This document shows positions 1-64,000 of a DNA stretch of 64,000 nt, piece after piece. The stretch is from an uncultured Gemmatimonadales bacterium (lineage in GTDB: Bacteria > Gemmatimonadota > Gemmatimonadetes > Gemmatimonadales > GWC2-71-9): the NCBI GenBank assembly GCA_963844035.1, contig CAWJMT010000036.1, positions 128,001 through 192,000 on the forward strand, read 5' to 3'. The position numbers and the translations under genes are program-made. Positions within the stretch are counted from its first letter, which is position 1, and each line of letters begins with the position of its first letter. Under the pieces are notes generated by a model that saw only the letters and a list, made by a program, of their open reading frames with translations, was not told where the DNA came from and searched no databases.

Positions 1-334
1 CCCGGCGTACGGCGCGCCGGCGCCGGCGGTCCGTCGCCGCATTGACCGCGATGCGCGCGAGCCACGGACCGAACGGGCGCGCGGGATCGAACTGTTTCAA
101 CTTGACCATCGCGGCGAGGAACGCGTCCTGGGCCGCATCATCGGCGTCGTCGGGATCGTTCAGGACCGCGCGGGCCACCCGCCGTACCGACGGCGCGTAG
201 CGATCCACCAGCACCCCAAACGCAATCCGGTCACCGGCCTGGGCGCGCGTCACGAGCGTGCCGTCGGCCTCCGCTGCTATACGCGCAGCCTCTGCTATAC
301 GCGCAGCCTCAACCACAGGTTGAGGGTTAGCCAT
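1..334 (-). CDS. ECF (sigma-70 family) RNA polymerase sigma factor, 3' end runs off the window
   Basis: Manual translation from ATG 334: MANPQPVV...LVTRAQAGDRIAFGVLVDRY...DADDAAQDAF...FDPARPFGPWLARIAVN (sigma region 2). Not in the ORF track; start overlaps the cls 3' end. Confidence 0.9.
   Translation of the reverse strand, partial: MANPQPVVEAARIAEAARIAAEADGTLVTRAQAGDRIAFGVLVDRYAPSVRRVARAVLNDPDDADDAAQDAFLAAMVKLKQFDPARPFGPWLARIAVNAATDRRRRRAVRR
274..309. repeat. Perfect 18-bp tandem duplication (CTGCTATACGCGCAGCCT x2) in the sigma factor N-terminus
   Basis: Seen directly; encodes EAARIA twice, in frame. Confidence 0.9.
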
Positions 335-1763
335 CGTCCGGTTCCCGCAAGCGGTGCCGTTCCAGGACATAGGCCCCGGACACCAGGGCCAGAAGGAACG
401 ACCCCACGGCCAGCGTGACGCTCATCACCCGGGGAAACGCCAGCAACAACCCGCCCAGTAGCATAAACGTGAGCGCCGCCGCTGTTCCAATGGCCCGTCG
501 CAACCCGCCCGCCACGCGTCGCAGCGTCACCACGGCAACCGCCCCAAGCTCGTAGCGCGAACGCCGGTGACGCCGATCCGGCACGAGCGACGGCGTGGTC
601 GCGGGAGCTCCCACCAGCCGTCCGCGGAAAAAACGCCGACCGGCCTGCAGCACGATCTCCCGGCAGAACGCGAGGTCGTTCACGAACTGGCGGGCCAGGT
701 CTGCGGCGAGGTCCCCCGACTCGGCGATCAGATCCAACTCGTAGTTTCCGAGCAGGCTCGACACGTTGAGGTTGCTCGACCCGACGCGCGCCCAGTTCTG
801 GTCAACCACGAACGTCTTCGCGTGCAACATCGGTCCCTGCCACTCGAAGATCCGAACGCCCGCATTCAGCAGATCCCGATAGCCGACACGGGTGAGGTTC
901 CGGACCACGGCCAGGTCACTGGCGCCCGGGACCAGCAGCCGCACGTCCACGCCGTCGCGCGCGGCGTCGAGCAAGGCGGCGTAGAGGGGCGTGGGTGCAA
1001 TGAGGTACGCGTCAGTGATCCACAACCGCTGCTGCGCGCTCGCGGCCAGGAACTGGACCGCCCGATACATGCGGGCACGCCCAGTGGCGCCGGCAACGAT
1101 GCGCACCGCCACCGATCCCCGTTCGGCGGGGTTGGCCTCCAGCTCGTCGGGCGGCAGCGGCGCGCCAGCACGCTCCCAAATGCGACTGAACGCGATGTCC
1201 GCCGCGGCGGCGGCGGGTCCTGAAACCGTCACCATGCTGTCCCGCCAAGCGCCCCGTCCCTGCGCCGGGTCACCGGCCCACTCGTCGCCGATGCATAGGC
1301 CGCCCAGCATTGCGTGTGCCCCGTCCGCCACGACGAGCTTGCGATGGTCGCGGGCGATCGCGGCGAACACGCGATGCGAGAGGAGCGGGTGAAACGCGCG
1401 CACGTCCACCCCCGCGCTCGCGAGACCGCGCCAATAGCGCCGCGACGTTCCCAGCGACCCGAGGGCGTCGTACAACACGCGGACCCGGACGCCGGCGCGC
1501 GCACGCTCGGCCAGCGCGTCGGCGAAGCGACGCCCGGTGCTGTCGTCGCGAATGATGTAGTTCTCGAAGTGCACCCAGCGTTCTGCCCGGGCGATCAGCT
1601 CGAGCATCGCGTCCAGCGCCCGCGGGCTATCGGCGTGGTGCTCCACCTGATTGCCGCCGATCGGCCGCGCTCCCGTGGCGCGGTCGATTCCCAGCGCGAG
1701 CACGCCCCGGGCGGCGTGAACCGGCCGCGGGACCGGAGTGAACGAAAGAGCGGAGACCGTCAC
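327..1763 (-). CDS. cls: Cardiolipin synthase / phospholipase D family protein
   Basis: Two HKD motifs (HRKLVVAD, HAKTFVVD), GSSN motif, C-terminal TM helices; GTG start overlaps the upstream stop. Confidence 0.88.
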   Translation of the reverse strand: MTVSALSFTPVPRPVHAARGVLALGIDRATGARPIGGNQVEHHADSPRALDAMLELIARAERWVHFENYIIRDDSTGRRFADALAERARAGVRVRVLYDALGSLGTSRRYWRGLASAGVDVRAFHPLLSHRVFAAIARDHRKLVVADGAHAMLGGLCIGDEWAGDPAQGRGAWRDSMVTVSGPAAAAADIAFSRIWERAGAPLPPDELEANPAERGSVAVRIVAGATGRARMYRAVQFLAASAQQRLWITDAYLIAPTPLYAALLDAARDGVDVRLLVPGASDLAVVRNLTRVGYRDLLNAGVRIFEWQGPMLHAKTFVVDQNWARVGSSNLNVSSLLGNYELDLIAESGDLAADLARQFVNDLAFCREIVLQAGRRFFRGRLVGAPATTPSLVPDRRHRRSRYELGAVAVVTLRRVAGGLRRAIGTAAALTFMLLGGLLLAFPRVMSVTLAVGSFLLALVSGAYVLERHRLREPDDG

Positions 1764-2350
1764 GTCGCGGCCTGCGCCGGCCGTCCCAGGCCGAGCGAGT
1801 CCTCCACCGGCCGCAGCGACCCGATCACGAACGCGATGTGCTCGTCGAGCGGGACGTCGAGCTCGGCGGCTCCCTGGAGCACGTCGTCGCGGTTGACGCC
1901 GCGCGCGAAGGCCTTGTCCTTGAGCTTTTTCTTCACCGAGGCGACCTCCAGGTCCGCAACACTGCGCGATGGCCGCACCAACGCGCACGCCACGAGGAAC
2001 CCGCACAGCTCGTCCACCGCAAACAACGCCTTCGCGAGGAGGGAGTCACGGGGCACGCCCGTATAGCTCGCGTGGCCGAGGATCGCGCGGCACGACGCTT
2101 CGGACAGGCCCCGCTCGCGGAGCAGCCGCACGCCCCAACTCGGGTGCTCCTCGCTGGGAGAGCGCGCGGCATTGGGGTAGCGTTCGTAGTCGAAGTCGTG
2201 CAGCAACCCCACCAGCCCCCAGCCTTCCGGATCCTCACCGTACTTTAGCGCGTATGCGCGCAGCGCAGCTTCCACTGCCAGCATGTGCTGCCGCAGGCTC
2301 GGCGACTCGGTGTGCTCCTGCATGAGCCGCAGGGCGGCGTCACGGTCCAT
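1760..2350 (-). CDS. HD-domain (HDIG-like) metal-dependent phosphohydrolase
   Basis: LRQHMLAVE, GLLHDFDYE, VDELCG, KKLKDKAFARGVNR are typical of this family. Confidence 0.88.
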   Translation of the reverse strand: MDRDAALRLMQEHTESPSLRQHMLAVEAALRAYALKYGEDPEGWGLVGLLHDFDYERYPNAARSPSEEHPSWGVRLLRERGLSEASCRAILGHASYTGVPRDSLLAKALFAVDELCGFLVACALVRPSRSVADLEVASVKKKLKDKAFARGVNRDDVLQGAAELDVPLDEHIAFVIGSLRPVEDSLGLGRPAQAAT

Positions 2351-2353
2351 GGT

Positions 2354-4224
2354 CTACCCCAGAGGGCGGACCCTGGCTTGCGTTCACCCGGGGTGCCGTC
2401 CACGTCCACGTTCCAACGGTCGGCCCACAACTCTGCCATCAGGATCGGCCACAGTTTGCGGGCATGATTCGCGCCGCCGGCACGGTGTTCGGCCAACAGG
2501 CGTGGCACCTGATCGGCTCCGAAGCGGGGTTTCGCAAGCAGCCGATCCGCCAGGGGCGCGAGGCCGCCATTGAGCCAACTCGCCACTGGAACCGACAGAC
2601 CCCGTTTTTTCCGTTGGATGACGGCTTGGGGGATCAGGCCCCGCGCCGCATCCTTTAATATGCGTCTTGGACGTCAGGCCACGCACCTTCAGGCGCGACG
2701 GCCCTGGAAGGACAAGCTCCATGACCTCCCGGTCGAGGTACGGCGCCCGTGCTTCAATCGATGCCAGCATGGTCCCCCGATCGACCTTGACGAGCAGGTT
2801 GTCGGGCAGGTAGGTGAGGAAATCCAGCCACAGGATCCGGTTAAGAGGGTCGTCTTTCGGAAAACCCGTCAGTTTGCAGGCCAGTTCCGGCACCGTTCCT
2901 GGGCCGGGCCCGAGCGCGCCGAACCAGTGCAGATGCCGCTCCAGCGCCGGGAGCTCCGCGGCGGTCACGAACTGGCGCAGGAGAAACTCCAGCGTGACCC
3001 TGCCGGTCGATGCGGGGAGGCGACTCACGGCCCAGCGTGCGAACGCGCGCACCGGGGCCGGAAGGTGGAGGTAGAGGCCGGCGACCTGGTGACCAAGGTA
3101 GGTGGGATAGCCACCGAACAACTCATCCGCACCTTCCCCCGACAGCACCACTTTGACATGCTCGCGCGCCGCCTCGGCCAGGAGGAACGTCGGGAGGATG
3201 GCGGGATCTCCGACGGGCTCCGCCAGCGCCCCGCTCACACGTGTGCAGCGCCCGCTCGAGCGAGACGTCGTCCGCTACAACCTCGTGGTGCTGCGTGGGG
3301 ATGTCGCGCGTGACCGCGGCGGCATAGCCGCTCTCGTCGAAGCGCGGATCCTGGAACTTGACCGAGTAGGTGTGGATGCGCTCGCCCGCCATCACGCGCG
3401 CGGCGGCGGCGGCGAGCAGCGAAGAGTCGAGACCGCCGCTCGTGAACACGCCCACCGGAACGTCCGACATCAGCTCGCGCTCGACGGCCCGGAGCAGGAC
3501 CTCGCGCACCTGATGGGGTGACTCGAGCCGCGAGGGTCGCGCGGCGACGGCGGCGGGGTCCCAATACGCGCGGATCGCGACTCCCGATTCGTCGGCGACG
3601 AGGATGTGGGCGGGCGGGAGCTTATGGATATTCTGCGAACATCGTGTGCGGCGCCGGGACGTACCCGAGCGCGGTGTACAGCGCCGCGGCTCGCGGGTTG
3701 AGGCGCCGCGCCTGATCGGGAAAGACGAGTAAGGCCTGAATCTCCGACGCGAAGCGGAACTCGCCGTCGAACTCGGTCCAGAAGAGCGGCTTCTCGCCTG
3801 CGCGATCGCGCGCCAGGATCAGCGTGCGGCGGCGGTCATCCCAGATCGCGAGGCCGAACATGCCGTCGAGCCGCTCGACCGCGGCGGGGCCGAAGCGCTC
3901 GTAGAACGGAACGATGTTCTCGATGTCGCCGCGGGAGCGAAATGGATATCCCCAACCGGTCGCTTCGCGCCGCAGCGCCGGTGCGTTGTAGATCTCCCCG
4001 TTGCACACCATCCAGACCGAGCCGTCGGGGCTCTGGAACGGCTGATCACCGGTTGTGAGGTCCATGATCGCGAGCCGGCGCGCGCCGATCCGCGCCCGCT
4101 CGTGCCCGACGATCCGTTCGCCGTCGGGGCCACGATGGACCAACGTGGCGGCCATGTCCGGGAGGCAGGCGGCGTGGCGCAACGGCCGTCCCCGAACCGA
4201 CACCGCGCCGAAGATGCCGCACAT
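2354..4224 (-). CDS. asnB: Asparagine synthase (glutamine-hydrolysing) family amidotransferase, frameshifted at 3 or more sites; 3' end approximate
   Basis: MCGIFG N-terminus, RDRAGEKPLF, SGGLDSS, SGEGADELFGGY, KVDRGTMLASIEARAPYLD are spread over four ORFs. Confidence 0.88.
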
Positions 4225-4227
4225 CCC

Positions 4228-5872
4228 TCACCCCCTCACGCGGTGACGTTGGCACGGCCCATAGGCCGCGAAGCGGCCGTCCTCCGCCAGCAGCGGCAGG
4301 GTGGCGAGTGCGGATCGCACGGTGCGGTTGCCCGCGCGTGTCACGAAAACGGTCGGCACGGGACAGACCTCGAGCACCTCGCGCCAGGAATCCTGGGGCC
4401 GCAACGGGGAATTGGGGACGGTGCGCAGTTGCTCGTGATAGCGCGCGATGTAGTTGCTGGTCAGTTCTTCGGCGCGCCCGGTCGCGACGGGAATCGTGCG
4501 TCCCAGATAGAACGGTAACGAGGGTGGGTACGCCGCGATGCCAAGCACTTCACCGCTGTCTCCCATCGCCGAACCGATCGCGGCGCTCAGCGTCGCGGCG
4601 GAGCGGTCCTCCCCAACGGCGGCCATCAACGGCGCCGAGGCGAACGGAATCGCCATGACGACTATGGCGTATGCGGCGGCGGCGAGTCCGGTCGAGCGGC
4701 GCGCGGCCGCGAACGCCTGGCACACCGCCGACAGGAGCAGCACGATGCCGAGCGCCAGCGCCAATTGCGGGATGGCGGCTCGCTCCAGGGCGGTGAGGGG
4801 CAACGTGCGCACGGTGATGCCCGGCAGTACCACAAAGAAAATGCCCAGCGCCGTGGCGAGCGCGGTGTGGACACGCCACCCGGCGCGCGGCCCCGCCGCA
4901 GTCAGCGTTCGTGCGGCGGCGAGGGCGAAGGCCGGCATCAAGGGCAGCATGTACTGCGGCAACTTGGACTGATTGAGCGTGAACATCGCCAGGGGCCCGA
5001 GCACCCAGGCGATGAGCCAGAGTGACTCGGCGTTGGCTGGATCGCGCCGCGCGGCCCAGGTCCGGCGCCAGGCACGCAATCCGGGCACACGCGGGCACGA
5101 TCCACGGGAACGGGGCGACACCGAGGATCGGGATGTAGTACCAGAACGGCGCGGTGCGGTGAAAGCGCGGGGTGGTGAAGCGTTCGAACGTTTCCTGCAC
5201 GAAGGCGTAGTGGGGGAATTCGGGCACACGCGCGGAGACCGCGATGAACCACGGCAGCCCCACGAGACAGAAGGCGCCCAGTGCGCGCAGCGAGACCACG
5301 CGCCGGAGCGGTTGGCCGGTCGCGAGCAGATAGGGAACGATCCCTGCGAGCGCGATCCCGATCGCGACCGGTCCCTTGGTGAGGGCGCCGATGGCGATGG
5401 CGATCCACGCGAGCGTGGTGCGCTCGAGAAACAGGCAGAGCATCGCGGCGGTGGTGCACAGGGTAAGCGTGCTATCGAAGATCGTGGTGTGGGCATAGGC
5501 GAGCGTGAGCGGCATGGTCGCGAACGCGATCCCGGCGAGCCATCCGGCGTCCGGCCCCCAGCGGCGCCGCCCGAACCACACCAGCAGCGCGATGGTCGCC
5601 AGGGTGGCGAGGTACGCGGGGAGCCGGGCCGCTGCTTCCGTCGGGCCAAGCCACTCCATGGCCAGAGCGGCGGCAGCGAAGTAGATGATCGGCTTGTCGA
5701 GGTAGGGAAGCCCGTCGAGATGGGGCACCAGGTAATCGTTCGATGCCGCCATTTCTCGCGCCACCTCGGCGTTGCGGCCCTCGTCGGGATCGAGGAGGCG
5801 GTAGCCGCTCATGTTCCAGCCAAGCGTCAGCGCCGCCGCGATGAGCAACAGCGGCAGCCCCCGCACGGTCAC
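4228..5872 (-). CDS. ArnT/GT39-like membrane glycosyltransferase, one frameshift near 5060
   Basis: DPDEGRNAEVAREM, YLDKP, TKGP, SKLPQYMLP motifs; polytopic membrane protein. Confidence 0.85.
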
Positions 5873-6301
5873 CTAATGAACCGCTTGCCCGCCCGATCCG
5901 GGAGCGGGCGGCGGGAGCTGTGAAACCGTCACCGGCACCGCGGCCTTCTGCTCGCCGTCGATCGTGATTTCGAAGCGGTACACTCCGGGGTGCGGGAAGG
6001 GGACATCGAACACGAGGATCGCTCCCGCCTCGATCTCGGTGATCCCAGCAGGGGGCTCGGCAAACAGGACGCTGCCCGACCCGCCGAGGCTCTCGTTGCC
6101 GCCCTCGTCGACCAGCCGGATCTGAACGCCGTGCTCGCCGACCTCGGTGCGCTTGCCCTTGAGCCGCAGCACCAGGTGGAGGCGGGGGTGCATCGCGGGG
6201 AACTGCTGGACCCAGATGTGCTGGAAGATGCCGAGCACGGACAGCTTGCCGCTCTGATCCACGAGCGCGTAGTCGGCCACCACCGCGAAATCAACGTGCA
6301 C
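5873..6301 (-). CDS. DUF6941-like conserved hypothetical protein
   Basis: ADYA...GKLSVLGIF...FP N-terminus and a PGVYRFEI C-terminal strand. Confidence 0.7.
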   Translation of the reverse strand: MHVDFAVVADYALVDQSGKLSVLGIFQHIWVQQFPAMHPRLHLVLRLKGKRTEVGEHGVQIRLVDEGGNESLGGSGSVLFAEPPAGITEIEAGAILVFDVPFPHPGVYRFEITIDGEQKAAVPVTVSQLPPPAPGSGGQAVH

Positions 6302-6320
6302 TATCGCGCCCGATCGACCC

Positions 6321-6771
6321 TCAAGTCACCTTGATCGACGTGATTTCGTCATTCTGCGCGATCGCGTTGACGACGTCCATTCCCTTGGTGACCTGTCCGA
6401 ATACCGTATGGACGCCGTCCAGGTGCTTCTGGGGCGAGTGGCAAATGAAGAACTGGCTGCCGCCCGAGTCCCTGCCCGCATGCGCCATCGACAGCGTGCC
6501 CGCGACGTGCTTGTGGGTATTCTTCTGCGTCTCGCAGCGGATGGTGTACCCCGGCCCGCCGGTCCCGACGGGACCCTTGCCGGTCTTCGAGTAGGGGTCG
6601 CCGCCCTGGATCATGAAGTTCGGGATGACCCGATGGAACTTGGTGCCGTCGTAGAACTGGGCATTGGCGAGCTTCTCGAAGTTCGCGACGGTGCTCGGCA
6701 CCTCATCCGCGAACAACTCCAACTTCAATCTTGCCCTTGGACGTTTCGATCACGGCCTTCTTGTTCGGCAT
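6321..6771 (-). CDS. Cyclophilin-type peptidyl-prolyl isomerase, frameshift near 6722
   Basis: [42 protein letters not shown]; the N-terminus [13 protein letters not shown] is in another frame from ATG 6771. Confidence 0.92.
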
Positions 6772-6811
6772 TCGGCATCTCCTCTGAAGAGGCGCGGTGC
6801 GTCTCGAAGCA

Positions 6812-8838
6812 TCAATGTAGCGGGCGGATAGCGGCTCGCGGCAGCGCCGTCAGCGCAGGGCTTCCCCCAGGGCATCCGGCGACGGCGATTGGAAGCGAGC
6901 ATGTCGTGCCGACGCACACGACCGCGGTGGGGACGGCGGCGTCCTTGCGCACCACGACTTTCCGCGGTCGATACACCTGCAGGGCGAGCAGGTGCATGTC
7001 GCACGCCGGCCCCGGGCCCAGCGGGCCCGCCACTTCGATCCGGGTGATGGGATGCGCGGCCCAGTCCATGGCGCGCGCGAGCGTGGCGCCGTGGAGCGAC
7101 AGCAACCCCGCCGCGCCGGCGAACGTGGCGAGCTGGCGATCGAGCAGGCGGCGCCACTCGGCGTCGTCGCTCAACGCCCAGAGGCGGGCCAGCACGAGAG
7201 CCGCCACGCCGTTGGCCGACGGCGTGGGGGCGTCTTGCACCGGCTTCGCCGGCGTCGTCAGGTACGCCTCCGCGGCTCCGCTCCCGTCGCGCGCCGTGTC
7301 GAAGAACCCGCCGGCGGCTTCGTCCCAGTGCGCGCGGATGCAGTGCCGGATGACGGACACGGCGCGCGCGCGCCACTCGACGTCGCCGGTCGCTTCGTAC
7401 GCGTCGAGGAACGCTGCTGCGGCGTGCACGTTGTCGTCGAGCAGTCCGTGCGGCTCCGCGCGGCCGATCACGTGCGCCATGCCATGGCCGCTCGTCCCAG
7501 GATTCCCAGATTCGTCCAAGGACCTTGAGGGCCAGCGCATTGCACTCGGGACGGTTGAGCACCGCGCCGGCGTGGAGAAAGGCCGACGCCATCATCGCGT
7601 TCCAGTTGACGTACGCAGCGACGTCGACGTACGGACGCGGGCGCAGGTCCCGCGCGGCTTTGAGCGTGCGGATGGCATTTTTCAGCGTGCGCCATTCGTC
7701 TTCGCCGGCGGGGTCCTCGTGCCACCAGAGCACGTTTTTCTCCGGGTTGTGATGCATTTCGCCGTGCTGCTCGACCTCGAAGACGCGGCTGGCAACGTGG
7801 AATGCTTCGTCTGGCAACGCCGCTTTCATCTCAGCGAGCGTCCAGGTCCAGTAGTCGCCGTCGTCCCCCAGCCCCACATCCGCGTCCTGGGACGTGAAGA
7901 ACGCGCCGGCGCCTGAGTCGGCGAGCACTTCCGAGCACCCAGTCCACGATTCCGCCCGCGACCTGCTTGAAGAGCGGCGTGCCGAACGCCGCGTAGGCGT
8001 CGAGGTACGCGTGCAGCAGCTCCGAGTTGTCGTACGACATCTTCTCGAAGTGGGGCACGATCCAGCGCTCGTCCACGGAGTAGCGGTGGAACCCGCCCCC
8101 CAGCTGATCGTGGATGCCGCCGCGCGCCATTCCGGTGAGCGTCTTCTCCACCACCTCCCGCAACGCGTCGGCGCGCTCGTCGAACCAGCGCGCCAGCAGC
8201 AGCTCGCAGGAGGCGGGGTGCGGGAACTTGGGGGCCGTTCCGAAGCCGCCGTAGCGGATGTCGAACAGCCGGACGACGTCGTCGACGACCTGTGTCACGA
8301 GCGCAGGAGTGACGGTGCCCGGCTTGGTTTCGTCGAGCGATTCGGTCACATGCTGCCGGATCGCCTTGGCATTGCCGGCGATCTTTGGCCGATCCTCGCG
8401 GTGCAGCCGTGCCACCTGCCGCAGCACCGTGAGGAATCCCGGGCGTCCGAAGGGGTTCTCTTCGGGTGGGAAATACGTGCCGCCGAAAAAGACTTCGCCC
8501 TCATGGGTGAGGAACGCGGTGAGCGGCCAGCCGCCCTGGCCACTCAGGGCCTGGACGGCGCGCTGGTAGCGCGCGTCCACGTCGGGGCGCTCGTCGCGAT
8601 CGACCTTGATACAGATGTAGTCCCGGTTCAAGACCTCGGCGACCGCCGGGCTCTCGTACGATTCGCCGTCCATCACGTGGCACCAGTGGCACCACACGGC
8701 CCCGATGTCGAGCAGAATCGGCTTGTCCTGCGCGCGTGCTTCCTGGAATGCCCGTTCGCTCCACGGATACCAGTGCACGGGCTGATGGGCGGCGGACTTG
8801 AGGTAGGCGGAGTGCTCGGAGGCGAGGAGGTTAGGCAA
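6812..8838 (-). CDS. YyaL/SSP411-like thioredoxin-domain (DUF255) protein, two frameshifts
   Basis: WCHWCHVMDGESY, KVDRDERPDVD, GGWPLT, VPHFEKM, PSANG across three ORFs. Confidence 0.88.
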
Positions 8839-9980
8839 GGTATCGCACCGCCGTCCGCGTCAGCAGCTCCGCGCCGATCACCAGCGACTCCTCCTCGATG
8901 TCGAATGTGGGGCTGTGATGCGGCGATCCCTTCGCGCCGACGGGCGCCGAGCCGACGAACGCGAACGCGCCCGGCACCTGGGCGAGGAAGAATGACATGT
9001 CTTCGCCTCCCATTGTGCGAACGCCGCTGACGACCTTGTCGCGCCCAACGACTTCGGCTGCGGCCTCGCCCATCAGCTCGGCCATTCGCCCGTCGTTGAC
9101 CGTCGGCTTCGCGAGCCGGCGGTAGCGTACCTCGACCGACGCGCCGAACGCCGCGGTGATTCCGCGCGCCGTCTCCTCGATGAGCGTGGGGGCCTCGTCG
9201 TAGAATTTTCCTCCGAAGGTGCGTACCGTGCCGCGCAGCTCGGCGTGCCCTGGGATCACGTTGAAGGCGTGGCCCGCGTTCACCTGGGTCACGGACAGCA
9301 CGGCTTCCTCGAACGGATTGCGCCGGCGGCTGATGAGAGCTCTGCAGCGCGGTCACCAGGTGCGCCGACACGAGCACCGGATCCACGGTTTGATGCGGCG
9401 ACGCGGCGTGCCCACCGCGGCCAACTACGCTGATTTCAAATTCATCCACCGACGCCATCACCGGTCCCGGCATCAGGCCGACCGTGCCCACGGGGAGATC
9501 GTTCCATAGATGAATGCCGAACACCGCATCCACGCGTGGGGCGTCGAGCACGCCGTCTGCGATCATGGCCTTGGCCCCGCCGGCGATCTCCTCGGCCGGC
9601 TGGAACGCCATTTTCAGCGCGCCGGCGAGCGGGACGCGCGCCAGCCGTCGCGCTACCTCGAGGCCGATGGCGACATGCCCGTCGTGTCCGCAGGCGTGCA
9701 TCTTCCCGGCGTGTTTGGAGCGGTACGGCACGTCGTTCGCCTCCTCGACCGGGAGCGCGTCCATGTCGGCCCGGATCAGCACGCAGCGGCCCGCGCTCCC
9801 TGCCCGCAAGGCAACGACACCGGTCTGACCGACACCGGTCCGCACGTCGTAGCCGAGCGCCCGCACGCGCTCCGCGACGAGCGCGCCGGTGCGCGTTTCC
9901 TCGAAGCCGATCTCGGGGTGCTGGTGGAGATCGCGGCGGGTGGCGACGAGCTGGGCGCGGTCGATGGGGGGGAGATTCAT
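8831..9980 (-). CDS. M20D family amidohydrolase, one frameshift near 9335
   Basis: RRDLHQHPE, RADMDALP, MHACGHDGH, FQPAEE, GEDMS, HHSPTF. Confidence 0.9.
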
Positions 9981-9984
9981 ATCA

Positions 9985-10069
9985 GACGCTAAGACGCTAC
10001 GACGCTACGTCGCTACGACGTAGTGCGGTCCGTCATTCGTACAACGTAGCGACTTGGCGACGTGTAACG
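9985..10069. repeat. Intergenic 8-bp tandem repeats (GACGCTAC-like x4-5) followed by degenerate inverted copies
   Basis: GACGCTAA GACGCTAC GACGCTAC GTCGCTAC GACGTAG at 9985-10023; CGTAGCGACTTGGCGACG at 10045-10062. Confidence 0.75.
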
Positions 10070-10074
10070 CTGCT

Positions 10075-10755
10075 TCATACCCGCGAACTCGGGCACCACC
10101 GATTCACGACGCACTCCTCGCATTTCGGCCGGCGCGCGATGCACACCTGGCGACCGTGCCGGATGAGGGTGTGTGAGAACCATGTCCAGCGTGGGCGCGG
10201 CACCAGCGCCATCAGGTCGCGCTCGATCTTCTCTGGCGTGGTTTCTCGCGTGAGGCCCAGGAGCGTGCTGAGGCGCTGCACGTGCGTATCCACCACCACA
10301 CCTTCGTTTTTCCCGAACCAGGTTCCGAGCACGACGTTCGCCGTCTTGCGTCCCACACCGGGAAGCTCTACGAGGGCCTCGATCGTGTCGGGGACGTGGC
10401 CGCCGTGGCGCTCCACCACCGCCTGCGCCATCCCGATGATGGACTTGGTCTTGTTGCGGAAGAACCCGGTGCTGTGGATCTCCTGCTCGAGCACGGCAGG
10501 GTCGGCAACGGCGTAGGCCGCCGCGTCGCGGTACTTCGCGAACAGGGCCGGCGTCACCATGTTGACCCGCGCATCGGTGGACTGTGCCGAGAGGATGGTC
10601 GCGACCAGCAGCTCGAGCGCGCTCTGGTGGGTCAGCGCGCAGATCGCTTCGGGGTACGCCTGCTCCAGGCGTGCGAGGATCTTGCGAACGCGCGCTTTGA
10701 GGTGCGCGGGGGACTCGCGGGCTCGTTTGGGACGCGCCCGGGTCTTCGCGGGCAT
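10075..10755 (-). CDS. nth: Endonuclease III
   Basis: LSAQSTD, HhH motif [16 protein letters not shown]-x6-C-x2-C-x5-C 4Fe-4S motif; ATG 10755 overlaps the polX stop. Confidence 0.95.
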
Positions 10756-12464
10756 CAGCGTGCCGCCGTGCGACGCTGTTGCGCGAACGCGCTGAACGCG
10801 GCGGCGTCCCGGGTATTCAAGACCTGCGAGGCTTCGACCCACCCTTTGCGGGCGATGCCCACCCCCACCGCCACGTTGGCCATGCCGCCGGTCGAATGCG
10901 CGTCGGCTCCGATCGAGATCATGACGCCCAGGTCCCGGGCCTGCCGCACGACGCGCCAATCGAGGTCCAGGCGGTGCGGGTCCGCGTTGACTTCGACGGC
11001 GATGCCGCGCAACGCGGCTTTGGCGAGCACCTTCTCGAGGTCGATCTCGAACGGCTCGCGCGCCAGCAGCAGGCGACCGGTCGGGTGGCCGATGATCGTG
11101 AGGTGGGGATCGTCCATCGCGGACAACACCCGGCGGGTCATCTCGGGCTCGGTCATCCCGAACCGGCTGTGGATCGACCCAATGACAAAATCGAAACGGT
11201 CGAGCGTCTCGCTGCCGTAGTCCAGCGTGCCGTCGGCGAGAATGTCCGCCTCGACACCCTGCAGCACCCGGAACCCGTTGGCGCTGCGGTTGACCGCGTC
11301 GACCTCCTCGCGTTGCGCGGCGATCGCGGTGGGGGCGAGCCCGCCCGCGTAGGGCGAAGAGATGCTGTGATCGGTGATCCCGATCCACTCGTAGCCGGTC
11401 CCCTGGCACGCCTGTGCCCACTCTGCGACGGTGGTGGTGCCGTCGGAATAGTTGGTGTGGCAATGCAGCAGCCCGCGCAAGTCGGCCTGTTCCACGAGTG
11501 CCGGCAGGCGACCGGCGGCGGCGGCGTCGCATTCTCCCGCGCCCTCGCGCAGCTCGGGGGGGATCCACGCGAGGCCGAGTGCCTGGTACACGCTCGCCTC
11601 GTCGGGGAACGGGACGCCGGGCTCGAGCGAGATCCCGCGTGCGCGGGCGCGGGCATCGAGCTCCGCGAGGTGCGCGTCCGATCCCGTGGCGCGCACCCAG
11701 GCGAGCCCGAACGTGGCCGGCGTGGCGAGGAACACGTCGACCACGGTGCCGCTCGCAAACCGCAGGGTCACGCTCCCCTCCGAGCCCGCGAACTCCGTCA
11801 CGCCGGTCACCTGGCCGAGCCGTTTTACGAGTGATGCCCGCGCGCCGTCGCTCTCGGCGAGCACCACGAGGTCGAGATCGCGAATCACCTCGCGGCAGCG
11901 GCGCACGCTGCCGGCGAGCTCCACGGCCCGGACGCCTTCAAGGCCACGGAGCGCCTGCTGTACCCCCTGAGCTTCGGCCAGCGCATAATGAAACAGGCGG
12001 TACTCGGTGGTCTGCCGCAGGAAGACGATTGCCTTACGGACATTGGCGGCGGTTCTGGCGCCGAACCGCGGCAGCTTGGCGAGGCGGCCATCCTGCGCCG
12101 CCACGTCGAGCTCGGCGAGCGACTCGATTCCCAGGGCGCGGTGGATCTGGCGGACCTTCGCGACCCCGAGTCCCGGAATGCGCAGCATTTCCACCAGGCC
12201 GGGCGGGATCTGCTCGCGCAGCTCGTCGAGCACGCTCGACCGCCCCGCCGTCACCAGCTCGCGCACGACTTCGAGCGTGTCGGGCCCGACCCCTTTCATC
12301 TCCGCCAGCGCCCCGGTTTCCACGCCGCCGGCGACGTCGCCCGAGAACCCCGCGAGCGCCCGGGCGGCGTTCTGGTAGGCCTGGATCCGGAAGCGCGACT
12401 CGCCCTTCAGCTCAAGAAAGGCCGCGATCTGCTCGAGGGTTTGCCGGGCGGCCTGTTTATCCAT
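10755..12464 (-). CDS. polX: DNA polymerase X family with PHP domain
   Basis: [32 protein letters not shown] motifs [22 protein letters not shown]. Confidence 0.93.
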
Positions 12465-12509
12465 AGATGACGGGAACGTACGAGCGGCGAGGGAAAGACG
12501 GAAGGACGT

Positions 12510-13349
12510 CTAGCCGCGCGGCAGAAACTCGTCCAGCGCCCGCACGAACGCGTCCGTCGCCTCGACGTGCGGGACGTGGCCGGTGGCGAGCTCCTCAATG
12601 GGCGCTTCGAGCAGGGCCGCAAGCTCACGCGCCGCCTCGATCGGCAGCGGATCGAAGGTGCCGGCAATCACGAGGGACGGACGGATCCGTCCGGCAAACG
12701 TGGTGCGAATCCGATCGCGCAGGTCGTAGCCCGCGAGACTGTCCCACACCGCCTGCTCGGTGCGTTGGGTGATGCGGAACGGCGTCAGCTCCTGCGCCTG
12801 GGCGGGGTCCCGGAAATAGGCCGCGACCGATAGCGCGAACGCGGTGCGGCGGTATGTTGCGGGGTCGCTGGTCCGCAGCCCCGAGGCCTGGAGCTCGGCG
12901 CGCGCCGCGACGATCCGCGGGTCCGCTGCCCGGGCGGCGAGGCGCTGCTGGTATTGGCCGCGCCACTGGGCGGTGACGGGGGCGGGGCACACCAGCGCGA
13001 GACGCTCGATCCGCTCGGGATGTTCGAGCGCGTAGAGCAAGGCGAGCAAGCCGCCCCAGGAGTAACCCAGCAGCGTCACGCGGTTCAGACCCCACTGCTC
13101 CCGCAGCGCATCGAGGTCCGCCACGTGCTCCCGCCACCCGGCGGGCTGGTCGCGGCCGATGGGCGACTGTCCACCGCCCCGCTGGTCGTAGTAGAGCAGC
13201 TCGCGATGTTGAGCCAGGCGATCGTATTGCGGGAGCAGGTAGTCGTGATGGGCGCCGGGGCCGCCGTGCAGCACCACGACGGGTGGACCGGCACCGATGC
13301 GACGCGTGTAGAGGCGCACGCCGTTCACGACGCTGGCGTTCGAGTTCAC
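12510..13349 (-). CDS. Alpha/beta hydrolase (proline iminopeptidase-like)
   Basis: HGGPG, YDQRGGGQS, GYSWGG nucleophile elbow, GH near the C-terminus; start approximate. Confidence 0.88.
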   Translation of the reverse strand: MNSNASVVNGVRLYTRRIGAGPPVVVLHGGPGAHHDYLLPQYDRLAQHRELLYYDQRGGGQSPIGRDQPAGWREHVADLDALREQWGLNRVTLLGYSWGGLLALLYALEHPERIERLALVCPAPVTAQWRGQYQQRLAARAADPRIVAARAELQASGLRTSDPATYRRTAFALSVAAYFRDPAQAQELTPFRITQRTEQAVWDSLAGYDLRDRIRTTFAGRIRPSLVIAGTFDPLPIEAARELAALLEAPIEELATGHVPHVEATDAFVRALDEFLPRG

Positions 13350-13373
13350 TGATTCCCAAGTTAAGCGGTTCGC

Positions 13374-15155
13374 GTGAAAGCAACTCTGCCGCCCCAAAGG
13401 GCGATTCGTTTCCCGGCGGCCCTCGCGTCCCCGTTGCTCCGGGGCGCCGGGCTTCCCGATGCCGTCGTGCTCTGCATGCTCGCCGGCGTGATCGCCATGG
13501 TGGTCACGTTCGCGCGGGAGTTTGACGCACCGTTTCGTCAGGCGGTGCAGATCGATCTGAGCGCGGCGGCGCTGCCGCGCTATGCGCTTTACTCGCTCAG
13601 CCGGGGCGTCAGCGCGCTGCTCTTCTCGTACCTGTTCGCCCTCGGGTTCGGCTGGGCGGCCGCGAAATCACCAGCCGCCGAACGGCTGCTCCTTCCGCTG
13701 ATCGATATCCTGCAAAGCATCCCCGTGCTCGGGTTCCTGCCCGGCCTCGTGCTCGGGCTCGTGGCCCTGTTCCCCACCCGCAACGTGGGGCTCGAGCTGG
13801 CCGCGATTCTCATGATCTTCACGGCGCAGGCGTGGAACCTAGCGCTGTCCTTCTATGGATCGATCAAGGGTCTGCCTGCGCCGCTGCGCGAGGCAACCCA
13901 GATGTCAGGCTGGAGTGGGTCGCGGATGTTCTGGCGCCTCGAGGTCCCGGCGGCGGCCCAGGGGCTCGTGTGGAACGGCATGCTGTCGATGGCCGGGGGA
14001 TGGTTCTTTCTCATGGTGAACGAGGCCTTCCGGCTCGGCGACCGCGACTACCGGCTGCCGGGGATCGGATCGTACATGAGCGTTGCGCTCGATCAGGGGA
14101 ACGCCCCGGCCATGGCCCTCGCAATTGTCACGATGATCGTAATGATCGTGTGCGTGGATCAGCTGCTGTGGCGACCGCTCGTGGTGTGGGTTGAGAAGTT
14201 CCGCCTGGACGACACGGCGCGCGCCACGGAGACATCGTGGCTGCTCGACTTCCTGCGGCGGGCGCGGCTGCCGCGCCGCGTGGCCGTGCTGCGCCGTCGC
14301 GCGTACCGTACGGCGCGCCGCGCCACGGCGCCGCTGTACCGCCCGTTGCAGGCGGCCGCGCGGCCGGTCGCGTCGGGACCACGGCTGCGGGCGCTGCGGC
14401 CGGTGTTGGCGCGGGCCGGCGTCGTGATCCTCGTGGTCGGTTGTGCCGGCGGCGCGGTGTTCGGTCTGTGGACCCTGTGGCAGCTGCTGCGCCAGCTCGG
14501 CCGGGCGGACTGGGGGACGCTCGCGGTGACGAGCGGGCTGACGTTCGCGCGGGTCATGGGCGCCGTGGTTCTCTCAACCGTCTGGGCGCTGCCCGTGGGA
14601 GTGATCATCGGTCGGTCGCCCCGATTGGCCCGACTGATGCAGCCGATCATCCAGGTGGTCGCCGCGTTTCCGGCTCCGATGCTCTTTCCACTCGTCATCA
14701 TTGTGTTGGAGAGCCTCGGGTTGGGACTCGGGCTGGGTGCGGTAGGGCTCATGGTGCTCGCGGGCCAGTGGTATATCCTCTTCAACGTCATATCCGGTGT
14801 CGCAGCGCTGCCGGAGGAGCTGAAGGATGCTGCGAACGTGTTTCAGCTCTCGAACGTGGCGCGCTGGCGGATCCTGTATTTGCCTGCGGCGTTTCCCGCC
14901 CTCGTCACCGGATGGTTGACGGCCGCGGGTGGCGCGTGGAACGGCTCCATCGTGGCCGAATACATCGAAGTGGGGGGAACGTTGCGCACGGCGCGCGGTC
15001 TCGGGAGCCTCATCAGCGAGGCGACGGCGCATGCGAACTTTCCGCTCCTCGCGGGAGGGATTGCCTCGATGAGCCTCATCGTCGTTGGATGGAACCGGCT
15101 CGTTTGGCGCCCGCTCACGCGGTGGGCGCACGATCGCTACGGGTTCGGGCAATGA
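13374..15155 (+). CDS. NitT/TauT-family ABC transporter permease (duplicated TM domain)
   Basis: DILQSIPVLGF, GGWFFL, QWYILFNVI, GGAWNGSIVAE. Confidence 0.9.
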   Translation: MKATLPPQRAIRFPAALASPLLRGAGLPDAVVLCMLAGVIAMVVTFAREFDAPFRQAVQIDLSAAALPRYALYSLSRGVSALLFSYLFALGFGWAAAKSPAAERLLLPLIDILQSIPVLGFLPGLVLGLVALFPTRNVGLELAAILMIFTAQAWNLALSFYGSIKGLPAPLREATQMSGWSGSRMFWRLEVPAAAQGLVWNGMLSMAGGWFFLMVNEAFRLGDRDYRLPGIGSYMSVALDQGNAPAMALAIVTMIVMIVCVDQLLWRPLVVWVEKFRLDDTARATETSWLLDFLRRARLPRRVAVLRRRAYRTARRATAPLYRPLQAAARPVASGPRLRALRPVLARAGVVILVVGCAGGAVFGLWTLWQLLRQLGRADWGTLAVTSGLTFARVMGAVVLSTVWALPVGVIIGRSPRLARLMQPIIQVVAAFPAPMLFPLVIIVLESLGLGLGLGAVGLMVLAGQWYILFNVISGVAALPEELKDAANVFQLSNVARWRILYLPAAFPALVTGWLTAAGGAWNGSIVAEYIEVGGTLRTARGLGSLISEATAHANFPLLAGGIASMSLIVVGWNRLVWRPLTRWAHDRYGFGQ

Positions 15156-16456
15156 CCGCCGGCGAGCCGTTGCTGGACGTGCAACACGTGACCCACCGGT
15201 TCCGGCTGCCGAACGGCCAGATCCTGGAGGCGCTGCGCGACGTTTCGCTGGCGGTGCGCGAGCAGGAAGTGGTGGCGCTGGTAGGTCCATCGGGGTGCGG
15301 CAAGAGCACGCTGCTGCGGATGCTCGCCGGCCTCACGCGCCCCACCCAGGGTACGGTCCTGCACCGCGGGCAAGCCCTCACCGGTGTCGTGAGTGCCACG
15401 GCGATGGTATTCCAATCATTCGCCCTGCTGCCGTGGCTCACGGTGACCGAAAACGTGGCGATGGGACTCGAGGCGCGTGGCGTGGACGGCGCGGCGCGGC
15501 ACGATGCGGCCGCTCGGGCGATCAACCTGGTGGGCCTCGAAGGTTTCGAGCACGCCTACCCGAAGGAGCTCTCGGGAGGCATGAAGCAGCGGGTGGGGTT
15601 TGCCCGCGCGCTCGCCGTCGCGCCGGAGATCCTGCTGATGGACGAGCCGTTCGGCGCGCTCGATCCGCTGACGGCCGAAAACCTCCGGAGCCAGGTGGTG
15701 GATCTCTGGCGGGATCCGGCGACGGGCGTGAATACGCTGGTCATTGTGACGCACAGCGTCGAAGAGGCGGTGTTCCTCGCCAGCCGGATCGTCGTATTCG
15801 GAACCAATCCCGGCCACATTCGCGAGGAGCTGGTGAACTCGCTTCCCTATCCCCGCCATGAGCGGAGCCCCGACTTCGAGCGGATGGTGGATCGCCTGCA
15901 TGCGATCCTTACCGCCACGCTGTTGCCCGAACCCGAGCCGGTGCAGGGGCAGGCACCGCCCAAGCTCGTGCCGTTCCCGCGCGTCCACGTGGCCGAGGTC
16001 ACCGGTCTGCTCGATCACCTACTCACGCAGGGCGAGGGCCGGGGCGAAGTGTTTGAGCTCGCCGAAAACCTGGGAGTGGACTACGACCGGATGACCGCCG
16101 TAACGCGGGCGGCCGAGCAACTGGGCTGGGTCGTAACCCCGGGCGAGGTAGTGGAACTCACCCCGGCCGGTACGGAGTACATGTCCGGGGACGCCGCCGC
16201 CCGCAAGGCGGCCGTGCGGGTGCGCCTGTCCCGGCATCCACTGTTCGCGCGCGTCCTGGCCATGCTGCAGGAGGGGGGTGACGAAGGAGAAGACGGCGGG
16301 ATCCTGAGCGACGAGGACGTACTCGCCGACCTGACGATCTGCTTTCCGTTCATCCCCGCCGAATCGCTGTTCGCCACGCTGGTCGAGTGGGGCCGGGACG
16401 CGGGGCTGCTGGATCACGATGTCGAAGCGGGCCGGCTCACGCTTCCGGAGGCGTAG
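15152..16456 (+). CDS. NitT/TauT-family ABC ATP-binding protein with C-terminal AAA-associated domain
   Basis: GPSGCGKS, LSGGMKQR, LLMDEPF, VTH; ATG overlaps the permease stop. Confidence 0.92.
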   Translation: MTAGEPLLDVQHVTHRFRLPNGQILEALRDVSLAVREQEVVALVGPSGCGKSTLLRMLAGLTRPTQGTVLHRGQALTGVVSATAMVFQSFALLPWLTVTENVAMGLEARGVDGAARHDAAARAINLVGLEGFEHAYPKELSGGMKQRVGFARALAVAPEILLMDEPFGALDPLTAENLRSQVVDLWRDPATGVNTLVIVTHSVEEAVFLASRIVVFGTNPGHIREELVNSLPYPRHERSPDFERMVDRLHAILTATLLPEPEPVQGQAPPKLVPFPRVHVAEVTGLLDHLLTQGEGRGEVFELAENLGVDYDRMTAVTRAAEQLGWVVTPGEVVELTPAGTEYMSGDAAARKAAVRVRLSRHPLFARVLAMLQEGGDEGEDGGILSDEDVLADLTICFPFIPAESLFATLVEWGRDAGLLDHDVEAGRLTLPEA

Positions 16457-16474
16457 CGCCGGCCCGCGGCATGC

Positions 16475-17188
16475 TTACAACGCGAACGACAGGCCCACCT
16501 GGAGCAGAAAGACATCGCCCTCACTCTGAATCGGCTGGAGTGTGACCGAGCCGTCCGAATTCTCGAGAATGTCGCCCTCCCGCAGGTAGGTTACGTCACC
16601 ATGCTTCACGAAGATCGCGCCCAGATCGAGCGCCACGCTGTGTGAGAGATCGATGCGCAGCCCGCCTCCCCCAGCGAGCGATGTAACCGCGTCGTCATAG
16701 TTGGTGGCTCCGCAGCAGCCACCGACCGACGTTTCCGTCGCAAAGTAGGAGACGCCGGCGGTCCCGAAGATGTAGGGCCGCACCCGTCCCGTCCCCAGGA
16801 CAAACTCCGGCCCGGCGCGCAACGAAGCGACGAAGAACGAGGTGGTCATTTCGGCCCCTGCCAGCAGGCCGCCGCTAAGCGCGGCTGGCAGCGGGCGATT
16901 CTCGCTGCCGTATTGCAGGTAGGTCCCGTCGATCCGCAACGCCACCGTGCCGCGGCGGTTGAAGTTCAAGCTCAGGTTGGCGTTGAGGCCTCCCAGGCTA
17001 TTTTCACCTACCTCGTCGCTGAATTGCCCAACCGCAGTGCCTCCCGCGATTGCGAACCCGAGACTGCCCCACGAGTTACGAGCCCTGTGAGAGCTCTCCA
17101 CCTCGCGGTACCCACGGTGTCTTTGAGCCGATCCCACTGTCGCGGCGAGAAACAACAGACCTAGTGCGAAACCGACTGTACGTCGCAT
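16475..17188 (-). CDS. Outer-membrane beta-barrel protein
   Basis: Signal peptide, alternating amphipathic strands, RPYIFG, C-terminal LQVGLSFAL. Confidence 0.7.
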   Translation of the reverse strand: MRRTVGFALGLLFLAATVGSAQRHRGYREVESSHRARNSWGSLGFAIAGGTAVGQFSDEVGENSLGGLNANLSLNFNRRGTVALRIDGTYLQYGSENRPLPAALSGGLLAGAEMTTSFFVASLRAGPEFVLGTGRVRPYIFGTAGVSYFATETSVGGCCGATNYDDAVTSLAGGGGLRIDLSHSVALDLGAIFVKHGDVTYLREGDILENSDGSVTLQPIQSEGDVFLLQVGLSFAL

Positions 17189-17260
17189 ACCCCCCCCACG
17201 GTTGAGGACAAACCACATGAGGGGAAGAGAAGGCAACGTGTGTGCCCGGCCGACGCCCGG

Positions 17261-17277
17261 AGCTCCGCGCGTGCCAA
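17261..17277 (-). promoter_or_regulatory. Candidate sigma-54 (-24/-12) promoter
   Basis: TTGGCACGCGCGGAGCT on the minus strand, GG-N10-GC spacing, about 70 bp upstream of ATG 17188. Confidence 0.5.
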
Positions 17278-17516
17278 ATAGCGGCGGGCCTTGGACTTCA
17301 CGGCGGGGCACGCCGGGAGGGGTCCGCGCCGAGCGGATCGACCGGCCCCTCCAGGGGACACGGGCATGGGACCCGACACGACGGCGTGGTGTTCGACAAC
17401 CCCCCGGCACCCGCGCGGACGCTTGGCGGCCAAACGATGACGGGGATAGTATGACACGGTGAGCGACGCCTCCGGCCGTAATGGCCCGCGCTCCACACAC
17501 CCCAAGGGAGCATGCG

Positions 17517-18038
17517 ATGAAGCGACCTGAAGAATTGATTTCCCGTGGCTTTATCACCGGTTTGATCGGGGCCGCCGCGGTCGCGCTCTGGTTTCTCTTC
17601 ATCGACTTCAGCGACGGGCATCCATTCCGCACGCCGGCAGCGCTCGGATCAGCTCTGTTGTTCGGAATAACCGGGGTGGAGATGATGAAGGTCACGTTCG
17701 GGGTCGTGGCGGCGTACACGCTCGTCCACGTGGTCGCGTTCGTCGTGGCGGGAATAGGTTTCGTGTGGATCGCGGATCAAGTCGAGCGGTCGTCTTCCCT
17801 CGTGCTCCTGACGATACCGGCCGCGATCGCCCTCGAGGCGGTCGTCGTTACCGGGCTGGCAATGAGCGGCGAGTGGGTGCTGGGCACCCTGGGCGTCTGG
17901 TCGGTGCTGTTCGCGAACCTATTCGCCGTGCTCGCGATGGGCGGGTACATCTGGCGCACGCACCCGAAGCTCCGGCACGGCCGGGGCGCGAAGGGCGGCG
18001 CACCCACCCCCGATCGATCGGGGTCCCAGACGCGCTAG
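17517..18038 (+). CDS. Hypothetical membrane protein (about 4 TM)
   Basis: Hydrophobic helices, GHPFRTPAALG motif, GGGAG RBS upstream. Confidence 0.75.
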   Translation: MKRPEELISRGFITGLIGAAAVALWFLFIDFSDGHPFRTPAALGSALLFGITGVEMMKVTFGVVAAYTLVHVVAFVVAGIGFVWIADQVERSSSLVLLTIPAAIALEAVVVTGLAMSGEWVLGTLGVWSVLFANLFAVLAMGGYIWRTHPKLRHGRGAKGGAPTPDRSGSQTR

Positions 18039-18059
18039 TTGTGCCGACGTGCCGTGCCG

Positions 18060-18488
18060 CTACAACAGCACGGCAAGAGCGTCCGCGACCCGTTTGACCG
18101 CGGCGTGATGCGCGGGGCTGAACCCCGCGGGCACGTCGGAATCCACATCCAGCTGGCCGAGGATCGTCGTGCCGCGTCGGATCAGCACGACCAGCTCGGC
18201 CCGCGTGTCCGTGTTGCATGCGAGGTAGTTGCCGATCGCCGTCACATCCGGGACGAGCTGATCCTGGCCGGTGGCGACGGCGGTTCCGCAAACGCCAACG
18301 CCGACCGGGATGCGTACATGCTCGGTCGTGCGACCGGAGAACGCCTCCAGCACCAGCTCACCGCCGTGCAGCATGTACGCGTAGACCGACGTGAAGGGAG
18401 CGCCCCAGGCACTGAGGCGCTGGCAGGCCAACTCTAGCAGCTGTGATCTCGGCGCATCGTGCAGGTGAGCGGCCCGGAGGGCGCGCAC
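18060..18488 (-). CDS. Stand-alone GAF domain protein (free Met-R-sulfoxide reductase-like)
   Basis: RIPVGVGVCGTA, VPDV...YLAC, GQLDVDSD; start approximate. Confidence 0.8.
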   Translation of the reverse strand: MRALRAAHLHDAPRSQLLELACQRLSAWGAPFTSVYAYMLHGGELVLEAFSGRTTEHVRIPVGVGVCGTAVATGQDQLVPDVTAIGNYLACNTDTRAELVVLIRRGTTILGQLDVDSDVPAGFSPAHHAAVKRVADALAVLL

Positions 18489-18514
18489 CAGCGCGGCTGC
18501 GTCCGACTCCAGGC

Positions 18515-19771
18515 TCAGGAGCTTCCCCGCTTTCCGAGCACCGCGTTGAGCTGGATCGGGGCCCCGTCGCGCGTCACCGCAATGATCACCGAGTCACCCG
18601 GTTGGTGGCTGCGCAGCGCCTCGGTCATCTCGATCAGGTTCGCAATGGGCTTACCGGCCATTCCCGTGATCACGTCGCCGGCCTTGAGACCCGCCCGCTC
18701 GGCGGGGCTGCCTGCGCGTACGCCGACGAGCCGCACGCCTCCCGGCGAGGTGGTCATGTCCGGGATCGTCCCCAGGTACGCGCCGTAGCCCGACCCGCCG
18801 GCCGCCATCTGGGGCGGCGCGGCGTCGACAAACGTGAGGGGCGCCGGGCGATTGGCGAGTGCCCACGCCACGTCCGCCACGAACGCGGCCACGCGCGCGA
18901 GTCCGACGGCATTGATCTTTTGCCAGCGGTCGGTGGTGCGGTGGTAGTCCTCGTGGAGATCGGTGAAGAACTGCAGCACCGGCCGCTTGGCCGCGAAGAA
19001 CGAAGCGTGGTCGCTCGGCCCCCAGCCATCCCCCGACGCCCGCAGGGTGAAGCGCGCGCCCTCTTTGCCGTTCAGCGAGTCGAGCAGGGCCGGGAACTCC
19101 CGCGCGGTGGCAGCGCCCAGCGCGAGGAGACGATCGTTTCGCAGCCGGCCCACCATATCCATGTTGAGCATCGCGTAGATCGAGTCGACCGGCTCGACGA
19201 GGGGATGCTTCACGAAGTACGCCGACCCGATGGTGCCGAGCTCCTCGCCGCTGAAGGCGATGAACACGATGGTCCGCGCCGGGTGCCGGGCGTGCAACAG
19301 CCGGGCGACCTCGAGCAGCGCCGCGACCCCGGACGCGTTGTCATCCGCGCCGTCGTGGACCTTGCCGGTGCTGTCGGGATCGAGGGCGCCAAAGTCGCCG
19401 AACCCCAGGTGATCGTAGTGCGCTCCCACTACGACGACCTGCCCACGCAGCGCCGGCGAGCTGCCCCGTAGCACCGCCACGACGTTCTGGGTTTTCGCGC
19501 CGCCGAGGGTGGTATGGAGCACGGCGGGCGCGTCGGGCGGGATGGTGAACGGCTGGAGATAGGAGCGGTCCGCGCCAGCGGGGGCGACGCCGGCGCGCTT
19601 GAACGCGTCGGCGATGTAGTGGGCCGCCTCGTCGAGCCCGCGGGTCCCCACGCCGCGCCCTTCGCGGGCGTCGTCGGCGAGATACTGCACGTCTTTGAGC
19701 ACGCGGCGCGCCGCGGGGGGTAAGGTGTCCTGCGCCATGGCGGCGGCGATCAGCAGATAGGTCGCGATCAT
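18515..19771 (-). CDS. M28 family peptidase with C-terminal PDZ domain
   Basis: GAHYDHLG, GADDNASG, FSGEELG, SDHASF, YH; PDZ YLGTIPD...GSPAERAGLKAGD. Confidence 0.92.
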   Translation of the reverse strand: MIATYLLIAAAMAQDTLPPAARRVLKDVQYLADDAREGRGVGTRGLDEAAHYIADAFKRAGVAPAGADRSYLQPFTIPPDAPAVLHTTLGGAKTQNVVAVLRGSSPALRGQVVVVGAHYDHLGFGDFGALDPDSTGKVHDGADDNASGVAALLEVARLLHARHPARTIVFIAFSGEELGTIGSAYFVKHPLVEPVDSIYAMLNMDMVGRLRNDRLLALGAATAREFPALLDSLNGKEGARFTLRASGDGWGPSDHASFFAAKRPVLQFFTDLHEDYHRTTDRWQKINAVGLARVAAFVADVAWALANRPAPLTFVDAAPPQMAAGGSGYGAYLGTIPDMTTSPGGVRLVGVRAGSPAERAGLKAGDVITGMAGKPIANLIEMTEALRSHQPGDSVIIAVTRDGAPIQLNAVLGKRGSS

Positions 19772-19852
19772 GGACGGATATCTATGTGCGGCCGAGGTTT
19801 GGCGGAAGCCGGTTGGCGGCCTAGTTGCGCCATGCCTAGATTCTCAAGCTCG

Positions 19853-21520
19853 ATGCCGACTCCAGACGCGCTCGCCGCGCAGTTCGCGCGGTGCGTGGAG
19901 AGCCTCCGCACCTCGGAGGCGAAAGAGGAACAGAAGGCCGAGTTCCGGGCGCTCATGGCGCTGCTGGAGAAAGCGGGACTGGCCCTGCGCGAGGAGCAGG
20001 GCCGGGTCACCGTCAACGGCGCGCCGGTAGATCGATTGTCGGTGGCGTCGCTGTTGCCCCGGCTGACCCTGCACGACCTCGCCGGTTTCGATGTGCCGCG
20101 GGCCCCCATCCCAGCCGAAGTGTTCGAGCTCATCAGAGCGCTTGCCGAGGAGCCCGGCGAGGCGGCAGTCGATGCCAAGCTCGACTCGGGCGTGGGGCGG
20201 GTATCGGTGATCCGTGTGGGCTCCCCACCACCGCCGTCCTCTCTCGGGACCGAAGGTATTCTGCGCGGCGATCCGATGACCGACATTGCGTCGCCTCACG
20301 TGCAGGTGCCGGGCGCGTCGTTCATCACGCACGATTCCACATTGCCGCCGGAGCACGCCCTACCGGCGGAGGGCAGAGTCAAGGCGTCCAAGGCTCTCCC
20401 GGGGGTTAGCGAGTTACCCCCGGCTCCTCCACCCGTTCCGGTCCCACCCCCAGCCGCGCCGGCTCCGGAGCAACCATCTGCGCCGGCGTTTGCGCCGGCC
20501 ATCGCTCGCTCGCAGACGACCGCCGCGCTGTTGCAGGAGCTCGAACGCGCTCCGGAAGCTTCCCACGTGGGGGAGCTGCTCTCGGTGCTCGGTCGGCAGG
20601 TCGAGGACGCGGTTCAGCACGACCGAACCGAGCAGGCGCTCACCATCGCCGCGACGCTGGTGCGACTGGAGCTGCGCGTGCCCGAGGGAGGCGCGCGGCG
20701 GCAATACGGAATCGCGCTGCGGCGGATGTATTCCAAGCCGTTGCTCAAGCTGCTCGCCGGGCTCCTGTCTGCGCCCAAGCACGAAGCCGACGCCGTCCTC
20801 GCGCTCCAGCGGGCGGGGCTGGATGCGGTCGAGGTGTTGATCGACCGCTTGGTGGCTGCGCCGGGGGTCGGCGAGCGCCGGGCGCTGTTCGACACCCTGC
20901 GCCAGATGCACGGGGGGCAGGAGCAGCTCATCCCGCTGCTGCGTCACAGCAAGTGGTTAGTGGTGCGCAATGTTGCGGAGCTGATCGGCGAGCTGGGCAT
21001 GGAAGGAGCGGTGCCGCATCTCGCCCAGGCTCTCGGACACGAGGACGAGCGCGTGCGAAAGGCGGTGGCGCTCGCCCTCGCGAAGATCGGCACCGCGAAC
21101 ACGGCGGAGCCGCTGCGCCGAGCCTTGAAAGACAAATCGCCCGAAGTGCGCATTCAAGTGGCGGTGGGTCTCGGAGGACGGCGCGCGATGGGAGCCGTGA
21201 TGTCGCTGGTTGCGGCGCTCGAGGCTGAGGAAGACGAGGCCGTGCGTCGCGAGCTGATCCTCGCGCTGGGGCATATCGGCACCCCCGACGCCGTTCAGTC
21301 ACTCATCAAGATTGCGCAGCCCTCGGGGCGCTTCTTCGATCGGAAGCCGGCGGGGCTGCGTCTCGCCGCCGTGGAGGCGTTGCGTCTGGCCGGGACCGCC
21401 CCCGCAATCGGAACGCTCGAGGGACTGAGCGAGGACGGTGACAAAGAGGTCCGTGCAGCCGCGCAGGCCGCCGCGAAAGAACTGACGCGCCGGCCTCAGC
21501 GCAAGTCGACTTCATCCTAG
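19853..21520 (+). CDS. HEAT-repeat protein with Pro-rich linker
   Basis: Repeated ..D..VR..A..AL..IG units in the C-terminal half; start approximate. Confidence 0.8.
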   Translation: MPTPDALAAQFARCVESLRTSEAKEEQKAEFRALMALLEKAGLALREEQGRVTVNGAPVDRLSVASLLPRLTLHDLAGFDVPRAPIPAEVFELIRALAEEPGEAAVDAKLDSGVGRVSVIRVGSPPPPSSLGTEGILRGDPMTDIASPHVQVPGASFITHDSTLPPEHALPAEGRVKASKALPGVSELPPAPPPVPVPPPAAPAPEQPSAPAFAPAIARSQTTAALLQELERAPEASHVGELLSVLGRQVEDAVQHDRTEQALTIAATLVRLELRVPEGGARRQYGIALRRMYSKPLLKLLAGLLSAPKHEADAVLALQRAGLDAVEVLIDRLVAAPGVGERRALFDTLRQMHGGQEQLIPLLRHSKWLVVRNVAELIGELGMEGAVPHLAQALGHEDERVRKAVALALAKIGTANTAEPLRRALKDKSPEVRIQVAVGLGGRRAMGAVMSLVAALEAEEDEAVRRELILALGHIGTPDAVQSLIKIAQPSGRFFDRKPAGLRLAAVEALRLAGTAPAIGTLEGLSEDGDKEVRAAAQAAAKELTRRPQRKSTSS

Positions 21521-22587
21521 GTGGGGATGAAGCTCGTCGCCGGTGACAAGCGCCGGGCGAAGGCGGCACACAGGCGCGCGGCGCGCGCGAGATCCTCCAG
21601 GGAGACCAGCTCGTTCGGGCTGTGCATATACCGGTTGGGAACACTGACCAGCCCGGTGGGAATCCCCCGCAGCGCGTTGTAGATGGCGTCGGCATCGGTC
21701 CCGGTATCGTGCGGGGCGGCCTGGATGCTGTAGGGGATCTGCTCGGCCTCGGCGCTCTCCACCAGCAAGTCGAACACCACCGGGCTCACCGCGGACCCGC
21801 GTGAGAGCACCGGGCCGCCGCCGACCTTATGCTCGCCGGCGCGCTTCTTCTCGGCGCCCGGATAGTCCGTAGCGTGCGTGACGTCCACCACGAGCGCCAC
21901 CTGGGGATCGAGCCCGACGGCGCTGGTGCGCGCGCCGCCCCCCGACCAGGCGATCTCTTCCCGTGTGGTGGCGACGGCGTACACAGCGGCGTGCTTCGGC
22001 CGATCGGCCGCGAGGAGGCGCAGCGCCTCCGAGACGACGTAGGCGCCGATCCGGTTGTCGATGCTGCGTGAGACGATGCGGCCGTTCGGCAACTCCTGCA
22101 CGGCAGCATCGAGCACGGCGGCGTCACCGACCCGCACCCGCTCCCGCGCTTCGTCCCTGGTCGCGGCGCCGACGTCGATCCACAGGTCCGTAATCTTCGA
22201 CACCTTGTCCATGTCCTCGCGCTTCATCAGGTGGATCGCCTGCTTGCCGATGACGCCGCGCACCGGACCGCCGCGGCCGGCGATCACCACGCGCTGGCCC
22301 ACGAGCACCTGCGAATCCCAGCCCCCGATGCCGGCGAAGTACAGGTAGCCGTCCTCGTCGATGTGCGTGATCTGCAGGCCGATCTCGTCGATGTGCCCCG
22401 CGAGCATGAGGCGGGGAGCGCCCTTGGCGTTCACGCTCGCGACGGAGTTTCCATGCACATCGGTGCTGACGTCGTCCGCGAAGCGCTTGACCTCTTCGCG
22501 CCATACCCGCGCCGGGGCGGTCTCGAAGCCCGAGGGCCCGGGGGTATCGAGCAGCCGCTTGAGGAATTCCACCGTGGGACTGGCCAT
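21517..22587 (-). CDS. M42 family metallopeptidase
   Basis: PGPSGFE, GHIDEIG, DNRIG, TREE, GTDAD, RYMHSPNE. Confidence 0.92.
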   Translation of the reverse strand: MASPTVEFLKRLLDTPGPSGFETAPARVWREEVKRFADDVSTDVHGNSVASVNAKGAPRLMLAGHIDEIGLQITHIDEDGYLYFAGIGGWDSQVLVGQRVVIAGRGGPVRGVIGKQAIHLMKREDMDKVSKITDLWIDVGAATRDEARERVRVGDAAVLDAAVQELPNGRIVSRSIDNRIGAYVVSEALRLLAADRPKHAAVYAVATTREEIAWSGGGARTSAVGLDPQVALVVDVTHATDYPGAEKKRAGEHKVGGGPVLSRGSAVSPVVFDLLVESAEAEQIPYSIQAAPHDTGTDADAIYNALRGIPTGLVSVPNRYMHSPNELVSLEDLARAARLCAAFARRLSPATSFIPT

Positions 22588-22594
22588 GATGTCG

Positions 22595-23455
22595 CTACTC
22601 TGTGTGAGAGATGAGCATGCCCGCCATGCGCTCGGCCGCCTCGACGAGCCGCGGACCGGGCCGCGATGTATAGGCGTTCCCGTCGATAATTTCCACCCTC
22701 CGGCTGAGCAGCGCGAGGGCATCGGGGTCGGTGACCGCCGCCAGCTCACGCCGCGCCCGCTCCACGTCGAAGCCGCACAGCGCGACAATCACGAGGTCGG
22801 GCGCGGTCTGTGCGAGCTCGCGCCAGGGGCGCACGACCGACGGAGCGCCGGCGCTGTTACCCACGTCCACACCGCCGGCGAGCGCCACCAGCTCGGGCAC
22901 CCAGTGGCCCGCCACGTAGGGCGGGTCGAGCCACTCGAGCACGAGCACCCGGGGCGGGGTGGGGGGCCGGGCAGGCGACTGCTCGAGGGCCCGCACGCGC
23001 TGCTCCAGCCCAGCGACCACCTCCCGCGCCTGGTCCCCTCGCGCCATGCTCTCGCCAACCCGCACGATGTCCCCGAACACGTCCGCCAGCGAGTGGGGGT
23101 GCAGGGTGACGACCCACGGCGTCGGGTCGAGGGCGCGGACGACGCGGGCGAGCTCGTCGGTACTGACCGCACACACGTCGCAGACTGATTGTCCGATGAG
23201 GATGTCCGGGCGGAGCCGGCCGATGGTCGCGAGATCCACTTCGATCGGCGCGACACCGGAGTGCTTTGCCTCGGCCATCAGCCGGTCAATCTCGCGGGCC
23301 GGAAGCGCCGGATCCACGCGGGTGGAGGTGACGCGCGGCAGGCCCTGCACCTCAGCGGGATAGTCGCACTCGTGGGAGACGCCTACCAGGAGCCCCGCCC
23401 CCCCGACCGCCGCCACCATCTCCGTAGCCGCGGGCAACAGCGAAACCACCCGCAT
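22595..23455 (-). CDS. Cobalamin/Fe-siderophore-type ABC substrate-binding protein (BtuF-like)
   Basis: MRVVSLLPAATE, GVSHECDYP, CDVC, GHWVPE, SRPGPRL. Confidence 0.85.
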   Translation of the reverse strand: MRVVSLLPAATEMVAAVGGAGLLVGVSHECDYPAEVQGLPRVTSTRVDPALPAREIDRLMAEAKHSGVAPIEVDLATIGRLRPDILIGQSVCDVCAVSTDELARVVRALDPTPWVVTLHPHSLADVFGDIVRVGESMARGDQAREVVAGLEQRVRALEQSPARPPTPPRVLVLEWLDPPYVAGHWVPELVALAGGVDVGNSAGAPSVVRPWRELAQTAPDLVIVALCGFDVERARRELAAVTDPDALALLSRRVEIIDGNAYTSRPGPRLVEAAERMAGMLISHTE

Positions 23456-23462
23456 CGACGCG

Positions 23463-25613
23463 TCAGCTCCTGCGGGAGGCCACCTTGTAGAGGGCTCCGC
23501 CGAGCAGCGCGAACAAGATGAACGCGAGAGTGCTCGACGTCGCGAGGCTCCCGAGCGCCTTGGACAATCCGGCGGTGTGCGCGAGCCACTCGGCGCTCCC
23601 GGTTGCACCTGCGATGGCCGCCACCGCGATTCCGGCGATGGCGCCGCCCGCGATGAGCCCGCTCGAGAACAGCACGCCCGGCCCCGATTCGATCTCGGCA
23701 AGGGACTGCTGGCCCTGCGCGCGCCGCTCCACCAGCCAGCGGATCAGCCCGCCCACGAACATGCTCGATGATGTGGAGATCGGGAGGTACACCCCCACGG
23801 TGATCGGCAGCGACTGGAGACCCATGAGCTCGATCGCGAGCGCGAGGAACACTCCGATGAGCACCAGGGCCCATGGCAGGCGCTGTGTCAGAATTCCGTC
23901 GGTGATGAGGGCCATCAGCGTGGCCTTGGGCGAATCGAGACGCGTGAGGGTGCGGCCCTCATACTCGCGGATCCGCCCCCCGATGCCGGGATCCACCACG
24001 TAGCGCAGCTCGCGCGTGGCCGGGTCCATGAGGTACTTGCCGGGGAGTACGCTGCCGGTGGCGACGAACACCCGGACACCCTGATACGTGGCGCTGTCGA
24101 AACTCTCACCGCCCGCGACGCGGAACCCCGACGTGGTCTCATCGAGGATCGCGACATCCGGCGTGCTGGCGGCGGGCACGACGAATCCGGAATGCCGCTC
24201 CGGCACCGGGTACTGGTACGCCTTATTCAATAGCGTCAGGGTCCAACCCACGACTACCGCCGACGTCACGGCTCCGACGAGGATGCCGATCTGCTGGCGG
24301 CGCGGGGTGGCGCCGACCAGGAACCCGGTCTTCAAGTCCTGCGACGTCGCCCCACCGTTGGCCGCGGCCACGGCGATCACGCACGCGATGGAGATCGCCT
24401 GCACCCGATGGTCCACACCGATCCAGCCGAGCAACAAGAAGATCGACGCCGTCCCGATGAGCGCCGCGATGGTCATTCCGGAGATCGGGTTCGCCGAGCT
24501 GCCGATCTGGCCGCAGATGCGCGAAGAGACCGTCGTGAAGAAAAATCCGAACAGCACGATGAGCAGCGCGCCGAGCAGGTTGACGCCGACCTGCGGAAGC
24601 AGGGTCAGGACGATCGCGAGCACGATCGCACCGATGGCCGTATAGGCGATCGGGAGATCGTCGTCGGTGCGGAGCCTGGTGATGGCTTGTCCGACTCGGG
24701 ATTTACGCAGGTCCGCGAACCCGGCAGCGAACGCGGAGACGATGGTGGGCAGCGCACGGATCAGCGCGATGATGCCCGACGTGGCCACGCCCCCCGCGCC
24801 GATGTAGAACACGTAGTTCGCGCGGACCTGGGAGGCCGACATGTCGCGGATCAGCATGGTGGCGGGGTACATCGGCTCCGTCATGCTTTCGCCGAACAGC
24901 TTGATGGCGGGCATCAGCACGAGGTACGCGAGCGTCCCGCCCGCGAACAGGTATCCTGCGATGCGCGGCCCGATGATGTACCCGACGCCCATCAGCTCCG
25001 GGCCCATGTCCATGCGGAACTCAGCGCCCTTGAACCAGCGAAACACCTTTCCGGGGTACTCGGCCCAGAGCTGCAGTCCCGTCATCAGGAACTTGAACGC
25101 GAACGCGATCCCGAACGCCTGGAACACGGTGCGCGCGTGGATCCCGCCTTTTTCCCCGGCAATGAGCACCTCGGCGCACGCCGTGCCCTCGGGGTAGGTG
25201 AGGTTTCCGTGCTCCTGCACGATCAGCGCCCGGCGCAGCGGAATCATCATCAGAATGCCGAGCACCCCGCCCGCGGTCGCGAGGATGGCCACCCGCGCGA
25301 TATCGAGGTCGTAGCCCATAAGGAGAATCGCGGGGATCGTGAACACCACGCCGGCGGCGATCGACTCGCCCGCCGAGCCGACCGTCTGCGTGATGTTGTT
25401 CTCGAGGATGGTGGCGCGGCCGAGGGCTCGAAATATGGTGATCGACAGGACGGCGATCGGGATCGACGCGCTCACCGTGAGGCCGATCTTCAAGGCCAGG
25501 TACACGCTCGAGGCGCCGAAGACGATCCCCAGCAGGGCGCCGAGGACCAGGGAGCGTGTGGTCAGCTCGGCCGGGGACTGGCTCGCTGGGATGTAGGGTT
25601 GATGGGCGGTCAT
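23463..25613 (-). CDS. OPT family oligopeptide transporter
   Basis: GLTVSASIP, ENNITQT, YPEGTACAEVL, NPISGMT, QDLKTG. Confidence 0.93.
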   Translation of the reverse strand: MTAHQPYIPASQSPAELTTRSLVLGALLGIVFGASSVYLALKIGLTVSASIPIAVLSITIFRALGRATILENNITQTVGSAGESIAAGVVFTIPAILLMGYDLDIARVAILATAGGVLGILMMIPLRRALIVQEHGNLTYPEGTACAEVLIAGEKGGIHARTVFQAFGIAFAFKFLMTGLQLWAEYPGKVFRWFKGAEFRMDMGPELMGVGYIIGPRIAGYLFAGGTLAYLVLMPAIKLFGESMTEPMYPATMLIRDMSASQVRANYVFYIGAGGVATSGIIALIRALPTIVSAFAAGFADLRKSRVGQAITRLRTDDDLPIAYTAIGAIVLAIVLTLLPQVGVNLLGALLIVLFGFFFTTVSSRICGQIGSSANPISGMTIAALIGTASIFLLLGWIGVDHRVQAISIACVIAVAAANGGATSQDLKTGFLVGATPRRQQIGILVGAVTSAVVVGWTLTLLNKAYQYPVPERHSGFVVPAASTPDVAILDETTSGFRVAGGESFDSATYQGVRVFVATGSVLPGKYLMDPATRELRYVVDPGIGGRIREYEGRTLTRLDSPKATLMALITDGILTQRLPWALVLIGVFLALAIELMGLQSLPITVGVYLPISTSSSMFVGGLIRWLVERRAQGQQSLAEIESGPGVLFSSGLIAGGAIAGIAVAAIAGATGSAEWLAHTAGLSKALGSLATSSTLAFILFALLGGALYKVASRRS

Positions 25614-25662
25614 AGGCCGGAAAATGTGGGGGGACGGGCGGAAAGACGATAGAGGTGGTGGT

Positions 25663-26822
25663 TCACCCGGCGCTGCGGCACGTTGCCAGACGTTCGGCGG
25701 CTGCGCTCAAGACGTCGAGGCTCTTACAGAAAGCAAACCGCACCTGAGCGTCCGCCCCATTTCGGGCCGGGAGTAGAAGCTCGAGCCGGGCACCGGGGCG
25801 ACGCCCACCTCCGCCGCCAGCCAGCGAGCGAACTGATCGTCCGGGAGATCGGACAGCGCGGAGAAATCCGCCATGATGTAGTACGCCCCTTGGGGGGACA
25901 CGCACGTGAATCCGGCTGCGATGAGCGCCCGATACATCACGTCGCGCCGGGCCCGGTACTCGCGCGCCAGCGACTCGTAGTAATCGTCACCCAAGGTTTC
26001 GAGCCCTGCGGCCACCGCCTCCTGGAGCGGCGCCGGGGCGCCGACCGTGAGAAAGTCGTGCACTTTCCGGATTGCATCGGACGTCTCGGGAGGCGCGACG
26101 ATCGTCCCGATGCGCCATCCGGTCACACTGAAGGTCTTGGAGGCCCCGCTGATCGTGATCGTGCGGTCGCGCATCCCGTCCAGAGTCGCAATGGGAATGT
26201 GCTTGCCCTCGTAGTAGATGTGCTCGTAGATCTCGTCCGTGACGGCGTAGGCATCGTGCCGCTGGCACAGGGCCGCTATCCCATCGAGCTCGCGGCGCGT
26301 CAGCACCCGCCCCGTGGGATTGTTCGGGGTGCAGACGATGATGGCACGGGTGCGGGACGAAAACGCGGCGGCGAGCCGGTCCATGTCGAACTCTTGGCCC
26401 GCCGGCAGCGGCACGTACACCGGCTGCGCGCCGCATAGGATGGCGTCCGGTCCATAGTTCTCGTAAAACGGCTCGAACACGATCACTTCGTCCCCCGGAT
26501 CGACGATGGCGAGCAGCGCGGACGCCATCGCTTCCGTCCCACCGCAGGTGACCACGATCTCTGCTTCCGGGTCCACGCTCATGCCGTACCACTCGGCGTA
26601 CTTGCGGGCCAGGGCGTCGCGCAGGCGCTTGGTGCCCCAGGTGATCGCGTACTGGTTGATATCGTCGCGGATCGCGCGGATCGCGGCCTCTTTCAGGACG
26701 TCGGGGGCCGGGAAGTTCGGGAACCCCTGCGCGAGGTTGATGGCGCCGTACTCGTTTGCGATACGGGTCATGCCGCGGATGACGGATTCGGTGAACCCGT
26801 GGGTGCGGCGGGCGGTGTGCAT
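25663..26822 (-). CDS. Class I/II PLP aminotransferase, frameshift near 25745
   Basis: INLAQGFP, PNNPTG, DEIYEH, SKTFSVTGWRIG; the C-terminal VRFAFCK is in another frame. Confidence 0.9.
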
Positions 26823-27059
26823 CTGGAATCCCATCTGTGGGAGGGCTGTGCGAGAATGTAGGAGGACCCCTTGAACCGAGCAAATTTTCGACACTCCAGC
26901 CATGCTCGGGTGCCTAAGTTCTCATCCCGTCGCGCTTTCCGCGTTGCTGTGATACGTGTGCATTCCCGCCCTGTGATTTGGGTTACCGCGTGCTTGGCTG
27001 GACGGCGATAGCTTTGCGGGCAGCAAGGGGGCCAGTTCGCCGCCCTGCGACTTCGCCTT

Positions 27060-27121
27060 GCCCTAGCCGAGTCCCCTGCGCCCTGAAGCTCACTTTTTCC
27101 TCCTGGAGGAGGAGCTATGCG
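27060..27121 (+). promoter_or_regulatory. Conserved leader motif, copy 1
   Basis: GCCCTAGCC-N5-CCCTGCGCCCTG...GGAGGAGCTATGCG; the same blocks occur at 28791-28844. Confidence 0.65.
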
Positions 27122-27752
27122 CACGCCCGGTTTGGCAGCGATCACCATGGTTCTGGCCATCGCGGCGTGCAGCGACGTCGCGGCGCCGACCGCATCGACC
27201 TTCGAGACGTCGTCGCTCGAAGCGGTGGCGCACAGGAACTCCTACAACGACCGCAAGTTCGGCGACAAGCACGACGAGTGCACGGACAATGACCGGGGCC
27301 ATCACTGGGGCCGGGGTCGTCACAGCCTGCGCTTCCGTCATTGGGGCTGGAGCCACGGCCGTCGTCACTCCTACCATTTCCGCGGTCATGACAACACCTG
27401 CGAGCCCCAGCCGCCCGAGCCGGGCACGGGGAGCATCAGCGGCGCGGTCATGAACGAGGGCGAACCCGCAGTGGGCTACTCCGTGTTCCTGCTGAACGCG
27501 GATGGGTCGGTGGCTGCCACGGTGCTGACCGATGCCGCCGGCGCCTATACGTTCGCGGAGGCCGCGGCGGGGACGTGGCTGGTCTGCGAAGAGAACCCGT
27601 TTACCGAGGAGAATGGCTTCCTTGGTGAGACCCGTCCCCAGACCGGCGCGGCCTGCCCGGGGGCGGCCTATGCGCCGATCGGCTTCTCGCTTCAGCTGGC
27701 GGGTGGCGCAGCGCTGACCGGGAACAACTTCAGCAACATGGAGCAGCAGTAA
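27117..27752 (+). CDS. Lipoprotein with His-rich segment and CnaB/SdrD-B-like beta domain
   Basis: Lipobox IAAC, His/Arg/Gly-rich loop, GSISGAV...TDAAGAYTF...GTWLVCE; strong RBS. Confidence 0.85.
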   Translation: MRTPGLAAITMVLAIAACSDVAAPTASTFETSSLEAVAHRNSYNDRKFGDKHDECTDNDRGHHWGRGRHSLRFRHWGWSHGRRHSYHFRGHDNTCEPQPPEPGTGSISGAVMNEGEPAVGYSVFLLNADGSVAATVLTDAAGAYTFAEAAAGTWLVCEENPFTEENGFLGETRPQTGAACPGAAYAPIGFSLQLAGGAALTGNNFSNMEQQ

Positions 27753-27769
27753 ACTGGGTTTGAGACGAG

Positions 27770-27809
27770 GCATAACGGCCGCCGGGCTTCCGCCCGGCGG
27801 CCGTTGTGC
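27770..27809. repeat. Conserved palindrome, copy 1 (terminator- or REP-like)
   Basis: GCATAACGGCCGCCGGGC-TTCC-GCCCGGCGGCCGTTGTGC. Confidence 0.8.
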
Positions 27810-27816
27810 GTTCGGG

Positions 27817-27862
27817 ACTGTTGCAGATCTGCAATAGTGCACTGTTGCAGGTTTGCGACTCT
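27817..27862. promoter_or_regulatory. Tandem palindromic operator-like sites
   Basis: ACTGTTGCAGATCTGCAATAGT (near-perfect dyad), then ACTGTTGCAGGTTTGCGACTCT, 24-bp period. Confidence 0.55.
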
Positions 27863-27916
27863 TGCGAGTGCCGCCGGACCACGGCACATCTACTGTCCCT
27901 ACGCGAGGAGGTCCCA

Positions 27917-28621
27917 ATGCGAATTCTCAGCCTGGCAGCAGTCACCACGTTCGTCGTGATCGCGGCGTGCAGCGATGTTGCGTCGCCGCTCGCTGCCGGC
28001 TCGGACGCCGGGTCGCTGACGGCGGCCGGCGGCGCAGCACACTTCCTCGGCGGGAAGAAGAAGATCGACGTCCGCAGCAAGCACGGTCACCACGACGAGG
28101 GCGACCGGGCGGAGTGCGGTGACGACGACCGCGACCACCACGACTATTGGGGCAAGCGCCGGCACGGGCGCCACGAACACCACTGGGGGAAGCGCGGTCA
28201 TTCTGTCTTCTCGCGGGGCAAGCACGGCTTCAGCGGGCACATGCTGGGCGGTCACCATGAAGACGGCGAGGACTGCGGCGGAGGAACAGAGACCACCGGG
28301 ACCATCAGTGGCGCCGTGATGAACGATGGTGCGGCCGCCAGCGGCTTCCCGGTGTTCCTCCTGAACGAGGCAGGGACGGCGGTGCTCGCCAACACGACCA
28401 CCGCAACCGACGGCTCCTACTCGTTCGCGGGGGTCGCAGCGGGGAACTATCTGGTGTGCGAGACGGATCCGTTTGTTGCGATCTACGGATTCCTCGGGCA
28501 GACCCGGCCCGAGACGGGCCCGGCTTGTCCGGTGGGATATGCGCCGATTGGCTTCCTCATTACTCTCGACGGCGGCGCCACGGTGGGCGGGAATGACTTC
28601 AGCAACTTCGGTGAGACGTAG
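27917..28621 (+). CDS. Paralogous His-rich lipoprotein with CnaB/SdrD-B-like domain
   Basis: IAACSDVA; shares ISGAVMN, VFLLN, LVCE..PF, GFLG.TRP.TG.ACP, YAPIGF, N.FSN with 27117-27752. Confidence 0.87.
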   Translation: MRILSLAAVTTFVVIAACSDVASPLAAGSDAGSLTAAGGAAHFLGGKKKIDVRSKHGHHDEGDRAECGDDDRDHHDYWGKRRHGRHEHHWGKRGHSVFSRGKHGFSGHMLGGHHEDGEDCGGGTETTGTISGAVMNDGAAASGFPVFLLNEAGTAVLANTTTATDGSYSFAGVAAGNYLVCETDPFVAIYGFLGQTRPETGPACPVGYAPIGFLITLDGGATVGGNDFSNFGET

Positions 28622-28649
28622 CGCGTCGCAGTTGCTCAGCGCTAAGATC

Positions 28650-28679
28650 ACGGCCGCCGGGATTCCCCCGGCGGCCGTT
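28650..28679. repeat. Conserved palindrome, copy 2
   Basis: ACGGCCGCCGGG-ATTCC-CCCGGCGGCCGTT followed by CGATTTTCT. Confidence 0.8.
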
Positions 28680-28790
28680 CGATTTTCTGTGCCTCATTTT
28701 GCCAGACTTGCGCAACCAAGGCACCCCTCATCACTGTTGAGCCCGGACCGGTCATGCTTTTGGCAGGTGGCCGTCTGGTGGTGCTCCCGC

Positions 28791-28844
28791 GCCCTAGCCC
28801 ACTTCCCTGCGCCCTGTCTTCTACACGCAAGGAGGAGCTATGCG
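28791..28844 (+). promoter_or_regulatory. Conserved leader motif, copy 2
   Basis: GCCCTAGCC-CACTT-CCCTGCGCCCTG...GGAGGAGCTATGCG. Confidence 0.65.
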
Positions 28845-29434
28845 AGTGCGCCAGTTGCTGACAGTAATGATTGCCGCCGCCATGGCGGCTTGTAATGACG
28901 TTCCCACGCCAGTGGCGGGTCCCGGTGGACCATCGATGGAGATCGTCGATGGGGCCCACGGCGGTGGCAACCCGTTCTTCTACTTCCTTCCCCCCATGGT
29001 GTCGAACCCCAGGTCCGGCACGAACGTGACCGGCCTTTCTCCGGTCGTGGACATTTGTGCCTGGACCGGCGCCAACTGCGAGGGCGTCGCTGGCCCATTT
29101 CACGATCGATCTCGCCACCACGACCACGACGCAGCCAGGCAATTCCGAGACCGTCCGCGAAAGTTCGGCCGGATACATCGTCAACTGGCACACCACCGAC
29201 TTCAACCTGGCCGTGAACAGCCTCTATCGCGTGAAGGTGAGCATCGGCGGTCAATGTCTTGGGCACGCGGATGTCGATGTGGTGGGCAGCGGGAAGGACC
29301 TGAAGAACGTCGATACGAACCAGTACATCCCTCTACTCGATGACCGGACCCTCCCGATCAAGTTCCGCATCGAGGACGGCGCCCTGTCCCACCCGCCTGA
29401 TGATACGTGCGACGGGCCCGGCGACGACGTCTAG
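28840..29434 (+). CDS. Hypothetical lipoprotein, one frameshift near 29090
   Basis: Lipobox MAACND, GNPFFYFLPPMV; continues in another frame as YIVNWHT...RTLPIKFRIE. Confidence 0.75.
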
Positions 29435-29460
29435 GCGACGCCTCCGGGAAGGGAACGACG

Positions 29461-29493
29461 CGGCCGCCGGGCCTTTTTTGCCCGGCGGCCGTT
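29461..29493. repeat. Conserved palindrome, copy 3 (between convergent genes)
   Basis: CGGCCGCCGGGC-CTTTTTT-GCCCGGCGGCCGTT. Confidence 0.8.
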
Positions 29494-29497
29494 CACG

Positions 29498-30658
29498 TTA
29501 CTTGAGCAGCAGCTTGGCGATCGTGTGGAGCTGCATGTTGCTGGTGCCTTCGTAGATGGTGCCGATCTTGGCGTCGCGATAGAACTTCTCCACCGGGTAC
29601 TCCTTGGTGTACCCGTACCCGCCAAACAATTCCACGCACAGCGACGTGACCCGTTCGGCCACTTGCGACGCAAACAACTTCGCCATGGCCGCCTGCATCG
29701 TATAGGGCTCGCCCGCGTCCTCGAGCCGTGCCGCGTTGTAGACCATCAGGCGCGCCGCCTCGAGCTCCGTGGCCGCCTGGGCCAGCTGAAACTGCACGCC
29801 CTGAAATTCGGCGATCGGCTTGCCGAACTGGCGGCGCTCGCGCACGTATTGCAGCGCCGCCGTGAGCGCGCCGCGTGCGATGCCGATCATCTGGGCCCCG
29901 ATGCCGATGCGGCCGGTGTTGAGCGTCTCGATCGCCACCTTGTAGCCCTTGCCCACCTCGCCGATGAGGTTGGCCGCGGGGACCTCGCAGTGGTCGAGGA
30001 TCAGCTCGGTGGTGCTCGATGCCCGGATGCCGAGCTTGTCCTCCTTCTTTCCGACCTGGAATCCTGGGAACCCGCGCTCGACCACGAAGGCGGTGATGCC
30101 CTTGTGGCCGAGCGAGAGATCCACGCTGGCGAACACGACGAACAGGCCGGCTTCGGCGCCGTTCGTGATGAACAGCTTCCGGCCGTCGAGCGTCCAGGTG
30201 TCTCCGTTGCGCGTCGCTTTGGTCTCGAGCCCGAAGGCGTCCGAGCCGGATCCCGGCTCCGAGAGCGCGTAGGCGCCGATCAAGTCCGTCGTGAGCCGCG
30301 GGAGGTAGCGCTCCTGGATGTTCCCGCTCGCCCACTTGAGGAGCAGCGCGTTGACGAGCGTGTTCTGGACATCGACGACAATCGCGACGGCGGCATCGAT
30401 CGCCGCCAGCTCTTCCACGGCGAGCACGCTCATCATCAGGCTGCCGTTGGCTCCGCCGTGCTGCTCCGGGATCTCGATGCCCATGAGTCCCAGCGTGAAG
30501 AACTTCGGGAACAGGGTGGGGTCGATGGCCGACGCCCGCTCCATGGCGGCCACCCGCGGCCGGACTTCCCGCTCGGCGAAGTCGCGCACGGTGTCGCGGA
30601 AGAGGGTTTCCTCCTCACCGAGTACGCTGAGCGGAGATGGAGAATCGAGATAGTTCAT
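29498..30658 (-). CDS. Acyl-CoA dehydrogenase (short/branched chain-like)
   Basis: YALSEPGSGSD, KLFITNG, KLGIRAS, RRQFGKPI, IYEGTSN. Confidence 0.95.
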   Translation of the reverse strand: MNYLDSPSPLSVLGEEETLFRDTVRDFAEREVRPRVAAMERASAIDPTLFPKFFTLGLMGIEIPEQHGGANGSLMMSVLAVEELAAIDAAVAIVVDVQNTLVNALLLKWASGNIQERYLPRLTTDLIGAYALSEPGSGSDAFGLETKATRNGDTWTLDGRKLFITNGAEAGLFVVFASVDLSLGHKGITAFVVERGFPGFQVGKKEDKLGIRASSTTELILDHCEVPAANLIGEVGKGYKVAIETLNTGRIGIGAQMIGIARGALTAALQYVRERRQFGKPIAEFQGVQFQLAQAATELEAARLMVYNAARLEDAGEPYTMQAAMAKLFASQVAERVTSLCVELFGGYGYTKEYPVEKFYRDAKIGTIYEGTSNMQLHTIAKLLLK

Positions 30659-30765
30659 GGTAGGGAGAATCTACCGGTCTTTCACCCGGCGCACGAATTT
30701 GAGCCCCTGATTCCAAGCTTCTCGGCGAGCGGCTTACCCGAGGCCCCAGCCGGGGCCGCCACCGG

Positions 30766-33700
30766 TCAGTCGGCCGGGGCCGGCGCCGCCCGAGGCTCGT
30801 CGCCGAGGCTGGTTCTCCGCCAGAATGAGAATCCGCGCAGGCGATGCTGCAGGTCGTCCAAGTACGTGTAGATCACCGGGGTCACGTACAGCGTGATGAT
30901 CTGCGAGAACGCCAGGCCGCCGACGACCGCGATGCCGAGCGGCCGGCGTGACTCGGAGCCAGTGCCGAAGCCGAGCGCGATCGGCAGCGTCCCCATCAGC
31001 GCCGCCATCGTCGTCATCATGATCGGCCGGAACCGGATGCTGCACGCCTCGACGATGGCGTCGCGCGCCGACTTCCCGGTATTCCGCTGCGTTTCGATGG
31101 CGAAGTCGATCATCATGATGCCGTTCTTCTTCACCAGGCCGACGAGCATGATGACGCCCACGAACGCGTACACGGTCAGGTCGACGCGGAAGATGAGGAG
31201 CGTCAGCAGCGCGCCGAACCCCGCGAACGGCAGCGCCGAGAGGATCGTGAGCGGGTGGATGAAGCTCTCGTACAGGATGCCCAGCACCATGTAGATCACG
31301 AACACGGCCACGATCAGCAGGGCGAGGAGCCCGGCCTGGCTCGACTGGAACGCCTGGGCGGTTCCCGAGAAGCTCGTGGTGATGGTGGCCGGCAGCATCT
31401 GTCGCGCGATGCGCTGCACCTGGCCGACGGCGGTACCGATAGCGACTCCTTCCCGCAGGTCGAACGAGATGGTGACCGACGGCAGCTGTCCCGAGTGGCT
31501 CACGGTCAGCGGTCCCACGCTCGATGTCAGGCTCGCGATCGAGGAGAGGGGCACGAGCGGCCCGTTTTTGGAGCGGATGTACAGCAGGCTCAGTGCGGAC
31601 AGGTCCTGCTGGTACTCCGGCAGCAGCTCCATCACGACCCAATACTGATTGGTGGAGGTGTAGATCGTGGACACCTGCGCGGATCCGTAGGCGCCGTACA
31701 GGGCCTCTTCCACCTGGCGGGCGGTGACTCCGAGCGCCGCGGCCCGGTCCCGATTGATGGTCACCGTCGCCTCCGGATTCGAGATCTGGAGATCGCTCGT
31801 GACGTTGATCAGGTCCGGCAGCTTGGCGAGCTCCGCCGTGAGCCGCGTCGCGTTGTCGTATAGTGCGATGCGGTCCGGGCTCTGGAGCGTGTACTGATAC
31901 AGGCTCTTGGTGCGGCGGCCGCCGATCTGGATCGGCGGGGGGTTCTGGAGGAACACCCGGATCCCGGGGATGCCGGCCAGCTTGCCGTTGAAGTAGCGGA
32001 TCAGCTCGTCCACGCTCATGTCGCGCTGCGAGCGGGGCTTGAGCTGCATGAACAGGCGCCCCTGGTTGATCTGGCCGCCGCCCAGGAACGACATGGTCGC
32101 TTCGATGTTGGGATCCTGCTGCAGGATCGCCATGACCTGTTGCTGGTGTCGCACCAGGTCGTCGAACGACGTGCCCTGGACGGTTTCCGTGGTGCCGAAG
32201 ATCTGGGACGTGTCCTCACTGGGAAGGAATCCCTTGGGGACGATGACGAACAGCGCGACCGTGGCGACCAGGATGGCGGCGGAAAAGCCGAGCGTCGCGG
32301 GCCGCCGCGCCATCACCCAGGCGAGGCTGCGCTCGTACCAGCCCAGCACCCGTTCGTACACGCGCTCCGACGCCTGGTAGAACCGCCCGTGCTGCGCCTC
32401 ACCCGGCGGCGCGAGGAAGCGGCTGCACAGCATCGGGGTCAGAGTGAGCGAGACCACGCCCGACACCAGGATGGCGGCGCCGATCGTCACCGCGAATTCG
32501 TGGAACAGCCGGCCGACGATCCCGCCCATGAACAACACCGGAATGAACACGGCCGCGAGCGACAGCGTCATCGACAGAATGGTGAATCCCACCTCACGCG
32601 ATCCGGCCAGGGCCGCCTTGAGGGGCGGCTCGCCCTTCTCCATGTGGCGCACGATGTTCTCGAGCATCACGATGGCGTCGTCCACGACGAACCCGACCGA
32701 CAGGGTCAGCGCCATCATCGAGAGGTTGTCGAGGCTGTAGTCGAACGCGTACATCACGGCGAATGTGCCGACGAGCGAGAACGGCAGCGCCAGGCTCGGG
32801 ATGACCGTCGCCGAGAGGTTGCGCAGGAACAGGAAGATGACGAGCACGACCAGCGCCAGCGTCAGGAACAGCGTGAACTGCACGTCGTGGAGCGAGTCGC
32901 GAATCGACACCGAGCGGTCGGAGCGCAGCTGCAGGTCGACCGAGGCGGGGAGCAGCGGCTTGAGGCTCTCCATGACGGCGCGCACGCGGCTCGCGACGGC
33001 CACGGTGTTCGTGCCCGGCTGCCGCTGCACCGCGAGCACGATCGCCCGGTCGTCGTTGAACCAGGCGGCGCTCTTGTTGTCCTGCACGTCGTCCAGCACC
33101 TGTCCCAGGTCCTGGAGGCGCACGGGGGCGCCGTTGCGGTAGGCGACGACGAGCGGCCGGAAGGCGGCGGCGTTCTCGAGCTGGCCGTTCGTCTCGACGG
33201 TGTAGGCGCGATGCGGCCCCCACAGAATGCCCGTCGGCAGGTTCACGTTGCCCGCGGCGACCGCGTCCGAGACCTCGTCGATCCCGATGCCGCGGGTCGC
33301 GAGGGCTTTGGGATCGAGCTGAATGCGCACGGCGTACTTCGCGGCCCCGTAGACGTTCACCTGCGCGACGCCCTCCACCATCGACAGGCGCTGCGCGATG
33401 AACGTTTCGGCGTATTCGTCCAGCGCCGGCAGCGAGAGCGTGCTCGAGCTCAGCGCGTAGTAGATGATCGGCTGATCCGCCGGATTCACCTTCTGGTACG
33501 AGGGCGGCACGATGCCGGTGGGCAGCTGGCGCAGGGTCTTCGAGATCGCCGCCTGGACGTCCTGCGCGGCCGCATCGATGTTGCGGTCCAGACTGAACTG
33601 CAGGGTGATGGACATGCTGCCGAGGCCGGACGACGAGGTCATCTGGTCCACGCCCGCGATGGTCGAAAACTGTTTCTCGAGCGGCGTGGCCACCGCCGAC

Positions 33701-33879
33701 GCCATCGTCTCCGGGCTCGCGCCCGGCAGGCTCGCGTTCACGGTGATCGTGGGGAAATCGACGTTGGGGAGGTTGCTCACCGGCAGGAGGCGGTAGGCCA
33801 TCGTGCCGAAGACGAGAATGCCGAGCATGACGAGCGTCGTCATGATCGGCCGCCGGATGAAGAGCTCGGAAAGGTTCAC
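30766..33879 (-). CDS. RND efflux permease (MdtB/MdtC-like)
   Basis: FIRRPIMT, LPGASPETMASAVATPLE, GFVVDDAIV, KKNGIMM, RFRPIMMTT. Confidence 0.95.
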   Translation of the reverse strand: MNLSELFIRRPIMTTLVMLGILVFGTMAYRLLPVSNLPNVDFPTITVNASLPGASPETMASAVATPLEKQFSTIAGVDQMTSSSGLGSMSITLQFSLDRNIDAAAQDVQAAISKTLRQLPTGIVPPSYQKVNPADQPIIYYALSSSTLSLPALDEYAETFIAQRLSMVEGVAQVNVYGAAKYAVRIQLDPKALATRGIGIDEVSDAVAAGNVNLPTGILWGPHRAYTVETNGQLENAAAFRPLVVAYRNGAPVRLQDLGQVLDDVQDNKSAAWFNDDRAIVLAVQRQPGTNTVAVASRVRAVMESLKPLLPASVDLQLRSDRSVSIRDSLHDVQFTLFLTLALVVLVIFLFLRNLSATVIPSLALPFSLVGTFAVMYAFDYSLDNLSMMALTLSVGFVVDDAIVMLENIVRHMEKGEPPLKAALAGSREVGFTILSMTLSLAAVFIPVLFMGGIVGRLFHEFAVTIGAAILVSGVVSLTLTPMLCSRFLAPPGEAQHGRFYQASERVYERVLGWYERSLAWVMARRPATLGFSAAILVATVALFVIVPKGFLPSEDTSQIFGTTETVQGTSFDDLVRHQQQVMAILQQDPNIEATMSFLGGGQINQGRLFMQLKPRSQRDMSVDELIRYFNGKLAGIPGIRVFLQNPPPIQIGGRRTKSLYQYTLQSPDRIALYDNATRLTAELAKLPDLINVTSDLQISNPEATVTINRDRAAALGVTARQVEEALYGAYGSAQVSTIYTSTNQYWVVMELLPEYQQDLSALSLLYIRSKNGPLVPLSSIASLTSSVGPLTVSHSGQLPSVTISFDLREGVAIGTAVGQVQRIARQMLPATITTSFSGTAQAFQSSQAGLLALLIVAVFVIYMVLGILYESFIHPLTILSALPFAGFGALLTLLIFRVDLTVYAFVGVIMLVGLVKKNGIMMIDFAIETQRNTGKSARDAIVEACSIRFRPIMMTTMAALMGTLPIALGFGTGSESRRPLGIAVVGGLAFSQIITLYVTPVIYTYLDDLQHRLRGFSFWRRTSLGDEPRAAPAPAD

Positions 33880-34993
33880 GGGTCCGCCTCCGGCTCGAGG
33901 GGCGCCACCCACCGGGCTCTTCACCTCGACCTGTGCCCCGGAAACGAGACGCAGCTGCCCGTCGATCACGACCTGATCGCCCACCTGCACTCCCTGCGAC
34001 ACGACCGAGTACCCGCCGCTGGTACGCGCCACCGTGACCGGCCGGGCCTGAGCGGTGCCGCTCTGATCGACCACGAATACGTACGTCCCCTGCTGGCCCG
34101 TCATGACCGCCTGTGAAGGGACGACGACGGCCTTCTGATCCACGTACAGCTGCAGACGCACGGTGACGAACTCGCCCGGCCAGAGCGCATTGTCCTGGTT
34201 CGCGAATTCGGCCTTGAGGAGCACGGTACCGGTGGTGGTGTCGACGTTGTTGTCGACAAACGTGAGGACGCCGGTGGCGGAGGTGGTGTCCTGTCCCGAT
34301 GGACTCACGAGCACGGAGAGGCGGTTGCCGCGATAGCGCTGGACCTGGGGCAGACTCTGCCCCGGCACGGCGAACCGGACCAGGATCGGGTGAATCTGGT
34401 TGATCACGACGAGCGGATCGGCGCTGGCGCGTACGAGGTTGCCCGGGCGGACCAGCAGCCTGCCCGTACGGCCGGCGATCGACGCCCGGATGGTGGCCCA
34501 GCCGAGGTTGAGCTGGGCATTCGCGACGGTGGCTGAATCGGCGCGCACCGTCGCGGTGAGTCGCATCCGCGGTGGCGCGCTTCTCTTCGTATTCCTGCTT
34601 GGTGACGTAGTCCTGTTGGACGAGCTCAGCGTAGCGGTTCGCTTCGAGCTGGGCGTTGGTCGCCTGGGCCACGTCTCGCGCTAACCCGGCCTGGGCCTGC
34701 TGCAACGCCGCCTGGAACGGGCGCGGGTCGATCTGAAACAGCACCTGGCCGATCGCGACGTCGTCGCCCTCGCGGAAGGAGACGGCGGTGAGGATGCCAG
34801 TGACCTGCGACTGCACGGATACTGTCTGGCGGGGCTCGACCGTCCCCGTGGCGAGGATTTCGTAGGGGACGGCGCGTTGCTCCGCGTGCGCGATGGCGAC
34901 GGGCACGCGCTTTGGCGCCCCGCCGGCGCCTCCCCGCGAGCAGCCGGCGGCGAGTACGAGCAGAGCGAGGGGTGCGGCGGTGCTGCGGGTCAT
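33876..34993 (-). CDS. RND periplasmic adaptor (MFP), frameshift near 34562; lacks its own stop as written
   Basis: Lipobox AAGC, LFQIDPRPFQAAL, DNNVDTTTGTV, LWPGEF. Confidence 0.88.
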
Positions 34994-36465
34994 TTCGGAG
35001 TATCCACTGTATCGGCTCGAATTTGCAACGGGCTCGAGCCGTCGAGCCCGAGGATCCCGCTGTCGCGGGCGAGCTGCGCGAGCGCCGTGTACCAGTTGAA
35101 CCGGGATTGAATCACCTGCGCCCGGGCGTTGGCCAGCGCCGCCTGCGCGGTCAGCACATCGAGCACGCTTCCGGCGCCCGCCCTGTAACGGCCCGACGCC
35201 ACCTGCTCGGACTCCCGGGCGCTGTTCAGCAGATCGGAGCTGGTGCGCACCTGCTGGGTGGCGGTGCGGAGCGCGTAATAGGAGCGGAACACCTCGTACA
35301 CGACCTGTTGTTCCAGCCCCCGCGCCTGATGCGCCGCGGCCTGCGCAGCTTCCTGCGCGGCCTTGATGTCGTAGCGGCGCGACCAGCCGGAGAAAATCGG
35401 GATCTGCAACGTGACGGTCGCCGCATAGCCGTTGCCGCTCGGCGTGTTGTCGAAGAAATAGATGGCCTGGTAATTCCCTCCCACCACGAGCGACGGCAGA
35501 GCGGCGCCCCGCGCCACGCTCACGCGGGATTGCGCGGCTCGTGCTTCTGCGCGTGCCGCCATCAAATCGGGGCGCCCCCGTATCGCGCGCTCGATCAGCG
35601 TTTCGATGCTGTCGGCGATGCCGAGGGGCGGCGGTCCGCCCGGGGGCGGCCCGATGTCGTAGGGCACGGTGGCCGGGAGCCCCATCGACAACGCCAGGGC
35701 TCCTCGGGTCGTGTGAATCGCGCCTTCGATCGACTCGAGCTGGAGCTGTACCTGGGAAAGCGCCGTCCTGGCCTGCAGCACATCGGCGATGGTGGCGAGC
35801 CCCACTCTGTGGCGCTGCTCGGCGGCGCCGAGGTTGGCGCGGGCCTCGTCCAGCGTGGTCCGCTGGGCCTGGAGCAGCGCTTTGATCGCCATGTACGCGA
35901 AGTAGGCGGTCTCGGTCGCCAGGACCACGTCCTGAATCGTCGCATTGTGGCTCCAATCGGCGGCGAGCAGCGCGTGACGCGCTTCCCCGATGGACCCGCT
36001 GCGACCGCCGAAGTCGAGCAGCAGCCAGGACAGGTTGACAGTGGGGCTGTAGAACTGCTGTTTCACCGCCACCCTGCCGCCGGACGGGGACGTCTGCACG
36101 GCGGTGGCCGCGCCCTCGAGGGTGATCGTGGGAAAGTACTGGCCGCGCGCCGACCCGTACGCGGCGGCCGCGGAGCGCGCCTGGGCCCACGCCACGCTTG
36201 TAGCGGTGTTGTTGCGCAACGCGACGTCCAGGACATCCGTCAGCTTCAGCTCGAGGGCGCGTTCCACGATGTCCGCGGGGATCTGAGGCGCCGGTGGGGG
36301 TTGCGGCGCGACCTGCTCGGACCGTGGTGGCGTCCAGAACGCGCCTGAGGACGGGGCCGCACCGGCGACGCCGCCGACGTTCGGAGGGTTGTGCGCGCAG
36401 CCGAGGAGGAGGCCCGCGAGCACCGCGGCGGTGCGTGGCGACGCTGATGGAGTCGTCATGCTCAT
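34990..36465 (-). CDS. TolC family outer-membrane efflux lipoprotein
   Basis: LLLGC lipobox, LLDFGGR, GLATIADVLQA, YRAGAGSVLDVLTAQ. Confidence 0.9.
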   Translation of the reverse strand: MSMTTPSASPRTAAVLAGLLLGCAHNPPNVGGVAGAAPSSGAFWTPPRSEQVAPQPPPAPQIPADIVERALELKLTDVLDVALRNNTATSVAWAQARSAAAAYGSARGQYFPTITLEGAATAVQTSPSGGRVAVKQQFYSPTVNLSWLLLDFGGRSGSIGEARHALLAADWSHNATIQDVVLATETAYFAYMAIKALLQAQRTTLDEARANLGAAEQRHRVGLATIADVLQARTALSQVQLQLESIEGAIHTTRGALALSMGLPATVPYDIGPPPGGPPPLGIADSIETLIERAIRGRPDLMAARAEARAAQSRVSVARGAALPSLVVGGNYQAIYFFDNTPSGNGYAATVTLQIPIFSGWSRRYDIKAAQEAAQAAAHQARGLEQQVVYEVFRSYYALRTATQQVRTSSDLLNSARESEQVASGRYRAGAGSVLDVLTAQAALANARAQVIQSRFNWYTALAQLARDSGILGLDGSSPLQIRADTVDTPK

Positions 36466-36571
36466 ATCTTTGTTAAGGGTGCGTGGAATCGTTGCAAATA
36501 CTATAACATGAGGGGCATGGCGCACTTGAGTGATACGCTGGGCGAGGGACAAGGTTGCGGGATGATGGCTG

Positions 36572-36958
36572 ATGACTGAAGACTCGGTGCGCCTGGATAA
36601 ATGGCTCTGGGCCGCCCGCTTCTTCAAGACGCGGGCGCTGGCGGTCGAGGCGATCGGCGGCGGCAAAGTGCTGGTGAACGACGCGCGCGCGAAGCGGGCC
36701 AAACCGATCCGCGTCGGAGACAGGATCCGCCTGCGGCTGGGGCCCTACGAGTACCGGCTGACGGTCCGCGAGGCGTCCGAGCGGCGCGGGCCCGCCGCAG
36801 AAGCGGCTCGGTTGTACGAGGAGGATGCCGAGGGGAAGCGGGCGCGCGAAGCCCTCGCAGCGCAGCACAAGCTGCTTCCGACTCCCGCGTTCCGGGGGAA
36901 GGGCCGGCCTACCAAGAAGCAACGGCGGGATATCGATCGCTGGGAGGAGGGGGAGTAG
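36572..36958 (+). CDS. hslR: Ribosome-associated heat shock protein Hsp15 (S4 domain)
   Basis: VRLDKWLWAARFFKTR, RGPA..A..LYEE, GRPTKKQRR. Confidence 0.93.
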   Translation: MTEDSVRLDKWLWAARFFKTRALAVEAIGGGKVLVNDARAKRAKPIRVGDRIRLRLGPYEYRLTVREASERRGPAAEAARLYEEDAEGKRAREALAAQHKLLPTPAFRGKGRPTKKQRRDIDRWEEGE

Positions 36959-37027
36959 GGCGGCCTCCAAGACGAGGGCGCCGAGTCTCAGCCCCCGGCG
37001 CCCTTCCTCAATTACCTCAGTGTCAGG

Positions 37028-37408
37028 TCAGTTGTGGCCGGGCCGACGACGAAGCAACCACCCCAATCCGAGACCGATTCCCGAGCTGACCAGCGCCACC
37101 ATCGCCAATTTCTTGGTCTGCCCGAATGGGATGAACCTGGTGTCTTGGCCGCTGATTTCGACCACGCCGATCGGCGTCGCCCTCACGCCGCCGCCCGCTC
37201 CCTCGCCGGCTTCATCGGCGGCCCGTTCGGGGCCGCTGGCACCCTCACTCTTCCTGTGGCCCGCGCCTCCCCCGAAGCCCAATGCCACCTTGGCTACGGG
37301 AATGACGGTCTTGCCGTCCACGACGACGGGCTCGCCGTACACCTTCTTCACGCTGGCGGTGGTTTGCAGGTGCTCGACCGCCGATTCGATCAGCTGCTTG
37401 GTGCTCAT
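37028..37408 (-). CDS. GerW/YtfJ-family protein
   Basis: VYGEP....KTVIPVAKV..GFGGGAG, GGG...TPIG. Confidence 0.85.
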   Translation of the reverse strand: MSTKQLIESAVEHLQTTASVKKVYGEPVVVDGKTVIPVAKVALGFGGGAGHRKSEGASGPERAADEAGEGAGGGVRATPIGVVEISGQDTRFIPFGQTKKLAMVALVSSGIGLGLGWLLRRRPGHN

Positions 37409-37494
37409 AGTGGCTCCCTGTAAGTGGTCGTGGAGGAAATGACGCACCGCTGGGCTGAGACGGTCGTGAAGGCGGAGTGACGGTAGGTTCACTG

Positions 37495-37536
37495 AAAAAG
37501 ACTTCCCCCCGCGGGGCTTTGGCGCCGCGGGGGGAA
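37495..37536 (-). terminator. Rho-independent terminator downstream of hsp20
   Basis: 12-bp stem TTCCCCCCGCGG/CCGCGGGGGGAA followed by GTCTTTTT on the minus strand. Confidence 0.8.
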
Positions 37537-37554
37537 CTGTCGCCTCGCTGAAGG

Positions 37555-38037
37555 CTACTTCAAGGCTTTCTGCGGCGGGGCGACTTCCACCTTGATGAGG
37601 TGCGGTTTGGCTGCCTCGACTTTGGGCAGCACTACCGTCAGCACGCCGTTGTCGAAGGTCGCTTTGATCTTGTCGGGCGCGACCGTCGCCGGCAGTGTGA
37701 AGCGGCGCTCGAATGCGCCATATGTCCGCTCATACCGATGCACCTTCTCGGCCTTCTCCTCTGCTATCTGCTCCTTGTTCCCTTTGATCGTCAGCACGTT
37801 GTTCTCGACTGTGATATGCACATTCTCGAGTTTGACGCCCGGCAGCTCCGCAACGATGCGGATGAACTCTGCCTCCTCGAAGATGTCGACCAGCGGCATC
37901 CAGGCGGTTGTTGCTATCTCTGGGGCGTTCCACTCCATCAGTCCATAGGGCTCGAAGAAGCGGCCCATACGACGCTCCAGCCGGTACAGCAGATCCAGCA
38001 TCGGATCCGTCTGCGGCTTCGTGGTGATGTTGAACAT
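37555..38037 (-). CDS. Hsp20/alpha-crystallin small heat shock protein
   Basis: PLVDIFE, AELPGV, ERTYGAFERRFTLP, NGVLTVVLPK; GGGAGG RBS. Confidence 0.93.
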   Translation of the reverse strand: MFNITTKPQTDPMLDLLYRLERRMGRFFEPYGLMEWNAPEIATTAWMPLVDIFEEAEFIRIVAELPGVKLENVHITVENNVLTIKGNKEQIAEEKAEKVHRYERTYGAFERRFTLPATVAPDKIKATFDNGVLTVVLPKVEAAKPHLIKVEVAPPQKALK

Positions 38038-38206
38038 GGTAATCCTCCCTTTGACGTTGCACCCCGAACGTAGTCGCCTCGGGGTGAAGCGTGGTGAGGT
38101 CACCCTGAGGCTTTCGAGCGGATACCTTCACGCTCAGCGGCCTTGCTCGAACTGTTCCGTCGCTGCGAGCTTCTTGTACACATCGGCTATCACTCTTGGG
38201 GGGGCT

Positions 38207-38548
38207 ATGAACGTGCGGTCAGGGAACTGGAAAGCAGGCATCGTAGCGGCGGTGTTCGGGGTCGTTCTGGGGGCCGCACCAGCGGTTGCTCAGGCGCCTG
38301 ACGGGGCGGCGCTGTACAAGCAGTACTGCAAGGCGTGTCACGGCGCGAAGGGAATTCCGTCGAAGCAGATGGTGACGATCTACCCGGGCCTGAAGGCGTT
38401 GGCCGATAGCGGCGCGCTTGCCAAGCTTCCGACGGACACGGTGATCGCCGCGATGCAAAAGGGGAGAGGCACCACCATGAAGGCGTTCGGCGACGTGCTG
38501 TCGCCCGAGCAGATGGCGGCGGTAGCGAAGTTCACCAAGACGTTGTAG
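38207..38548 (+). CDS. Monoheme class I cytochrome c
   Basis: Signal peptide, DGAALYKQYCKACHG, distal Met in MKAF. Confidence 0.9.
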   Translation: MNVRSGNWKAGIVAAVFGVVLGAAPAVAQAPDGAALYKQYCKACHGAKGIPSKQMVTIYPGLKALADSGALAKLPTDTVIAAMQKGRGTTMKAFGDVLSPEQMAAVAKFTKTL

Positions 38549-38557
38549 CAGCCGCCG

Positions 38558-40018
38558 TCACGGGCGCAGGGGCGGTGGAAACGTATCGTAGAAGTGTGGC
38601 TCGGCGTTGCTGGTCCCCCGTAGCGCGGCCATGTACTGGGCCAGCTCTTCAATTTCCTGGTGCGAGAGTACCGGCGGCCCGAACGCGGGCATGTGCGACT
38701 CCGCATAGAACCGGCTCGGCTGCTCGATGAAGCTGTGCAGCCACCCGGCTGAGTGCCGCAACCCCACCGTCGAGAGGTCCGGGCCCACCTCGCCGCCCTG
38801 ACCAGCGATGAGGTGGCAGCCCCCGCATTGCTGCGACTGGTACAACGCGCGACCCGCTCTCTCCGCCGAGCTGAGTGCGCGGCCCGTCTCGGGGGCCGTG
38901 ATCGGGCCGCGGCCCGCCGCCCCGATCAGGATGCCGGCGCCGCCGAGAATACCGACCAAGCAGATCAATGCGAATGGCCGATGCAACAGGTTTCGGGTGC
39001 TCCCCCGATCAAAGAACGGCAGTCCCAGCAGAACCAGGATCAGCGCCGCCGGAACGCCGACCGCGATGAGGCTTTCCAGCGAGCCGGGAACAAGCTTGAG
39101 GAGCTGATAGATCGGCAGGAAGTACCACTCCGGCCGCGGCACGTAGGCCGTGTCGGTGGGGTCGGCTGGAGGATCGAGCGGAGCGCCCAGCGCGAACGCG
39201 AGCAGCACGATGACAACGACGGTGCCCGCCGATACGATGGCGTCCTTCCCCAACACGTCCGGCCAGAATCGCACCCCCCCCCGCTTGGACGCAGCGTACG
39301 CCTGTCGATAGTAGGCCGGATATCCTGGATCCCCGGTCCCCTTCGGCGCCCCCACCTCCAGGTCCTTCGGGCGCGCGGCGATGCCCTGGCGTACCACGAC
39401 CACCAGATGGAGAGCGACGAAGACAGTAATCACCAGCGGCAACCACAGGGCGTGGAAGGCGTAGAAGCGCGCCAGCGTCGCCGCCCCGAGCTCCGCGCCC
39501 CCGCGGAGTAGCGCGACCAACGCGGAGCCCAGCACGGGCGTCGTCCCGGCCATGTTCGTGCCGACGGCGGTGGCCCAGTACGCCTTCTGGTCCCAGGGTA
39601 GGAGGTATCCGGTGAAACTGAATACCATCACGATCAGGAACAGCCCCATTCCCACGATCCAGTTGACCTCGCGGGGATACTTGTACGCTCCCACGGCGAA
39701 TACACGAATCATGTGTGCGACAATGAGGACCACCATCACGCTCGCTGCCCAATGGTGGATCCCGCGCAGCAGGGAACCGCTCGCGACCTGAGTTTCGATG
39801 AACCGAATGCTCTCGTAGGCGTGATCGGGCGAGGCGGAGTAGTAGGTCGCCAGGGTCACACCGGTGATGACCTGCACGAGAAAGACGGTGAGCGTCGCGC
39901 TCCCCAGCGTGTGCCACCAGGTGAGGCGGTCGGGGACTTCGCGGTCGAGCAGATCTCGCTTGGCCCGCACGAGATCCAGTCGTTCGTCGAGCCAGCGGAA
40001 TGGGTTCATCATCATCAT
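38558..40018 (-). CDS. Cytochrome b (b6 + subunit IV regions) fused to a C-terminal cytochrome c
   Basis: His pairs H-x13-H and H-x14-H, TGYLLPWDQ, PEWY, then CGGCH...GPDL...MPAF. Confidence 0.93.
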   Translation of the reverse strand: MMMMNPFRWLDERLDLVRAKRDLLDREVPDRLTWWHTLGSATLTVFLVQVITGVTLATYYSASPDHAYESIRFIETQVASGSLLRGIHHWAASVMVVLIVAHMIRVFAVGAYKYPREVNWIVGMGLFLIVMVFSFTGYLLPWDQKAYWATAVGTNMAGTTPVLGSALVALLRGGAELGAATLARFYAFHALWLPLVITVFVALHLVVVVRQGIAARPKDLEVGAPKGTGDPGYPAYYRQAYAASKRGGVRFWPDVLGKDAIVSAGTVVVIVLLAFALGAPLDPPADPTDTAYVPRPEWYFLPIYQLLKLVPGSLESLIAVGVPAALILVLLGLPFFDRGSTRNLLHRPFALICLVGILGGAGILIGAAGRGPITAPETGRALSSAERAGRALYQSQQCGGCHLIAGQGGEVGPDLSTVGLRHSAGWLHSFIEQPSRFYAESHMPAFGPPVLSHQEIEELAQYMAALRGTSNAEPHFYDTFPPPLRP

Positions 40019-40019
40019 C

Positions 40020-40550
40020 TCAGGTCGAGGCCTTGGCGGTGACGCCCAGGTGGAAGTCCTTGTAGTCGGCATAGAGCACGCCGTCTTCGACCTTCACCTG
40101 TAAGGTGTCGAGCGGCCGCGGCGGCGGGCCCCCCAGGACGGCGCCGGTCGCGATCTCGAAAAAGCCCGAGTGGCACGGGCAGCGAAACACCTTCTTTTCG
40201 GTGTCGAGCGAGTAGTTGCACCCCAAGTGGGTGCAGCGTCCGTTGTAGACCGTGAAGTGCTCACCGTCCGCCGTGTAGATCCACACGTTGCGGAGCCGGC
40301 GGGTCTCCACCCAGGCGTCGTTGGCGGTATCGACGAAGTCCAGCTTGGTCGGGACCTCGGTCTCGAACTGGCTGACGTCCCCTAAGCGAACCCATTTCTC
40401 AGGTCGCTTTTGCCCGAAGACCGGCGAGAGGAATGCACGCGCCGCCGGAACGCCGGCGAGCAACGTGCTGAGAAATCCGCCCACCGCCGTGGCCCACTTG
40501 AGGAACGTGCGCCGGCTGGCGCGGACAACGTCCGCTGGTTGCACTGCCAT
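40020..40550 (-). CDS. Rieske 2Fe-2S subunit of a Rieske/cytochrome b complex
   Basis: Tat motif SRRTFLK, CTHLGC, CPCHSG, GPPPRPL. Confidence 0.95.
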   Translation of the reverse strand: MAVQPADVVRASRRTFLKWATAVGGFLSTLLAGVPAARAFLSPVFGQKRPEKWVRLGDVSQFETEVPTKLDFVDTANDAWVETRRLRNVWIYTADGEHFTVYNGRCTHLGCNYSLDTEKKVFRCPCHSGFFEIATGAVLGGPPPRPLDTLQVKVEDGVLYADYKDFHLGVTAKAST

Positions 40551-40577
40551 GGTGCAGACCTCCTGGGAGTTCCGTTC

Positions 40578-41994
40578 CTACGGCGTCGGGATCGCGGTGC
40601 CGTGACAGACCGTGCACATCTGGGGATTCTTCTGCTTCAACCGCTCGGCGTCAAATCCCGGCCCGTGGGGGTTGAACCGGCGGCCCCCGTTGGCGGAGTG
40701 ACACGGGAGGCAGTCGCGCTCGACGTGGCAGGAGACGCAGGTCTCGAGGCTCTGCCGCGCGGCCTGGCCGTGGCCCCCAATGAAGTTGCTGTTGGCGTCA
40801 TGAAAGCCGCCCCGCAGTGTCCGCGAGCTCACCAAACCGGCCGTCGCGTGACAGGTCGTGCAGAAGCCCGCGGGATTGTGGCACTCGCTGCACGACGTCT
40901 CGCGCGCGTAGGCCGCCGCGGGGTGGCGGGCCAGGAATGCGGTCGGATGATATCCGGGCCCTGTCCCCGCATCCAGCCGGTGGCACTCGAGACAGTTGGA
41001 CTGCACGTGGCACCCGGCGCACGTGGCCGGGGTCCGGGCGGCCATCGCCCCGTGACCGCGCGCGAAATCCGGTCCGTGAAACACCGGACGGTGGCGCGCG
41101 ATGATCGCTCCGATCCCGCGCCCCGCGCCGCGGGTCGGGAGCGCCGCGGCGACGCGCGGCGTGCCCACGTGGCAGGTGAGGCAGCTCTCCCGTGCGTGGC
41201 AGCTCGAGCACTGAACCGGTGCACTGCGCGCCGTCGCGCCGTGGCGGTTGAGGAACGCCGGCTCGCGCGTGCGATGGGGGCGCTCTGAGGTGCACCACGA
41301 TTGCGGTCGAGCGTGGGTCACTCGGCAGCGCCTGGATCGCAGCGCGCTCCGGCGCGTCCACGTGGCAGGTGAGGCAGAACTCCCGCGCGTGACAGGTGGC
41401 GCAACTCGCCGCTACGGCGGCGTTCCTGCCACCGCTCTGCGCGGCCCTGGCGTGCCCGCCGCCGCCGACCCAACCCGCCTCCTGGTGCGAGGGCGGGGTG
41501 GGGAACCCGGCGATGTCTTCGCGCGTGAGCGCTTGCGCTTCCGCGAGGGGCAGGTGACAGACGGTGCATGCGGTGTCCGGCGCCGCGAGATGCGCCGTAC
41601 GCACGCCATGACAGTTGAGGCAGCGTCCAAAATTCACGCGCTGCACCGCCATCCACGTGCCGTCGTCCGAACCGTGACAGACCGTGCACCCCGGGGGCCC
41701 GGGTTGGCCTGCGCGCACCATTATCGGCACGAGGGCGTGATCGAACCGCAGATTCGTCCGTCGCGGTCCAGCCGGCGGACGCCAGTTCACCCGCGGCTTT
41801 ACCGTACCGTCATGACAGGTCGCGCACGCCGCGGGATCGGGATACAACGACCCCTCGCCGGTCGCCGGCTGCGCGTGACAGGCTGTGCAGGTGGGGAACA
41901 ACCGGCGGTGTTTCTCATGATCGAACCGCTGTGCCTGCGTCTGTTGCGCGGCCACTCCCCGCCCGGGGTGCACGCCCAAGGCGAGGGCTACCAT
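40578..41994 (-). CDS. Multiheme cytochrome c, 16 CxxCH, one frameshift near 41265; start approximate
   Basis: 7 CxxCH in the 40798..43233 ORF and 9 in the 40578..41321 ORF; signal-like N-terminus (VAA-QQ). Confidence 0.88.
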
Positions 41995-42014
41995 CAGGAC
42001 GTGCCGCAGTGCGG

Positions 42015-43529
42015 CTATGGGGAGGTCCCCGGCGAGCGCGGCATCTGCAGCACGGCGGGCGGGAGTCGGCTGAGATCCGCGCCGCTTGCCAACACAAACA
42101 CGACCCGAGCGCTCACGCGCACCTGGTCCCAGCTGAACGCCGCGGCGTCGGGGCGCTTCCGATCCTCGTCGTACCGGCTGGCATCCAGCTCGACCCGCAC
42201 TCGAGACGACGACCGATACTGGGCATACACGCCATACGTGCGGACCGACGATTCGTCGAAGCGCAGCTCCAGGGGGCGATCCAGCATGCCGCCGTGGGCG
42301 GCGACCGTGAAGAAGTCGGCCGGCGCGTACGCAACGCCCGCTTCGAAGCCGCGCGACGATGCTCCCGGGCCGAATTCGGAGTGGTAGCCGCCTTGCACCG
42401 TCCACTTCGGGGGCAGGGTGTAGACGGCGTTCCAGGAGAACCGCCACCCGTCGCTCTCGACGTTCACCGTCGGCGTCGCGGCTTCGGCGTTCGCGAACGA
42501 GTAGCGCTCGCCGCTGGCGCGGAGCGCGAGATGGCGGATCGGCGTGACAGCAAGCGAAGCGTCGAACGCCGTGTAGGGCACCGGCGCGAATGCTCCCCAG
42601 ATGGTCCACAAGTCGAAGTGCGGGCGATAGCGCCGCACCGCGGCGGAGGCGTTGACGCGGCCGTTCGGTGCCGCGTACGCGAGCGTCCCTTCCGCGCTGC
42701 CCCACCACCCTTGCGCCATGTCGTATTCGGCCCCGCCCGAGAGGGTCACGCCGCGATAGGGTCGTACGCCAGCGTCGACGCCGATTCGTTCCGCCACGAA
42801 GTAGTGGACGCTTGGGTCCACCTCGCGCTCGTAGGTGAGCCTGACGTCCCCGTGAGACGTGGTCCAGCCGGCACCGCCGCCGGCGACGACCATCCGCTCC
42901 GGCGGGCGGTACTCGTCGAGCGGGTTCAGCGCCGGGCTGGTGACGGGAAGCACCGAGCCGCGCCACAGCCCCCAACCTCCGTAGCCCGTGACATCGAGGC
43001 CGAGGCGGCGGTCGCGCAGGGTGAGCCGGCCGCCGTCGAATCCGGTGAGCCCGAACCGTGTCGCCACCGTCTGTCGGCCCAGCTGGACGGTCATGCGCTC
43101 CACCGCGTATTGCGCGTAGCTCTCGAGCAGCTGCGCCGATGGCTCTGTCCCGGGCCAGGGATCGGCGCCGCCGAACGAGCCGGCGAGCCGTGCGATCGCG
43201 TGAATCGAGAGGCCCGGTAACCCGAGACCCCACACCGTCAGGTCTGCATTACCGGTCACCGGACGTGCGTCCTGCTGCAGCCCCGGCCGGAAGAAGCTGC
43301 AATAGGGGCTCCCCGCAACGCAGTCCACGGCGAAGCCGTCCGGCGTGGTCGGCCCGCCCGACAGCCCGGTCACGGTGTCGCCGACCGGGATGCTGTCCAG
43401 CTGGACGCCGCGGTAGGCCACGGCCTGCGCGCGGGTGTCGACGCGCAACCGGTAGCCCTGCGCCAGCCCGGACCGGGGGAGGGCGATCGCGAGAATCAGC
43501 AGCGGCGCCGCGATTCGGCGGGGGATCAC
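42015..43529 (-). CDS. Putative outer-membrane beta-barrel (porin of a porin-cytochrome complex)
   Basis: Signal peptide (GLA-QG), ~500 aa heme-free, rich in alternating Y/W/F strands; sits between multiheme genes, with its start overlapping the upstream stop. Confidence 0.68.
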   Translation of the reverse strand: MIPRRIAAPLLILAIALPRSGLAQGYRLRVDTRAQAVAYRGVQLDSIPVGDTVTGLSGGPTTPDGFAVDCVAGSPYCSFFRPGLQQDARPVTGNADLTVWGLGLPGLSIHAIARLAGSFGGADPWPGTEPSAQLLESYAQYAVERMTVQLGRQTVATRFGLTGFDGGRLTLRDRRLGLDVTGYGGWGLWRGSVLPVTSPALNPLDEYRPPERMVVAGGGAGWTTSHGDVRLTYEREVDPSVHYFVAERIGVDAGVRPYRGVTLSGGAEYDMAQGWWGSAEGTLAYAAPNGRVNASAAVRRYRPHFDLWTIWGAFAPVPYTAFDASLAVTPIRHLALRASGERYSFANAEAATPTVNVESDGWRFSWNAVYTLPPKWTVQGGYHSEFGPGASSRGFEAGVAYAPADFFTVAAHGGMLDRPLELRFDESSVRTYGVYAQYRSSSRVRVELDASRYDEDRKRPDAAAFSWDQVRVSARVVFVLASGADLSRLPPAVLQMPRSPGTSP

Positions 43530-45458
43530 GAGCCGCCATCCTCCCGCAGGTGAGTCTGGAATGCTTCGGGGCTGCTCCCGAAATGGCACAGCGTGCATTC
43601 CTTGTCCCGGTAATGCTCCTGCCGCGCTGCGTGACATGTGAGGCACAAGCCCCGGTCGGGAACGAGCCGCGCGACGATCGCGGCATCGTGGCATGCGTCG
43701 CAGGCGGTGTGCGCTTCCGCAGGGGGTGCATGCGCCGCACGCACGGCTGTGGATCCGCCGTCGTTGTGACACACGGCGCACGGTTTCCCCGCCGCGTGGT
43801 GGTTGTCATGACACGCGGCGCACGTCGCGACCGCCGGCTGCGGCTCGAGGGTGGCGGGCGTGGTGTGACAGGTCACGCACTTCAGGGTGCGGTGCCGGTC
43901 GTGCTCGAAACGGGCAGGGTGGAGCCGCGGCTCGCTGCCGGCTACGGCGACGCGCACGGCAACCGAGTCAGGCCGCGTCACTTCGCTCGCGGCGTGGCAC
44001 TTCGCACAGTCGCTCGTTTGCGGCGCCTGGTGGTGGCAGATCTGGCACCCCCGGGGGGCTTCGAACGTGAGGCGGTTGCGCGCGCTCTGCGACGCGTGGC
44101 AGGTGATGCACGAGAATTTCTTGTGGAGGCCGTGCGGGAAGCTGTCGGCGGCCGCCTCACCGCCGCGCGGGTCGCCCCCCGCCGGCGGACCCCCAAAAAA
44201 AGGTCCGTGCCCAGAGTCCTCATCCGGGCTCCCCCGGGATGCAAGGCGCAGCGGGGGTGATGTGGTGAGGTGCGACACCCGCCGCAACGCCGCCGCGGTA
44301 TCGAACGGCAGCGGGGGATTCATCCCCTTCCCGCCGCGGCGTTGCTTGACTTCGGCGTGGCAGCTGGCGCAGTCGCTCGGATCGACTTTGGCGTGATGGG
44401 GCTCGTGACACAGCGTGCAGTTCTCGCCCACCCTGCGGTGGTTCGTGCCGACGTGAAAGGCGTCGGACCGCCAGTCGGCATGGCATTTGGCCGAGGTGCA
44501 GGTGCGCGCCGCTTCGGCCGGGCTCGCCTGCGTATGGGGATTGTGGCAATCACCGCAGGTGCCCCGGTGCGGGTCGCGCGCCGGGTCGAACTCGGCGAGC
44601 ACAGCCTGCATCTCGTGACACGAAAGGCACTGCTTCATGCTGGGGACGAGCGTACCGCGCGCAGAGTCGCGCGTCGCAAGCAGGGGGACTTCCGCCGTGA
44701 AGCGATGGCACACGACACAGTGCAGATCCGTCTGATCTCGCATCTTGGCCAGCGTTGATCTCCATGCGCGCATGGCATCCGGACTGGGCGCATGTCGCGT
44801 TCACCGGAACGAAGCGATGGACCTCCATGCCGTGACACGTGACGCACTGCACGTTCTTGAGCGCGCTGGAATCGGACTCGAGGTGGGTGCGGTGACCGGC
44901 CGTGGAGGCGATGCGCTGCCACTTCTCCTTCGCGTTGCCCTGGACGTGGCAGCTGCTGCACACGCTCGTCGCCACCTTGGCGTGCGTGCCGATCTCGGTC
45001 GGCCGGTCGGCGACCCATAGATAGAGCTGCCGCATGCTGGCGAACATCGATTGCTGATGGCAGTTGTGGCACTCGAGCGAGTCGTGTTTGGAGCCGGCGA
45101 ACCGCTGAAACGGCGCGTTCATCACGTGGCAGCCGGTGCAGAAGCCGTTGTTGTGATTCACGTAGTGCATGCTTACAGCGCCGCCGCCGGCAGCCGCGAG
45201 CACCACGACGCCCGCGCCTGCGGCGAGCCCGAGTTTGGTGCTGCGTGGCAGCGAGACGAGCCACAGGTAGATGGCGACGCGGGAGCGCCACAGCAGCGCC
45301 AGGACCGCCAGCGCGACCAGCACCCCGACGATGAATCCCGCGATTTGGAACCACTGAGGAAGATTGAAGAAGAACCGCAGCACGGCGGCGACGCCGCCGG
45401 GCAGCGGCGGCTGCCCGACGGCCACCTGCTGGGGTGTCACGCCTGACCCCTCTCCCAT
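43526..45458 (-). CDS. Membrane-anchored multiheme cytochrome c (18 CxxCH + 2 Cx4CH) with NapC/NrfH-like N-terminus; one frameshift near 44750
   Basis: Two N-terminal TM helices, then FCTGCHVM (CxxCHxM); motifs counted across two ORFs. Confidence 0.88.
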
Positions 45459-45485
45459 GGGAGGGGGCGCTCGAGCGACGGCAAA

Positions 45486-47081
45486 CTATCGGACGCTCAC
45501 CTTGAGCCCCGGCGGCGGCGTCGCACGGATTCGCAAGTCAAAGTTCGCCGGCGGCGTGAGGCCGTACGTCGTATGGATCGCCGCGATCGACGAGGTGAGC
45601 AGCGCCTCGAGCAGGAATGGATTGTGCACTCCGTTTCCCGACGCCGCGTGGGCGGTGAAGCCGTTGCCCAGCACCCGGCCGTTCAGGAAGTACGCGCGGT
45701 CGTCCGTCGCCGCGAGCGCGGCGTTGTACAGTGTGCCCTTGGCGACCGTCGTGGTCGTGCTGCGGAAGTTGATCGGGGCCGAATCCGCGGCCGTTGCTCC
45801 CGGCCGCATGGCCCGCGCGACGAGCTGCGGCACCAAGCCGCCGTCGGTTGAATCGATGATGGCGTTGGCGTTCAAGTCGGTCCAGATCTGATCGAGCTGG
45901 TTGTTCAGCGTGCCGATTTCGGACGTGTATGCCGACATCGCGGTCTGCGTGGACGAGTGGCATCCGGAACTGACGCAGCCGGAGAAATCGCGTTGCGCGG
46001 TTGCGCAGGTCCCGGGCACCGGTATGCCGTTCGCATCCTTGCAGGGGATCGCGTCGAACAGGTGACCGACGCTCTGGAACTGGAAGGCACCGGTGGCCGC
46101 GTCGGTGATCGTCGTCCGGACCACGTGGCAGGTCGCGCACAGCCGCTGGTTCTGGCCGGTGCCGTGGCTGCTCACGATGTTGTTCGTGTCGTAGGTGAAG
46201 CCCGGCGGAATCCAGCCCGCGTTCTGTCCGATCACCAGGAAGCCCTGCGCGCCGTGCGGTCCGCGCGCCGAGGAGGTCGCGCTCGCGGCGCTCCAGGGCG
46301 GGGTCGCGCTACGAGCATGGCACTTGATGCAGAGATTGTCGGTCGTCGGCGTGGAAACCGATGCCCGCAGCTGGTGCTCGTACGGCGACCCGTGCGGGTC
46401 GTGGCACACGGAGCACACGATGCGCTGATGGGTCGTGTCGCTCTTCTCGAGCGTAGTTGGCCTCGGTGTCCCCAAACCGTATCGCGATCGCGGCCTTCCC
46501 TTCGTGGCAGGGCGCGCAGGACGCGTTCGCGGCCGGCAGACGCGAATCCGGGGCCGGACCCGTGGGCGGACTGGACCCACTGATCCACGAACGGCTCGTG
46601 CGTTCCCGTGTGGCAGCCGCCGCATCCGTTCGCCAGCGCGGTATCGACGTGGATCGATGCCAGCGGCTGGTTCGTGGTGATGTCGGGGTTCTCCGCGTGA
46701 GTGAGCCCCGGCCCGTGGCAGCTCTCGCACTGCACATCGTGGTAGGCTGAATCGGGCACCACCGTGTAGCCGGCGGGCTTGCCGACGCGTGTTGCCCAGC
46801 TGCGAGACGGTGTGGCAGGCGTTGCAGGATGAATTCGCATGGCCGGAGGCCTGCAGGTCCATCCAGGCACTAGCGTGCTTCGTCGCGCCCCACGACGCCT
46901 GCACGCCGGAGTGGCAGTTGCCGCACGTCGTCTGCTTGGTGCTCACCGTGAAATAGCCGAGAAAGCCGGCCGCCGCGTCAGGCGGCGGATTGAACGGCGG
47001 CCTTTCGACGTAGGTGATCGTCTCCTCGGTACACGCGCCAAGCGCCAGCACCGCGAGGATCACTGCGGGACGCAGCCTCAT
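45486..47081 (-). CDS. Multiheme cytochrome c lipoprotein (8 CxxCH + 1 Cx4CH), internal frameshifts
   Basis: Lipobox LGAC; CGNCH, CNACH, CESCH, CGGCH, CAPCH, CSVCH, CIKCH, CATCH, CVSSGCH; C-terminal GVHNP. Confidence 0.87.
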   Translation of the reverse strand: MRLRPAVILAVLALGACTEETITYVERPPFNPPPDAAAGFLGYFTVSTKQTTCGNCHSGVQASWGATKHASAWMDLQASGHANSSCNACHTVSQLGNTRRQARRLHGGARFSLPRCAVRELPRAGAHSRGEPRHHHEPAAGIDPRRYRAGERMRRLPHGNARAVRGSVGPVRPRVRPRIRVCRPRTRPARPATKGRPRSRYGLGTPRPTTLEKSDTTHQRIVCSVCHDPHGSPYEHQLRASVSTPTTDNLCIKCHARSATPPWSAASATSSARGPHGAQGFLVIGQNAGWIPPGFTYDTNNIVSSHGTGQNQRLCATCHVVRTTITDAATGAFQFQSVGHLFDAIPCKDANGIPVPGTCATAQRDFSGCVSSGCHSSTQTAMSAYTSEIGTLNNQLDQIWTDLNANAIIDSTDGGLVPQLVARAMRPGATAADSAPINFRSTTTTVAKGTLYNAALAATDDRAYFLNGRVLGNGFTAHAASGNGVHNPFLLEALLTSSIAAIHTTYGLTPPANFDLRIRATPPPGLKVSVR

Positions 47082-47143
47082 GGATGTTGCTTCCTTTCTA
47101 CTCTATGGGCGTGCTGACGGCACTCGGGCGTTGGGAGCGGGCC

Positions 47144-47810
47144 CTAGTCCCCGCTCTTTCGAGCCGGTCGCGTTGCAGCACCAGTGCTCTTGAGGTACAT
47201 CAGAACGTCCTGCCCCTCTGTTGGCGTGAGCGGCTTGACCTTCATCCGCTCCATGTTCCGCTCCATGCGAGCGAAGACGGTCGGCCAATCTTCCTTCGAA
47301 TGCTGACGCATGTCGGGCAACGCGTGGCAGCGGCTGCAGACCTGTGCGTACGTCTCGCGCCCTTTCCCCGCCGGAAGTACTGAGCCGCTGATCTTGAGGG
47401 CGTTGCCGGTGAGGTACTTCAGGATTTCGTACCGCTCCGCCGCGCTCGTTACCTTCACCCCTAACGACTCGGGAAGTTCATCCATGCGGATCCACATGCG
47501 TCGCGTCACGCCTGGCCAATCGGTCGCGCTGTGGGCCGTCGGGGCCGGCAACGCGTGGCACTGCGCGCAATACGTCGCGAGGACCTGTGCTCCCCGGGAG
47601 TTCGGGCTCCGGGAGGTCGCCCGGCTGAACGCCGGCCGGCGGCAGTGCGATGCTGGCGGCTGCCAAGAGCAGTTGATCGCTGTGACTGAGGGGCGGCGCG
47701 ACGGTCTGCGTCGCCTGCTCAGTGGTCGGGGCCCGCGGGGCCTGCTGGCATGCCGCCACGATGACTACCGTGAGACCCATCAACAGTGCTCCGGCCGGAA
47801 TCCGTCGCAT
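47144..47810 (-). CDS. Diheme cytochrome c lipoprotein, one frameshift near 47600
   Basis: Lipobox VAAC; two repeats, CAQCHALP.P..HS..DWP and CSRCHALP....HS..DWP. Confidence 0.82.
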
Positions 47811-47999
47811 GAACTCCTCCGCTTCTTGGTTGGGTACCGGCGTGGGGAACGATCCCGTCCGGCGCGTGAAGGCTTTGGAAGGTCGGGTGAGGGTTCGGCA
47901 CGTGTCAACTCGCACCACTCGGTGCCTCTTGTGACGCCCTAGAATGCGACGAATCGGCGACCTTCGCCAGGGTCTCGGACCACGCCACGCGCGTGCGCA

Positions 48000-48626
48000 T
48001 CAGCGGCGCCGTAACAGGTGTTTCAACCGCAGCCGCTCCTCCCGCTCCCGCTCGTCGAGGACGCGCCGTACCCCCACCATGTCCGACCGCAGCTGGGGCG
48101 CGACGCGGCGTTCGAGGGTGTTGACCTGGCGTGATGTCTGCGACAGGGCTTCGCCCAGGCGGCGAATCAGCATTTCCCGCGGCGCCGCATCGAGCAGCAG
48201 CTCGATCAGACGCTCGAACTCAGTCGCCGCGCGTACGGCAGCCGGCCCGGTGGAGCCGGGGGCCGTGCCGCGCGCGCCGAGGGTGCGGGCGAGGGCCGGC
48301 CGGCGCACGATGGTCGAGACCGCGATTCCCCACACCGACCCCGGCTCCATCTCGAGCGGGATGTCGCGGGCCGGCCAGCCGAGCGGCCGCAACCCCGCCA
48401 GCCCATGACTCGCCAGCGCGCCCAGCAGGGCGGGATACGCCCGCTGTGTGGCCTGCTCGATCCCCGCGCGGGCGTCGGCGGCGGGACGGGCGAGCCGGAA
48501 CAGCTCGCTGACCAGCGCTTCGCGCTTGCGGCGCAGGAGATCGACTCCCTTCCCGACCTGCGCGAGGCGGCGCGCCGCCCGGATGAGGTTCATCCGGGTC
48601 GGAGCCATCCGGCCGGCGACGCTCAT
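48000..48626 (-). CDS. ntpD: V/A-type ATP synthase subunit D
   Basis: PTRMNL, G..LLRRKREAL, T.RQVNTLE, EREREE. Confidence 0.92.
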   Translation of the reverse strand: MSVAGRMAPTRMNLIRAARRLAQVGKGVDLLRRKREALVSELFRLARPAADARAGIEQATQRAYPALLGALASHGLAGLRPLGWPARDIPLEMEPGSVWGIAVSTIVRRPALARTLGARGTAPGSTGPAAVRAATEFERLIELLLDAAPREMLIRRLGEALSQTSRQVNTLERRVAPQLRSDMVGVRRVLDEREREERLRLKHLLRRR

Positions 48627-50002
48627 GTCGCATTCTCCCGGCGCGCAGCCCAGGTCGCGTCGGAGAGCGGATCAGGTCTTCGCGCGGCAGGGTCTCCAAC
48701 AGGCGCCAGCCGATGTCGATGGTTTCCTGGATGCGGCGGCGGGCAGTGCCCTGTCGCCACGAACTCGGTTTCGAACCGGTCCGCGAACGCGAGCGCGCGG
48801 CGGTCGCCGGGTGACAGGCCGGCCTCCCCCACGATCGCCGCCATCGTGCGTGCGTCGCGTCCCTGGGTGTAGGCCGCGTACAGCTGATCGGCCCACTCGC
48901 GATGCTCCGGAAGGGTCTTTCCTTTTCCAATGCCGGCGTTCATGAGCCGGGAGAGCGACGGCAGCACGTCGAGCGGCGGGAACACCCCGCGGCGGTGCAG
49001 CTCGCGCGACAGCACGAGCTGTCCTTCGGTGATGTAGCCCGTGAGGTCCGGAATGGGATGGGTGATGTCGTCGTCGGGCATCGTGATGATCGGGATCTGC
49101 GTGACCGACCCAGGCCGGCCGGCCACGATCCCGGCGCGCTCGTAGATGCTCGCGAGGTCGGTGTACATGTAGCCCGGGTAGCCGCGGCGGCCGGGGATTT
49201 CTTCGCGCGCCGTGGCGATTTCGCGCAGCGCCTCGCAGTAGTGGGTCATGTCGGCGATCACGACGAGCACGTGCATCCCCGCATCGAAGGCGAGGAACTC
49301 GGCCTGGGCGAGCGCGACGCGCGGCGCGAGCAGCCGCTCGATCGTGGGATCGCGGGTCTCGTTCAGGTACAGCACGCTGCGCTCGCGCGCGCCGCTGCGC
49401 TCGAACCGCTCGAGGAAGGCGTCGGTCTCGCGCGCCGTGATGCCGATCCCGACGAAGATCACCGCGAACGGCTCGTCGTGCGGCGCGCGCGCCCCCTCCA
49501 CGATCTGCGCCGCCAGGTCGAGTCCCGGAAGCCCGGGACCGGAGAATACCGGAAGCTTCTGACCCCGCACCAGCGTGTTCATCCCGTCAATCGCTGAGAG
49601 ACCGGTCTCGATGAAGTCGGACGGACGTGCCCGGCGCGCGGGGTTGAGCGGCGCGGCCCAGATGGGACGGAGCGCCTCGCCCACGGGCGCCGGCAACCCG
49701 TCGGCGGGCGCGCCCATCCCGTTGAACACCCGGCCGAGGAGCTCGCGACCGACGACGACCGAACCCACATCGCCCGTGAGTGTGACCTCGACCCCCGCCG
49801 GTGCGAGGCCAACCGTGTCCTCGAGCACCTGAATCACGGAGATGTCGCGGCCGGCGTCGATCACTTGGCCGCGCCGGGCGGGCTGGCCGGGTGCCTGGAT
49901 CGACACCCATTCGCCCAACGCAACGGTCGGCGTGCGCCGGACGTACAGCAGCGGTCCGGTCGCGCGTTCCGCGCCGTGGTAGCGCCGGGCGATGGAGATC
50001 AT
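48623..50002 (-). CDS. ntpB: V/A-type ATP synthase subunit B (compensating frameshifts near the C-terminus)
   Basis: RGQKLPVFSG, REEIPGRRGYPGYMYTDL, DDITHPIPDLTGYITEGQ. Confidence 0.95.
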   Translation of the reverse strand: MISIARRYHGAERATGPLLYVRRTPTVALGEWVSIQAPGQPARRGQVIDAGRDISVIQVLEDTVGLAPAGVEVTLTGDVGSVVVGRELLGRVFNGMGAPADGLPAPVGEALRPIWAAPLNPARRARPSDFIETGLSAIDGMNTLVRGQKLPVFSGPGLPGLDLAAQIVEGARAPHDEPFAVIFVGIGITARETDAFLERFERSGARERSVLYLNETRDPTIERLLAPRVALAQAEFLAFDAGMHVLVVIADMTHYCEALREIATAREEIPGRRGYPGYMYTDLASIYERAGIVAGRPGSVTQIPIITMPDDDITHPIPDLTGYITEGQLVLSRELHRRGVFPPLDVLPSLSRLMNAGIGKGKTLPEHREWADQLYAAYTQGRDARTMAAIVGEAGLSPGDRRALAFADRFETEFVATGHCPPPHPGNHRHRLAPVGDPAARRPDPLSDATWAARRENAT

Positions 50003-51729
50003 GCCAGTGCCGCCACGGCCGCCGTCGCGGCCGCAATGCACGCCGGCAGCTCGGCCGGCCCGGCGCGCCGGACGCCAGCGAGCGCGCGACGCGCGGGTCC
50101 AAGATCAATGCGCTCGATCGGTGTTCCCGCGTCGAGCGCCCGGAGCCCTGCTCTGATAGAGCCCGTGCGCCAGGGCTGCGAGCTGGTAGGTCTTGTCGAG
50201 CGGGGAATGAGCGTCGTTGGGGTCGTAGGCGCTCTGGCCCAGCACCGTCTCGCGGACGACGCGCGCGGCGTCGAGCAGCAGCCGGTCGCGATCCTGGAGC
50301 GCCTCCGGTCCCACCAGGCCGGCGATTTCGCGCAGCTCCCGTTCCCGTTGCATCAGCTCGAGCGTCCCCCGCCGGATCTCCGGCCAATCGGCGCCCGCCG
50401 CGCTGGCGAACCACGGGGCCAGCGCGTCGGCGTGCAGGCTGTAGCTCGTCTCCCAGTCCACGGCGGGAAACTGGCGTTGATGCGCGAGCGCGGGATCGAG
50501 CGCCCAGAGGGCGCCCGCGACGCGCAGCGACGCCTGCGTGACGGGCTCGGAGAAATCGCCCCCGGGCGGTGAGATCGCGCTGATGAGGGTTACGGCGCCG
50601 GTACGCGCCGGTTGTCCCAGCGCTTCCACCCGACCGGCGCGCTCATAGAACTTTCCCAGTCGGTTGCCGAGATACGTGGGATAGCCCTCCTCGCCCGGCA
50701 TCTCCTGGAGCCGGGCACCGATCTCGCGCAGCGCCTCCGCCCAGCGTGACAGGCTGTCCGCCAGCACCGCCACCCGGTAGCCCATGTCGCGGTAGTACTC
50801 GGCGATCGTGATCCCCAGGTACACCGACGCCTCGCGCGCCGCCACGGGCATGTTGGACGTGTTCGCGATCAGCACCGTACGGTCCATGATCGACCGGCCC
50901 GTGCGAGGATCGAGGAGCTTGGGAAACTCCTCGAGCACTTCGGCCATCTCGTTGCCGCGCTCGCCGCACCCGATGTAGACCACCACGTCCGCGGCCCCGT
51001 ACTTGGCGAGCGATTGCTCGATGACCGTCTTGCCGGTCCCGAACCCGCCCGGCACGGCAACGCTGCCGCCCTCGGCCACCGGGAACAGAAAGTCGAACAC
51101 GCGTTGACCGGTGATGAACGGCTCGCGCGAGGGCAGCCGCCGCGCGGACGGGCGCGGCTGGCGCACCGGCCAGTGGTGCCCGAGTGCGAGCGTCGTCCCG
51201 CTTTCGAGCCGGCCCACCTCGTCGGCGACGCTGAATTCGCCCGCGTGAAGCTCGGCGACGGTGCCCTCGACACCCGGGGGCACGAGGATGCGGTGCAGCA
51301 ACCCCGGTCGTTCCTCAACGGTGCCCAGCACGTCGCCGCCCGCGACGTGAGCGCCGGGCTGCACCAGGGGAGCGAATGTCCACCGTCGTGCCGCGTCGAG
51401 CGTGGCCGCTGCGACCCCCGGCTGAATGAAGTCGCCGCCGGTCTCCGCGACACGGCCGAGAGGCCGTCCCACGCCGTCCAGCACGCTGCCGAGCAATCCG
51501 GGACCGAGATGCACGGTCAGGGGCCGGCCACTCGCCGCGACCGGCTCGCCCACCTGGAGGCCGGTCGTGTCTTCGTAGACCTGCACGGTGGCGAGGTCGC
51601 CCGCCACGCGCACCACCTCGCCGAGCAGCCCGCGTGACCCGACGCGCACCAGCTCGTACAGGGCTGCGTTGCGGAGCGGCGCGACCTCGGCGAGCGAGCC
51701 GCTGATCCGGACGATGCGGGGTCGCTCAC
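49999..51729 (-). CDS. ntpA: V/A-type ATP synthase subunit A (frameshifts near both ends)
   Basis: PGGFGTGKT, GCGERGNEM, NTSNMPVAAREAS, SPPGGDFSEPVT. Confidence 0.95.
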
Positions 51730-52056
51730 CTGAGCCTCACGCGGTAGCCGATCACCTGGCGCAGCAGCTCGACGATGTAGGCTTCGGCGGCGGCGGGGCG
51801 CTCGACCCAGGCGGGACCGGGGAAGGGGATGAGCAGCGGCAGCGACCGGCGTCCCACCTGGCGGCGCAGGTCCTCCGGGAGCGCGTCGTAGAAGAGGTCT
51901 TCCACGAGCGCGACCCCGACGTCGGGTTGTGCCAGGAGCTCCTGCACCGCCGCGATGCCCGGCTGCGGGCGCCGCTGCTTCGATGGGCTGGAGGCCCGCG
52001 AGCGCGAAGCCCGCGGCGACTTCCGGCCGGCACACGACACGGAGCGCGTAGTCCAT
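51726..52056 (-). CDS. V/A-type ATP synthase subunit F, one frameshift
   Basis: GFALAG N-terminal motif; C-terminal LLRQVIGY; operon position. Confidence 0.85.
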
Positions 52057-53070
52057 CAGACGGTCACCAGGTCCCGTCCGCAGGATCGCCCGCGGCGTGC
52101 GGAGCGCGACCCCCCAGATGATGCGCTGCACATCCAGCATTTCGGCGCGCAGCCGGAGCGCGTAGGTGAGCAGCGGGGCGGGCCCGAGCGGGTCGATCCG
52201 TCCGGTGCGAACGAGTGCGCGGATGCGGGCCCGCAGCAGGGCGGTCTCGAGCCCGGCGGAATCGCCGCTCGCCCGGGCGAACACCGGTCCGAAGGGCGTG
52301 TTCACGAGCGCCGCGGCAATGCGACGGCCCGCTCCCGTGGTCGAGCCTGCCGCACACGCTGCTTCGAACGCCGATTGCGACAAGGTGGCGTCCACCTTGA
52401 AGGAAGGCTTCCCCGGGGCTGATGTCTCTCCCCTCGCTCGCGAGCACCAGCGCCGTGTACCGCGTTCTCGAGATCGATCGCGTCGCGAACGTAGTCAGCC
52501 AGGAGGCCGGTGCCGCGTGCGGCGCGGCTCGCGCGGGCCGCGAACGTGCGGTTGACGAGCAACTCCAGGGTGAACAGGTCGGGCTGCGCGGCCGAGGCAG
52601 CGGCGAGCAGCACCGACCCGTACGGGTTGCGCCATGCGGTGAGCAGCGCCGCGACGGCCGCCGGTGTGGCCTGGTTCGCGAGCTCGCGCAGGGCACGCTC
52701 CGGCAGTGTGGGCGTCGGTACGAGGCCGGCCAACCGAGCCTCGGCGGGGGCGTGCTGCAGGCTGCCGCGCAGCAGCGCGCGCAGGCTGCGCCGGTCCTCA
52801 TCTTCGAACAGCACGGCCAGGATTGCGACGCGCGGGCCGCACCAGCGGGCGAGCAGTCGGAGCCGGTCCGCGGCCGCGCGGCGGAGCGCGAGCTCCAGCG
52901 CGGCGGGCGAGGCGGTGCCTTCTTCCAAGGGGTAGCCGTAGATGCCGCAGCGCCTCCCCGAGCGCCGCGGCGTCCGGGACCTGCGCCAGCATCGCCAGCT
53001 GCGGGCCACTCAGGAGGTGGGTGGCGAGACCACGCGCGCGGGCGTTCAGGTCTTCCCAGCGCACGGTCAT
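52056..53070 (-). CDS. V/A-type ATP synthase subunit C (d), several frameshifts
   Basis: LNARARGL...LL N-terminus, IDLEN, DPLGPAPLL.Y; operon position. Confidence 0.8.
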
Positions 53071-53652
53071 GGTGTCGTGCCCAGTCGTCCGAGGACCTCG
53101 AGCGCGAGGTGCGGACGCAGCCGATCGAGCCGCGCCTCGAGCGTGTTGTCGGCCTCGACGGCGCCGTCGCTGGTGGCGACGATCACGCCGGCGCCGCCCC
53201 CGCCTCGCCCCGCACCGATACGTTCTGACGCGTCTGCGACCGCGGCCTGCACAGCGGGGACGAGGAGCACCGGGCAACGGATCAGGGCAGGCTCATCGCC
53301 GATGGCGCGCAGCCCCTGGTCCACGTGGTGGGGGAGCGCCGCGCGGTATGCATCGCTCGCGAGCGCCTCGGGGAGCCGGGCGCGCGCGGCGGCGAATACG
53401 CGCTCGAGCAGCCGCTCTCGGGCTTCGAGCACCGTCGCTGCGGCTCACCCGCCGTGCGTCGCCGAGCGCGGCCGCAGCGGCTCCCCGCAACTCCGTTTCG
53501 CGGGGTCCGAGTGCGTCACTCCGGCGCCGCGCCAGGCGCGCGTCGGTGTCGCGGGCGATTTCGGCGGCTTCGGCGCGCGCTGTGGCGAGCAGCGCCTCGG
53601 CCTGCGCCGTCGCTTCGCGCTCCAGTGCGGTGAGCAGATGCTCGAGGGGCAT
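53067..53652 (-). CDS. V/A-type ATP synthase subunit E, one frameshift
   Basis: Coiled-coil N-terminus, GVIVATSDG...DNTLEARL. Confidence 0.85.
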
Positions 53653-53663
53653 GGCTAGGGAGG

Positions 53664-53752
53664 CGCGAGTGAACTCGCGGCTCGGCACCTGCCCGTAAAC
53701 GGGCACGGCATGGCCGCTTCAGCGGCAGGGCCGAGCCGCGGCTTCAGCCGCG
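53664..53752. repeat. Cluster of four short hairpins (REP/BIME-like) between ATPase subunits K and E
   Basis: CGCGAG-TGAA-CTCGCG, TGCCCG-TAAA-CGGGCA, GCCGC-TTCA-GCGGC, CGCGGC-TTCA-GCCGCG; outer pair GCTCGGC/GCCGAGC. Confidence 0.7.
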
Positions 53753-53770
53753 ACATTCGGGTCGACCAGT

Positions 53771-53992
53771 TCACGCCGTCTTCCCGAGCAGGATGAGCAC
53801 GGCGACCACGAACCCGAGAATGACCATCGTCTCAGGGATCGCAATCATCAGGATCGCCGTGGTGGAAAGCTCGGGCTTCTCGGCCATGCTCGCCGCGATG
53901 GCCGGTCCGATGCGGGACTGCGCCCACGCGGTTGCGAGCGCGGGGATCGCCACGGCGAGGGCCGCAGCCAGTACGGTAAACAGGACGTTCAT
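53771..53992 (-). CDS. ntpK: V/A-type ATP synthase subunit K (c-ring proteolipid, single hairpin, 73 aa)
   Basis: ATAWAQSRIG...AEKPE...IPETMVILG; own RBS (AGGAG) upstream. Confidence 0.92.
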   Translation of the reverse strand: MNVLFTVLAAALAVAIPALATAWAQSRIGPAIAASMAEKPELSTTAILMIAIPETMVILGFVVAVLILLGKTA

Positions 53993-54018
53993 ATAGACGC
54001 TCCTATCGAGGGCCGGTG

Positions 54019-55909
54019 CTACCGAACGTCGTGGGTCCAGCGCCCGAACGGCTCGTATCGAACGCCGCCCGGACTGTAGAACTTCCCGAAAAACTCCACG
54101 TAGTGCAGACGCAGCGCGTGAATCGTCGGGCTGAACAGCGCGATCGCGAAGTTGACGAAGTGAAACAGCAGGGCGAACACGATCGCCGACCGCGACGCTG
54201 CCGACCGACCCGACCATGCGATTCGCGACCACCGCGAGCATGACCGACGCGACGCCCAACGCCATGATACGGGCATAGCTCAGGATGTTGCCGATCGAGG
54301 TGAGCAGCTCGATCGGCGCGACCAGGCCCTCGAGCACGATCAGCACCGGGAAGGCCACGAGCAGGCCAATCGATGCCGGCGTGAAGAACGCCCGGGGGAG
54401 AACATCTACTGCGGCGAGCAGGGCCAGGATGATCAGCACGAGCATCAGCGCGGACAGCCCGCTGCCCAGCGCCGCGCGGGGGTGCCGCCGCAGGTTGCTC
54501 GCGACGCTCAGACCGAAGCCCAGCAGGATATGCACCGCCCCGATCGCGACGGCGAGCAGGAGGAAGGGGATCAGCGCTTCCTCGCGGTTGAATGCGATCG
54601 GCTGCATGCCGAACCAGCGATGTCCCAGGTCGCCGAAGAATTCCCCGAACAGAAAGCCCGCAATGATCGCAAAGAGCGCACAGGGTCCGATGATCTCGGA
54701 GACATTGCGCAGGAGCGACCCCGGCTTGGATCGGGCGTGCAGCAGGAGCCCGAGCACAGCGAGCACGAGCCCGTATCCCACGTCGCCCATCATCAGGCCG
54801 AAAAAGGCCGGAAAGAACACGGCGACGAAGGGAGTGGGGTCGATCGTGCCGTACCGCGGCAGCGGCATGATGCGGATCAGCGCCTCGAATGGGCGGAGCA
54901 GGCGCGGGTTTGCGAGCACCACGGGGGCGTCCTGCGATTCCCATTCTTCGCTCGACAACGCGCTCACGACGACATCGTCGCCGAACCCGGTGTGGATAGC
55001 CGTCTCCAGGTCCTTGCGGGCGCGCGCCGGTACGAACCCCTCGAGCACGAATGCGCGCGCCGTCACCCCGGAGAGCGGCAGGACGCCGAGCTCCTGTAGC
55101 CGGTCGTGCAGGCCGGCCCGCGCGCGCCGCAGCTCGCCGCCAAGCTCCCGGGCGAGGCCCTCGCGCTCGCGCCGCACCTTCTCCTGTTCCTGCGGGATCT
55201 CCCCCAGGCGGGCGAGCATCCGGGGAATCGCGTCCGTCAGAGACGCGCCGCCATAGGCCGCAGGAATGGGGATTTCTTCAACCCGCGCTTCGGCCATGAG
55301 GCGCTCCACACTGCCTGCCGCCCGCGCCGACACCACGACCAACAGCGCGGTCTCACCGGTCGGAAGCGGCTGCGTATAGAGCTGATACTCGTCCCCGATC
55401 ACCGCCGTCAGACTTGTCCGCAGTTTGCGCAGCGACTCCGTGTCGCCGTGTTTCAAGAGCACGTGGTACGCGGTGGCGTTCGGCCACCGCGCCTCGCTCT
55501 CGAGCGACGCTCTGAACGCGGAGAAGAAGTGCTGATACTTGAGGATGAGGGCGCGCTCCTCCTCGAGCGCGGTGGCTTGCGTCTTGAGCCGCTCGGCGGC
55601 GCGGCGCGCCCGCCACGCGAGCCGGGCCCAGCGCGCGAAGTCGGTCGTCGTCGGGGCGGACCCGCGGGGTGCGGCCCCCGACCCAGCCGGGAGGCCCAGC
55701 TCCGCCATCGCGTGCTCGACGTCCTCGATCGCCGCGATCAGATGGCGGCGCTCGCGTTGCTGCTCCGCCGAGAGTTGCAGGGCGGTGAGCGGCTGCCCGG
55801 CGGTGGGCGCCGCCAGGTGGAGAATGCCGAGGTCTTGCAGGGCGCGCAGTACGGCGGGCAGGCGCTCGCGGGGGCCGAGTATCCGCACCTTCGACATTTT
55901 GATGATCAC
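54019..55909 (-). CDS. ntpI: V/A-type ATP synthase subunit I, frameshift near 54185
   Basis: IDPT, FFGLMMGDVGYG, GNILSYARIMALG; LRLHYVEFFGKFY is in the alternative frame. Confidence 0.92.
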
Positions 55910-56274
55910 GCCCCAACTCCGATCGCGCGCTCCACGACGTAGCGTGCCAGGGCGTCGATCTGTTCGGGGCCGGTCTGGTCAAAACGCAACGCGTCGCGCC
56001 GCGCCGCCTCCATGACCTCCTGCTCCTGTCGTTGCCGCTCGGCCTCGATCGTTGCCTCGAGTTCGCGACAGATCGCGTCGATACTGGCTACCAGGGCGGC
56101 CTCGCGTGCCGCCGCAGCCTCCTGCGCGGTGGTGATCAGTCCCGCTGCTTGCGCCCGCGCGCGGCACAGCATCTCCTCGAGCCGGGCCTCGGCATCGAGC
56201 AGTCGCGACAAGTCCGCAGCCCCCTCAGAGGGAGCGGACGGGCTCGACTGCTTGCTCTGCGAACGACGGATCAC
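55906..56274 (-). CDS. Probable V/A-type ATP synthase subunit G/H (peripheral stalk)
   Basis: Short Ala/Glu-rich coiled coil; first gene of the operon, overlapping the subunit I start. Confidence 0.7.
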   Translation of the reverse strand: MIRRSQSKQSSPSAPSEGAADLSRLLDAEARLEEMLCRARAQAAGLITTAQEAAAAREAALVASIDAICRELEATIEAERQRQEQEVMEAARRDALRFDQTGPEQIDALARYVVERAIGVGA

Positions 56275-56368
56275 CAGAATGTGCTCCGGTGCGGTGTGTG
56301 ACTACAGTCTCGCTGGAAGCGAGTCGGGCAAGAGTGAAGAAGACAGAAAGATTCCTTCATGCGGGTAC

Positions 56369-57259
56369 ATGACCGTATCGCGGCGTGACGTCTGGGTACG
56401 GATGCTCCTGTACCCGCGCCATACGCTGCCGACGGCGGCGGCGCCGGTGCTCGTCGCCCTGGGGCTCGCGCGGCGTGACGGCATGACGGCGTGGTGTCCC
56501 GCGCTGGCGGCGTTCGTCGCGGGGTGGCTGGTGCAGCTCGGCGGCGTCATCGCCGACAACTACTTCAACCTCACCCGCCATCCCGAAGATCGCGAGCATG
56601 CGCTCTTCGTGCAGGCGCTCAATGCGGGTGTGGTGAGCCTGTTGGAGCTCCGGCGTGCAATCTGGGCCTGCTACGCCGGGGCGGCGGTGGTGGGCCTTTA
56701 CCTCATCTCCGTAGGTGGCCTGCCGGTGCTCGTTGTGGGGCTCGCGAGCATCGTCGCGAGCCTGGCCTACTCGGCCGGCCCCCGCCCGCTCGGCGACAAC
56801 GGCCTGGGGGATCCGCTGTTCTTCTTGTTCTTCGGCATCGTGTCCGTGACGGCCACCTACTACGTGCAGGCGGGCGCCGTAACGCACCTCGCGCTCGTCG
56901 CGAGCCTGCCGGTCGGGGCCCTGACCACGAACATCCTCGTCATCGACAACATCCGCGATCTGGAGCACGACCGCGCGAAGAACGAGCGCACCCTTGCCGT
57001 GCTCATCGGGCCGCGCTGGAGTCGGGCGGAGTATCTCGTGCTGCTTGCGATCGGGTACGCGATCCCGCTCTGGATGTGGCTCGATTGGGGGGTGGGGCGC
57101 CTCGTGTTGCTTCCGCTGTTGTCGATCCCGTATGCGGTGGTGGTCGCGCGGCGGGTGCTGCGCGCGCGGACCCACGACGAGATGATTCCCCTGACCCCGC
57201 AGGCGGGACAGGTCCTGCTCGCGTACTGCGTTCTATTCGGGGTCGGCCTCGCCGCCTGA
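56369..57259 (+). CDS. menA: 1,4-dihydroxy-2-naphthoate polyprenyltransferase (MenA-like)
   Basis: HTLPTAAAPV, YSAGPRPL...GLGD..FFLFFG, NIRDLEHD...RTLAV.IG. Confidence 0.82.
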   Translation: MTVSRRDVWVRMLLYPRHTLPTAAAPVLVALGLARRDGMTAWCPALAAFVAGWLVQLGGVIADNYFNLTRHPEDREHALFVQALNAGVVSLLELRRAIWACYAGAAVVGLYLISVGGLPVLVVGLASIVASLAYSAGPRPLGDNGLGDPLFFLFFGIVSVTATYYVQAGAVTHLALVASLPVGALTTNILVIDNIRDLEHDRAKNERTLAVLIGPRWSRAEYLVLLAIGYAIPLWMWLDWGVGRLVLLPLLSIPYAVVVARRVLRARTHDEMIPLTPQAGQVLLAYCVLFGVGLAA

Positions 57260-57266
57260 CCGGGCC

Positions 57267-58352
57267 TTACGCGCCGTCACGGCGGGGGTAGTCCGTGTAA
57301 CCCCGCGCGTCCCCACCATAGAACGTGCTCGGATCGGGCTGGGTAAGGGGGGCGCCCGCGGCGAATCGCTCGGGGAGATCGGGGTTGGCGATGAACGGCC
57401 GCCCGAACGCGACGAGGTCCGCGGCGCCGCTCGCGACCGCGCCGTCGGCTGACTCCTTCTTGTAGCCACCGTTCGCGATCAGCGGGCCCCGGAATCGAGC
57501 ACGGAGTAACGGCGTGATCGGGGGTGCGGGGACCGCTGGTTCGAGCGGCTCGAACACGTGGAGGTACCCAAGGCCGAAGCCGTTGAGCGCGGCGGCCGCG
57601 TGTCCGAAGGTGGCCGCGGGGTCGCTGTCTGCCATGTCGTGCAAGGGACTGGCGGGCGAGAGCTGAATCCCCACGCGTCCTTCCCCCCATGCCTCACACA
57701 CCGCCTGCGTCACCTCGAGCAAGAATCGCACGCGGTGCTCGACCGGTCCGCCGTATGCGTCCGTGCGGCGATTCGATCCGTCACGCAGGAACTGGTCGAT
57801 CACGTATCCCTGCGCTGCGTGCAGCTCGACGCCGTCGAAGGCGGCGTCGTGGGCGAGGCGCGCGGCGCGCGCGAACTCCCCCACGATGTCTCTGATCTCA
57901 CCGAGATCGAGCGCGTGCGGCACGACGAAGGGTTGACGACCCAGCGGGGTTGCGATTGTGCCGGCCGGCGCGATGGCGGACGGGCCGGCCGGCGAAACGC
58001 CATCGGGAAGCACCGCCGGGTGCGTCGCCCGGCCGGCGTGCCAGAGCTGCAGGAATATCCGACCGCCGCGGTCGTGCACTGCGTCGGTGACCTGCCGCCA
58101 CGCGCGGGCATGGGCGTCGCTGTAAATCCCCGGGGCTCCCTCGGATCCGATGCCACGAGGCGAGATCCACGTGGCCTCCGTAATGATCACCCCCGCCGAG
58201 GCGCGTTGCGCGTAGTACTTCGCCATGAGGGGCGTGGCGAGACCGCCCGCCGCGGCGCGGCGGCGGCTCATTGGTGCCATGACGACGCGGTTGGGCAACT
58301 CGAGGGGCCCGAGCTGGACGGGGGAGAGGACGCCAGGAGGGGACGGGGTCAT
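57267..58352 (-). CDS. Old yellow enzyme / alkene reductase (NemA-like)
   Basis: NRVVMAPM, YYAQRASAG, QLWHAGR, DQFLRDGSNRRTDAYGG, FGRPFIANPDLPERF. Confidence 0.93.
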   Translation of the reverse strand: MTPSPPGVLSPVQLGPLELPNRVVMAPMSRRRAAAGGLATPLMAKYYAQRASAGVIITEATWISPRGIGSEGAPGIYSDAHARAWRQVTDAVHDRGGRIFLQLWHAGRATHPAVLPDGVSPAGPSAIAPAGTIATPLGRQPFVVPHALDLGEIRDIVGEFARAARLAHDAAFDGVELHAAQGYVIDQFLRDGSNRRTDAYGGPVEHRVRFLLEVTQAVCEAWGEGRVGIQLSPASPLHDMADSDPAATFGHAAAALNGFGLGYLHVFEPLEPAVPAPPITPLLRARFRGPLIANGGYKKESADGAVASGAADLVAFGRPFIANPDLPERFAAGAPLTQPDPSTFYGGDARGYTDYPRRDGA

Positions 58353-58475
58353 GGACGGCAAGATGCACGATATCGCGATTGTCCGTCACCCTGAGGCACC
58401 CCTCATACCACCTTTAGGCCACGTTCAGCACCGCCTTCCTACATATGGACACGTCATCCAACTGCCAGGTGTCCC

Positions 58476-59648
58476 ATGCTGATCGATCGGTATCTCCCGC
58501 GCTTCGACGTAACCCAGATCTGCGAGGTGAGGGTTGACGCCCCACCCGATGTGACCTACCGCGCCATTCGCGAGGCGGACCTGAGCGATCCACTCGTCAA
58601 CGCGCTGTTCGCGATCCGTGAGTTTCCCCTCCGCATGGCGCGCCGGTGGCGCGGCGTGGCGGCCCCGCCGGCACCCGCGAAGGTGATGTTCGGAACCATG
58701 ATCACCGCGGGGCCGGGGTGGGTGCTGTTGGCCGAGGAGCCCGGTGTTGAATTCGTGGTCGGATCGGTTGGCCGGTTCTGGCGGCGGGACTACGGTGGCC
58801 GGCCGTTCCAGACCGATGAGTTCGTCACGTTTCACGAGCCGGGGTACGCGAAGTTGGCGATCACCTTTTCGGTCCAGCGCGCCGCGACCGGTGGGACGAT
58901 GCTTCGCTACGAAGCGCGGACCGCTACCACAGATGCGGCGGCGCGGCGGACGTTCCAGCGGTACTGGCGCGTCATTCGTCCCGGCGTCGCGTTGGTGATG
59001 TGGCGCGCGCTGCGGAGCATCAAGCTCGAAGCGGAGCGGCGGGCGGGCAAACCGGCGCCGTCTCACGCCGGGTGGCTCGATACGGTAAACCCGGTGCGCG
59101 CGACGCCTGTCGAGCGAAACCGGTCGCTACCAGGCGATCAGCTGATTCCGGAGGCGATCGGCTCGTTCACCCACGCCATCACCGTGAAATGCGAGCGACG
59201 GGATCTGTGGCCCTGGCTGGCGCAAATGGGTGCGGGCCGCGCCGGCTGGTACAGTTACGACTTCATCGACAACGGCCACGAACCCAGCGCCATGGAGGTC
59301 CGGCCGGACCTGCAGCAGATCGGGGTCGGGACTCTCTTCCCCGGGCTGCCGGGCGTGCAGGATGGGTTCCGCGTCGTGGAGTGTGAGCGGGAGCGGGCGC
59401 TCGTCCTCGGCTGGCCGTCGCCCGACGGCTCTTACGGGTCCACATGGGCGTTCGTGCTCGAGGATGCCGGACCGGGTTGCACCCGGCTGATTGCGCGCGC
59501 TCGTGGCGCCCATGGCTATCAGTTCCACCATCTGCCGCTGTGGCTCATCAAGGCGGGGCACTACGTCATGCAACGCAAGCAGCTGCGTGGGCTCGCGTGG
59601 CGGGCCGAGCACCGCACGCCCCCCGTGCCTCTGGAGACATGCGCTTGA
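58476..59648 (+). CDS. Two-domain protein: DUF2867-like + SRPBCC-like
   Basis: N-domain ...EPGYAK...RTATTD..ARR.F.RYW; C-domain LPGD.LIP...WPWLAQMGAGRAGWYSYD...MQRKQLRG. Confidence 0.75.
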   Translation: MLIDRYLPRFDVTQICEVRVDAPPDVTYRAIREADLSDPLVNALFAIREFPLRMARRWRGVAAPPAPAKVMFGTMITAGPGWVLLAEEPGVEFVVGSVGRFWRRDYGGRPFQTDEFVTFHEPGYAKLAITFSVQRAATGGTMLRYEARTATTDAAARRTFQRYWRVIRPGVALVMWRALRSIKLEAERRAGKPAPSHAGWLDTVNPVRATPVERNRSLPGDQLIPEAIGSFTHAITVKCERRDLWPWLAQMGAGRAGWYSYDFIDNGHEPSAMEVRPDLQQIGVGTLFPGLPGVQDGFRVVECERERALVLGWPSPDGSYGSTWAFVLEDAGPGCTRLIARARGAHGYQFHHLPLWLIKAGHYVMQRKQLRGLAWRAEHRTPPVPLETCA

Positions 59649-60355
59649 CGTCGCGTCATCGGATTCGCTCAGCCGCCTCCTGGCTCGGCGTTGGGATCGC
59701 GCTCACCGCGGCGACATACGCGGCGTATGCCGCGGTCGCGTGGCTGCGGTACGGCACTCCGTCGCAGCCGGCCCGGCCGGAAGATGCGGACGCGCTGCTC
59801 GATCGGTTCATTCCTTCTTATGAGGTGGCCGAGCGCCACCACGTGCGGGTTGCCGCGCCGGGCACGATCGTCCTCGGTGCGGCGAAGGACATGGACCTGC
59901 TGCATGCGCCCCTCGCGCGGTGGATCTTCCGCGGGCGGGAGCTCGCGATGGGCAGCACACCCGACACTCAAGTGCGGCCGCGGGAGCTGCTGCCGCTGGT
60001 GCAGTCGCTCGGGTGGGGCATCCTCGCCGAAGTCCCCGGGCGGGAAGTGGTGGTAGGCGCGGTCACGCAGCCGTGGGAGGCGAACGTGGTATTTCGGTCT
60101 CTTCCCCCCAACGAGTTCGCGGCATTCAACGAGCCGGGGTGGGTGAAGATCGTGTGGACGCTACGCGCCGATCCGCTCGGGGCGGATGAGTCCGTCTTCC
60201 GTACGGAAACGCGCGTCGCCACCACCGATCGCGAGGCCCGTGCCAGGTTCCGCCGCTATTGGGCATTCGTCTCGGCCGGGATCGTTCTGATCCGGTGGAT
60301 GATGCTCGAGCCACTCAAGGCCGAGGCCGAGCGCCGGGCGGTGGCGCACCCGTGA
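59639..60355 (+). CDS. DUF2867-like protein with N-terminal TM helix; paralog of the upstream N-domain
   Basis: LLDRFIP.Y, GWGILAE.PGRE.VVG, EPGWVK, TETRVATTD..AR.RFRRYW. Confidence 0.75.
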   Translation: MRLTSRHRIRSAASWLGVGIALTAATYAAYAAVAWLRYGTPSQPARPEDADALLDRFIPSYEVAERHHVRVAAPGTIVLGAAKDMDLLHAPLARWIFRGRELAMGSTPDTQVRPRELLPLVQSLGWGILAEVPGREVVVGAVTQPWEANVVFRSLPPNEFAAFNEPGWVKIVWTLRADPLGADESVFRTETRVATTDREARARFRRYWAFVSAGIVLIRWMMLEPLKAEAERRAVAHP

Positions 60356-61269
60356 AGCGCGCGAGCGAGTTGTGGCTGTCGGTGCTGATCGTCGTGCTCG
60401 GCGTGCCCGTTCATCTCACCGGCTTGCTTGTCCCGACGATTTACCGCGACCCGGCCGTGCTCTTGCCGCAGAACCTGGGCACGGACCTGGTCACTCTGCT
60501 GGTCGGTCTCCCGCTGCTCGCCGCTTCAACAGTCGGCATGCGCGCGGGGTCGCTGCGCGCCCGCATCCTCTGGCTGGGCGCCCTCGGACTGTTGGTCTAC
60601 GTCTACGGGATGTATGCGCTGGGGGTCTGGTGGAACGAGCTGTTCCTCGTCTACGTCGCGCTGTTCGGTCTCTCGCTGTTCGCGTTGATCATCGGGCTCG
60701 TGAGCACGGACGCGGTGCGGATTCGCGCCGGCTTCGTCATGCAGGCCCCGGTACGGTCGGTGGCCGCGTACCTGATCGCGATCGCAGGTATGGTGGCAGC
60801 GATGTGGCTTGCGGAAGAAGTGGGTGCGCTGCTGCGCAGCACGGTGCCGCCGACGGTGCTGCAATTCGAGGCCCCCACGAACATCGTTCACGTGTTCGAC
60901 CTGGGTCTAGTCCTGCCCGCCATGGTCCTCGCCGCCCTGATGCTCCTGCGGGACCAGCCGTGGGGTTACGTGCTGGCGGGGATGCTGCTCGTCAAGGCGG
61001 CATCCATCGGCCTCTGGGTGGTGGCCATGATCTGGTTCTCCGCTCGACAGGGGTTCGGCGCGCCCGCCGCGTACACAGGGTTCTTCGTGTTGTTGACCAT
61101 CGCCGGCGGCATACTGAGCTGGCGCTTCTTGCGCGCGCTCAAGCCGCTCCGAACGCCGTGTCGCCGCTCGCTTCTCTCACCCTCCATCGAGCGAGGACCC
61201 ACCAATGACCACTGCAACCGCCGCGATGCGCCCTCCAGGCGCTTGGGCGCAGGATCCGCCCCTGGATAG
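60352..61269 (+). CDS. Hypothetical polytopic membrane protein (C-terminus possibly frameshift-extended)
   Basis: About 8 hydrophobic helices, GTDLVTL, NELFLVYV, VHVFDLG, PWGY. Confidence 0.78.
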   Translation: MKRASELWLSVLIVVLGVPVHLTGLLVPTIYRDPAVLLPQNLGTDLVTLLVGLPLLAASTVGMRAGSLRARILWLGALGLLVYVYGMYALGVWWNELFLVYVALFGLSLFALIIGLVSTDAVRIRAGFVMQAPVRSVAAYLIAIAGMVAAMWLAEEVGALLRSTVPPTVLQFEAPTNIVHVFDLGLVLPAMVLAALMLLRDQPWGYVLAGMLLVKAASIGLWVVAMIWFSARQGFGAPAAYTGFFVLLTIAGGILSWRFLRALKPLRTPCRRSLLSPSIERGPTNDHCNRRDAPSRRLGAGSAPG

Positions 61270-62182
61270 ACCTTCAGGAGCTGCCGAAGCATCTCGCCAA
61301 CGTGCTCCCGTTCCTGCTCGGCACAACGCTCGCGTACTGGCAGGCCGGGCGAATCGACTGGCTGGTGTTCGGCGTGGCATTGGTCGCGCTGTTCCTGCTC
61401 ACCGACGGCACGTACATCGCCAACGAGTACTTCGACTACGAGAACGACAAGCTGAACGTCGGCCGCATCGGCGGCGCCGACGCGGTGGGCGTGACGACGA
61501 CCGGTGGGACGCGCGTGCTCGTCAAGGGACTGATCCCGCGGCGGCACGCGCTCATCGCCGCCGTGAGTCGCGTTCCTCCTGGCGATCCCCGTCGGGTTGT
61601 TTCTCCGGTTCGGACTCGGCACCGGTCCGCTGACGATTCCGCTTGGGCGTGCTGGCGGTCTTCATCGGCTGGTTCTATACCGCTCCACCGATCAAGGCAT
61701 GCTACCGCGGCTTCGGCGAAATCTTCATTGCGGTGGGGCAGGGGCTCGTGGTGTTCGGCGCGTACTACGTGCAGCTCGGGTTTAGCACTCTGCCGTTGAT
61801 CGTGTCGTTGTCCTGGTTCATTGCGCTTCCGGCCCTCAAGATCATCCGTGAGTTCCCGGACTACGACGCCGATCGCGCCACCGGCAAACGCGGTCTGACG
61901 CTCCGGTTCGGCCGCGAGCGAATGGCCGTCGTGTACGACATCCTCATCGTCCTGGCGGTGCTGGCGTTCATCCCGACGTATTTCGTGCTGCGGTCACCCG
62001 CGTATTGGGCGGTACTGCTGCCGGCGTACTTCCTGCTGCGCAGTGTGCGCCTGACCATGGCGGGGGGCTGGCGTGTGCCGGACCGACTGGAGGCGGGCGC
62101 GGCGGCAGGATTCATCGGCATGCTGCTCATGCCGCTGGCGCTGACGGCCGCGTTCCTGGGTGCTGCGGTGCTGGGGCGGTGA
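61205..62182 (+). CDS. Second UbiA/MenA-family prenyltransferase, about 3 frameshifts
   Basis: ANEYFDYEND, TGGTRVL, FYTAPP, EFPDYDAD...GKR.L..RFG across three ORFs. Confidence 0.8.
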
Positions 62183-62237
62183 GTACCCGATCGTTCCTCA
62201 TCAGCACATCCGCACAATCACCCGGCCAGCAGCAGCA

Positions 62238-62444
62238 TCACCGCGAGTGCGACAGGCATCGCGGTGATGCTATCCGGCGCGGGCGGCGACCGCCCCGAGC
62301 TTTCCAGGCGCGGACCTGCGCAGCGAGCTTGGGCGGCATCGAGCGGCACGCACAGTGTTTCGCGTGGGCGTCGTGCCACGAAAGCCGCTGCGAGAGCGTC
62401 GCGTTGGGCGGCATCGGGTGTTTGGCGTGCCAGGTCGCGTTCAT
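62238..62444 (-). CDS. Small His/Cys-containing hypothetical protein
   Basis: MNATWHAKHPMPPNATLSQRLSWHDAHAKHCACRSMP; directly follows the upstream stop. Confidence 0.65.
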   Translation of the reverse strand: MNATWHAKHPMPPNATLSQRLSWHDAHAKHCACRSMPPKLAAQVRAWKARGGRRPRRIASPRCLSHSR

Positions 62445-62451
62445 ATGCATC

Positions 62452-63018
62452 CTACCGGATGTGACGGACGACGCCCAGCACGAGACCGATGTCGTTCCGC
62501 GTTTCAGACTCCTGTCCGGCGAACGGCGGCTGATAACAGTAGATGTTGCCGCGCGCCTCGAGCCGCACCGCCGTCTTGCCGGCCTGCAGCTCGGCGCCTA
62601 CGGCGCCGTATCCTGCCGTGCACGTATTGTTCGACACGTTCGGGTCGGCGTATGCGTACGTCCGGCCACCAGCTCCGAGGGCGACGAACGGTTTGAGGAG
62701 ATGCTCTCCATAGACCAACCGAGTGAGACCCACCTCGATCCCCAGCGTGTACTGCAGAATGCTGACGTGGGGGTTGGTGAACGCGTACTCGACCTCGCTC
62801 GGCGCCCAGCCGAACGATGCGACCGCATGCACGGCCGGCCGCAACTCCATCGCTGCCTCCAGGCCCAGGATGGGGGCGTCGGTGAACAGGTCATGTTGTG
62901 CACCCGTCGCAATCAGGGCACCGGTGAACCCCCGAATCTCGGGAGTGGACCTCGCCTGGGCCGGCAGCGCGGTTGCCGCCGCCACGAGCAGTCCGAGTAA
63001 AACCGCAACCGATTTCAT
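62452..63018 (-). CDS. Small outer-membrane beta-barrel protein
   Basis: Signal peptide (LPA-Q), KPFVALGAG, AVRLEAR; AAGGAGG RBS. Confidence 0.7.
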   Translation of the reverse strand: MKSVAVLLGLLVAAATALPAQARSTPEIRGFTGALIATGAQHDLFTDAPILGLEAAMELRPAVHAVASFGWAPSEVEYAFTNPHVSILQYTLGIEVGLTRLVYGEHLLKPFVALGAGGRTYAYADPNVSNNTCTAGYGAVGAELQAGKTAVRLEARGNIYCYQPPFAGQESETRNDIGLVLGVVRHIR

Positions 63019-63306
63019 GGGTCCTCCTTATGCCGAGGTGAGGCAGAACCGAACCATCGTACTGGGTGAACGATGGCGGTGCGTTTGTTACGTCAGCGTG
63101 AACGGAATGTGATGGTGGCGTCAGAGAGGGCCGAAGGCTCGGTGCGCCGAGTTGACGAACACCGTACATCGGTGGATGATTTGCTGGTGGGAGGACTGAC
63201 CGCTTGATGAAGACCTCTTCATACGGCCTTCGCGACAGTCAGGCGACCAGTCCCCTAGTGTAGCTCCGGCAGCGTCACGCTGTACCACCGCCTTCGGAGA
63301 CTCCGC

Positions 63307-64000
63307 ATGTACCTCCCCACGTCGCACCCGTGGGCGGAAGGCGAAACCCTCGGCGCATACCTCGAGAAGCGAGGTGTGAGCCGCCGGGATTTCCTCGCCT
63401 TTTCCGCCAAGATGTCCGCCGTTCTCGGTTTCAGTGAACTCATGACCCCTCGGATCGCGACGGCGCTCGCGGCTGTCAAGCGCCCGAGCGTCGTGTGGAT
63501 CTCCCTGCAGGAGTGCTCCGGCTGCACCGAGTCGGTGCTGCGCACCGCCGATCCGACGATCGGCGACCTCGTGCTCGACGTCGTGTCGCTCGATTTCCAG
63601 GAGAACCTGATGGCGGCCGCGGGATTCGCCGCGGAGACCGCGCTCCATGACGCCATGAAGAAAAACTTCGGCGAGTACGTGCTGATGGTGACGGGCTCGG
63701 TCCCGCTCAACGAGGGCGGCGTCTACACGACGGTCGCCGGACGTCCGGTGAAGGAGCTGCTCGAAGAAGCGGCGAAGGGTGCCAAGGCCGTCATCGCGGT
63801 GGGCGCCTGCGCGCATTGGGGCAACATCCAGGCGGCGCGGCCCAATCCCACCGGCGCCGTGGGCGTGAGCGACATCATCAAGGACAAGCCGGTCGTGAAC
63901 ATCGCGGGGTGCCCGCCGATCGGCGACGTGGTCACGGCGACCATCGTTCACTATCTGACGTTCGGCAAGATTCCCGCGCTCGACTACGAAGGGCGGCCGA
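63307..64000 (+). CDS. Group 1 [NiFe]-hydrogenase small subunit (HybO-like), 3' end runs off the window
   Basis: Manual translation: MYLPTSHPW...GVSRRDFL (Tat)...QECSGCTES...GACAHWG...PNPTGA...NIAGCPP; not in the ORF track. Confidence 0.95.
   Translation, partial: MYLPTSHPWAEGETLGAYLEKRGVSRRDFLAFSAKMSAVLGFSELMTPRIATALAAVKRPSVVWISLQECSGCTESVLRTADPTIGDLVLDVVSLDFQENLMAAAGFAAETALHDAMKKNFGEYVLMVTGSVPLNEGGVYTTVAGRPVKELLEEAAKGAKAVIAVGACAHWGNIQAARPNPTGAVGVSDIIKDKPVVNIAGCPPIGDVVTATIVHYLTFGKIPALDYEGRP

Follow-up and report, generated by a model that had tools for sequence, protein, structure and literature searches.

Gene Organization of the Locus

The 64,000-nt stretch of DNA analyzed here (the window) derives from the genome of an uncultured Gemmatimonadales bacterium (G000) and includes, at positions 38207-64000, a conserved accessory cluster of Gemmatimonadetes that encodes an uptake hydrogenase, a V/A-ATPase and a porin–multihaem cytochrome operon. 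The four components named in the original prediction are all found in this interval: the cytochrome operon, the V/A-ATPase with its nine genes, a pair of MenA-like genes and the small subunit of a Tat hydrogenase. Lineage-specific filler accounts for about 7 kb of this 26-kb interval and is composed of: (i) an old-yellow-enzyme family flavin oxidoreductase (57267..58361, minus strand; PF00724), which is not in the clusters of relatives, (ii) three hypothetical proteins (58476..61269, plus strand), of which two are paralogues and one also adjoins vaG in G004 and G005, (iii) a small outer membrane β-barrel (62452..63018, minus strand; weak PF13505 match) and (iv) the menA pair. An Hsp20 gene (37555..38037, minus strand; PF00011), which is a usual flank of the cluster, lies just outside. 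The GC content is flat, tRNA genes are absent from the window, and the genus of G000 is monophyletic in both gene trees; thus, a reading of the region as an island of foreign origin is not upheld.

The cytochrome operon is encoded on the minus strand (47810-38558), with 45 CXXCH motifs when counted over three frames. The genes are ordered as a dihaem lipoprotein, 8-haem lipoprotein, 18-haem protein, β-barrel, 16-haem protein, Rieske protein and cytochrome b fused to a c domain. After the dihaem cytochrome c lipoprotein (47144..47810; one frameshift), the 8-haem lipoprotein (45486..47081; three frame-restoring shifts) is a relative of OcwA and 6QVM, both of them surface reductases, with HMM matches to 6qvm (E 7e-17) and 6i5b (E 4.6e-15) and a Foldseek match to 6i5b (E 7.6e-5, TM 0.36); its fold is NrfA-like as well. 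The 18-haem cytochrome (43526..45458; one assembly frameshift) is membrane-anchored with a NapC/NrfH-like N-terminus (PF03264; TIGR03153 below cut-off), and 17-19 haems are found across 25 homologues. The outer-membrane β-barrel (42015..43529; ~22 strands) has no common Pfam domain and 1375 homologues. Its AF2 model (mean pLDDT 82.9) finds MtrB (6r2q_B; TM 0.41, 10% identity) as the top Foldseek match, a resemblance that is generic at these values. The 16-haem periplasmic cytochrome (40578..42018; one assembly frameshift) retains 16 CXXCH motifs in all 26 full-length homologues. The operon ends with a Tat Rieske [2Fe-2S] protein (40020..40550; PF00355, PF10518) and a cytochrome b (38558..40018; PF00033, PF00032, PF00034) in which PEWY is present and a monohaem c domain is C-terminal. 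Convergent with the operon is a monohaem cytochrome c (38207..38548, plus strand; PF13442/PF00034) that is also found in G001, G002, G004 and G017.

The V/A-ATPase subunit genes G(H), I, K, E, C, F, A, B and D occupy 56274-48000 of the minus strand, and eight of the nine subunits have Pfam matches. These are D (48000..48626; PF01813), B (48623..50002; the G004 orthologue passes NF003235), A (50002..51721, ends approximate; Walker A GGFGTGKT present, one frameshift), F (51726..52056; PF01990, one frameshift), C (52081..53070, lower end approximate; PF01992, frameshifts), E (53076..53652, lower end approximate; PF01991, frameshifts), the single-hairpin K (53771..53992; PF00137) and I (54028..55909; PF01496). 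The G/H subunit (55906..56274) has no family match in profile searches and is assigned by position and conservation (40-57% identity to relatives). A 712-aa "I-K fusion" ORF is rejected as a real fusion, being an artefact of a frameshift in I. Aligned to the E. hirae K ring, the K subunit and 17 homologues have the Gln and PETM, and two residues of the Na+ site, the Tyr and a second Gln, are missing; the K subunit is predicted to be of the H+ type.

Frameshifts number 27 in 26.5 kb of the cluster (16 of 31 genes affected), and 36 are noted in 48 kb of control genes from the same assembly (14 of 53 affected, F1 alpha and gamma among them). Congeners have intact copies of genes that are frameshifted here, and the shifts are read as genome-wide sequencing indels of the assembly.

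The group 1 [NiFe]-hydrogenase small subunit hydS (63307..64000, plus strand) is a Tat protein with a C-terminal anchor and no supernumerary Cys, both O2-tolerance cysteines of the proximal cluster being absent. Its operon runs past the window end into hydL, cytochrome b, protease, hypABFCDE and enoyl-CoA hydratase genes. Of the downstream genes that the original prediction proposed to look for, the large subunit and hyp genes are thus present; hybA/hybB are absent from the operon as followed beyond the window, and the b-type cytochrome subunit serves in their place. The hydrogenase orthologues of G004 match TIGR00391 and TIGR02125. In four congeners, hydS adjoins the gene of HemG, an O2-independent haem enzyme.

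The two MenA-like prenyltransferases are encoded on the plus strand. The first (56402..57259) scores 127.5 against TIGR00751 (cut-off 102.15); the second (61205..62182, start approximate; PF01040) is frameshifted and 77-90% identical to a G017 gene located beside hyp genes. Only 4 genomes of 41 have a MenA that scores over the cut-off, and the gene is not found in the intact clusters of G002, G004 and G015. In G000, MqnC and an MqnP-type prenyltransferase pass their cut-offs and no MenD does; its menaquinone is predicted from these genes to be made by the futalosine route. MenA would thus not be needed, contrary to what had been proposed, and the MenA-like genes are optional passengers that possibly salvage external DHNA.

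Co-Occurrence and Linkage across the Class

Among 220 class genomes, each at least 90% complete, 23 have this V/A type (~10% of the class) and 41 have this hydrogenase type. Every one of the 23 V/A carriers has both this hydrogenase and the porin. Of the 53 genomes with any related hydS, 52 have the porin, vs. 41 of 167 others, where p-values overstate the co-occurrence as the genomes are related. The V/A–hydrogenase association also holds inside families (f1, 14/14; f8, 6/6). The V/A genes are missing from 18 of the 41 carriers of the close-type hydrogenase, and a further divergent V/A is noted in G033 (47%) with neither partner present.

The modules are physically linked as well as co-occurring, as had been expected. 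V/A and hydS are at most 35 kb apart in 15 of the 23 carriers, all three modules fall within that distance in 12 and at least one pair is linked in 21, with linkage spanning families f1, f2, f5 and f8. In many cases hydS and either the V/A operon or the 8-haem gene are immediate neighbors in divergent orientation. Since the same linkage is found in independent genomes, the clustering is not the product of a chimeric contig. The comparison with relatives that had been suggested reveals a conserved cluster in many genomes and a congener (G006, 93% complete) that lacks hydS, V/A, porin and regulator, with unrelated genes at the site.

A Putative Hypoxia Regulon

A motif matrix trained on 24 hydS upstream regions, with G000 left out, finds a perfect TGAAG-N4-CTTCA site upstream of hydS (63207..63222; 17.7 bits, top 0.2%) and a second site of this type between vaG and menA1 (56345..56360; 15.6 bits, top 0.5% of 1943 upstream regions). 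A further copy (37548-37563) lies ahead of the gene next to Hsp20. Within family f1 the motif is common to hydS, the V/A operon and the gene of an OmpR-type regulator: V/A promoters that are separate from hydS have sites of 15.6-18.5 bits in 7 of 8 cases, and the regulator gene has a site of 18.7-23.8 bits located 44-69 bp upstream in 9 of 11 relatives. The motif is absent at the seven V/A promoters outside f1. Of the 37 intergenic sites of at least 13 bits, nine fall in the 85-kb C36 block (p 2e-7), a region with many USP, CBS, BON, Dps and Hsp20 genes.

The regulator gene adjoins that of a haem-GAF kinase, found in 34 of 42 f1 genomes and thus wider in distribution than the cluster. The best PDB matches of the kinase are the GAF domains of DosT (E 2e-41) and DosS (E 4e-36), with the haem-ligand His aligned (PMC4082495 for the reference system). 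The motif ahead of these genes, with the kinase beside the regulator, is newly found here and suggests that hydS, the V/A operon and the regulator form a hypoxia regulon. No copy of the motif precedes the G000 cytochrome operon (best -0.7 and 2.6 bits), and a score of at least 13 bits is reached in only 7 of 35 upstream regions of 8-haem genes and 0 of 8 of dihaem genes; thus, for the conduit to be part of the regulon, read-through or a different promoter would be required.

Proposed Mechanism and Alternatives

With about even confidence, the cluster is proposed to be switched on under low O2, such that H2 and other reductants are respired onto extracellular acceptors and ATP is made via a second, predicted proton-type synthase. 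The DosT/DosS-like kinase would sense falling O2 and phosphorylate the OmpR-type regulator, which would bind the predicted TGAAG-N4-CTTCA sites. Periplasmic H2 oxidation would reduce futalosine-derived menaquinone via the cytochrome b of the hydrogenase, and the NapC-like 18-haem protein and the Rieske/cytochrome b complex would oxidize the menaquinol. Electrons may then pass from the 16-haem protein through the barrel and reach the 8-haem lipoprotein, an OcwA-like protein that would reduce Fe(III), humics or similar acceptors outside the cell. The modules had been proposed as possibly accessory to an F-ATPase and an aerobic chain, and G000 indeed encodes an F-ATPase, ACIII-like locus, aa3-type oxidase and bd oxidase elsewhere. 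The V/A enzyme may serve as ATP synthase for this chain, whose proton-motive force would be lower, with the F-ATPase used for aerobic growth. If correct, hydrogen would be breathed onto minerals or humic matter beyond the cell when oxygen is low.

Bacterial V-ATPases frequently hydrolyze ATP. The foremost alternative, though unlikely, retains the low-oxygen regulon and has the V/A enzyme hydrolyze ATP as a proton pump that maintains membrane potential or pH in anoxic dormancy. The adjoining C36 block is dormancy-like, with hibernation-factor-like genes beside its USP, Hsp20 and Dps genes, and an F-ATPase is already at hand; however, the single-hairpin K equals in size the 73-74 aa K chains of the Thermus type, an enzyme described as a synthase in reference titles of PMC2359735, and the strict dependence on a respiratory hydrogenase (23/23) better fits energy conservation.

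Ranking next, and also unlikely, is an inward conduit, in which reduced humics or Fe(II) would act with H2 as parallel donors to menaquinone or cytochrome c and high-affinity oxidases would accept the electrons in microoxia. PCC-type systems are present in Fe(II) oxidizers (PMC5566968), the Rieske/cytochrome b and monohaem c are able to link to oxidases, and a bd oxidase and two haem-copper oxidase loci occur in G000. A cbb3 oxidase adjoins the cluster in G027 and G192, which fits inward flow or microaerobic use equally well. Outward flow is favored by the 8-haem lipoprotein, which is closest to terminal reductases (PMC6703420, PMC7829351), by NapC/CbcL-like modules usually being quinol oxidases (PMC6295460) and by the missing O2-tolerance cysteines of the hydrogenase.

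Somewhat further down the ranking, it is improbable that three independent hypoxia traits were clustered by a common regulator and block gain and loss, with no direct coupling of H2 to the surface. Such independence would agree with the 41 genomes that have the porin without the hydrogenase, the shuffled gene order and swapped inner-membrane modules among relatives, a vaI tree that mixes families and the many unrelated stress genes of the block, but not with the nearly perfect nesting of V/A within hydrogenase carriers and of these within porin carriers, nor with divergent hydS–8-haem or hydS–vaG pairs that recur in four families. Least probable is a reading in which the multihaem set reduces a soluble acceptor, be it nitrite, hydroxylamine or a sulfur compound, and the barrel is a solute channel: weak matches of the 8-haem protein to NrfA and octahaem nitrite reductases, the NrfH-like N-terminus of the 18-haem protein and a likeness of OcwA to soluble-acceptor reductases (PMC6703420) are in its favor, yet those matches (E 1e-5 or worse) are far weaker than the ones to OcwA/6QVM, and the plug-less 22-strand barrel is always encoded beside the 16-haem protein.

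Comparison with Known Systems

The hydrogenase is similar to E. coli Hyd-1 and Cupriavidus MBH, membrane-bound group 1 enzymes with a cytochrome b subunit: a C-terminally anchored Tat small subunit is accompanied by a large subunit, a b-type cytochrome, a protease and hyp genes. It differs in that neither of the two additional cysteines of the O2-tolerant proximal cluster is present. It is not of the Hyd-2 type, as HybA/HybB are absent. The V/A-ATPase resembles the Thermus thermophilus type in its nine subunit types and single-hairpin 73-aa K without the full Na+ ligand set; unlike that enzyme, it is accessory to an F-ATPase, tied to a hydrogenase and restricted to a minority of the class. V and F types coexist, for example, in Anaeromyxobacter (PMC2359735).

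Similarly to mycobacterial DosS/DosT–DosR (PMC4082495), the sensor is a haem-GAF protein with a proximal His and USP, Hsp20 and CBS neighbors. By contrast, the kinase here has one GAF and a HisKA domain (PF00512), the regulator is of the OmpR/PhoB type (PF00486) and the DNA motif is different. DosR itself is a NarL-type regulator.

OcwA has nine haems. OcwA of Thermincola potens (6I5B) and 6QVM match the 8-haem lipoprotein in sequence and fold; these are Gram-positive cell-wall proteins with more haems, whereas the protein here is a diderm lipoprotein paired with a barrel. 6QVM (681 aa) is taken to be OmhA of Carboxydothermus, an 11-haem protein, by a gene length that matches PMC7829351. The operon as a whole is like the porin–cytochrome complexes (MtrCAB, PDB 6R2Q; PCC3/PCC4, He et al. 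2017, PMC5566968; petB/petC PCCs, PMC13264449) in that one operon encodes a barrel, periplasmic and lipoprotein multihaem cytochromes on its flanks and a quinone-active inner-membrane module. The barrel here has ~22 strands in about 480 aa, belongs to no common Pfam family and does not match MtrB in sequence. The five-helix IMP of the known complexes is not seen here, the haem counts are 8/18/16 vs. 10/10 or 4/5/10, and the inner module is swappable among a NapC-like 18-haem protein, Rieske/cytochrome b, or 9/21/11-haem proteins with b561.

Gene content and integrity of the cluster

The gene cluster at window positions 38207-64000 includes an uptake [NiFe]-hydrogenase, a V/A-ATPase and a porin-multihaem cytochrome operon (the putative conduit). 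The source assembly (G000; other G numbers denote genomes of relatives and L numbers loci in any of these genomes) is of 3.47 Mb in 39 contigs and is 83.7% complete; the window spans positions 128001-192000 of its contig C36. Based on Pfam and NCBIfam scans and comparison with the intact orthologues of relatives, the cluster comprises: (i) a minus-strand run (56274 to 38558) of the V/A-ATPase genes G, I, K, E, C, F, A, B and D, a 190-bp gap, and then the cytochrome operon, which encodes dihaem and 8-haem lipoproteins, an 18-haem cytochrome with a NapC/NrfH anchor, a beta-barrel, a 16-haem cytochrome, a Tat Rieske protein and a cytochrome b fused to a c domain, (ii) a variable 7-kb insert between the V/A and hydrogenase units, with two MenA-like genes, an OYE gene, three hypotheticals and an OMP gene, and (iii) a plus-strand hydrogenase operon that begins at 63307 and extends past the window end, with hydL, cytochrome b, protease, hypABFCDE and enoyl-CoA hydratase genes. 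The cytochrome operon holds 45 CXXCH motifs in total. In the gap between vaD and the dihaem gene no terminator-like site is listed; promoter and terminator scans perform at chance level.

Frameshift-aware alignment of proteins of the relative G004 detects 27 shifts in 26.5 kb of the cluster (16 of 31 genes) and 36 in 48 kb of control regions (14 of 53 genes, F1 alpha and gamma among them). The density is 1.02 per kb in the cluster versus 0.75 per kb in control genes, essential genes included, while HSP-based counts are 0.26 per kb versus 0.18-0.30 per kb. A pseudogenised V/A operon is disfavoured by this closeness to control genes, and the shifts are treated as assembly errors. None of the 27 lies near a run of four or more identical bases, so long homopolymers do not account for them. 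An apparent I-K fusion ORF is an artefact. Elsewhere in the window, a 1266-aa ORF (30766-34566) is likewise artefactual, one frameshift having fused a membrane-fusion protein to an AcrB-type gene. A look-up of sequencing runs lists 10 DNA runs at shares of 0.05-0.09 and no RNA run; the four examined yield only short pieces of relatives and do not bear on expression, habitat or the frameshifts.

Distribution, linkage and origin

Among 220 genomes of the class Gemmatimonadetes, each at least 90% complete, the V/A B subunit is found at E 1e-90 or better in 24, of which 23 are at 65% identity or above; the divergent V/A of G033 (47%), a genome without hydrogenase and barrel, is left out of the 23. 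Related hydS genes occur in 53 genomes (41 of a close type, at least 63%, and 12 weaker matches) and the barrel gene in 93. The distribution is nested, as all 23 V/A carriers have both the close-type hydS and the barrel, and the barrel is present in 52 of 53 hydS carriers versus 41 of 167 non-carriers (Fisher p for co-occurrence of 2e-20 and 2e-23, with kin among the genomes not independent). Within families, the V/A-hydS association holds in 14/14 cases in f1 and 6/6 in f8. Of the 19 loci with titled relatives of the barrel gene, 18 belong to Gemmatimonadales or Gemmatimonadota MAGs and the 19th is a weak 45-aa match.

The modules are also physically linked. On the same contig and within 35 kb, V/A and hydS are joined in 15 of the 23 V/A carriers, V/A and barrel in 14, hydS and barrel in 16, all three in 12 and at least one pair in 21. 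The hydS gene is often directly divergent, from the V/A operon in some relatives (G002, G015, G143, G175, G149, G219, G228, G217, G112 and G214) and from the 8-haem gene in others (G021, G012, G022, G068, G109 and G211). Exceptions include G123, in which V/A adjoins the conduit 307 kb from hydS, and G022, G068 and G109, in which V/A is on another large contig. The original prediction had called for comparison with relatives and had allowed for a chimeric contig; the modules are linked in many carriers and all missing from the congener G006, and recurrence of the linkage in independent genomes rules against a chimera. In G006 (93% complete), hydS, V/A, barrel and regulator are absent and unrelated genes follow the shared flank.

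A horizontally acquired genomic island is not indicated, as GC (64-74% in the window) shows no step at the cluster, the window has no tRNAs, no boundary repeats are found around the cluster and the genus forms one clade in the trees of vaI (26 rows, G000 left out) and hydS (34 rows), with close pairs in agreement. Rfam matches are also absent from 36-64 kb of the window. The cluster is an accessory trait of long standing in the class. Transfer within the phylum is possible, since presence is patchy and families are mixed at depth in the vaI tree.

Hydrogenase and menaquinone

A Tat signal and a C-terminal anchor are both present in the hydrogenase small subunit. While O2-tolerant group 1d enzymes carry two supernumerary cysteines at the proximal cluster, both are missing here, the positions being Gly and Asn/Ser in 37/37 small-subunit rows (duplicates included). 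The hydL and hypABFCDE genes anticipated downstream are found past the window; the HybA ferredoxin and HybB membrane anchor that define Hyb-type (Hyd-2) enzymes, likewise anticipated, are not found in the operon, and the third subunit is instead a cytochrome of the b type, its G004 orthologue passing the TIGR02125 cut-off. The enzyme might belong to HydDB subgroup 1f. Separate formyltransferase and enoyl-CoA hydratase genes follow hypE in several relatives (L082:10525-12193 in G017; also G090, G217, G112, G211, G049 and G071), and the source assembly has the hydratase without the formyltransferase (C36:201154-201988). The CO-making maturase HypX combines these two domain types; HypX is absent among the listed PDB matches of the two proteins. 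A HemG-like menaquinone-dependent protoporphyrinogen dehydrogenase gene adjoins hydS in G004 (L017:9418-9993), G001, G003 and G005, and is not found in G000.

MenA was originally considered necessary for menaquinone synthesis, a view that does not hold, since MqnC and an MqnP-type enzyme are over cut-off and MenD is not. Of 41 genomes, 37 have MqnC, which in 33 of them (G000 included) exceeds the cut-off; the MqnP-type enzyme is over cut-off in 5/5 genomes and MenD, the DHNA-supplying enzyme of the men route covered here, in 0/5 (G000 being 84% complete), which argues against the classical men pathway. Nine of the 41 genomes have MenA-like genes (four over cut-off), and four of these nine carriers have no MqnC; of the five with MqnC, four (G000, G001, G017 and G022) hold the gene in this cluster, with the site in G014 left out of account. 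G211 also has a MenA-like gene. The MenA-like genes are recurrent optional passengers. In Firmicutes, DmkA salvages external DHNA, and by analogy a similar role might be guessed for them. In MenA1 (window 56402-57259), DNYFN and DNIRD replace the usual motifs, in which ND comes first, hinting at a distinct substrate or subfamily.

V/A-ATPase and the aerobic chain

The ATPase is of the V/A type, with A, B, C, D, E, F, G, I and K present and catalytic motifs intact; the genes are intact in congeners and frameshifted in G000 near the background rate. The 73 aa of subunit K form a hairpin that contains Gln and Glu-Thr. Where the Na+ site of Enterococcus hirae has Gln65 and Tyr68, K has Met and Leu, and all 17 K sequences carry a PETM(V/A)ILG-type motif that lacks the Tyr. 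According to the accessible text of PMC2359735, Na+ rotary ATPases require the full ligand set, including a second Gln/Thr and a stabilising Tyr. This set is incomplete in 17/17 K sequences, which argues against a Na+-type enzyme; thus, the V/A-ATPase is predicted to be proton-coupled.

The expectation that the cluster is accessory to a standard F-ATPase and aerobic chain is borne out by the F-ATPase, ACIII-like locus, aa3-type oxidase, second haem-copper oxidase locus and bd oxidase found elsewhere in G000. NosZ is over cut-off in 0/5 genomes, and the molybdopterin matches of G000 are ActB-like and NuoG-like. Directly upstream of the aa3-type oxidase operon, a cytochrome-bd-subunit-I-like protein is encoded with c-type cytochromes (C9:31181-35551; L133). 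A cbb3 oxidase operon adjoins the V/A and cytochrome modules in G027 (L026:11047-19416) and G192 (L103).

Promoter motif and candidate regulator

A TGAAG-N4-CTTCA palindrome lies upstream of hydS in f1, often with extra half-sites about 11 bp apart. The motif matrix started from TGAAG/CTTCA as picked by eye and was then refined with the hydS upstream regions of 24 genomes other than G000, so hydS scores are partly circular and the scores of vaG and the regulator serve as independent tests; a de novo Gibbs run recovers the motif off-register. In G000, hydS scores 17.7 bits and vaG 15.6 bits, which places them in the top 0.2% and 0.5%, respectively, among 1943 upstream regions. Of the f1 V/A promoters separate from hydS, 7/8 score 15.6-18.5 bits, three congeners having an identical site and hence not being independent, and outside f1 none of seven V/A promoters exceeds 4 bits. 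Sites of at least 13 bits precede 7 of 35 8-haem genes and none of 8 dihaem genes, and no copy is found upstream of the G000 cytochrome operon. In five f8 loci (L097, L099, L105, L116 and L101), hydS is preceded by TGGGG-N4/5-CCCCA in place of the f1 palindrome, as seen by eye.

Nine of the 37 intergenic sites of at least 13 bits fall within C36:160-245 kb, a region with genes for USP (by Pfam) and for CBS, BON, Dps, Hsp20 and chaperonin proteins (named from translations). Within this region, about 40 kb past the window (C36:231358-234394; L131:3358-6394), a GAF-HisKA kinase gene is followed by an OmpR-type regulator gene, itself preceded by the motif, and by the gene of a second kinase, which has a HAMP domain. 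The motif occurs 44-69 bp before the regulator at 18.7-23.8 bits in 9 of 11 relatives, at 12.1 and 1.7 bits in two f3 genomes and at 13.5 bits in G000; thus, the regulator looks autoregulated. The strongest copy in G000 (22.7 bits) is at C37:57010 (L132:9010), between two small divergent genes that appear OsmC-like and DUF302-like.

The top PDB matches of the kinase are the GAF domains of DosT and DosS, with the proximal His aligned and present in the G000 fragment too; in its GAF-A domain and proximal His the kinase is DosS/DosT-like. The proximal haem ligands of DosT and DosS are His149 and His147 (PMC4082495, accessible text). By homology, the kinase is predicted to bind haem and may respond to O2, NO or CO. 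It is present in 34 of 42 f1 genomes and, therefore, is a family-wide sensor into which the cluster plugs. The kinase and regulator are a candidate hypoxia regulator of f1 and apparently undescribed.

The predicted porin-cytochrome conduit

Across relatives, the constant core is the 8-haem gene, the barrel and the 16-haem gene, while the inner-membrane side swaps among an 18-haem protein, a Rieske/cytochrome b pair, or a cytochrome b with 9-, 21- and 11-haem proteins and b561. Haem numbers are constant among homologues, with 16 in 26/26 for the 16-haem protein, 8 in 38 of 40 (9 in the other two) for the 8-haem protein and 17-19 in 25 for the 18-haem protein. The barrel, modelled by AlphaFold2 with 22 strands (pLDDT 82.9), has MtrB as its top Foldseek match, yet at a TM of 0.41 and amid many other barrels. 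Its family yields 1375 hits among 7997 candidates scored; no common Pfam family is found across 30 Atlas clusters, the top three of which are mostly Gemmatimonadota, and an orthologue has no match to any family of Pfam or NCBIfam. Genes for cytochrome c maturation are also found.

The 8-haem profile matches 6QVM (7e-17), OcwA (6I5B; 4.6e-15) and MtrA (7.6e-11) better than octahaem nitrite reductases, which reach 1e-5 at best, and OcwA is the sole structural match of its model (pLDDT 78.3) at E <1e-3. Its lipobox and likeness to OcwA predict a surface-exposed cytochrome that may act on an extracellular substrate. In the accessible texts, OcwA is a terminal reductase at the cell surface (PMC6703420) and OmhA, which 6QVM appears to be from its length, is the surface cytochrome that dominates on ferrihydrite (PMC7829351).

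A second porin-multihaem-like cluster is on the same contig (C36:13152-24846), with a 12-bit motif copy and flavoprotein reductase-like, ferredoxin, membrane protein, 20- and 16-haem and barrel-like genes. A B12-dependent radical SAM gene recurs beside multihaem modules in G002 (L014:5810-8430, with an ArsA-like ATPase gene), G027, G192 and G217.

Proposed function

With its gene content, linkage, nested distribution and a motif common to hydS, vaG and the regulator, the cluster is real and conserved, and probably co-regulated. It is likely a conserved low-oxygen module. In the proposed mechanism, which stands about an even chance as a whole, the cluster would be induced under hypoxia, and electrons from H2 would pass through the hydrogenase cytochrome b to menaquinone, then through the 18-haem protein and Rieske/b to the 16-haem/barrel unit, and on through the 8-haem protein to an extracellular acceptor, while the V/A enzyme would synthesize ATP at low pmf. 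In rival readings, the modules may be co-regulated without being coupled, the multihaem set may serve a soluble acceptor, electrons may flow inward through the same conduit, or the V/A enzyme may act as a pump.

A broader reading, tentative and somewhat doubtful, concerns the Gemmatimonadetes, described as a phylum of aerobic heterotrophs: a substantial minority of them would be facultative hydrogenotrophs that reduce metals or humics and run a full alternative bioenergetic chain. This chain would consist of the hydrogenase, a Gemmatimonadota-specific porin-cytochrome conduit with an OcwA-like reductase at its end and a V/A ATP synthase dedicated to low pmf, and the undescribed DosT-like kinase/OmpR pair would turn it on. 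If so, a regulated swap of F- and V/A-type synthases would follow the available respiratory energy. Soils and sediments harbour abundant Gemmatimonadota, most of them uncultured. With a conserved cluster for H2 and extracellular respiration present in about 10% of class genomes, and the conduit by itself in about 40%, they would take part in the cycling of iron, humics and H2 under anoxia, and an enrichment route on H2 with Fe(III), AQDS or an anode would suggest itself. The cluster also provides a testable explanation for the coexistence of F- and V/A-type ATPases in some bacteria, for which a candidate regulator and a putative binding site can be named.

Comparison with known systems

A description of the three-module cluster or the motif is not found in the literature searched, which mostly excludes subscription papers and in which supplements may annotate these genes. 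In its main text, a phylum-wide survey (PMC10581226) reports F-type ATPase only and aerobic respiration, and hydrogenase, iron and menaquinone are not found there at word starts. The accessible text of PMC6295460 counts one CbcL-type and two ImcH homologues in Gemmatimonadetes, and that of PMC13264449 reports porin-cytochrome complexes (PCCs) with petB/petC from MAGs and does not name Gemmatimonadota as carriers.

At the gene level, the conduit matches porin-cytochrome complexes in the general sense, a large outer-membrane barrel gene adjoining multihaem cytochromes. MtrAB/MtoAB systems are defined by an MtrB-family barrel and the decahaem MtrA, whereas the partners here have 16 and 18 haems and the 22-stranded barrel reaches a TM of only 0.41. 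PCC3 and PCC4 were defined by He et al. 2017 (PMC5566968), where, in the accessible text, PCC4 has periplasmic cytochromes of 4, 5 and 10 haems, none that is extracellular, and a five-helix IMP; by contrast, the conduit has haem numbers of 2/8/18/16 and includes lipoproteins. The cytochrome b/9-, 21- and 11-haem/b561 module of relatives resembles CbcL in domain content, as far as the accessible text of PMC6295460 describes it. Each part of the cluster is of a known kind, and the combination is a new assembly of known parts.

Follow-up and report, generated by a model that had tools for sequence, protein, structure and literature searches.

In a 64,000-nucleotide stretch of DNA from an uncultured Gemmatimonadales bacterium (contig CAWJMT010000036.1; hereafter the window), a single gene encodes a cytochrome with 20 heme motifs and an NrfH-related head, and it stands in a conserved gene order of 9-heme cytochrome, 20-heme cytochrome, barrel and 16-heme cytochrome; these points are established. 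We tentatively propose that this one membrane-anchored protein oxidizes menaquinol at heme 1 of its NrfH-like head and that its chain of hemes conducts electrons over much of the periplasmic distance to the predicted barrel and to the cytochromes with 16 and nine hemes. Confidence in this proposal falls somewhat short of even, and four alternatives are weighed below where the evidence bears on them.

Overall architecture of the 20-heme cytochrome

The 20 motifs comprise 18 CxxCH and two CxxxxCH. Eleven lie ahead of a Pro/Gly-rich linker and exactly nine lie beyond it, while FCTGCHVM (45143-45120, minus strand) is downstream of two hydrophobic helices. These helices have Kyte-Doolittle 19-residue peaks of 2.79 and 1.82, and both are helical in the AlphaFold model of the homolog P0003; homologs of family f3 begin just ahead of the second. 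The initial annotation, which had listed about 20 hemes, two transmembrane helices, this motif, the linker and nine further motifs, was thus accurate in its inventory. An alternative ATG at 45458 lies six codons upstream of the likely GTG start. The linker measures 82 residues in the window, and 59-101 residues separate hemes 11 and 12 among homologs. A six-frame scan of the 3.47 Mb genome gave 261 CxxCH-type motifs, gathered in just 8 clusters; the heme motifs of this gene are therefore not chance occurrences, and the 20-heme feature is real.

Table 1. Features of the 20-heme gene and of the genes around it (positions in the window).
Feature	Position	Strand	Remarks
20-heme cytochrome gene	43526..45440	-	~637 aa from likely GTG start at 45440; alignments with homologs begin at residue 7 counted from the ATG; an extra base interrupts the gene in the assembly
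First hydrophobic helix, predicted out-to-in	45288..45353	-	Hydropathy peak 2.79; lineage-specific, absent in family f3 homologs
Basic loop, predicted cytoplasmic	45231..45287	-	Mean of 6.4 Lys+Arg over 139 homologs
Second helix, equivalent of the NrfH membrane anchor	45165..45230	-	Aligns with NrfH residues 14-35; helical in model
NrfH-like four-heme core	44817..45140	-	CTGCHVM (Met113), His125, Gln144 (Asp89 position), His159, His189, His192, His214; Lys82 segment missing
Hemes 5-11, completing the 11-heme module (module 1)	44357..44792	-	Model pLDDT 88.7; stand-alone 11-/12-heme relatives exist
Heme-free Pro/Gly-rich linker, predicted disordered	44153..44356	-	P0003 model below pLDDT 50 over residues 382-460
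Hemes 12-20, three cytochrome c7-like triheme units	43529..44152	-	Pfam Cytochrome_C7 E 5e-13; best PDB sequence match 3ov0_A, E 1.3e-12
One extra base, shifting the frame	44753-44754	-	Left out in contigs of runs X1, X2, X4 and X5; homolog DNA in frame
Predicted outer-membrane beta-barrel	42015..43529	-	~22 amphipathic strands (22 alternating segments, rough scan); Pfam OMP_b-brl E 6e-4, under cut-off; closest Atlas clusters bearing a name are barrels
Upstream 9-heme lipoprotein (lipobox LGAC)	45486..47081	-	Three frame breaks; intact homolog matches OcwA 6i5b_A, E 2.9e-5
Downstream 16-heme cytochrome with signal peptide	40578..42018	-	One frame break; start position approximate
Tat-exported Rieske protein (accessory, lineage-specific)	40020..40550	-	Matches Pfam Rieske (E 1.9e-10); carries a TAT signal
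Cytochrome b with PEWY motif, fused to monoheme cytochrome c (accessory)	38558..40018	-	Only PF00033 match in the genome
Diheme lipoprotein, ahead of the cluster in some lineages	47144..47918	-	One frame break

NrfH-like head and putative quinol site

Among PDB sequences, the head alone matched only NrfH (2J7A, E 1.2e-4). A profile of the head reached NrfH at E 4.4e-8 over the helix and hemes 1-3; this was the only match below E 0.01, with the next at E 0.029. For structural comparison, the 11-heme module of homolog L037 was folded separately with a deeper alignment, the models carrying no hemes. A search of this module model against 48,161 chains placed NrfH (2j7a_C) first, with a Z of 5.0, an rmsd of 5.0 and 123 residues aligned (NrfH 14-149), a Z within the range that the tool calls common and tied with that of MtrA (Z 4.8, rmsd 6.4, 201 residues aligned). 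Foldseek returned no match for the L037 module model at E 0.001. The full-length P0003 model (pLDDT 63) likewise had no Foldseek match, and VIA-align gave helix matches only.

Family profiles were less favorable. The expected match of the N-terminal domain to Pfam Cytochrom_NNT (PF03264) failed, the head scoring 18.8 bits under a gathering cut-off of 24.1, which two stand-alone 11-heme relatives pass (26.9 and 27.9 bits). Against the NrfH equivalog TIGR03153, P0003 scored 28.7 of the 134.2 bits required. Collectively, these results support a relationship of the head to NrfH by sequence and, weakly, by predicted fold, and the label "NapC/NrfH/CymA-like" is supported in part.

Residue roles at the quinol site were taken from passages of PMC3279761, PMC4683180 and the ImoA preprint (bioRxiv 10.1101/2022.01.10.475773). 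The heme-1 Met is kept in all 120 close relatives, in 61 of the 82 Gemmatimonadota-like ones and in 44 of the 50 distant ones. The CxxCHxM motif, which the initial annotation took as the mark of heme 1, is present here but lacks its Met in 8 of the 21 rows of one homolog alignment. The Asp89 position is occupied by Gln144, and by Gln or Glu in 120/120 and 64/89 relatives; in the distant relatives it is Gln in only 19 of 50 and often hydrophobic. The quinol-site Lys (NrfH Lys82, CymA Lys91) appears to fall in an 8-residue gap of the NrfH alignments, and no Lys column reaches 60% in the wide homolog alignment. A Lys at this site is described as common to NrfH, CymA, NapC and ImoA in the part of the ImoA preprint used here, and CymA, according to a passage in PMC3279761, needs neither Met49 nor Asp89 to oxidize quinol.

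Outside the motifs, 11 His are invariant in module 1, one per heme (His96 and the His inside motif 2 excluded), as are two Met. These His suffice to six-coordinate every heme of the module, and heme 1 could therefore be blocked. Additionally, the amphipathic helix after heme 2 is kept. The membrane helix directly precedes heme 1, with the basic loop on its N-terminal side, and the predicted topology places the heme domain outside; the protein would thus be N-out, with all hemes periplasmic. Since the heme-1 Met is kept, but Asp89 is replaced by Gln and the Lys82 position is missing, quinol oxidation by the head is likely, as judged from its residues, yet unproven. The quinol site proposed in the initial annotation would accordingly survive in a form remodeled relative to NrfH, with no Lys82 equivalent and with Gln for Asp89, and it would be of the non-Q-cycle type.

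Gene neighborhood and possible electron entry

The barrel gene directly follows the 20-heme gene in 20/20 loci and in every untruncated locus of the larger set, mostly with overlapping codons. In the window, the stop codon of the 20-heme gene and the GTG start of the barrel gene overlap as GTGA, in agreement with the translationally coupled porin gene proposed earlier. Sequence searches of the PDB gave no chain for the barrel at E 1 and none for the 16-heme cytochrome at E 0.01, and no Pfam family reached its cut-off with the barrel. Within the four-gene core, only the 20-heme protein has an uncleaved membrane anchor. Promoter-like sites (2, with 0.7 expected) and terminator-like sites (5, with 3.8 expected) yielded nothing usable.

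The head was found, in single copy, in 99 of the 301 sampled genomes of the phylum, and the sampled downstream genes at cluster loci are mostly unrelated. Cytochrome b lies near the cluster in only 17 of 58 loci, and none is nearby in the other 41; in 35 of the 58, the fetched flank holds neither cytochrome b nor NrfD. Where present beside the cluster, cytochrome b takes three placements: downstream on the same strand; convergently oriented, in family f3; and immediately upstream, in L092, L095, L098, L103 and L115. The two quinol-oxidizing routes suggested earlier are consistent with the Rieske/cytochrome b genes of the source genome but, at 17 of 58 loci, are lineage-specific. The source genome also has futalosine-pathway genes (menaquinone), cytochrome c assembly genes and an ImcH-like gene on contig C5.

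Under the reading that we prefer, menaquinol would be oxidized at heme 1 of the NrfH-like head, and electrons would pass along the protein's own heme chain, over much of the periplasm, in the direction of the products of the neighboring genes, namely the predicted barrel and the cytochromes with 16 and nine hemes. In favor of this reading are the membrane anchor, which within the four-gene core only the 20-heme protein keeps, the 35 loci with neither cytochrome b nor NrfD in the fetched flank, the menaquinone and cytochrome c assembly genes, and the 11 of 29 genomes carrying the 20-heme gene that have neither a cytochrome b match nor an ImcH-like match. The 20-heme protein would then be CymA and a periplasmic shuttle in one chain, electrons would flow outward to an extracellular acceptor, and the Rieske/cytochrome b pair would likely be an add-on second entry point.

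Alternatively, the head may be of NrfH descent with its quinol chemistry lost and all hemes six-coordinate, so that the protein would receive electrons from another enzyme that oxidizes quinol (Rieske/cytochrome b, alternative complex III or ImcH) and hand them on to the barrel complex. We consider this unlikely, though it deserves serious attention. The missing Lys82 equivalent and the sufficiency of His for all 11 hemes of module 1 point to it, as do the three arrangements of cytochrome b genes beside the cluster. The 11-heme module exists as a stand-alone protein in other lineages, and stand-alone 12-heme relatives adjoin Rieske/cytochrome b genes in L128 and L167. Moreover, an NrfD-family gene occurs in 12/12 genomes tested, including all 11 without cytochrome b, so another quinol oxidase could feed the chain. 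Against a relay, most relatives, in several phyla, retain the heme-1 Met, a residue known to act at the heme of the quinol site, the amphipathic helix is also preserved, and 41 of 58 loci have no cytochrome b nearby. An NrfD neighbor as the dedicated quinol oxidase was rejected: the one scanned (L035) belongs to a separate, convergent molybdopterin-oxidoreductase operon.

For a 12-heme relative, there was no plasmid match. No barrel of the same family was found near 78 metagenome loci of distant relatives; most of these contigs are short, and this absence is therefore weak evidence.

Electrons might also run the other way, entering from Fe(II), humics or partner cells through the barrel, with the head reducing menaquinone, as proposed for ImoA/CymA in iron oxidizers. 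A passage in PMC6295460 describes NapC-family proteins from Fe(III) reducers as well as from Fe(II) oxidizers, and the source genome has a RuBisCO large-subunit match and heme-copper oxidases. Such a reversal seems quite improbable: c7-type hemes and the OcwA-like lipoprotein stem from metal reducers, and the same genome has the ImcH-like gene, from a family that the consulted part of PMC6295460 ties so far only to quinol oxidation.

The nine-heme tail and its reach

The tail scores 49.1 bits against the Pfam c7 cut-off of 24.8 and has 10 conserved non-motif His for its nine hemes, with no conserved Met ligands. Its best PDB match, 3OV0, is listed as "cytochrome c family protein"; we take it to be GSU1996 of Geobacter, a name used in PMC10138318. 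Other multiheme proteins match the tail nearly as well as 3ov0_A (E 9e-12), and the match to GSU1996 is therefore partly motif-driven. A wire-like shape is supported by the alignment of module 1 with MtrA together with the likeness of the tail to this c7-repeat nanowire. By analogy, we estimate that the heme-bearing parts would total roughly 17-19 nm, with the heme-free linker between them. If extended, the linker cannot conduct, and it is doubtful, by this estimate, that the 20-heme protein would bridge the periplasm alone. In our proposal, the c7 tail would dock with module 1 and with either the 16-heme protein or the barrel.

In a stronger version of our proposal, one polypeptide hard-wires the quinone pool to the outer-membrane pore with no diffusible shuttle. 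It would combine a Lys-free quinol site of a new type with a hinged 11+9 heme arm that extends to the barrel complex. Its family, not described so far, would have had its tail lengthened or shortened in different phyla, with 10 to 34 hemes as the range. This version is doubtful as a whole, although it is a real prospect. Gemmatimonadota are common in soils and sediments, and, were it true, about a third of their genomes would be capable of extracellular electron transfer.

The highly variable tail of relatives (10 to 34 hemes) would also suit a periplasmic capacitor, in which the cluster, with its 45-47 hemes, would serve mostly to hold electrons through anoxic periods in soil and sediment, with export secondary; storage of this kind is proposed for GSU1996-type periplasmic nanowires in the part of PMC10138318 used here. 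Storage needs neither pore nor lipoprotein, whereas the barrel gene follows the 20-heme gene so consistently, mostly with overlapping codons, that we regard this alternative as very improbable.

Frame break and assembly quality

In the assembly, the 20 motifs are split over two frames, five in the ORF at 45458-44550 and 15 in the ORF at 44773-43526. The responsible extra base is missing from near-identical contigs in all four covering runs, from two studies; the longest contig spans 449 nt with one mismatch and that one gap. Contigs without the base also differ from the window at 44715 and may therefore come from a sister strain. Five further frame breaks affect the same operon, three in the 9-heme gene and one each in the 16-heme and diheme genes, and a contig of run X5 is one base short at each of 46450 and 46536, both within the 9-heme gene. 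In other parts of the genome, the RuBisCO gene and one heme-copper oxidase gene likewise match in two pieces. The extra base is most likely an assembly error.

Both halves are present in 120/120 homologous proteins, 117 of which have 20 motifs, and a single ORF of 19-21 hemes occupies 71 of 72 untruncated loci. Collectively, these results demonstrate that the 20-heme cytochrome is one gene and one polypeptide, as the initial annotation had it; for the assembly as given, that reading is upheld by the homologs and contigs, while the halves lie in two frames. A programmed frameshift was rejected: neither a run nor a slippery site marks the break, the homologs read in frame, and the extra base is missing from the contigs. 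That the gene is truly broken, or is two genes, in the source strain and the cluster is decaying is hardly credible: six frame breaks within the cluster and the possible strain difference at 44715 would fit, but breaks also strike unrelated genes of the same assembly, the matched halves are free of in-frame stops, and the second ORF has neither a signal peptide nor a hydrophobic stretch (hydropathy maximum 0.95).

Comparison with known systems

Our literature search found no description of the 20-heme protein or its cluster, although porin-cytochrome lists by genome (PMC13264449 Fig. 6 and Table S2; supplement of PMC6295460) could include it unnamed, and no such conduit described for Gemmatimonadota. 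Inner-membrane cytochromes with >10 hemes are rare, at three among 4716 Desulfuromonadia cytochromes in a passage of the survey PMC11492766. The 2012 text consulted names the passage of electrons from CymA to MtrA as a gap in the Shewanella model, the periplasm of ~23.5 nm being too wide for the pair (PMC3279761). A quinol dehydrogenase fused to a wire would be a different answer to this gap and would offer a small component with which to engineer electroactive cells. It is the family that is of interest, not the window's copy, which is frame-broken in the assembly.

Similar to NrfH of Desulfovibrio vulgaris (PDB 2J7A/2VR0) and to NapC, NirT, CymA and ImoA, the 20-heme protein has a membrane helix right before a CxxCHxM heme, a four-heme core and an amphipathic helix after heme 2, and the heme-1 motif of NrfH proper recurs here and in every close homolog. 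In contrast to that family, with four or five hemes in all, it has 16 more hemes, and most Gemmatimonadales members of the 20-heme family have an extra N-terminal helix. It further differs from NrfH in the absent Lys82, the Gln for Asp89, the scores under the Pfam and NCBIfam cut-offs and the neighbors, which are the 9-heme and barrel genes with no adjacent nrfA.

ImcH of Geobacter is likewise a cytochrome of the inner membrane in which additional hemes extend a NapC-like part, and it is a proposed quinol oxidase for extracellular electron transfer. As described in the consulted part of PMC6295460, ImcH has 6-10 hemes, the first of CX3CH type, and 3 helices, and was not found beside mtrAB-type genes, whereas the 20-heme family has one or two helices (two here), a CxxCH first heme, 20 hemes and an adjoining barrel. 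ImdcA of Thermincola ferriacetica shares an uncleaved membrane anchor, many hemes, one of them possibly high-spin, and a proposed role in oxidizing the quinone pool; its partner OcwA resembles the 9-heme lipoprotein of the cluster. As described, ImdcA is set apart by its ten hemes, Gram-positive host and lack of a barrel (passages of PMC7911101). The tail shares tandem c7 triheme units with the dodecaheme nanowire GSU1996 (PDB 3OV0) but has three units, not four, is fused to a membrane protein and is devoid of the conserved Met ligands.

Finally, porin-cytochrome conduits (MtrCAB with CymA, PCC3, PCC4) also have a barrel gene flanked by multiheme cytochromes and a lipoprotein cytochrome, as passages of PMC3279761 and PMC5566968 describe. 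The general pattern of these conduits is found here, with a barrel gene, predicted from sequence, beside a cytochrome of at least 10 hemes and further cytochromes. The five-helix inner-membrane protein of PCC3/PCC4, with two HX13H motifs, is absent between the four contiguous genes and from the sampled downstream genes. The inner-membrane link is a c-type fusion within the operon rather than a separate CymA or a five-helix b-type protein, and the cluster would thus appear to be a variant of the porin-cytochrome conduits, with building blocks all of known type.

A single 20-heme gene

Based on motif and hydropathy analysis, the gene encodes 20 heme-binding motifs (18 CxxCH and 2 CxxxxCH), in a Pro/Gly-rich linker arrangement where the linker measures 82 residues; the two hydrophobic helices before FCTGCHVM and the nine motifs after the linker are as the initial annotation had described. 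It had also supposed a single polypeptide. This holds for homologous proteins and loci, which carry both halves together, whereas the window assembly contains two frames, a 302-aa ORF with 5 motifs and a 415-aa ORF with 15. Among the 120 homologs listed of 781 longer proteins found, all contain both halves, and the motif count is 20 in 117, 19 in two, and 18 in one. A single 20-heme ORF is present in 20/20 loci, drawn from 20 of 28 matching relative genomes, and one ORF of 19-21 hemes in 71 of the 72 loci uncut by contig ends in a partly overlapping set of 80 further loci; the exception is L114. One base at 44753 is absent from near-identical contigs in 4/4 sequencing runs covering the site, from two studies; in a separate contig comparison, it is absent in two of the four runs, and the other two have no contig bridging the site. 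The other genes of the cytochrome cluster carry five further frame breaks. We read the break in the 20-heme gene as an assembly error, and heme undercounting is to be expected in gene calls made from this assembly.

Coordinates of the features (G000, genome of the window; C, its contigs; L, loci)
Feature	Location	Observation
20-heme gene region	window 45458-43526 (-)	likely start GTG 45440; product likely about 637 aa
Cytochrome cluster	window 38558-47918 (-)	six frame breaks in total
V-type ATPase genes	window, about 48000-56300	also in pieces
Monoheme cytochrome c gene	window 38021-38548 (+)	convergent
Membrane protein gene	window 56012-57259 (+)	candidate MenA/UbiA prenyltransferase
Split 20-heme gene	L114:2210-8915	split at linker, halves on opposite strands; inversion or misassembly
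Convergent operon adjoining cluster	L035:13759-19960 (-)	molybdopterin oxidoreductase, 5- and 4-heme cytochromes, Fe-S protein, NrfD
Cytochrome b gene	L092:4110-7771	directly upstream of 20-heme gene; itself preceded by another multiheme cytochrome, which has a C-terminal helix
ImcH-like gene	L121:3914-5589 (G000 C5)	N-terminus with three hydrophobic stretches; first heme CGRTCH; PF03264 score over cut-off; frame break close to the end; matches in 9/61 genomes
Second large cytochrome cluster	L122 (G000 C36:12000-28000, outside window)	20-heme ORF and 16-heme ORF
Repeat cytochrome	L122, 15.7-19.2 kb	in two frames, with 43 motifs altogether; repeats resemble PCC3-type
Pentaheme cytochrome	L124:5626-6258 (G000 C37)	near NrfD-family gene; together likely alternative complex III
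RuBisCO large-subunit match	G000 C37:223539-224463	two pieces

The head and its putative quinol site

The NapC/NrfH-like assignment of the head agrees with NrfH being its best match by sequence and structure, although curated family cut-offs were not reached by the head and the Lys position shared with NrfH falls within a deletion in alignments of the 20-heme family. NrfH was the only PDB sequence match to a single head sequence and the clear best match to the head profile (E 4.4e-8), covering the helix and hemes 1-3. A confident model of helix 2 and hemes 1-11 of the homolog L037 (pLDDT 88.7, pTM 0.75) matched NrfH best among 48,161 chains, along almost the entire length of NrfH and with a modest Z of 5.0 (rmsd 5.0, 123 aligned); MtrA ties at a likewise modest Z of 4.8 over 201 residues. 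Foldseek returned no matches at E 0.001 for the L037 module-1 model (hemes 1-11).

In passages of PMC3279761, heme 1 of NrfH is ligated by Met49 and quinol is bound by Asp89, both of which CymA lacks; passages of the ImoA preprint give one Lys as common to NrfH, CymA, NapC, and ImoA. With gapped rows omitted, the heme-1 Met is present in 120/120 close, 61/82 Gemmatimonadota-like, and 44/50 distant relatives, while the Asp89 position holds Gln in 120/120 close, Gln or Glu in 64/89 Gemmatimonadota-like, and Gln in 19/50 distant relatives. Module 1 has 11 invariant non-motif His available for 11 hemes, so heme 1 could be either open on one face or blocked. With Met kept, Asp89 replaced, Lys deleted, and enough His, quinol chemistry at the putative head site seems likely.

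In a midpoint-rooted FastTree phylogeny of 103 rows, each covering at least 135/170 columns, five representatives lacking the Met group together with support 0.995. Eight loci (L027, L028, L033-L036, L039, L040) make up a subgroup with Phe or Arg at the Met position and about 11-13 inserted residues following heme 1, and a cytochrome b match is absent in 6/8 of its genomes. This natural variation makes the subgroup well suited to testing the putative quinol site.

Topology and reach across the periplasm

The loop between the two helices is strongly basic, and the N-terminus is therefore predicted to lie outside, with the hemes in the periplasm. NrfH and the homologs of family f3 both have a single helix, in f3 the second of the two. 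The tail (hemes 12-20) looks like three c7 units. By analogy, module 1 would be about the size of MtrA (80-104 Å in passages of PMC3279761) and the tail roughly three-quarters as long as GSU1996, itself 12 nm (a reference title in PMC11492766). Together they would reach about 17-19 nm, short of the 23.5 nm Shewanella periplasm (same passages of PMC3279761), a width that may differ in this organism; this makes the earlier proposal that one chain spans the periplasm to the barrel doubtful. Completing the electron path probably takes the 16-heme protein as well. The linker varies from 59 to 101 residues across 137 homologs and is a low-confidence region in the full-length model of the homolog P0003. 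Heme-to-heme transfer requires edges within about 14 Å, so the modules must touch, and the linker gives no conducting length.

Quinol routes and electron flow

The initial annotation expected two quinol-oxidising routes. A Rieske and cytochrome b/c pair does lie behind the 16-heme gene and holds the sole cytochrome b match of the genome, but among 58 non-redundant loci with at least 3 kb downstream, cytochrome b is nearby in only 17 (NrfD gene in 6, neither in 35). The core cluster is independent of this pair. Genome and locus counts include related genomes and are not independent samples. The NrfD neighbour in L035 belongs to a separate molybdoenzyme operon; such convergent molybdopterin oxidoreductase/NrfD operons also adjoin the cluster in L039, L108, L113, and L116. 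L095, L098, L103, and L115 share with L092 a cytochrome b gene immediately 5' of the 20-heme gene.

We tentatively favour an outward wire, in which menaquinol would be oxidised at heme 1, electrons would pass outward along the protein's own chain, and the barrel complex and lipoprotein cytochrome would receive them. Somewhat unlikely is a tethered relay that lacks a quinol site and is fed by another complex. Neither cytochrome b nor ImcH-like matches were found in 11/29 carrier genomes (8 of the 11 at least 95% complete), and the presence of NrfD-family genes in all 11 leaves room for such a relay. Inward electron flow through the same conduit is improbable, and electron storage more so. A truly broken gene, set against the assembly error, is hardly credible.

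Distribution and comparison with known systems

The named homologs are nearly all from Gemmatimonadota, which makes a Gemmatimonadales genome the most likely origin of the window; in this phylum the head profile matches 99 of 301 sampled genomes, in single copy in each. Wherever contigs extend far enough, the 9-heme lipoprotein gene precedes the 20-heme gene and the barrel and then the 16-heme gene come after it, and the barrel start overlaps or closely trails the 20-heme stop, in line with the proposed coupling. Two cluster copies (L060, L070) occur in a record labelled Vicinamibacterales, perhaps by misbinning or transfer.

At E 1e-10, the head profile found 241 cluster representatives, the best 150 of which include proteins with 10, 12, 16, 17, 24, 27, 30, and 34 motifs, some being fragments. 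One relative is labelled Nitrospinota, and Atlas clusters point to Myxococcota and Nitrospirota. Relatives with 30-34 hemes and the same head are P0177, P0180, P0189, P0194, P0196, P0206, P0212, P0224, P0227, P0240, and L125. Relatives with 11-12 hemes are common (among 59 uncut ORFs of metagenome loci, 33 have 12 hemes and 17 have 11); the 20-heme form accordingly has the look of a free-standing membrane cytochrome of this size to which a c7 tail was added.

In the literature searched, which covers few subscription journals, no description of the head-tail fusion or the cluster was found. For Gemmatimonadetes, passages of PMC8805035 report a single instance of MtrCAB, which is not the same system as the 20-heme cluster. 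Known models are NrfH/CymA for the head, c7 nanowires for the tail, porin-cytochrome conduits for the barrel/cytochrome cluster, and extended membrane cytochromes, among them ImcH and ImdcA. Each part is of a known type, and what appears new is the fusion and the cluster.
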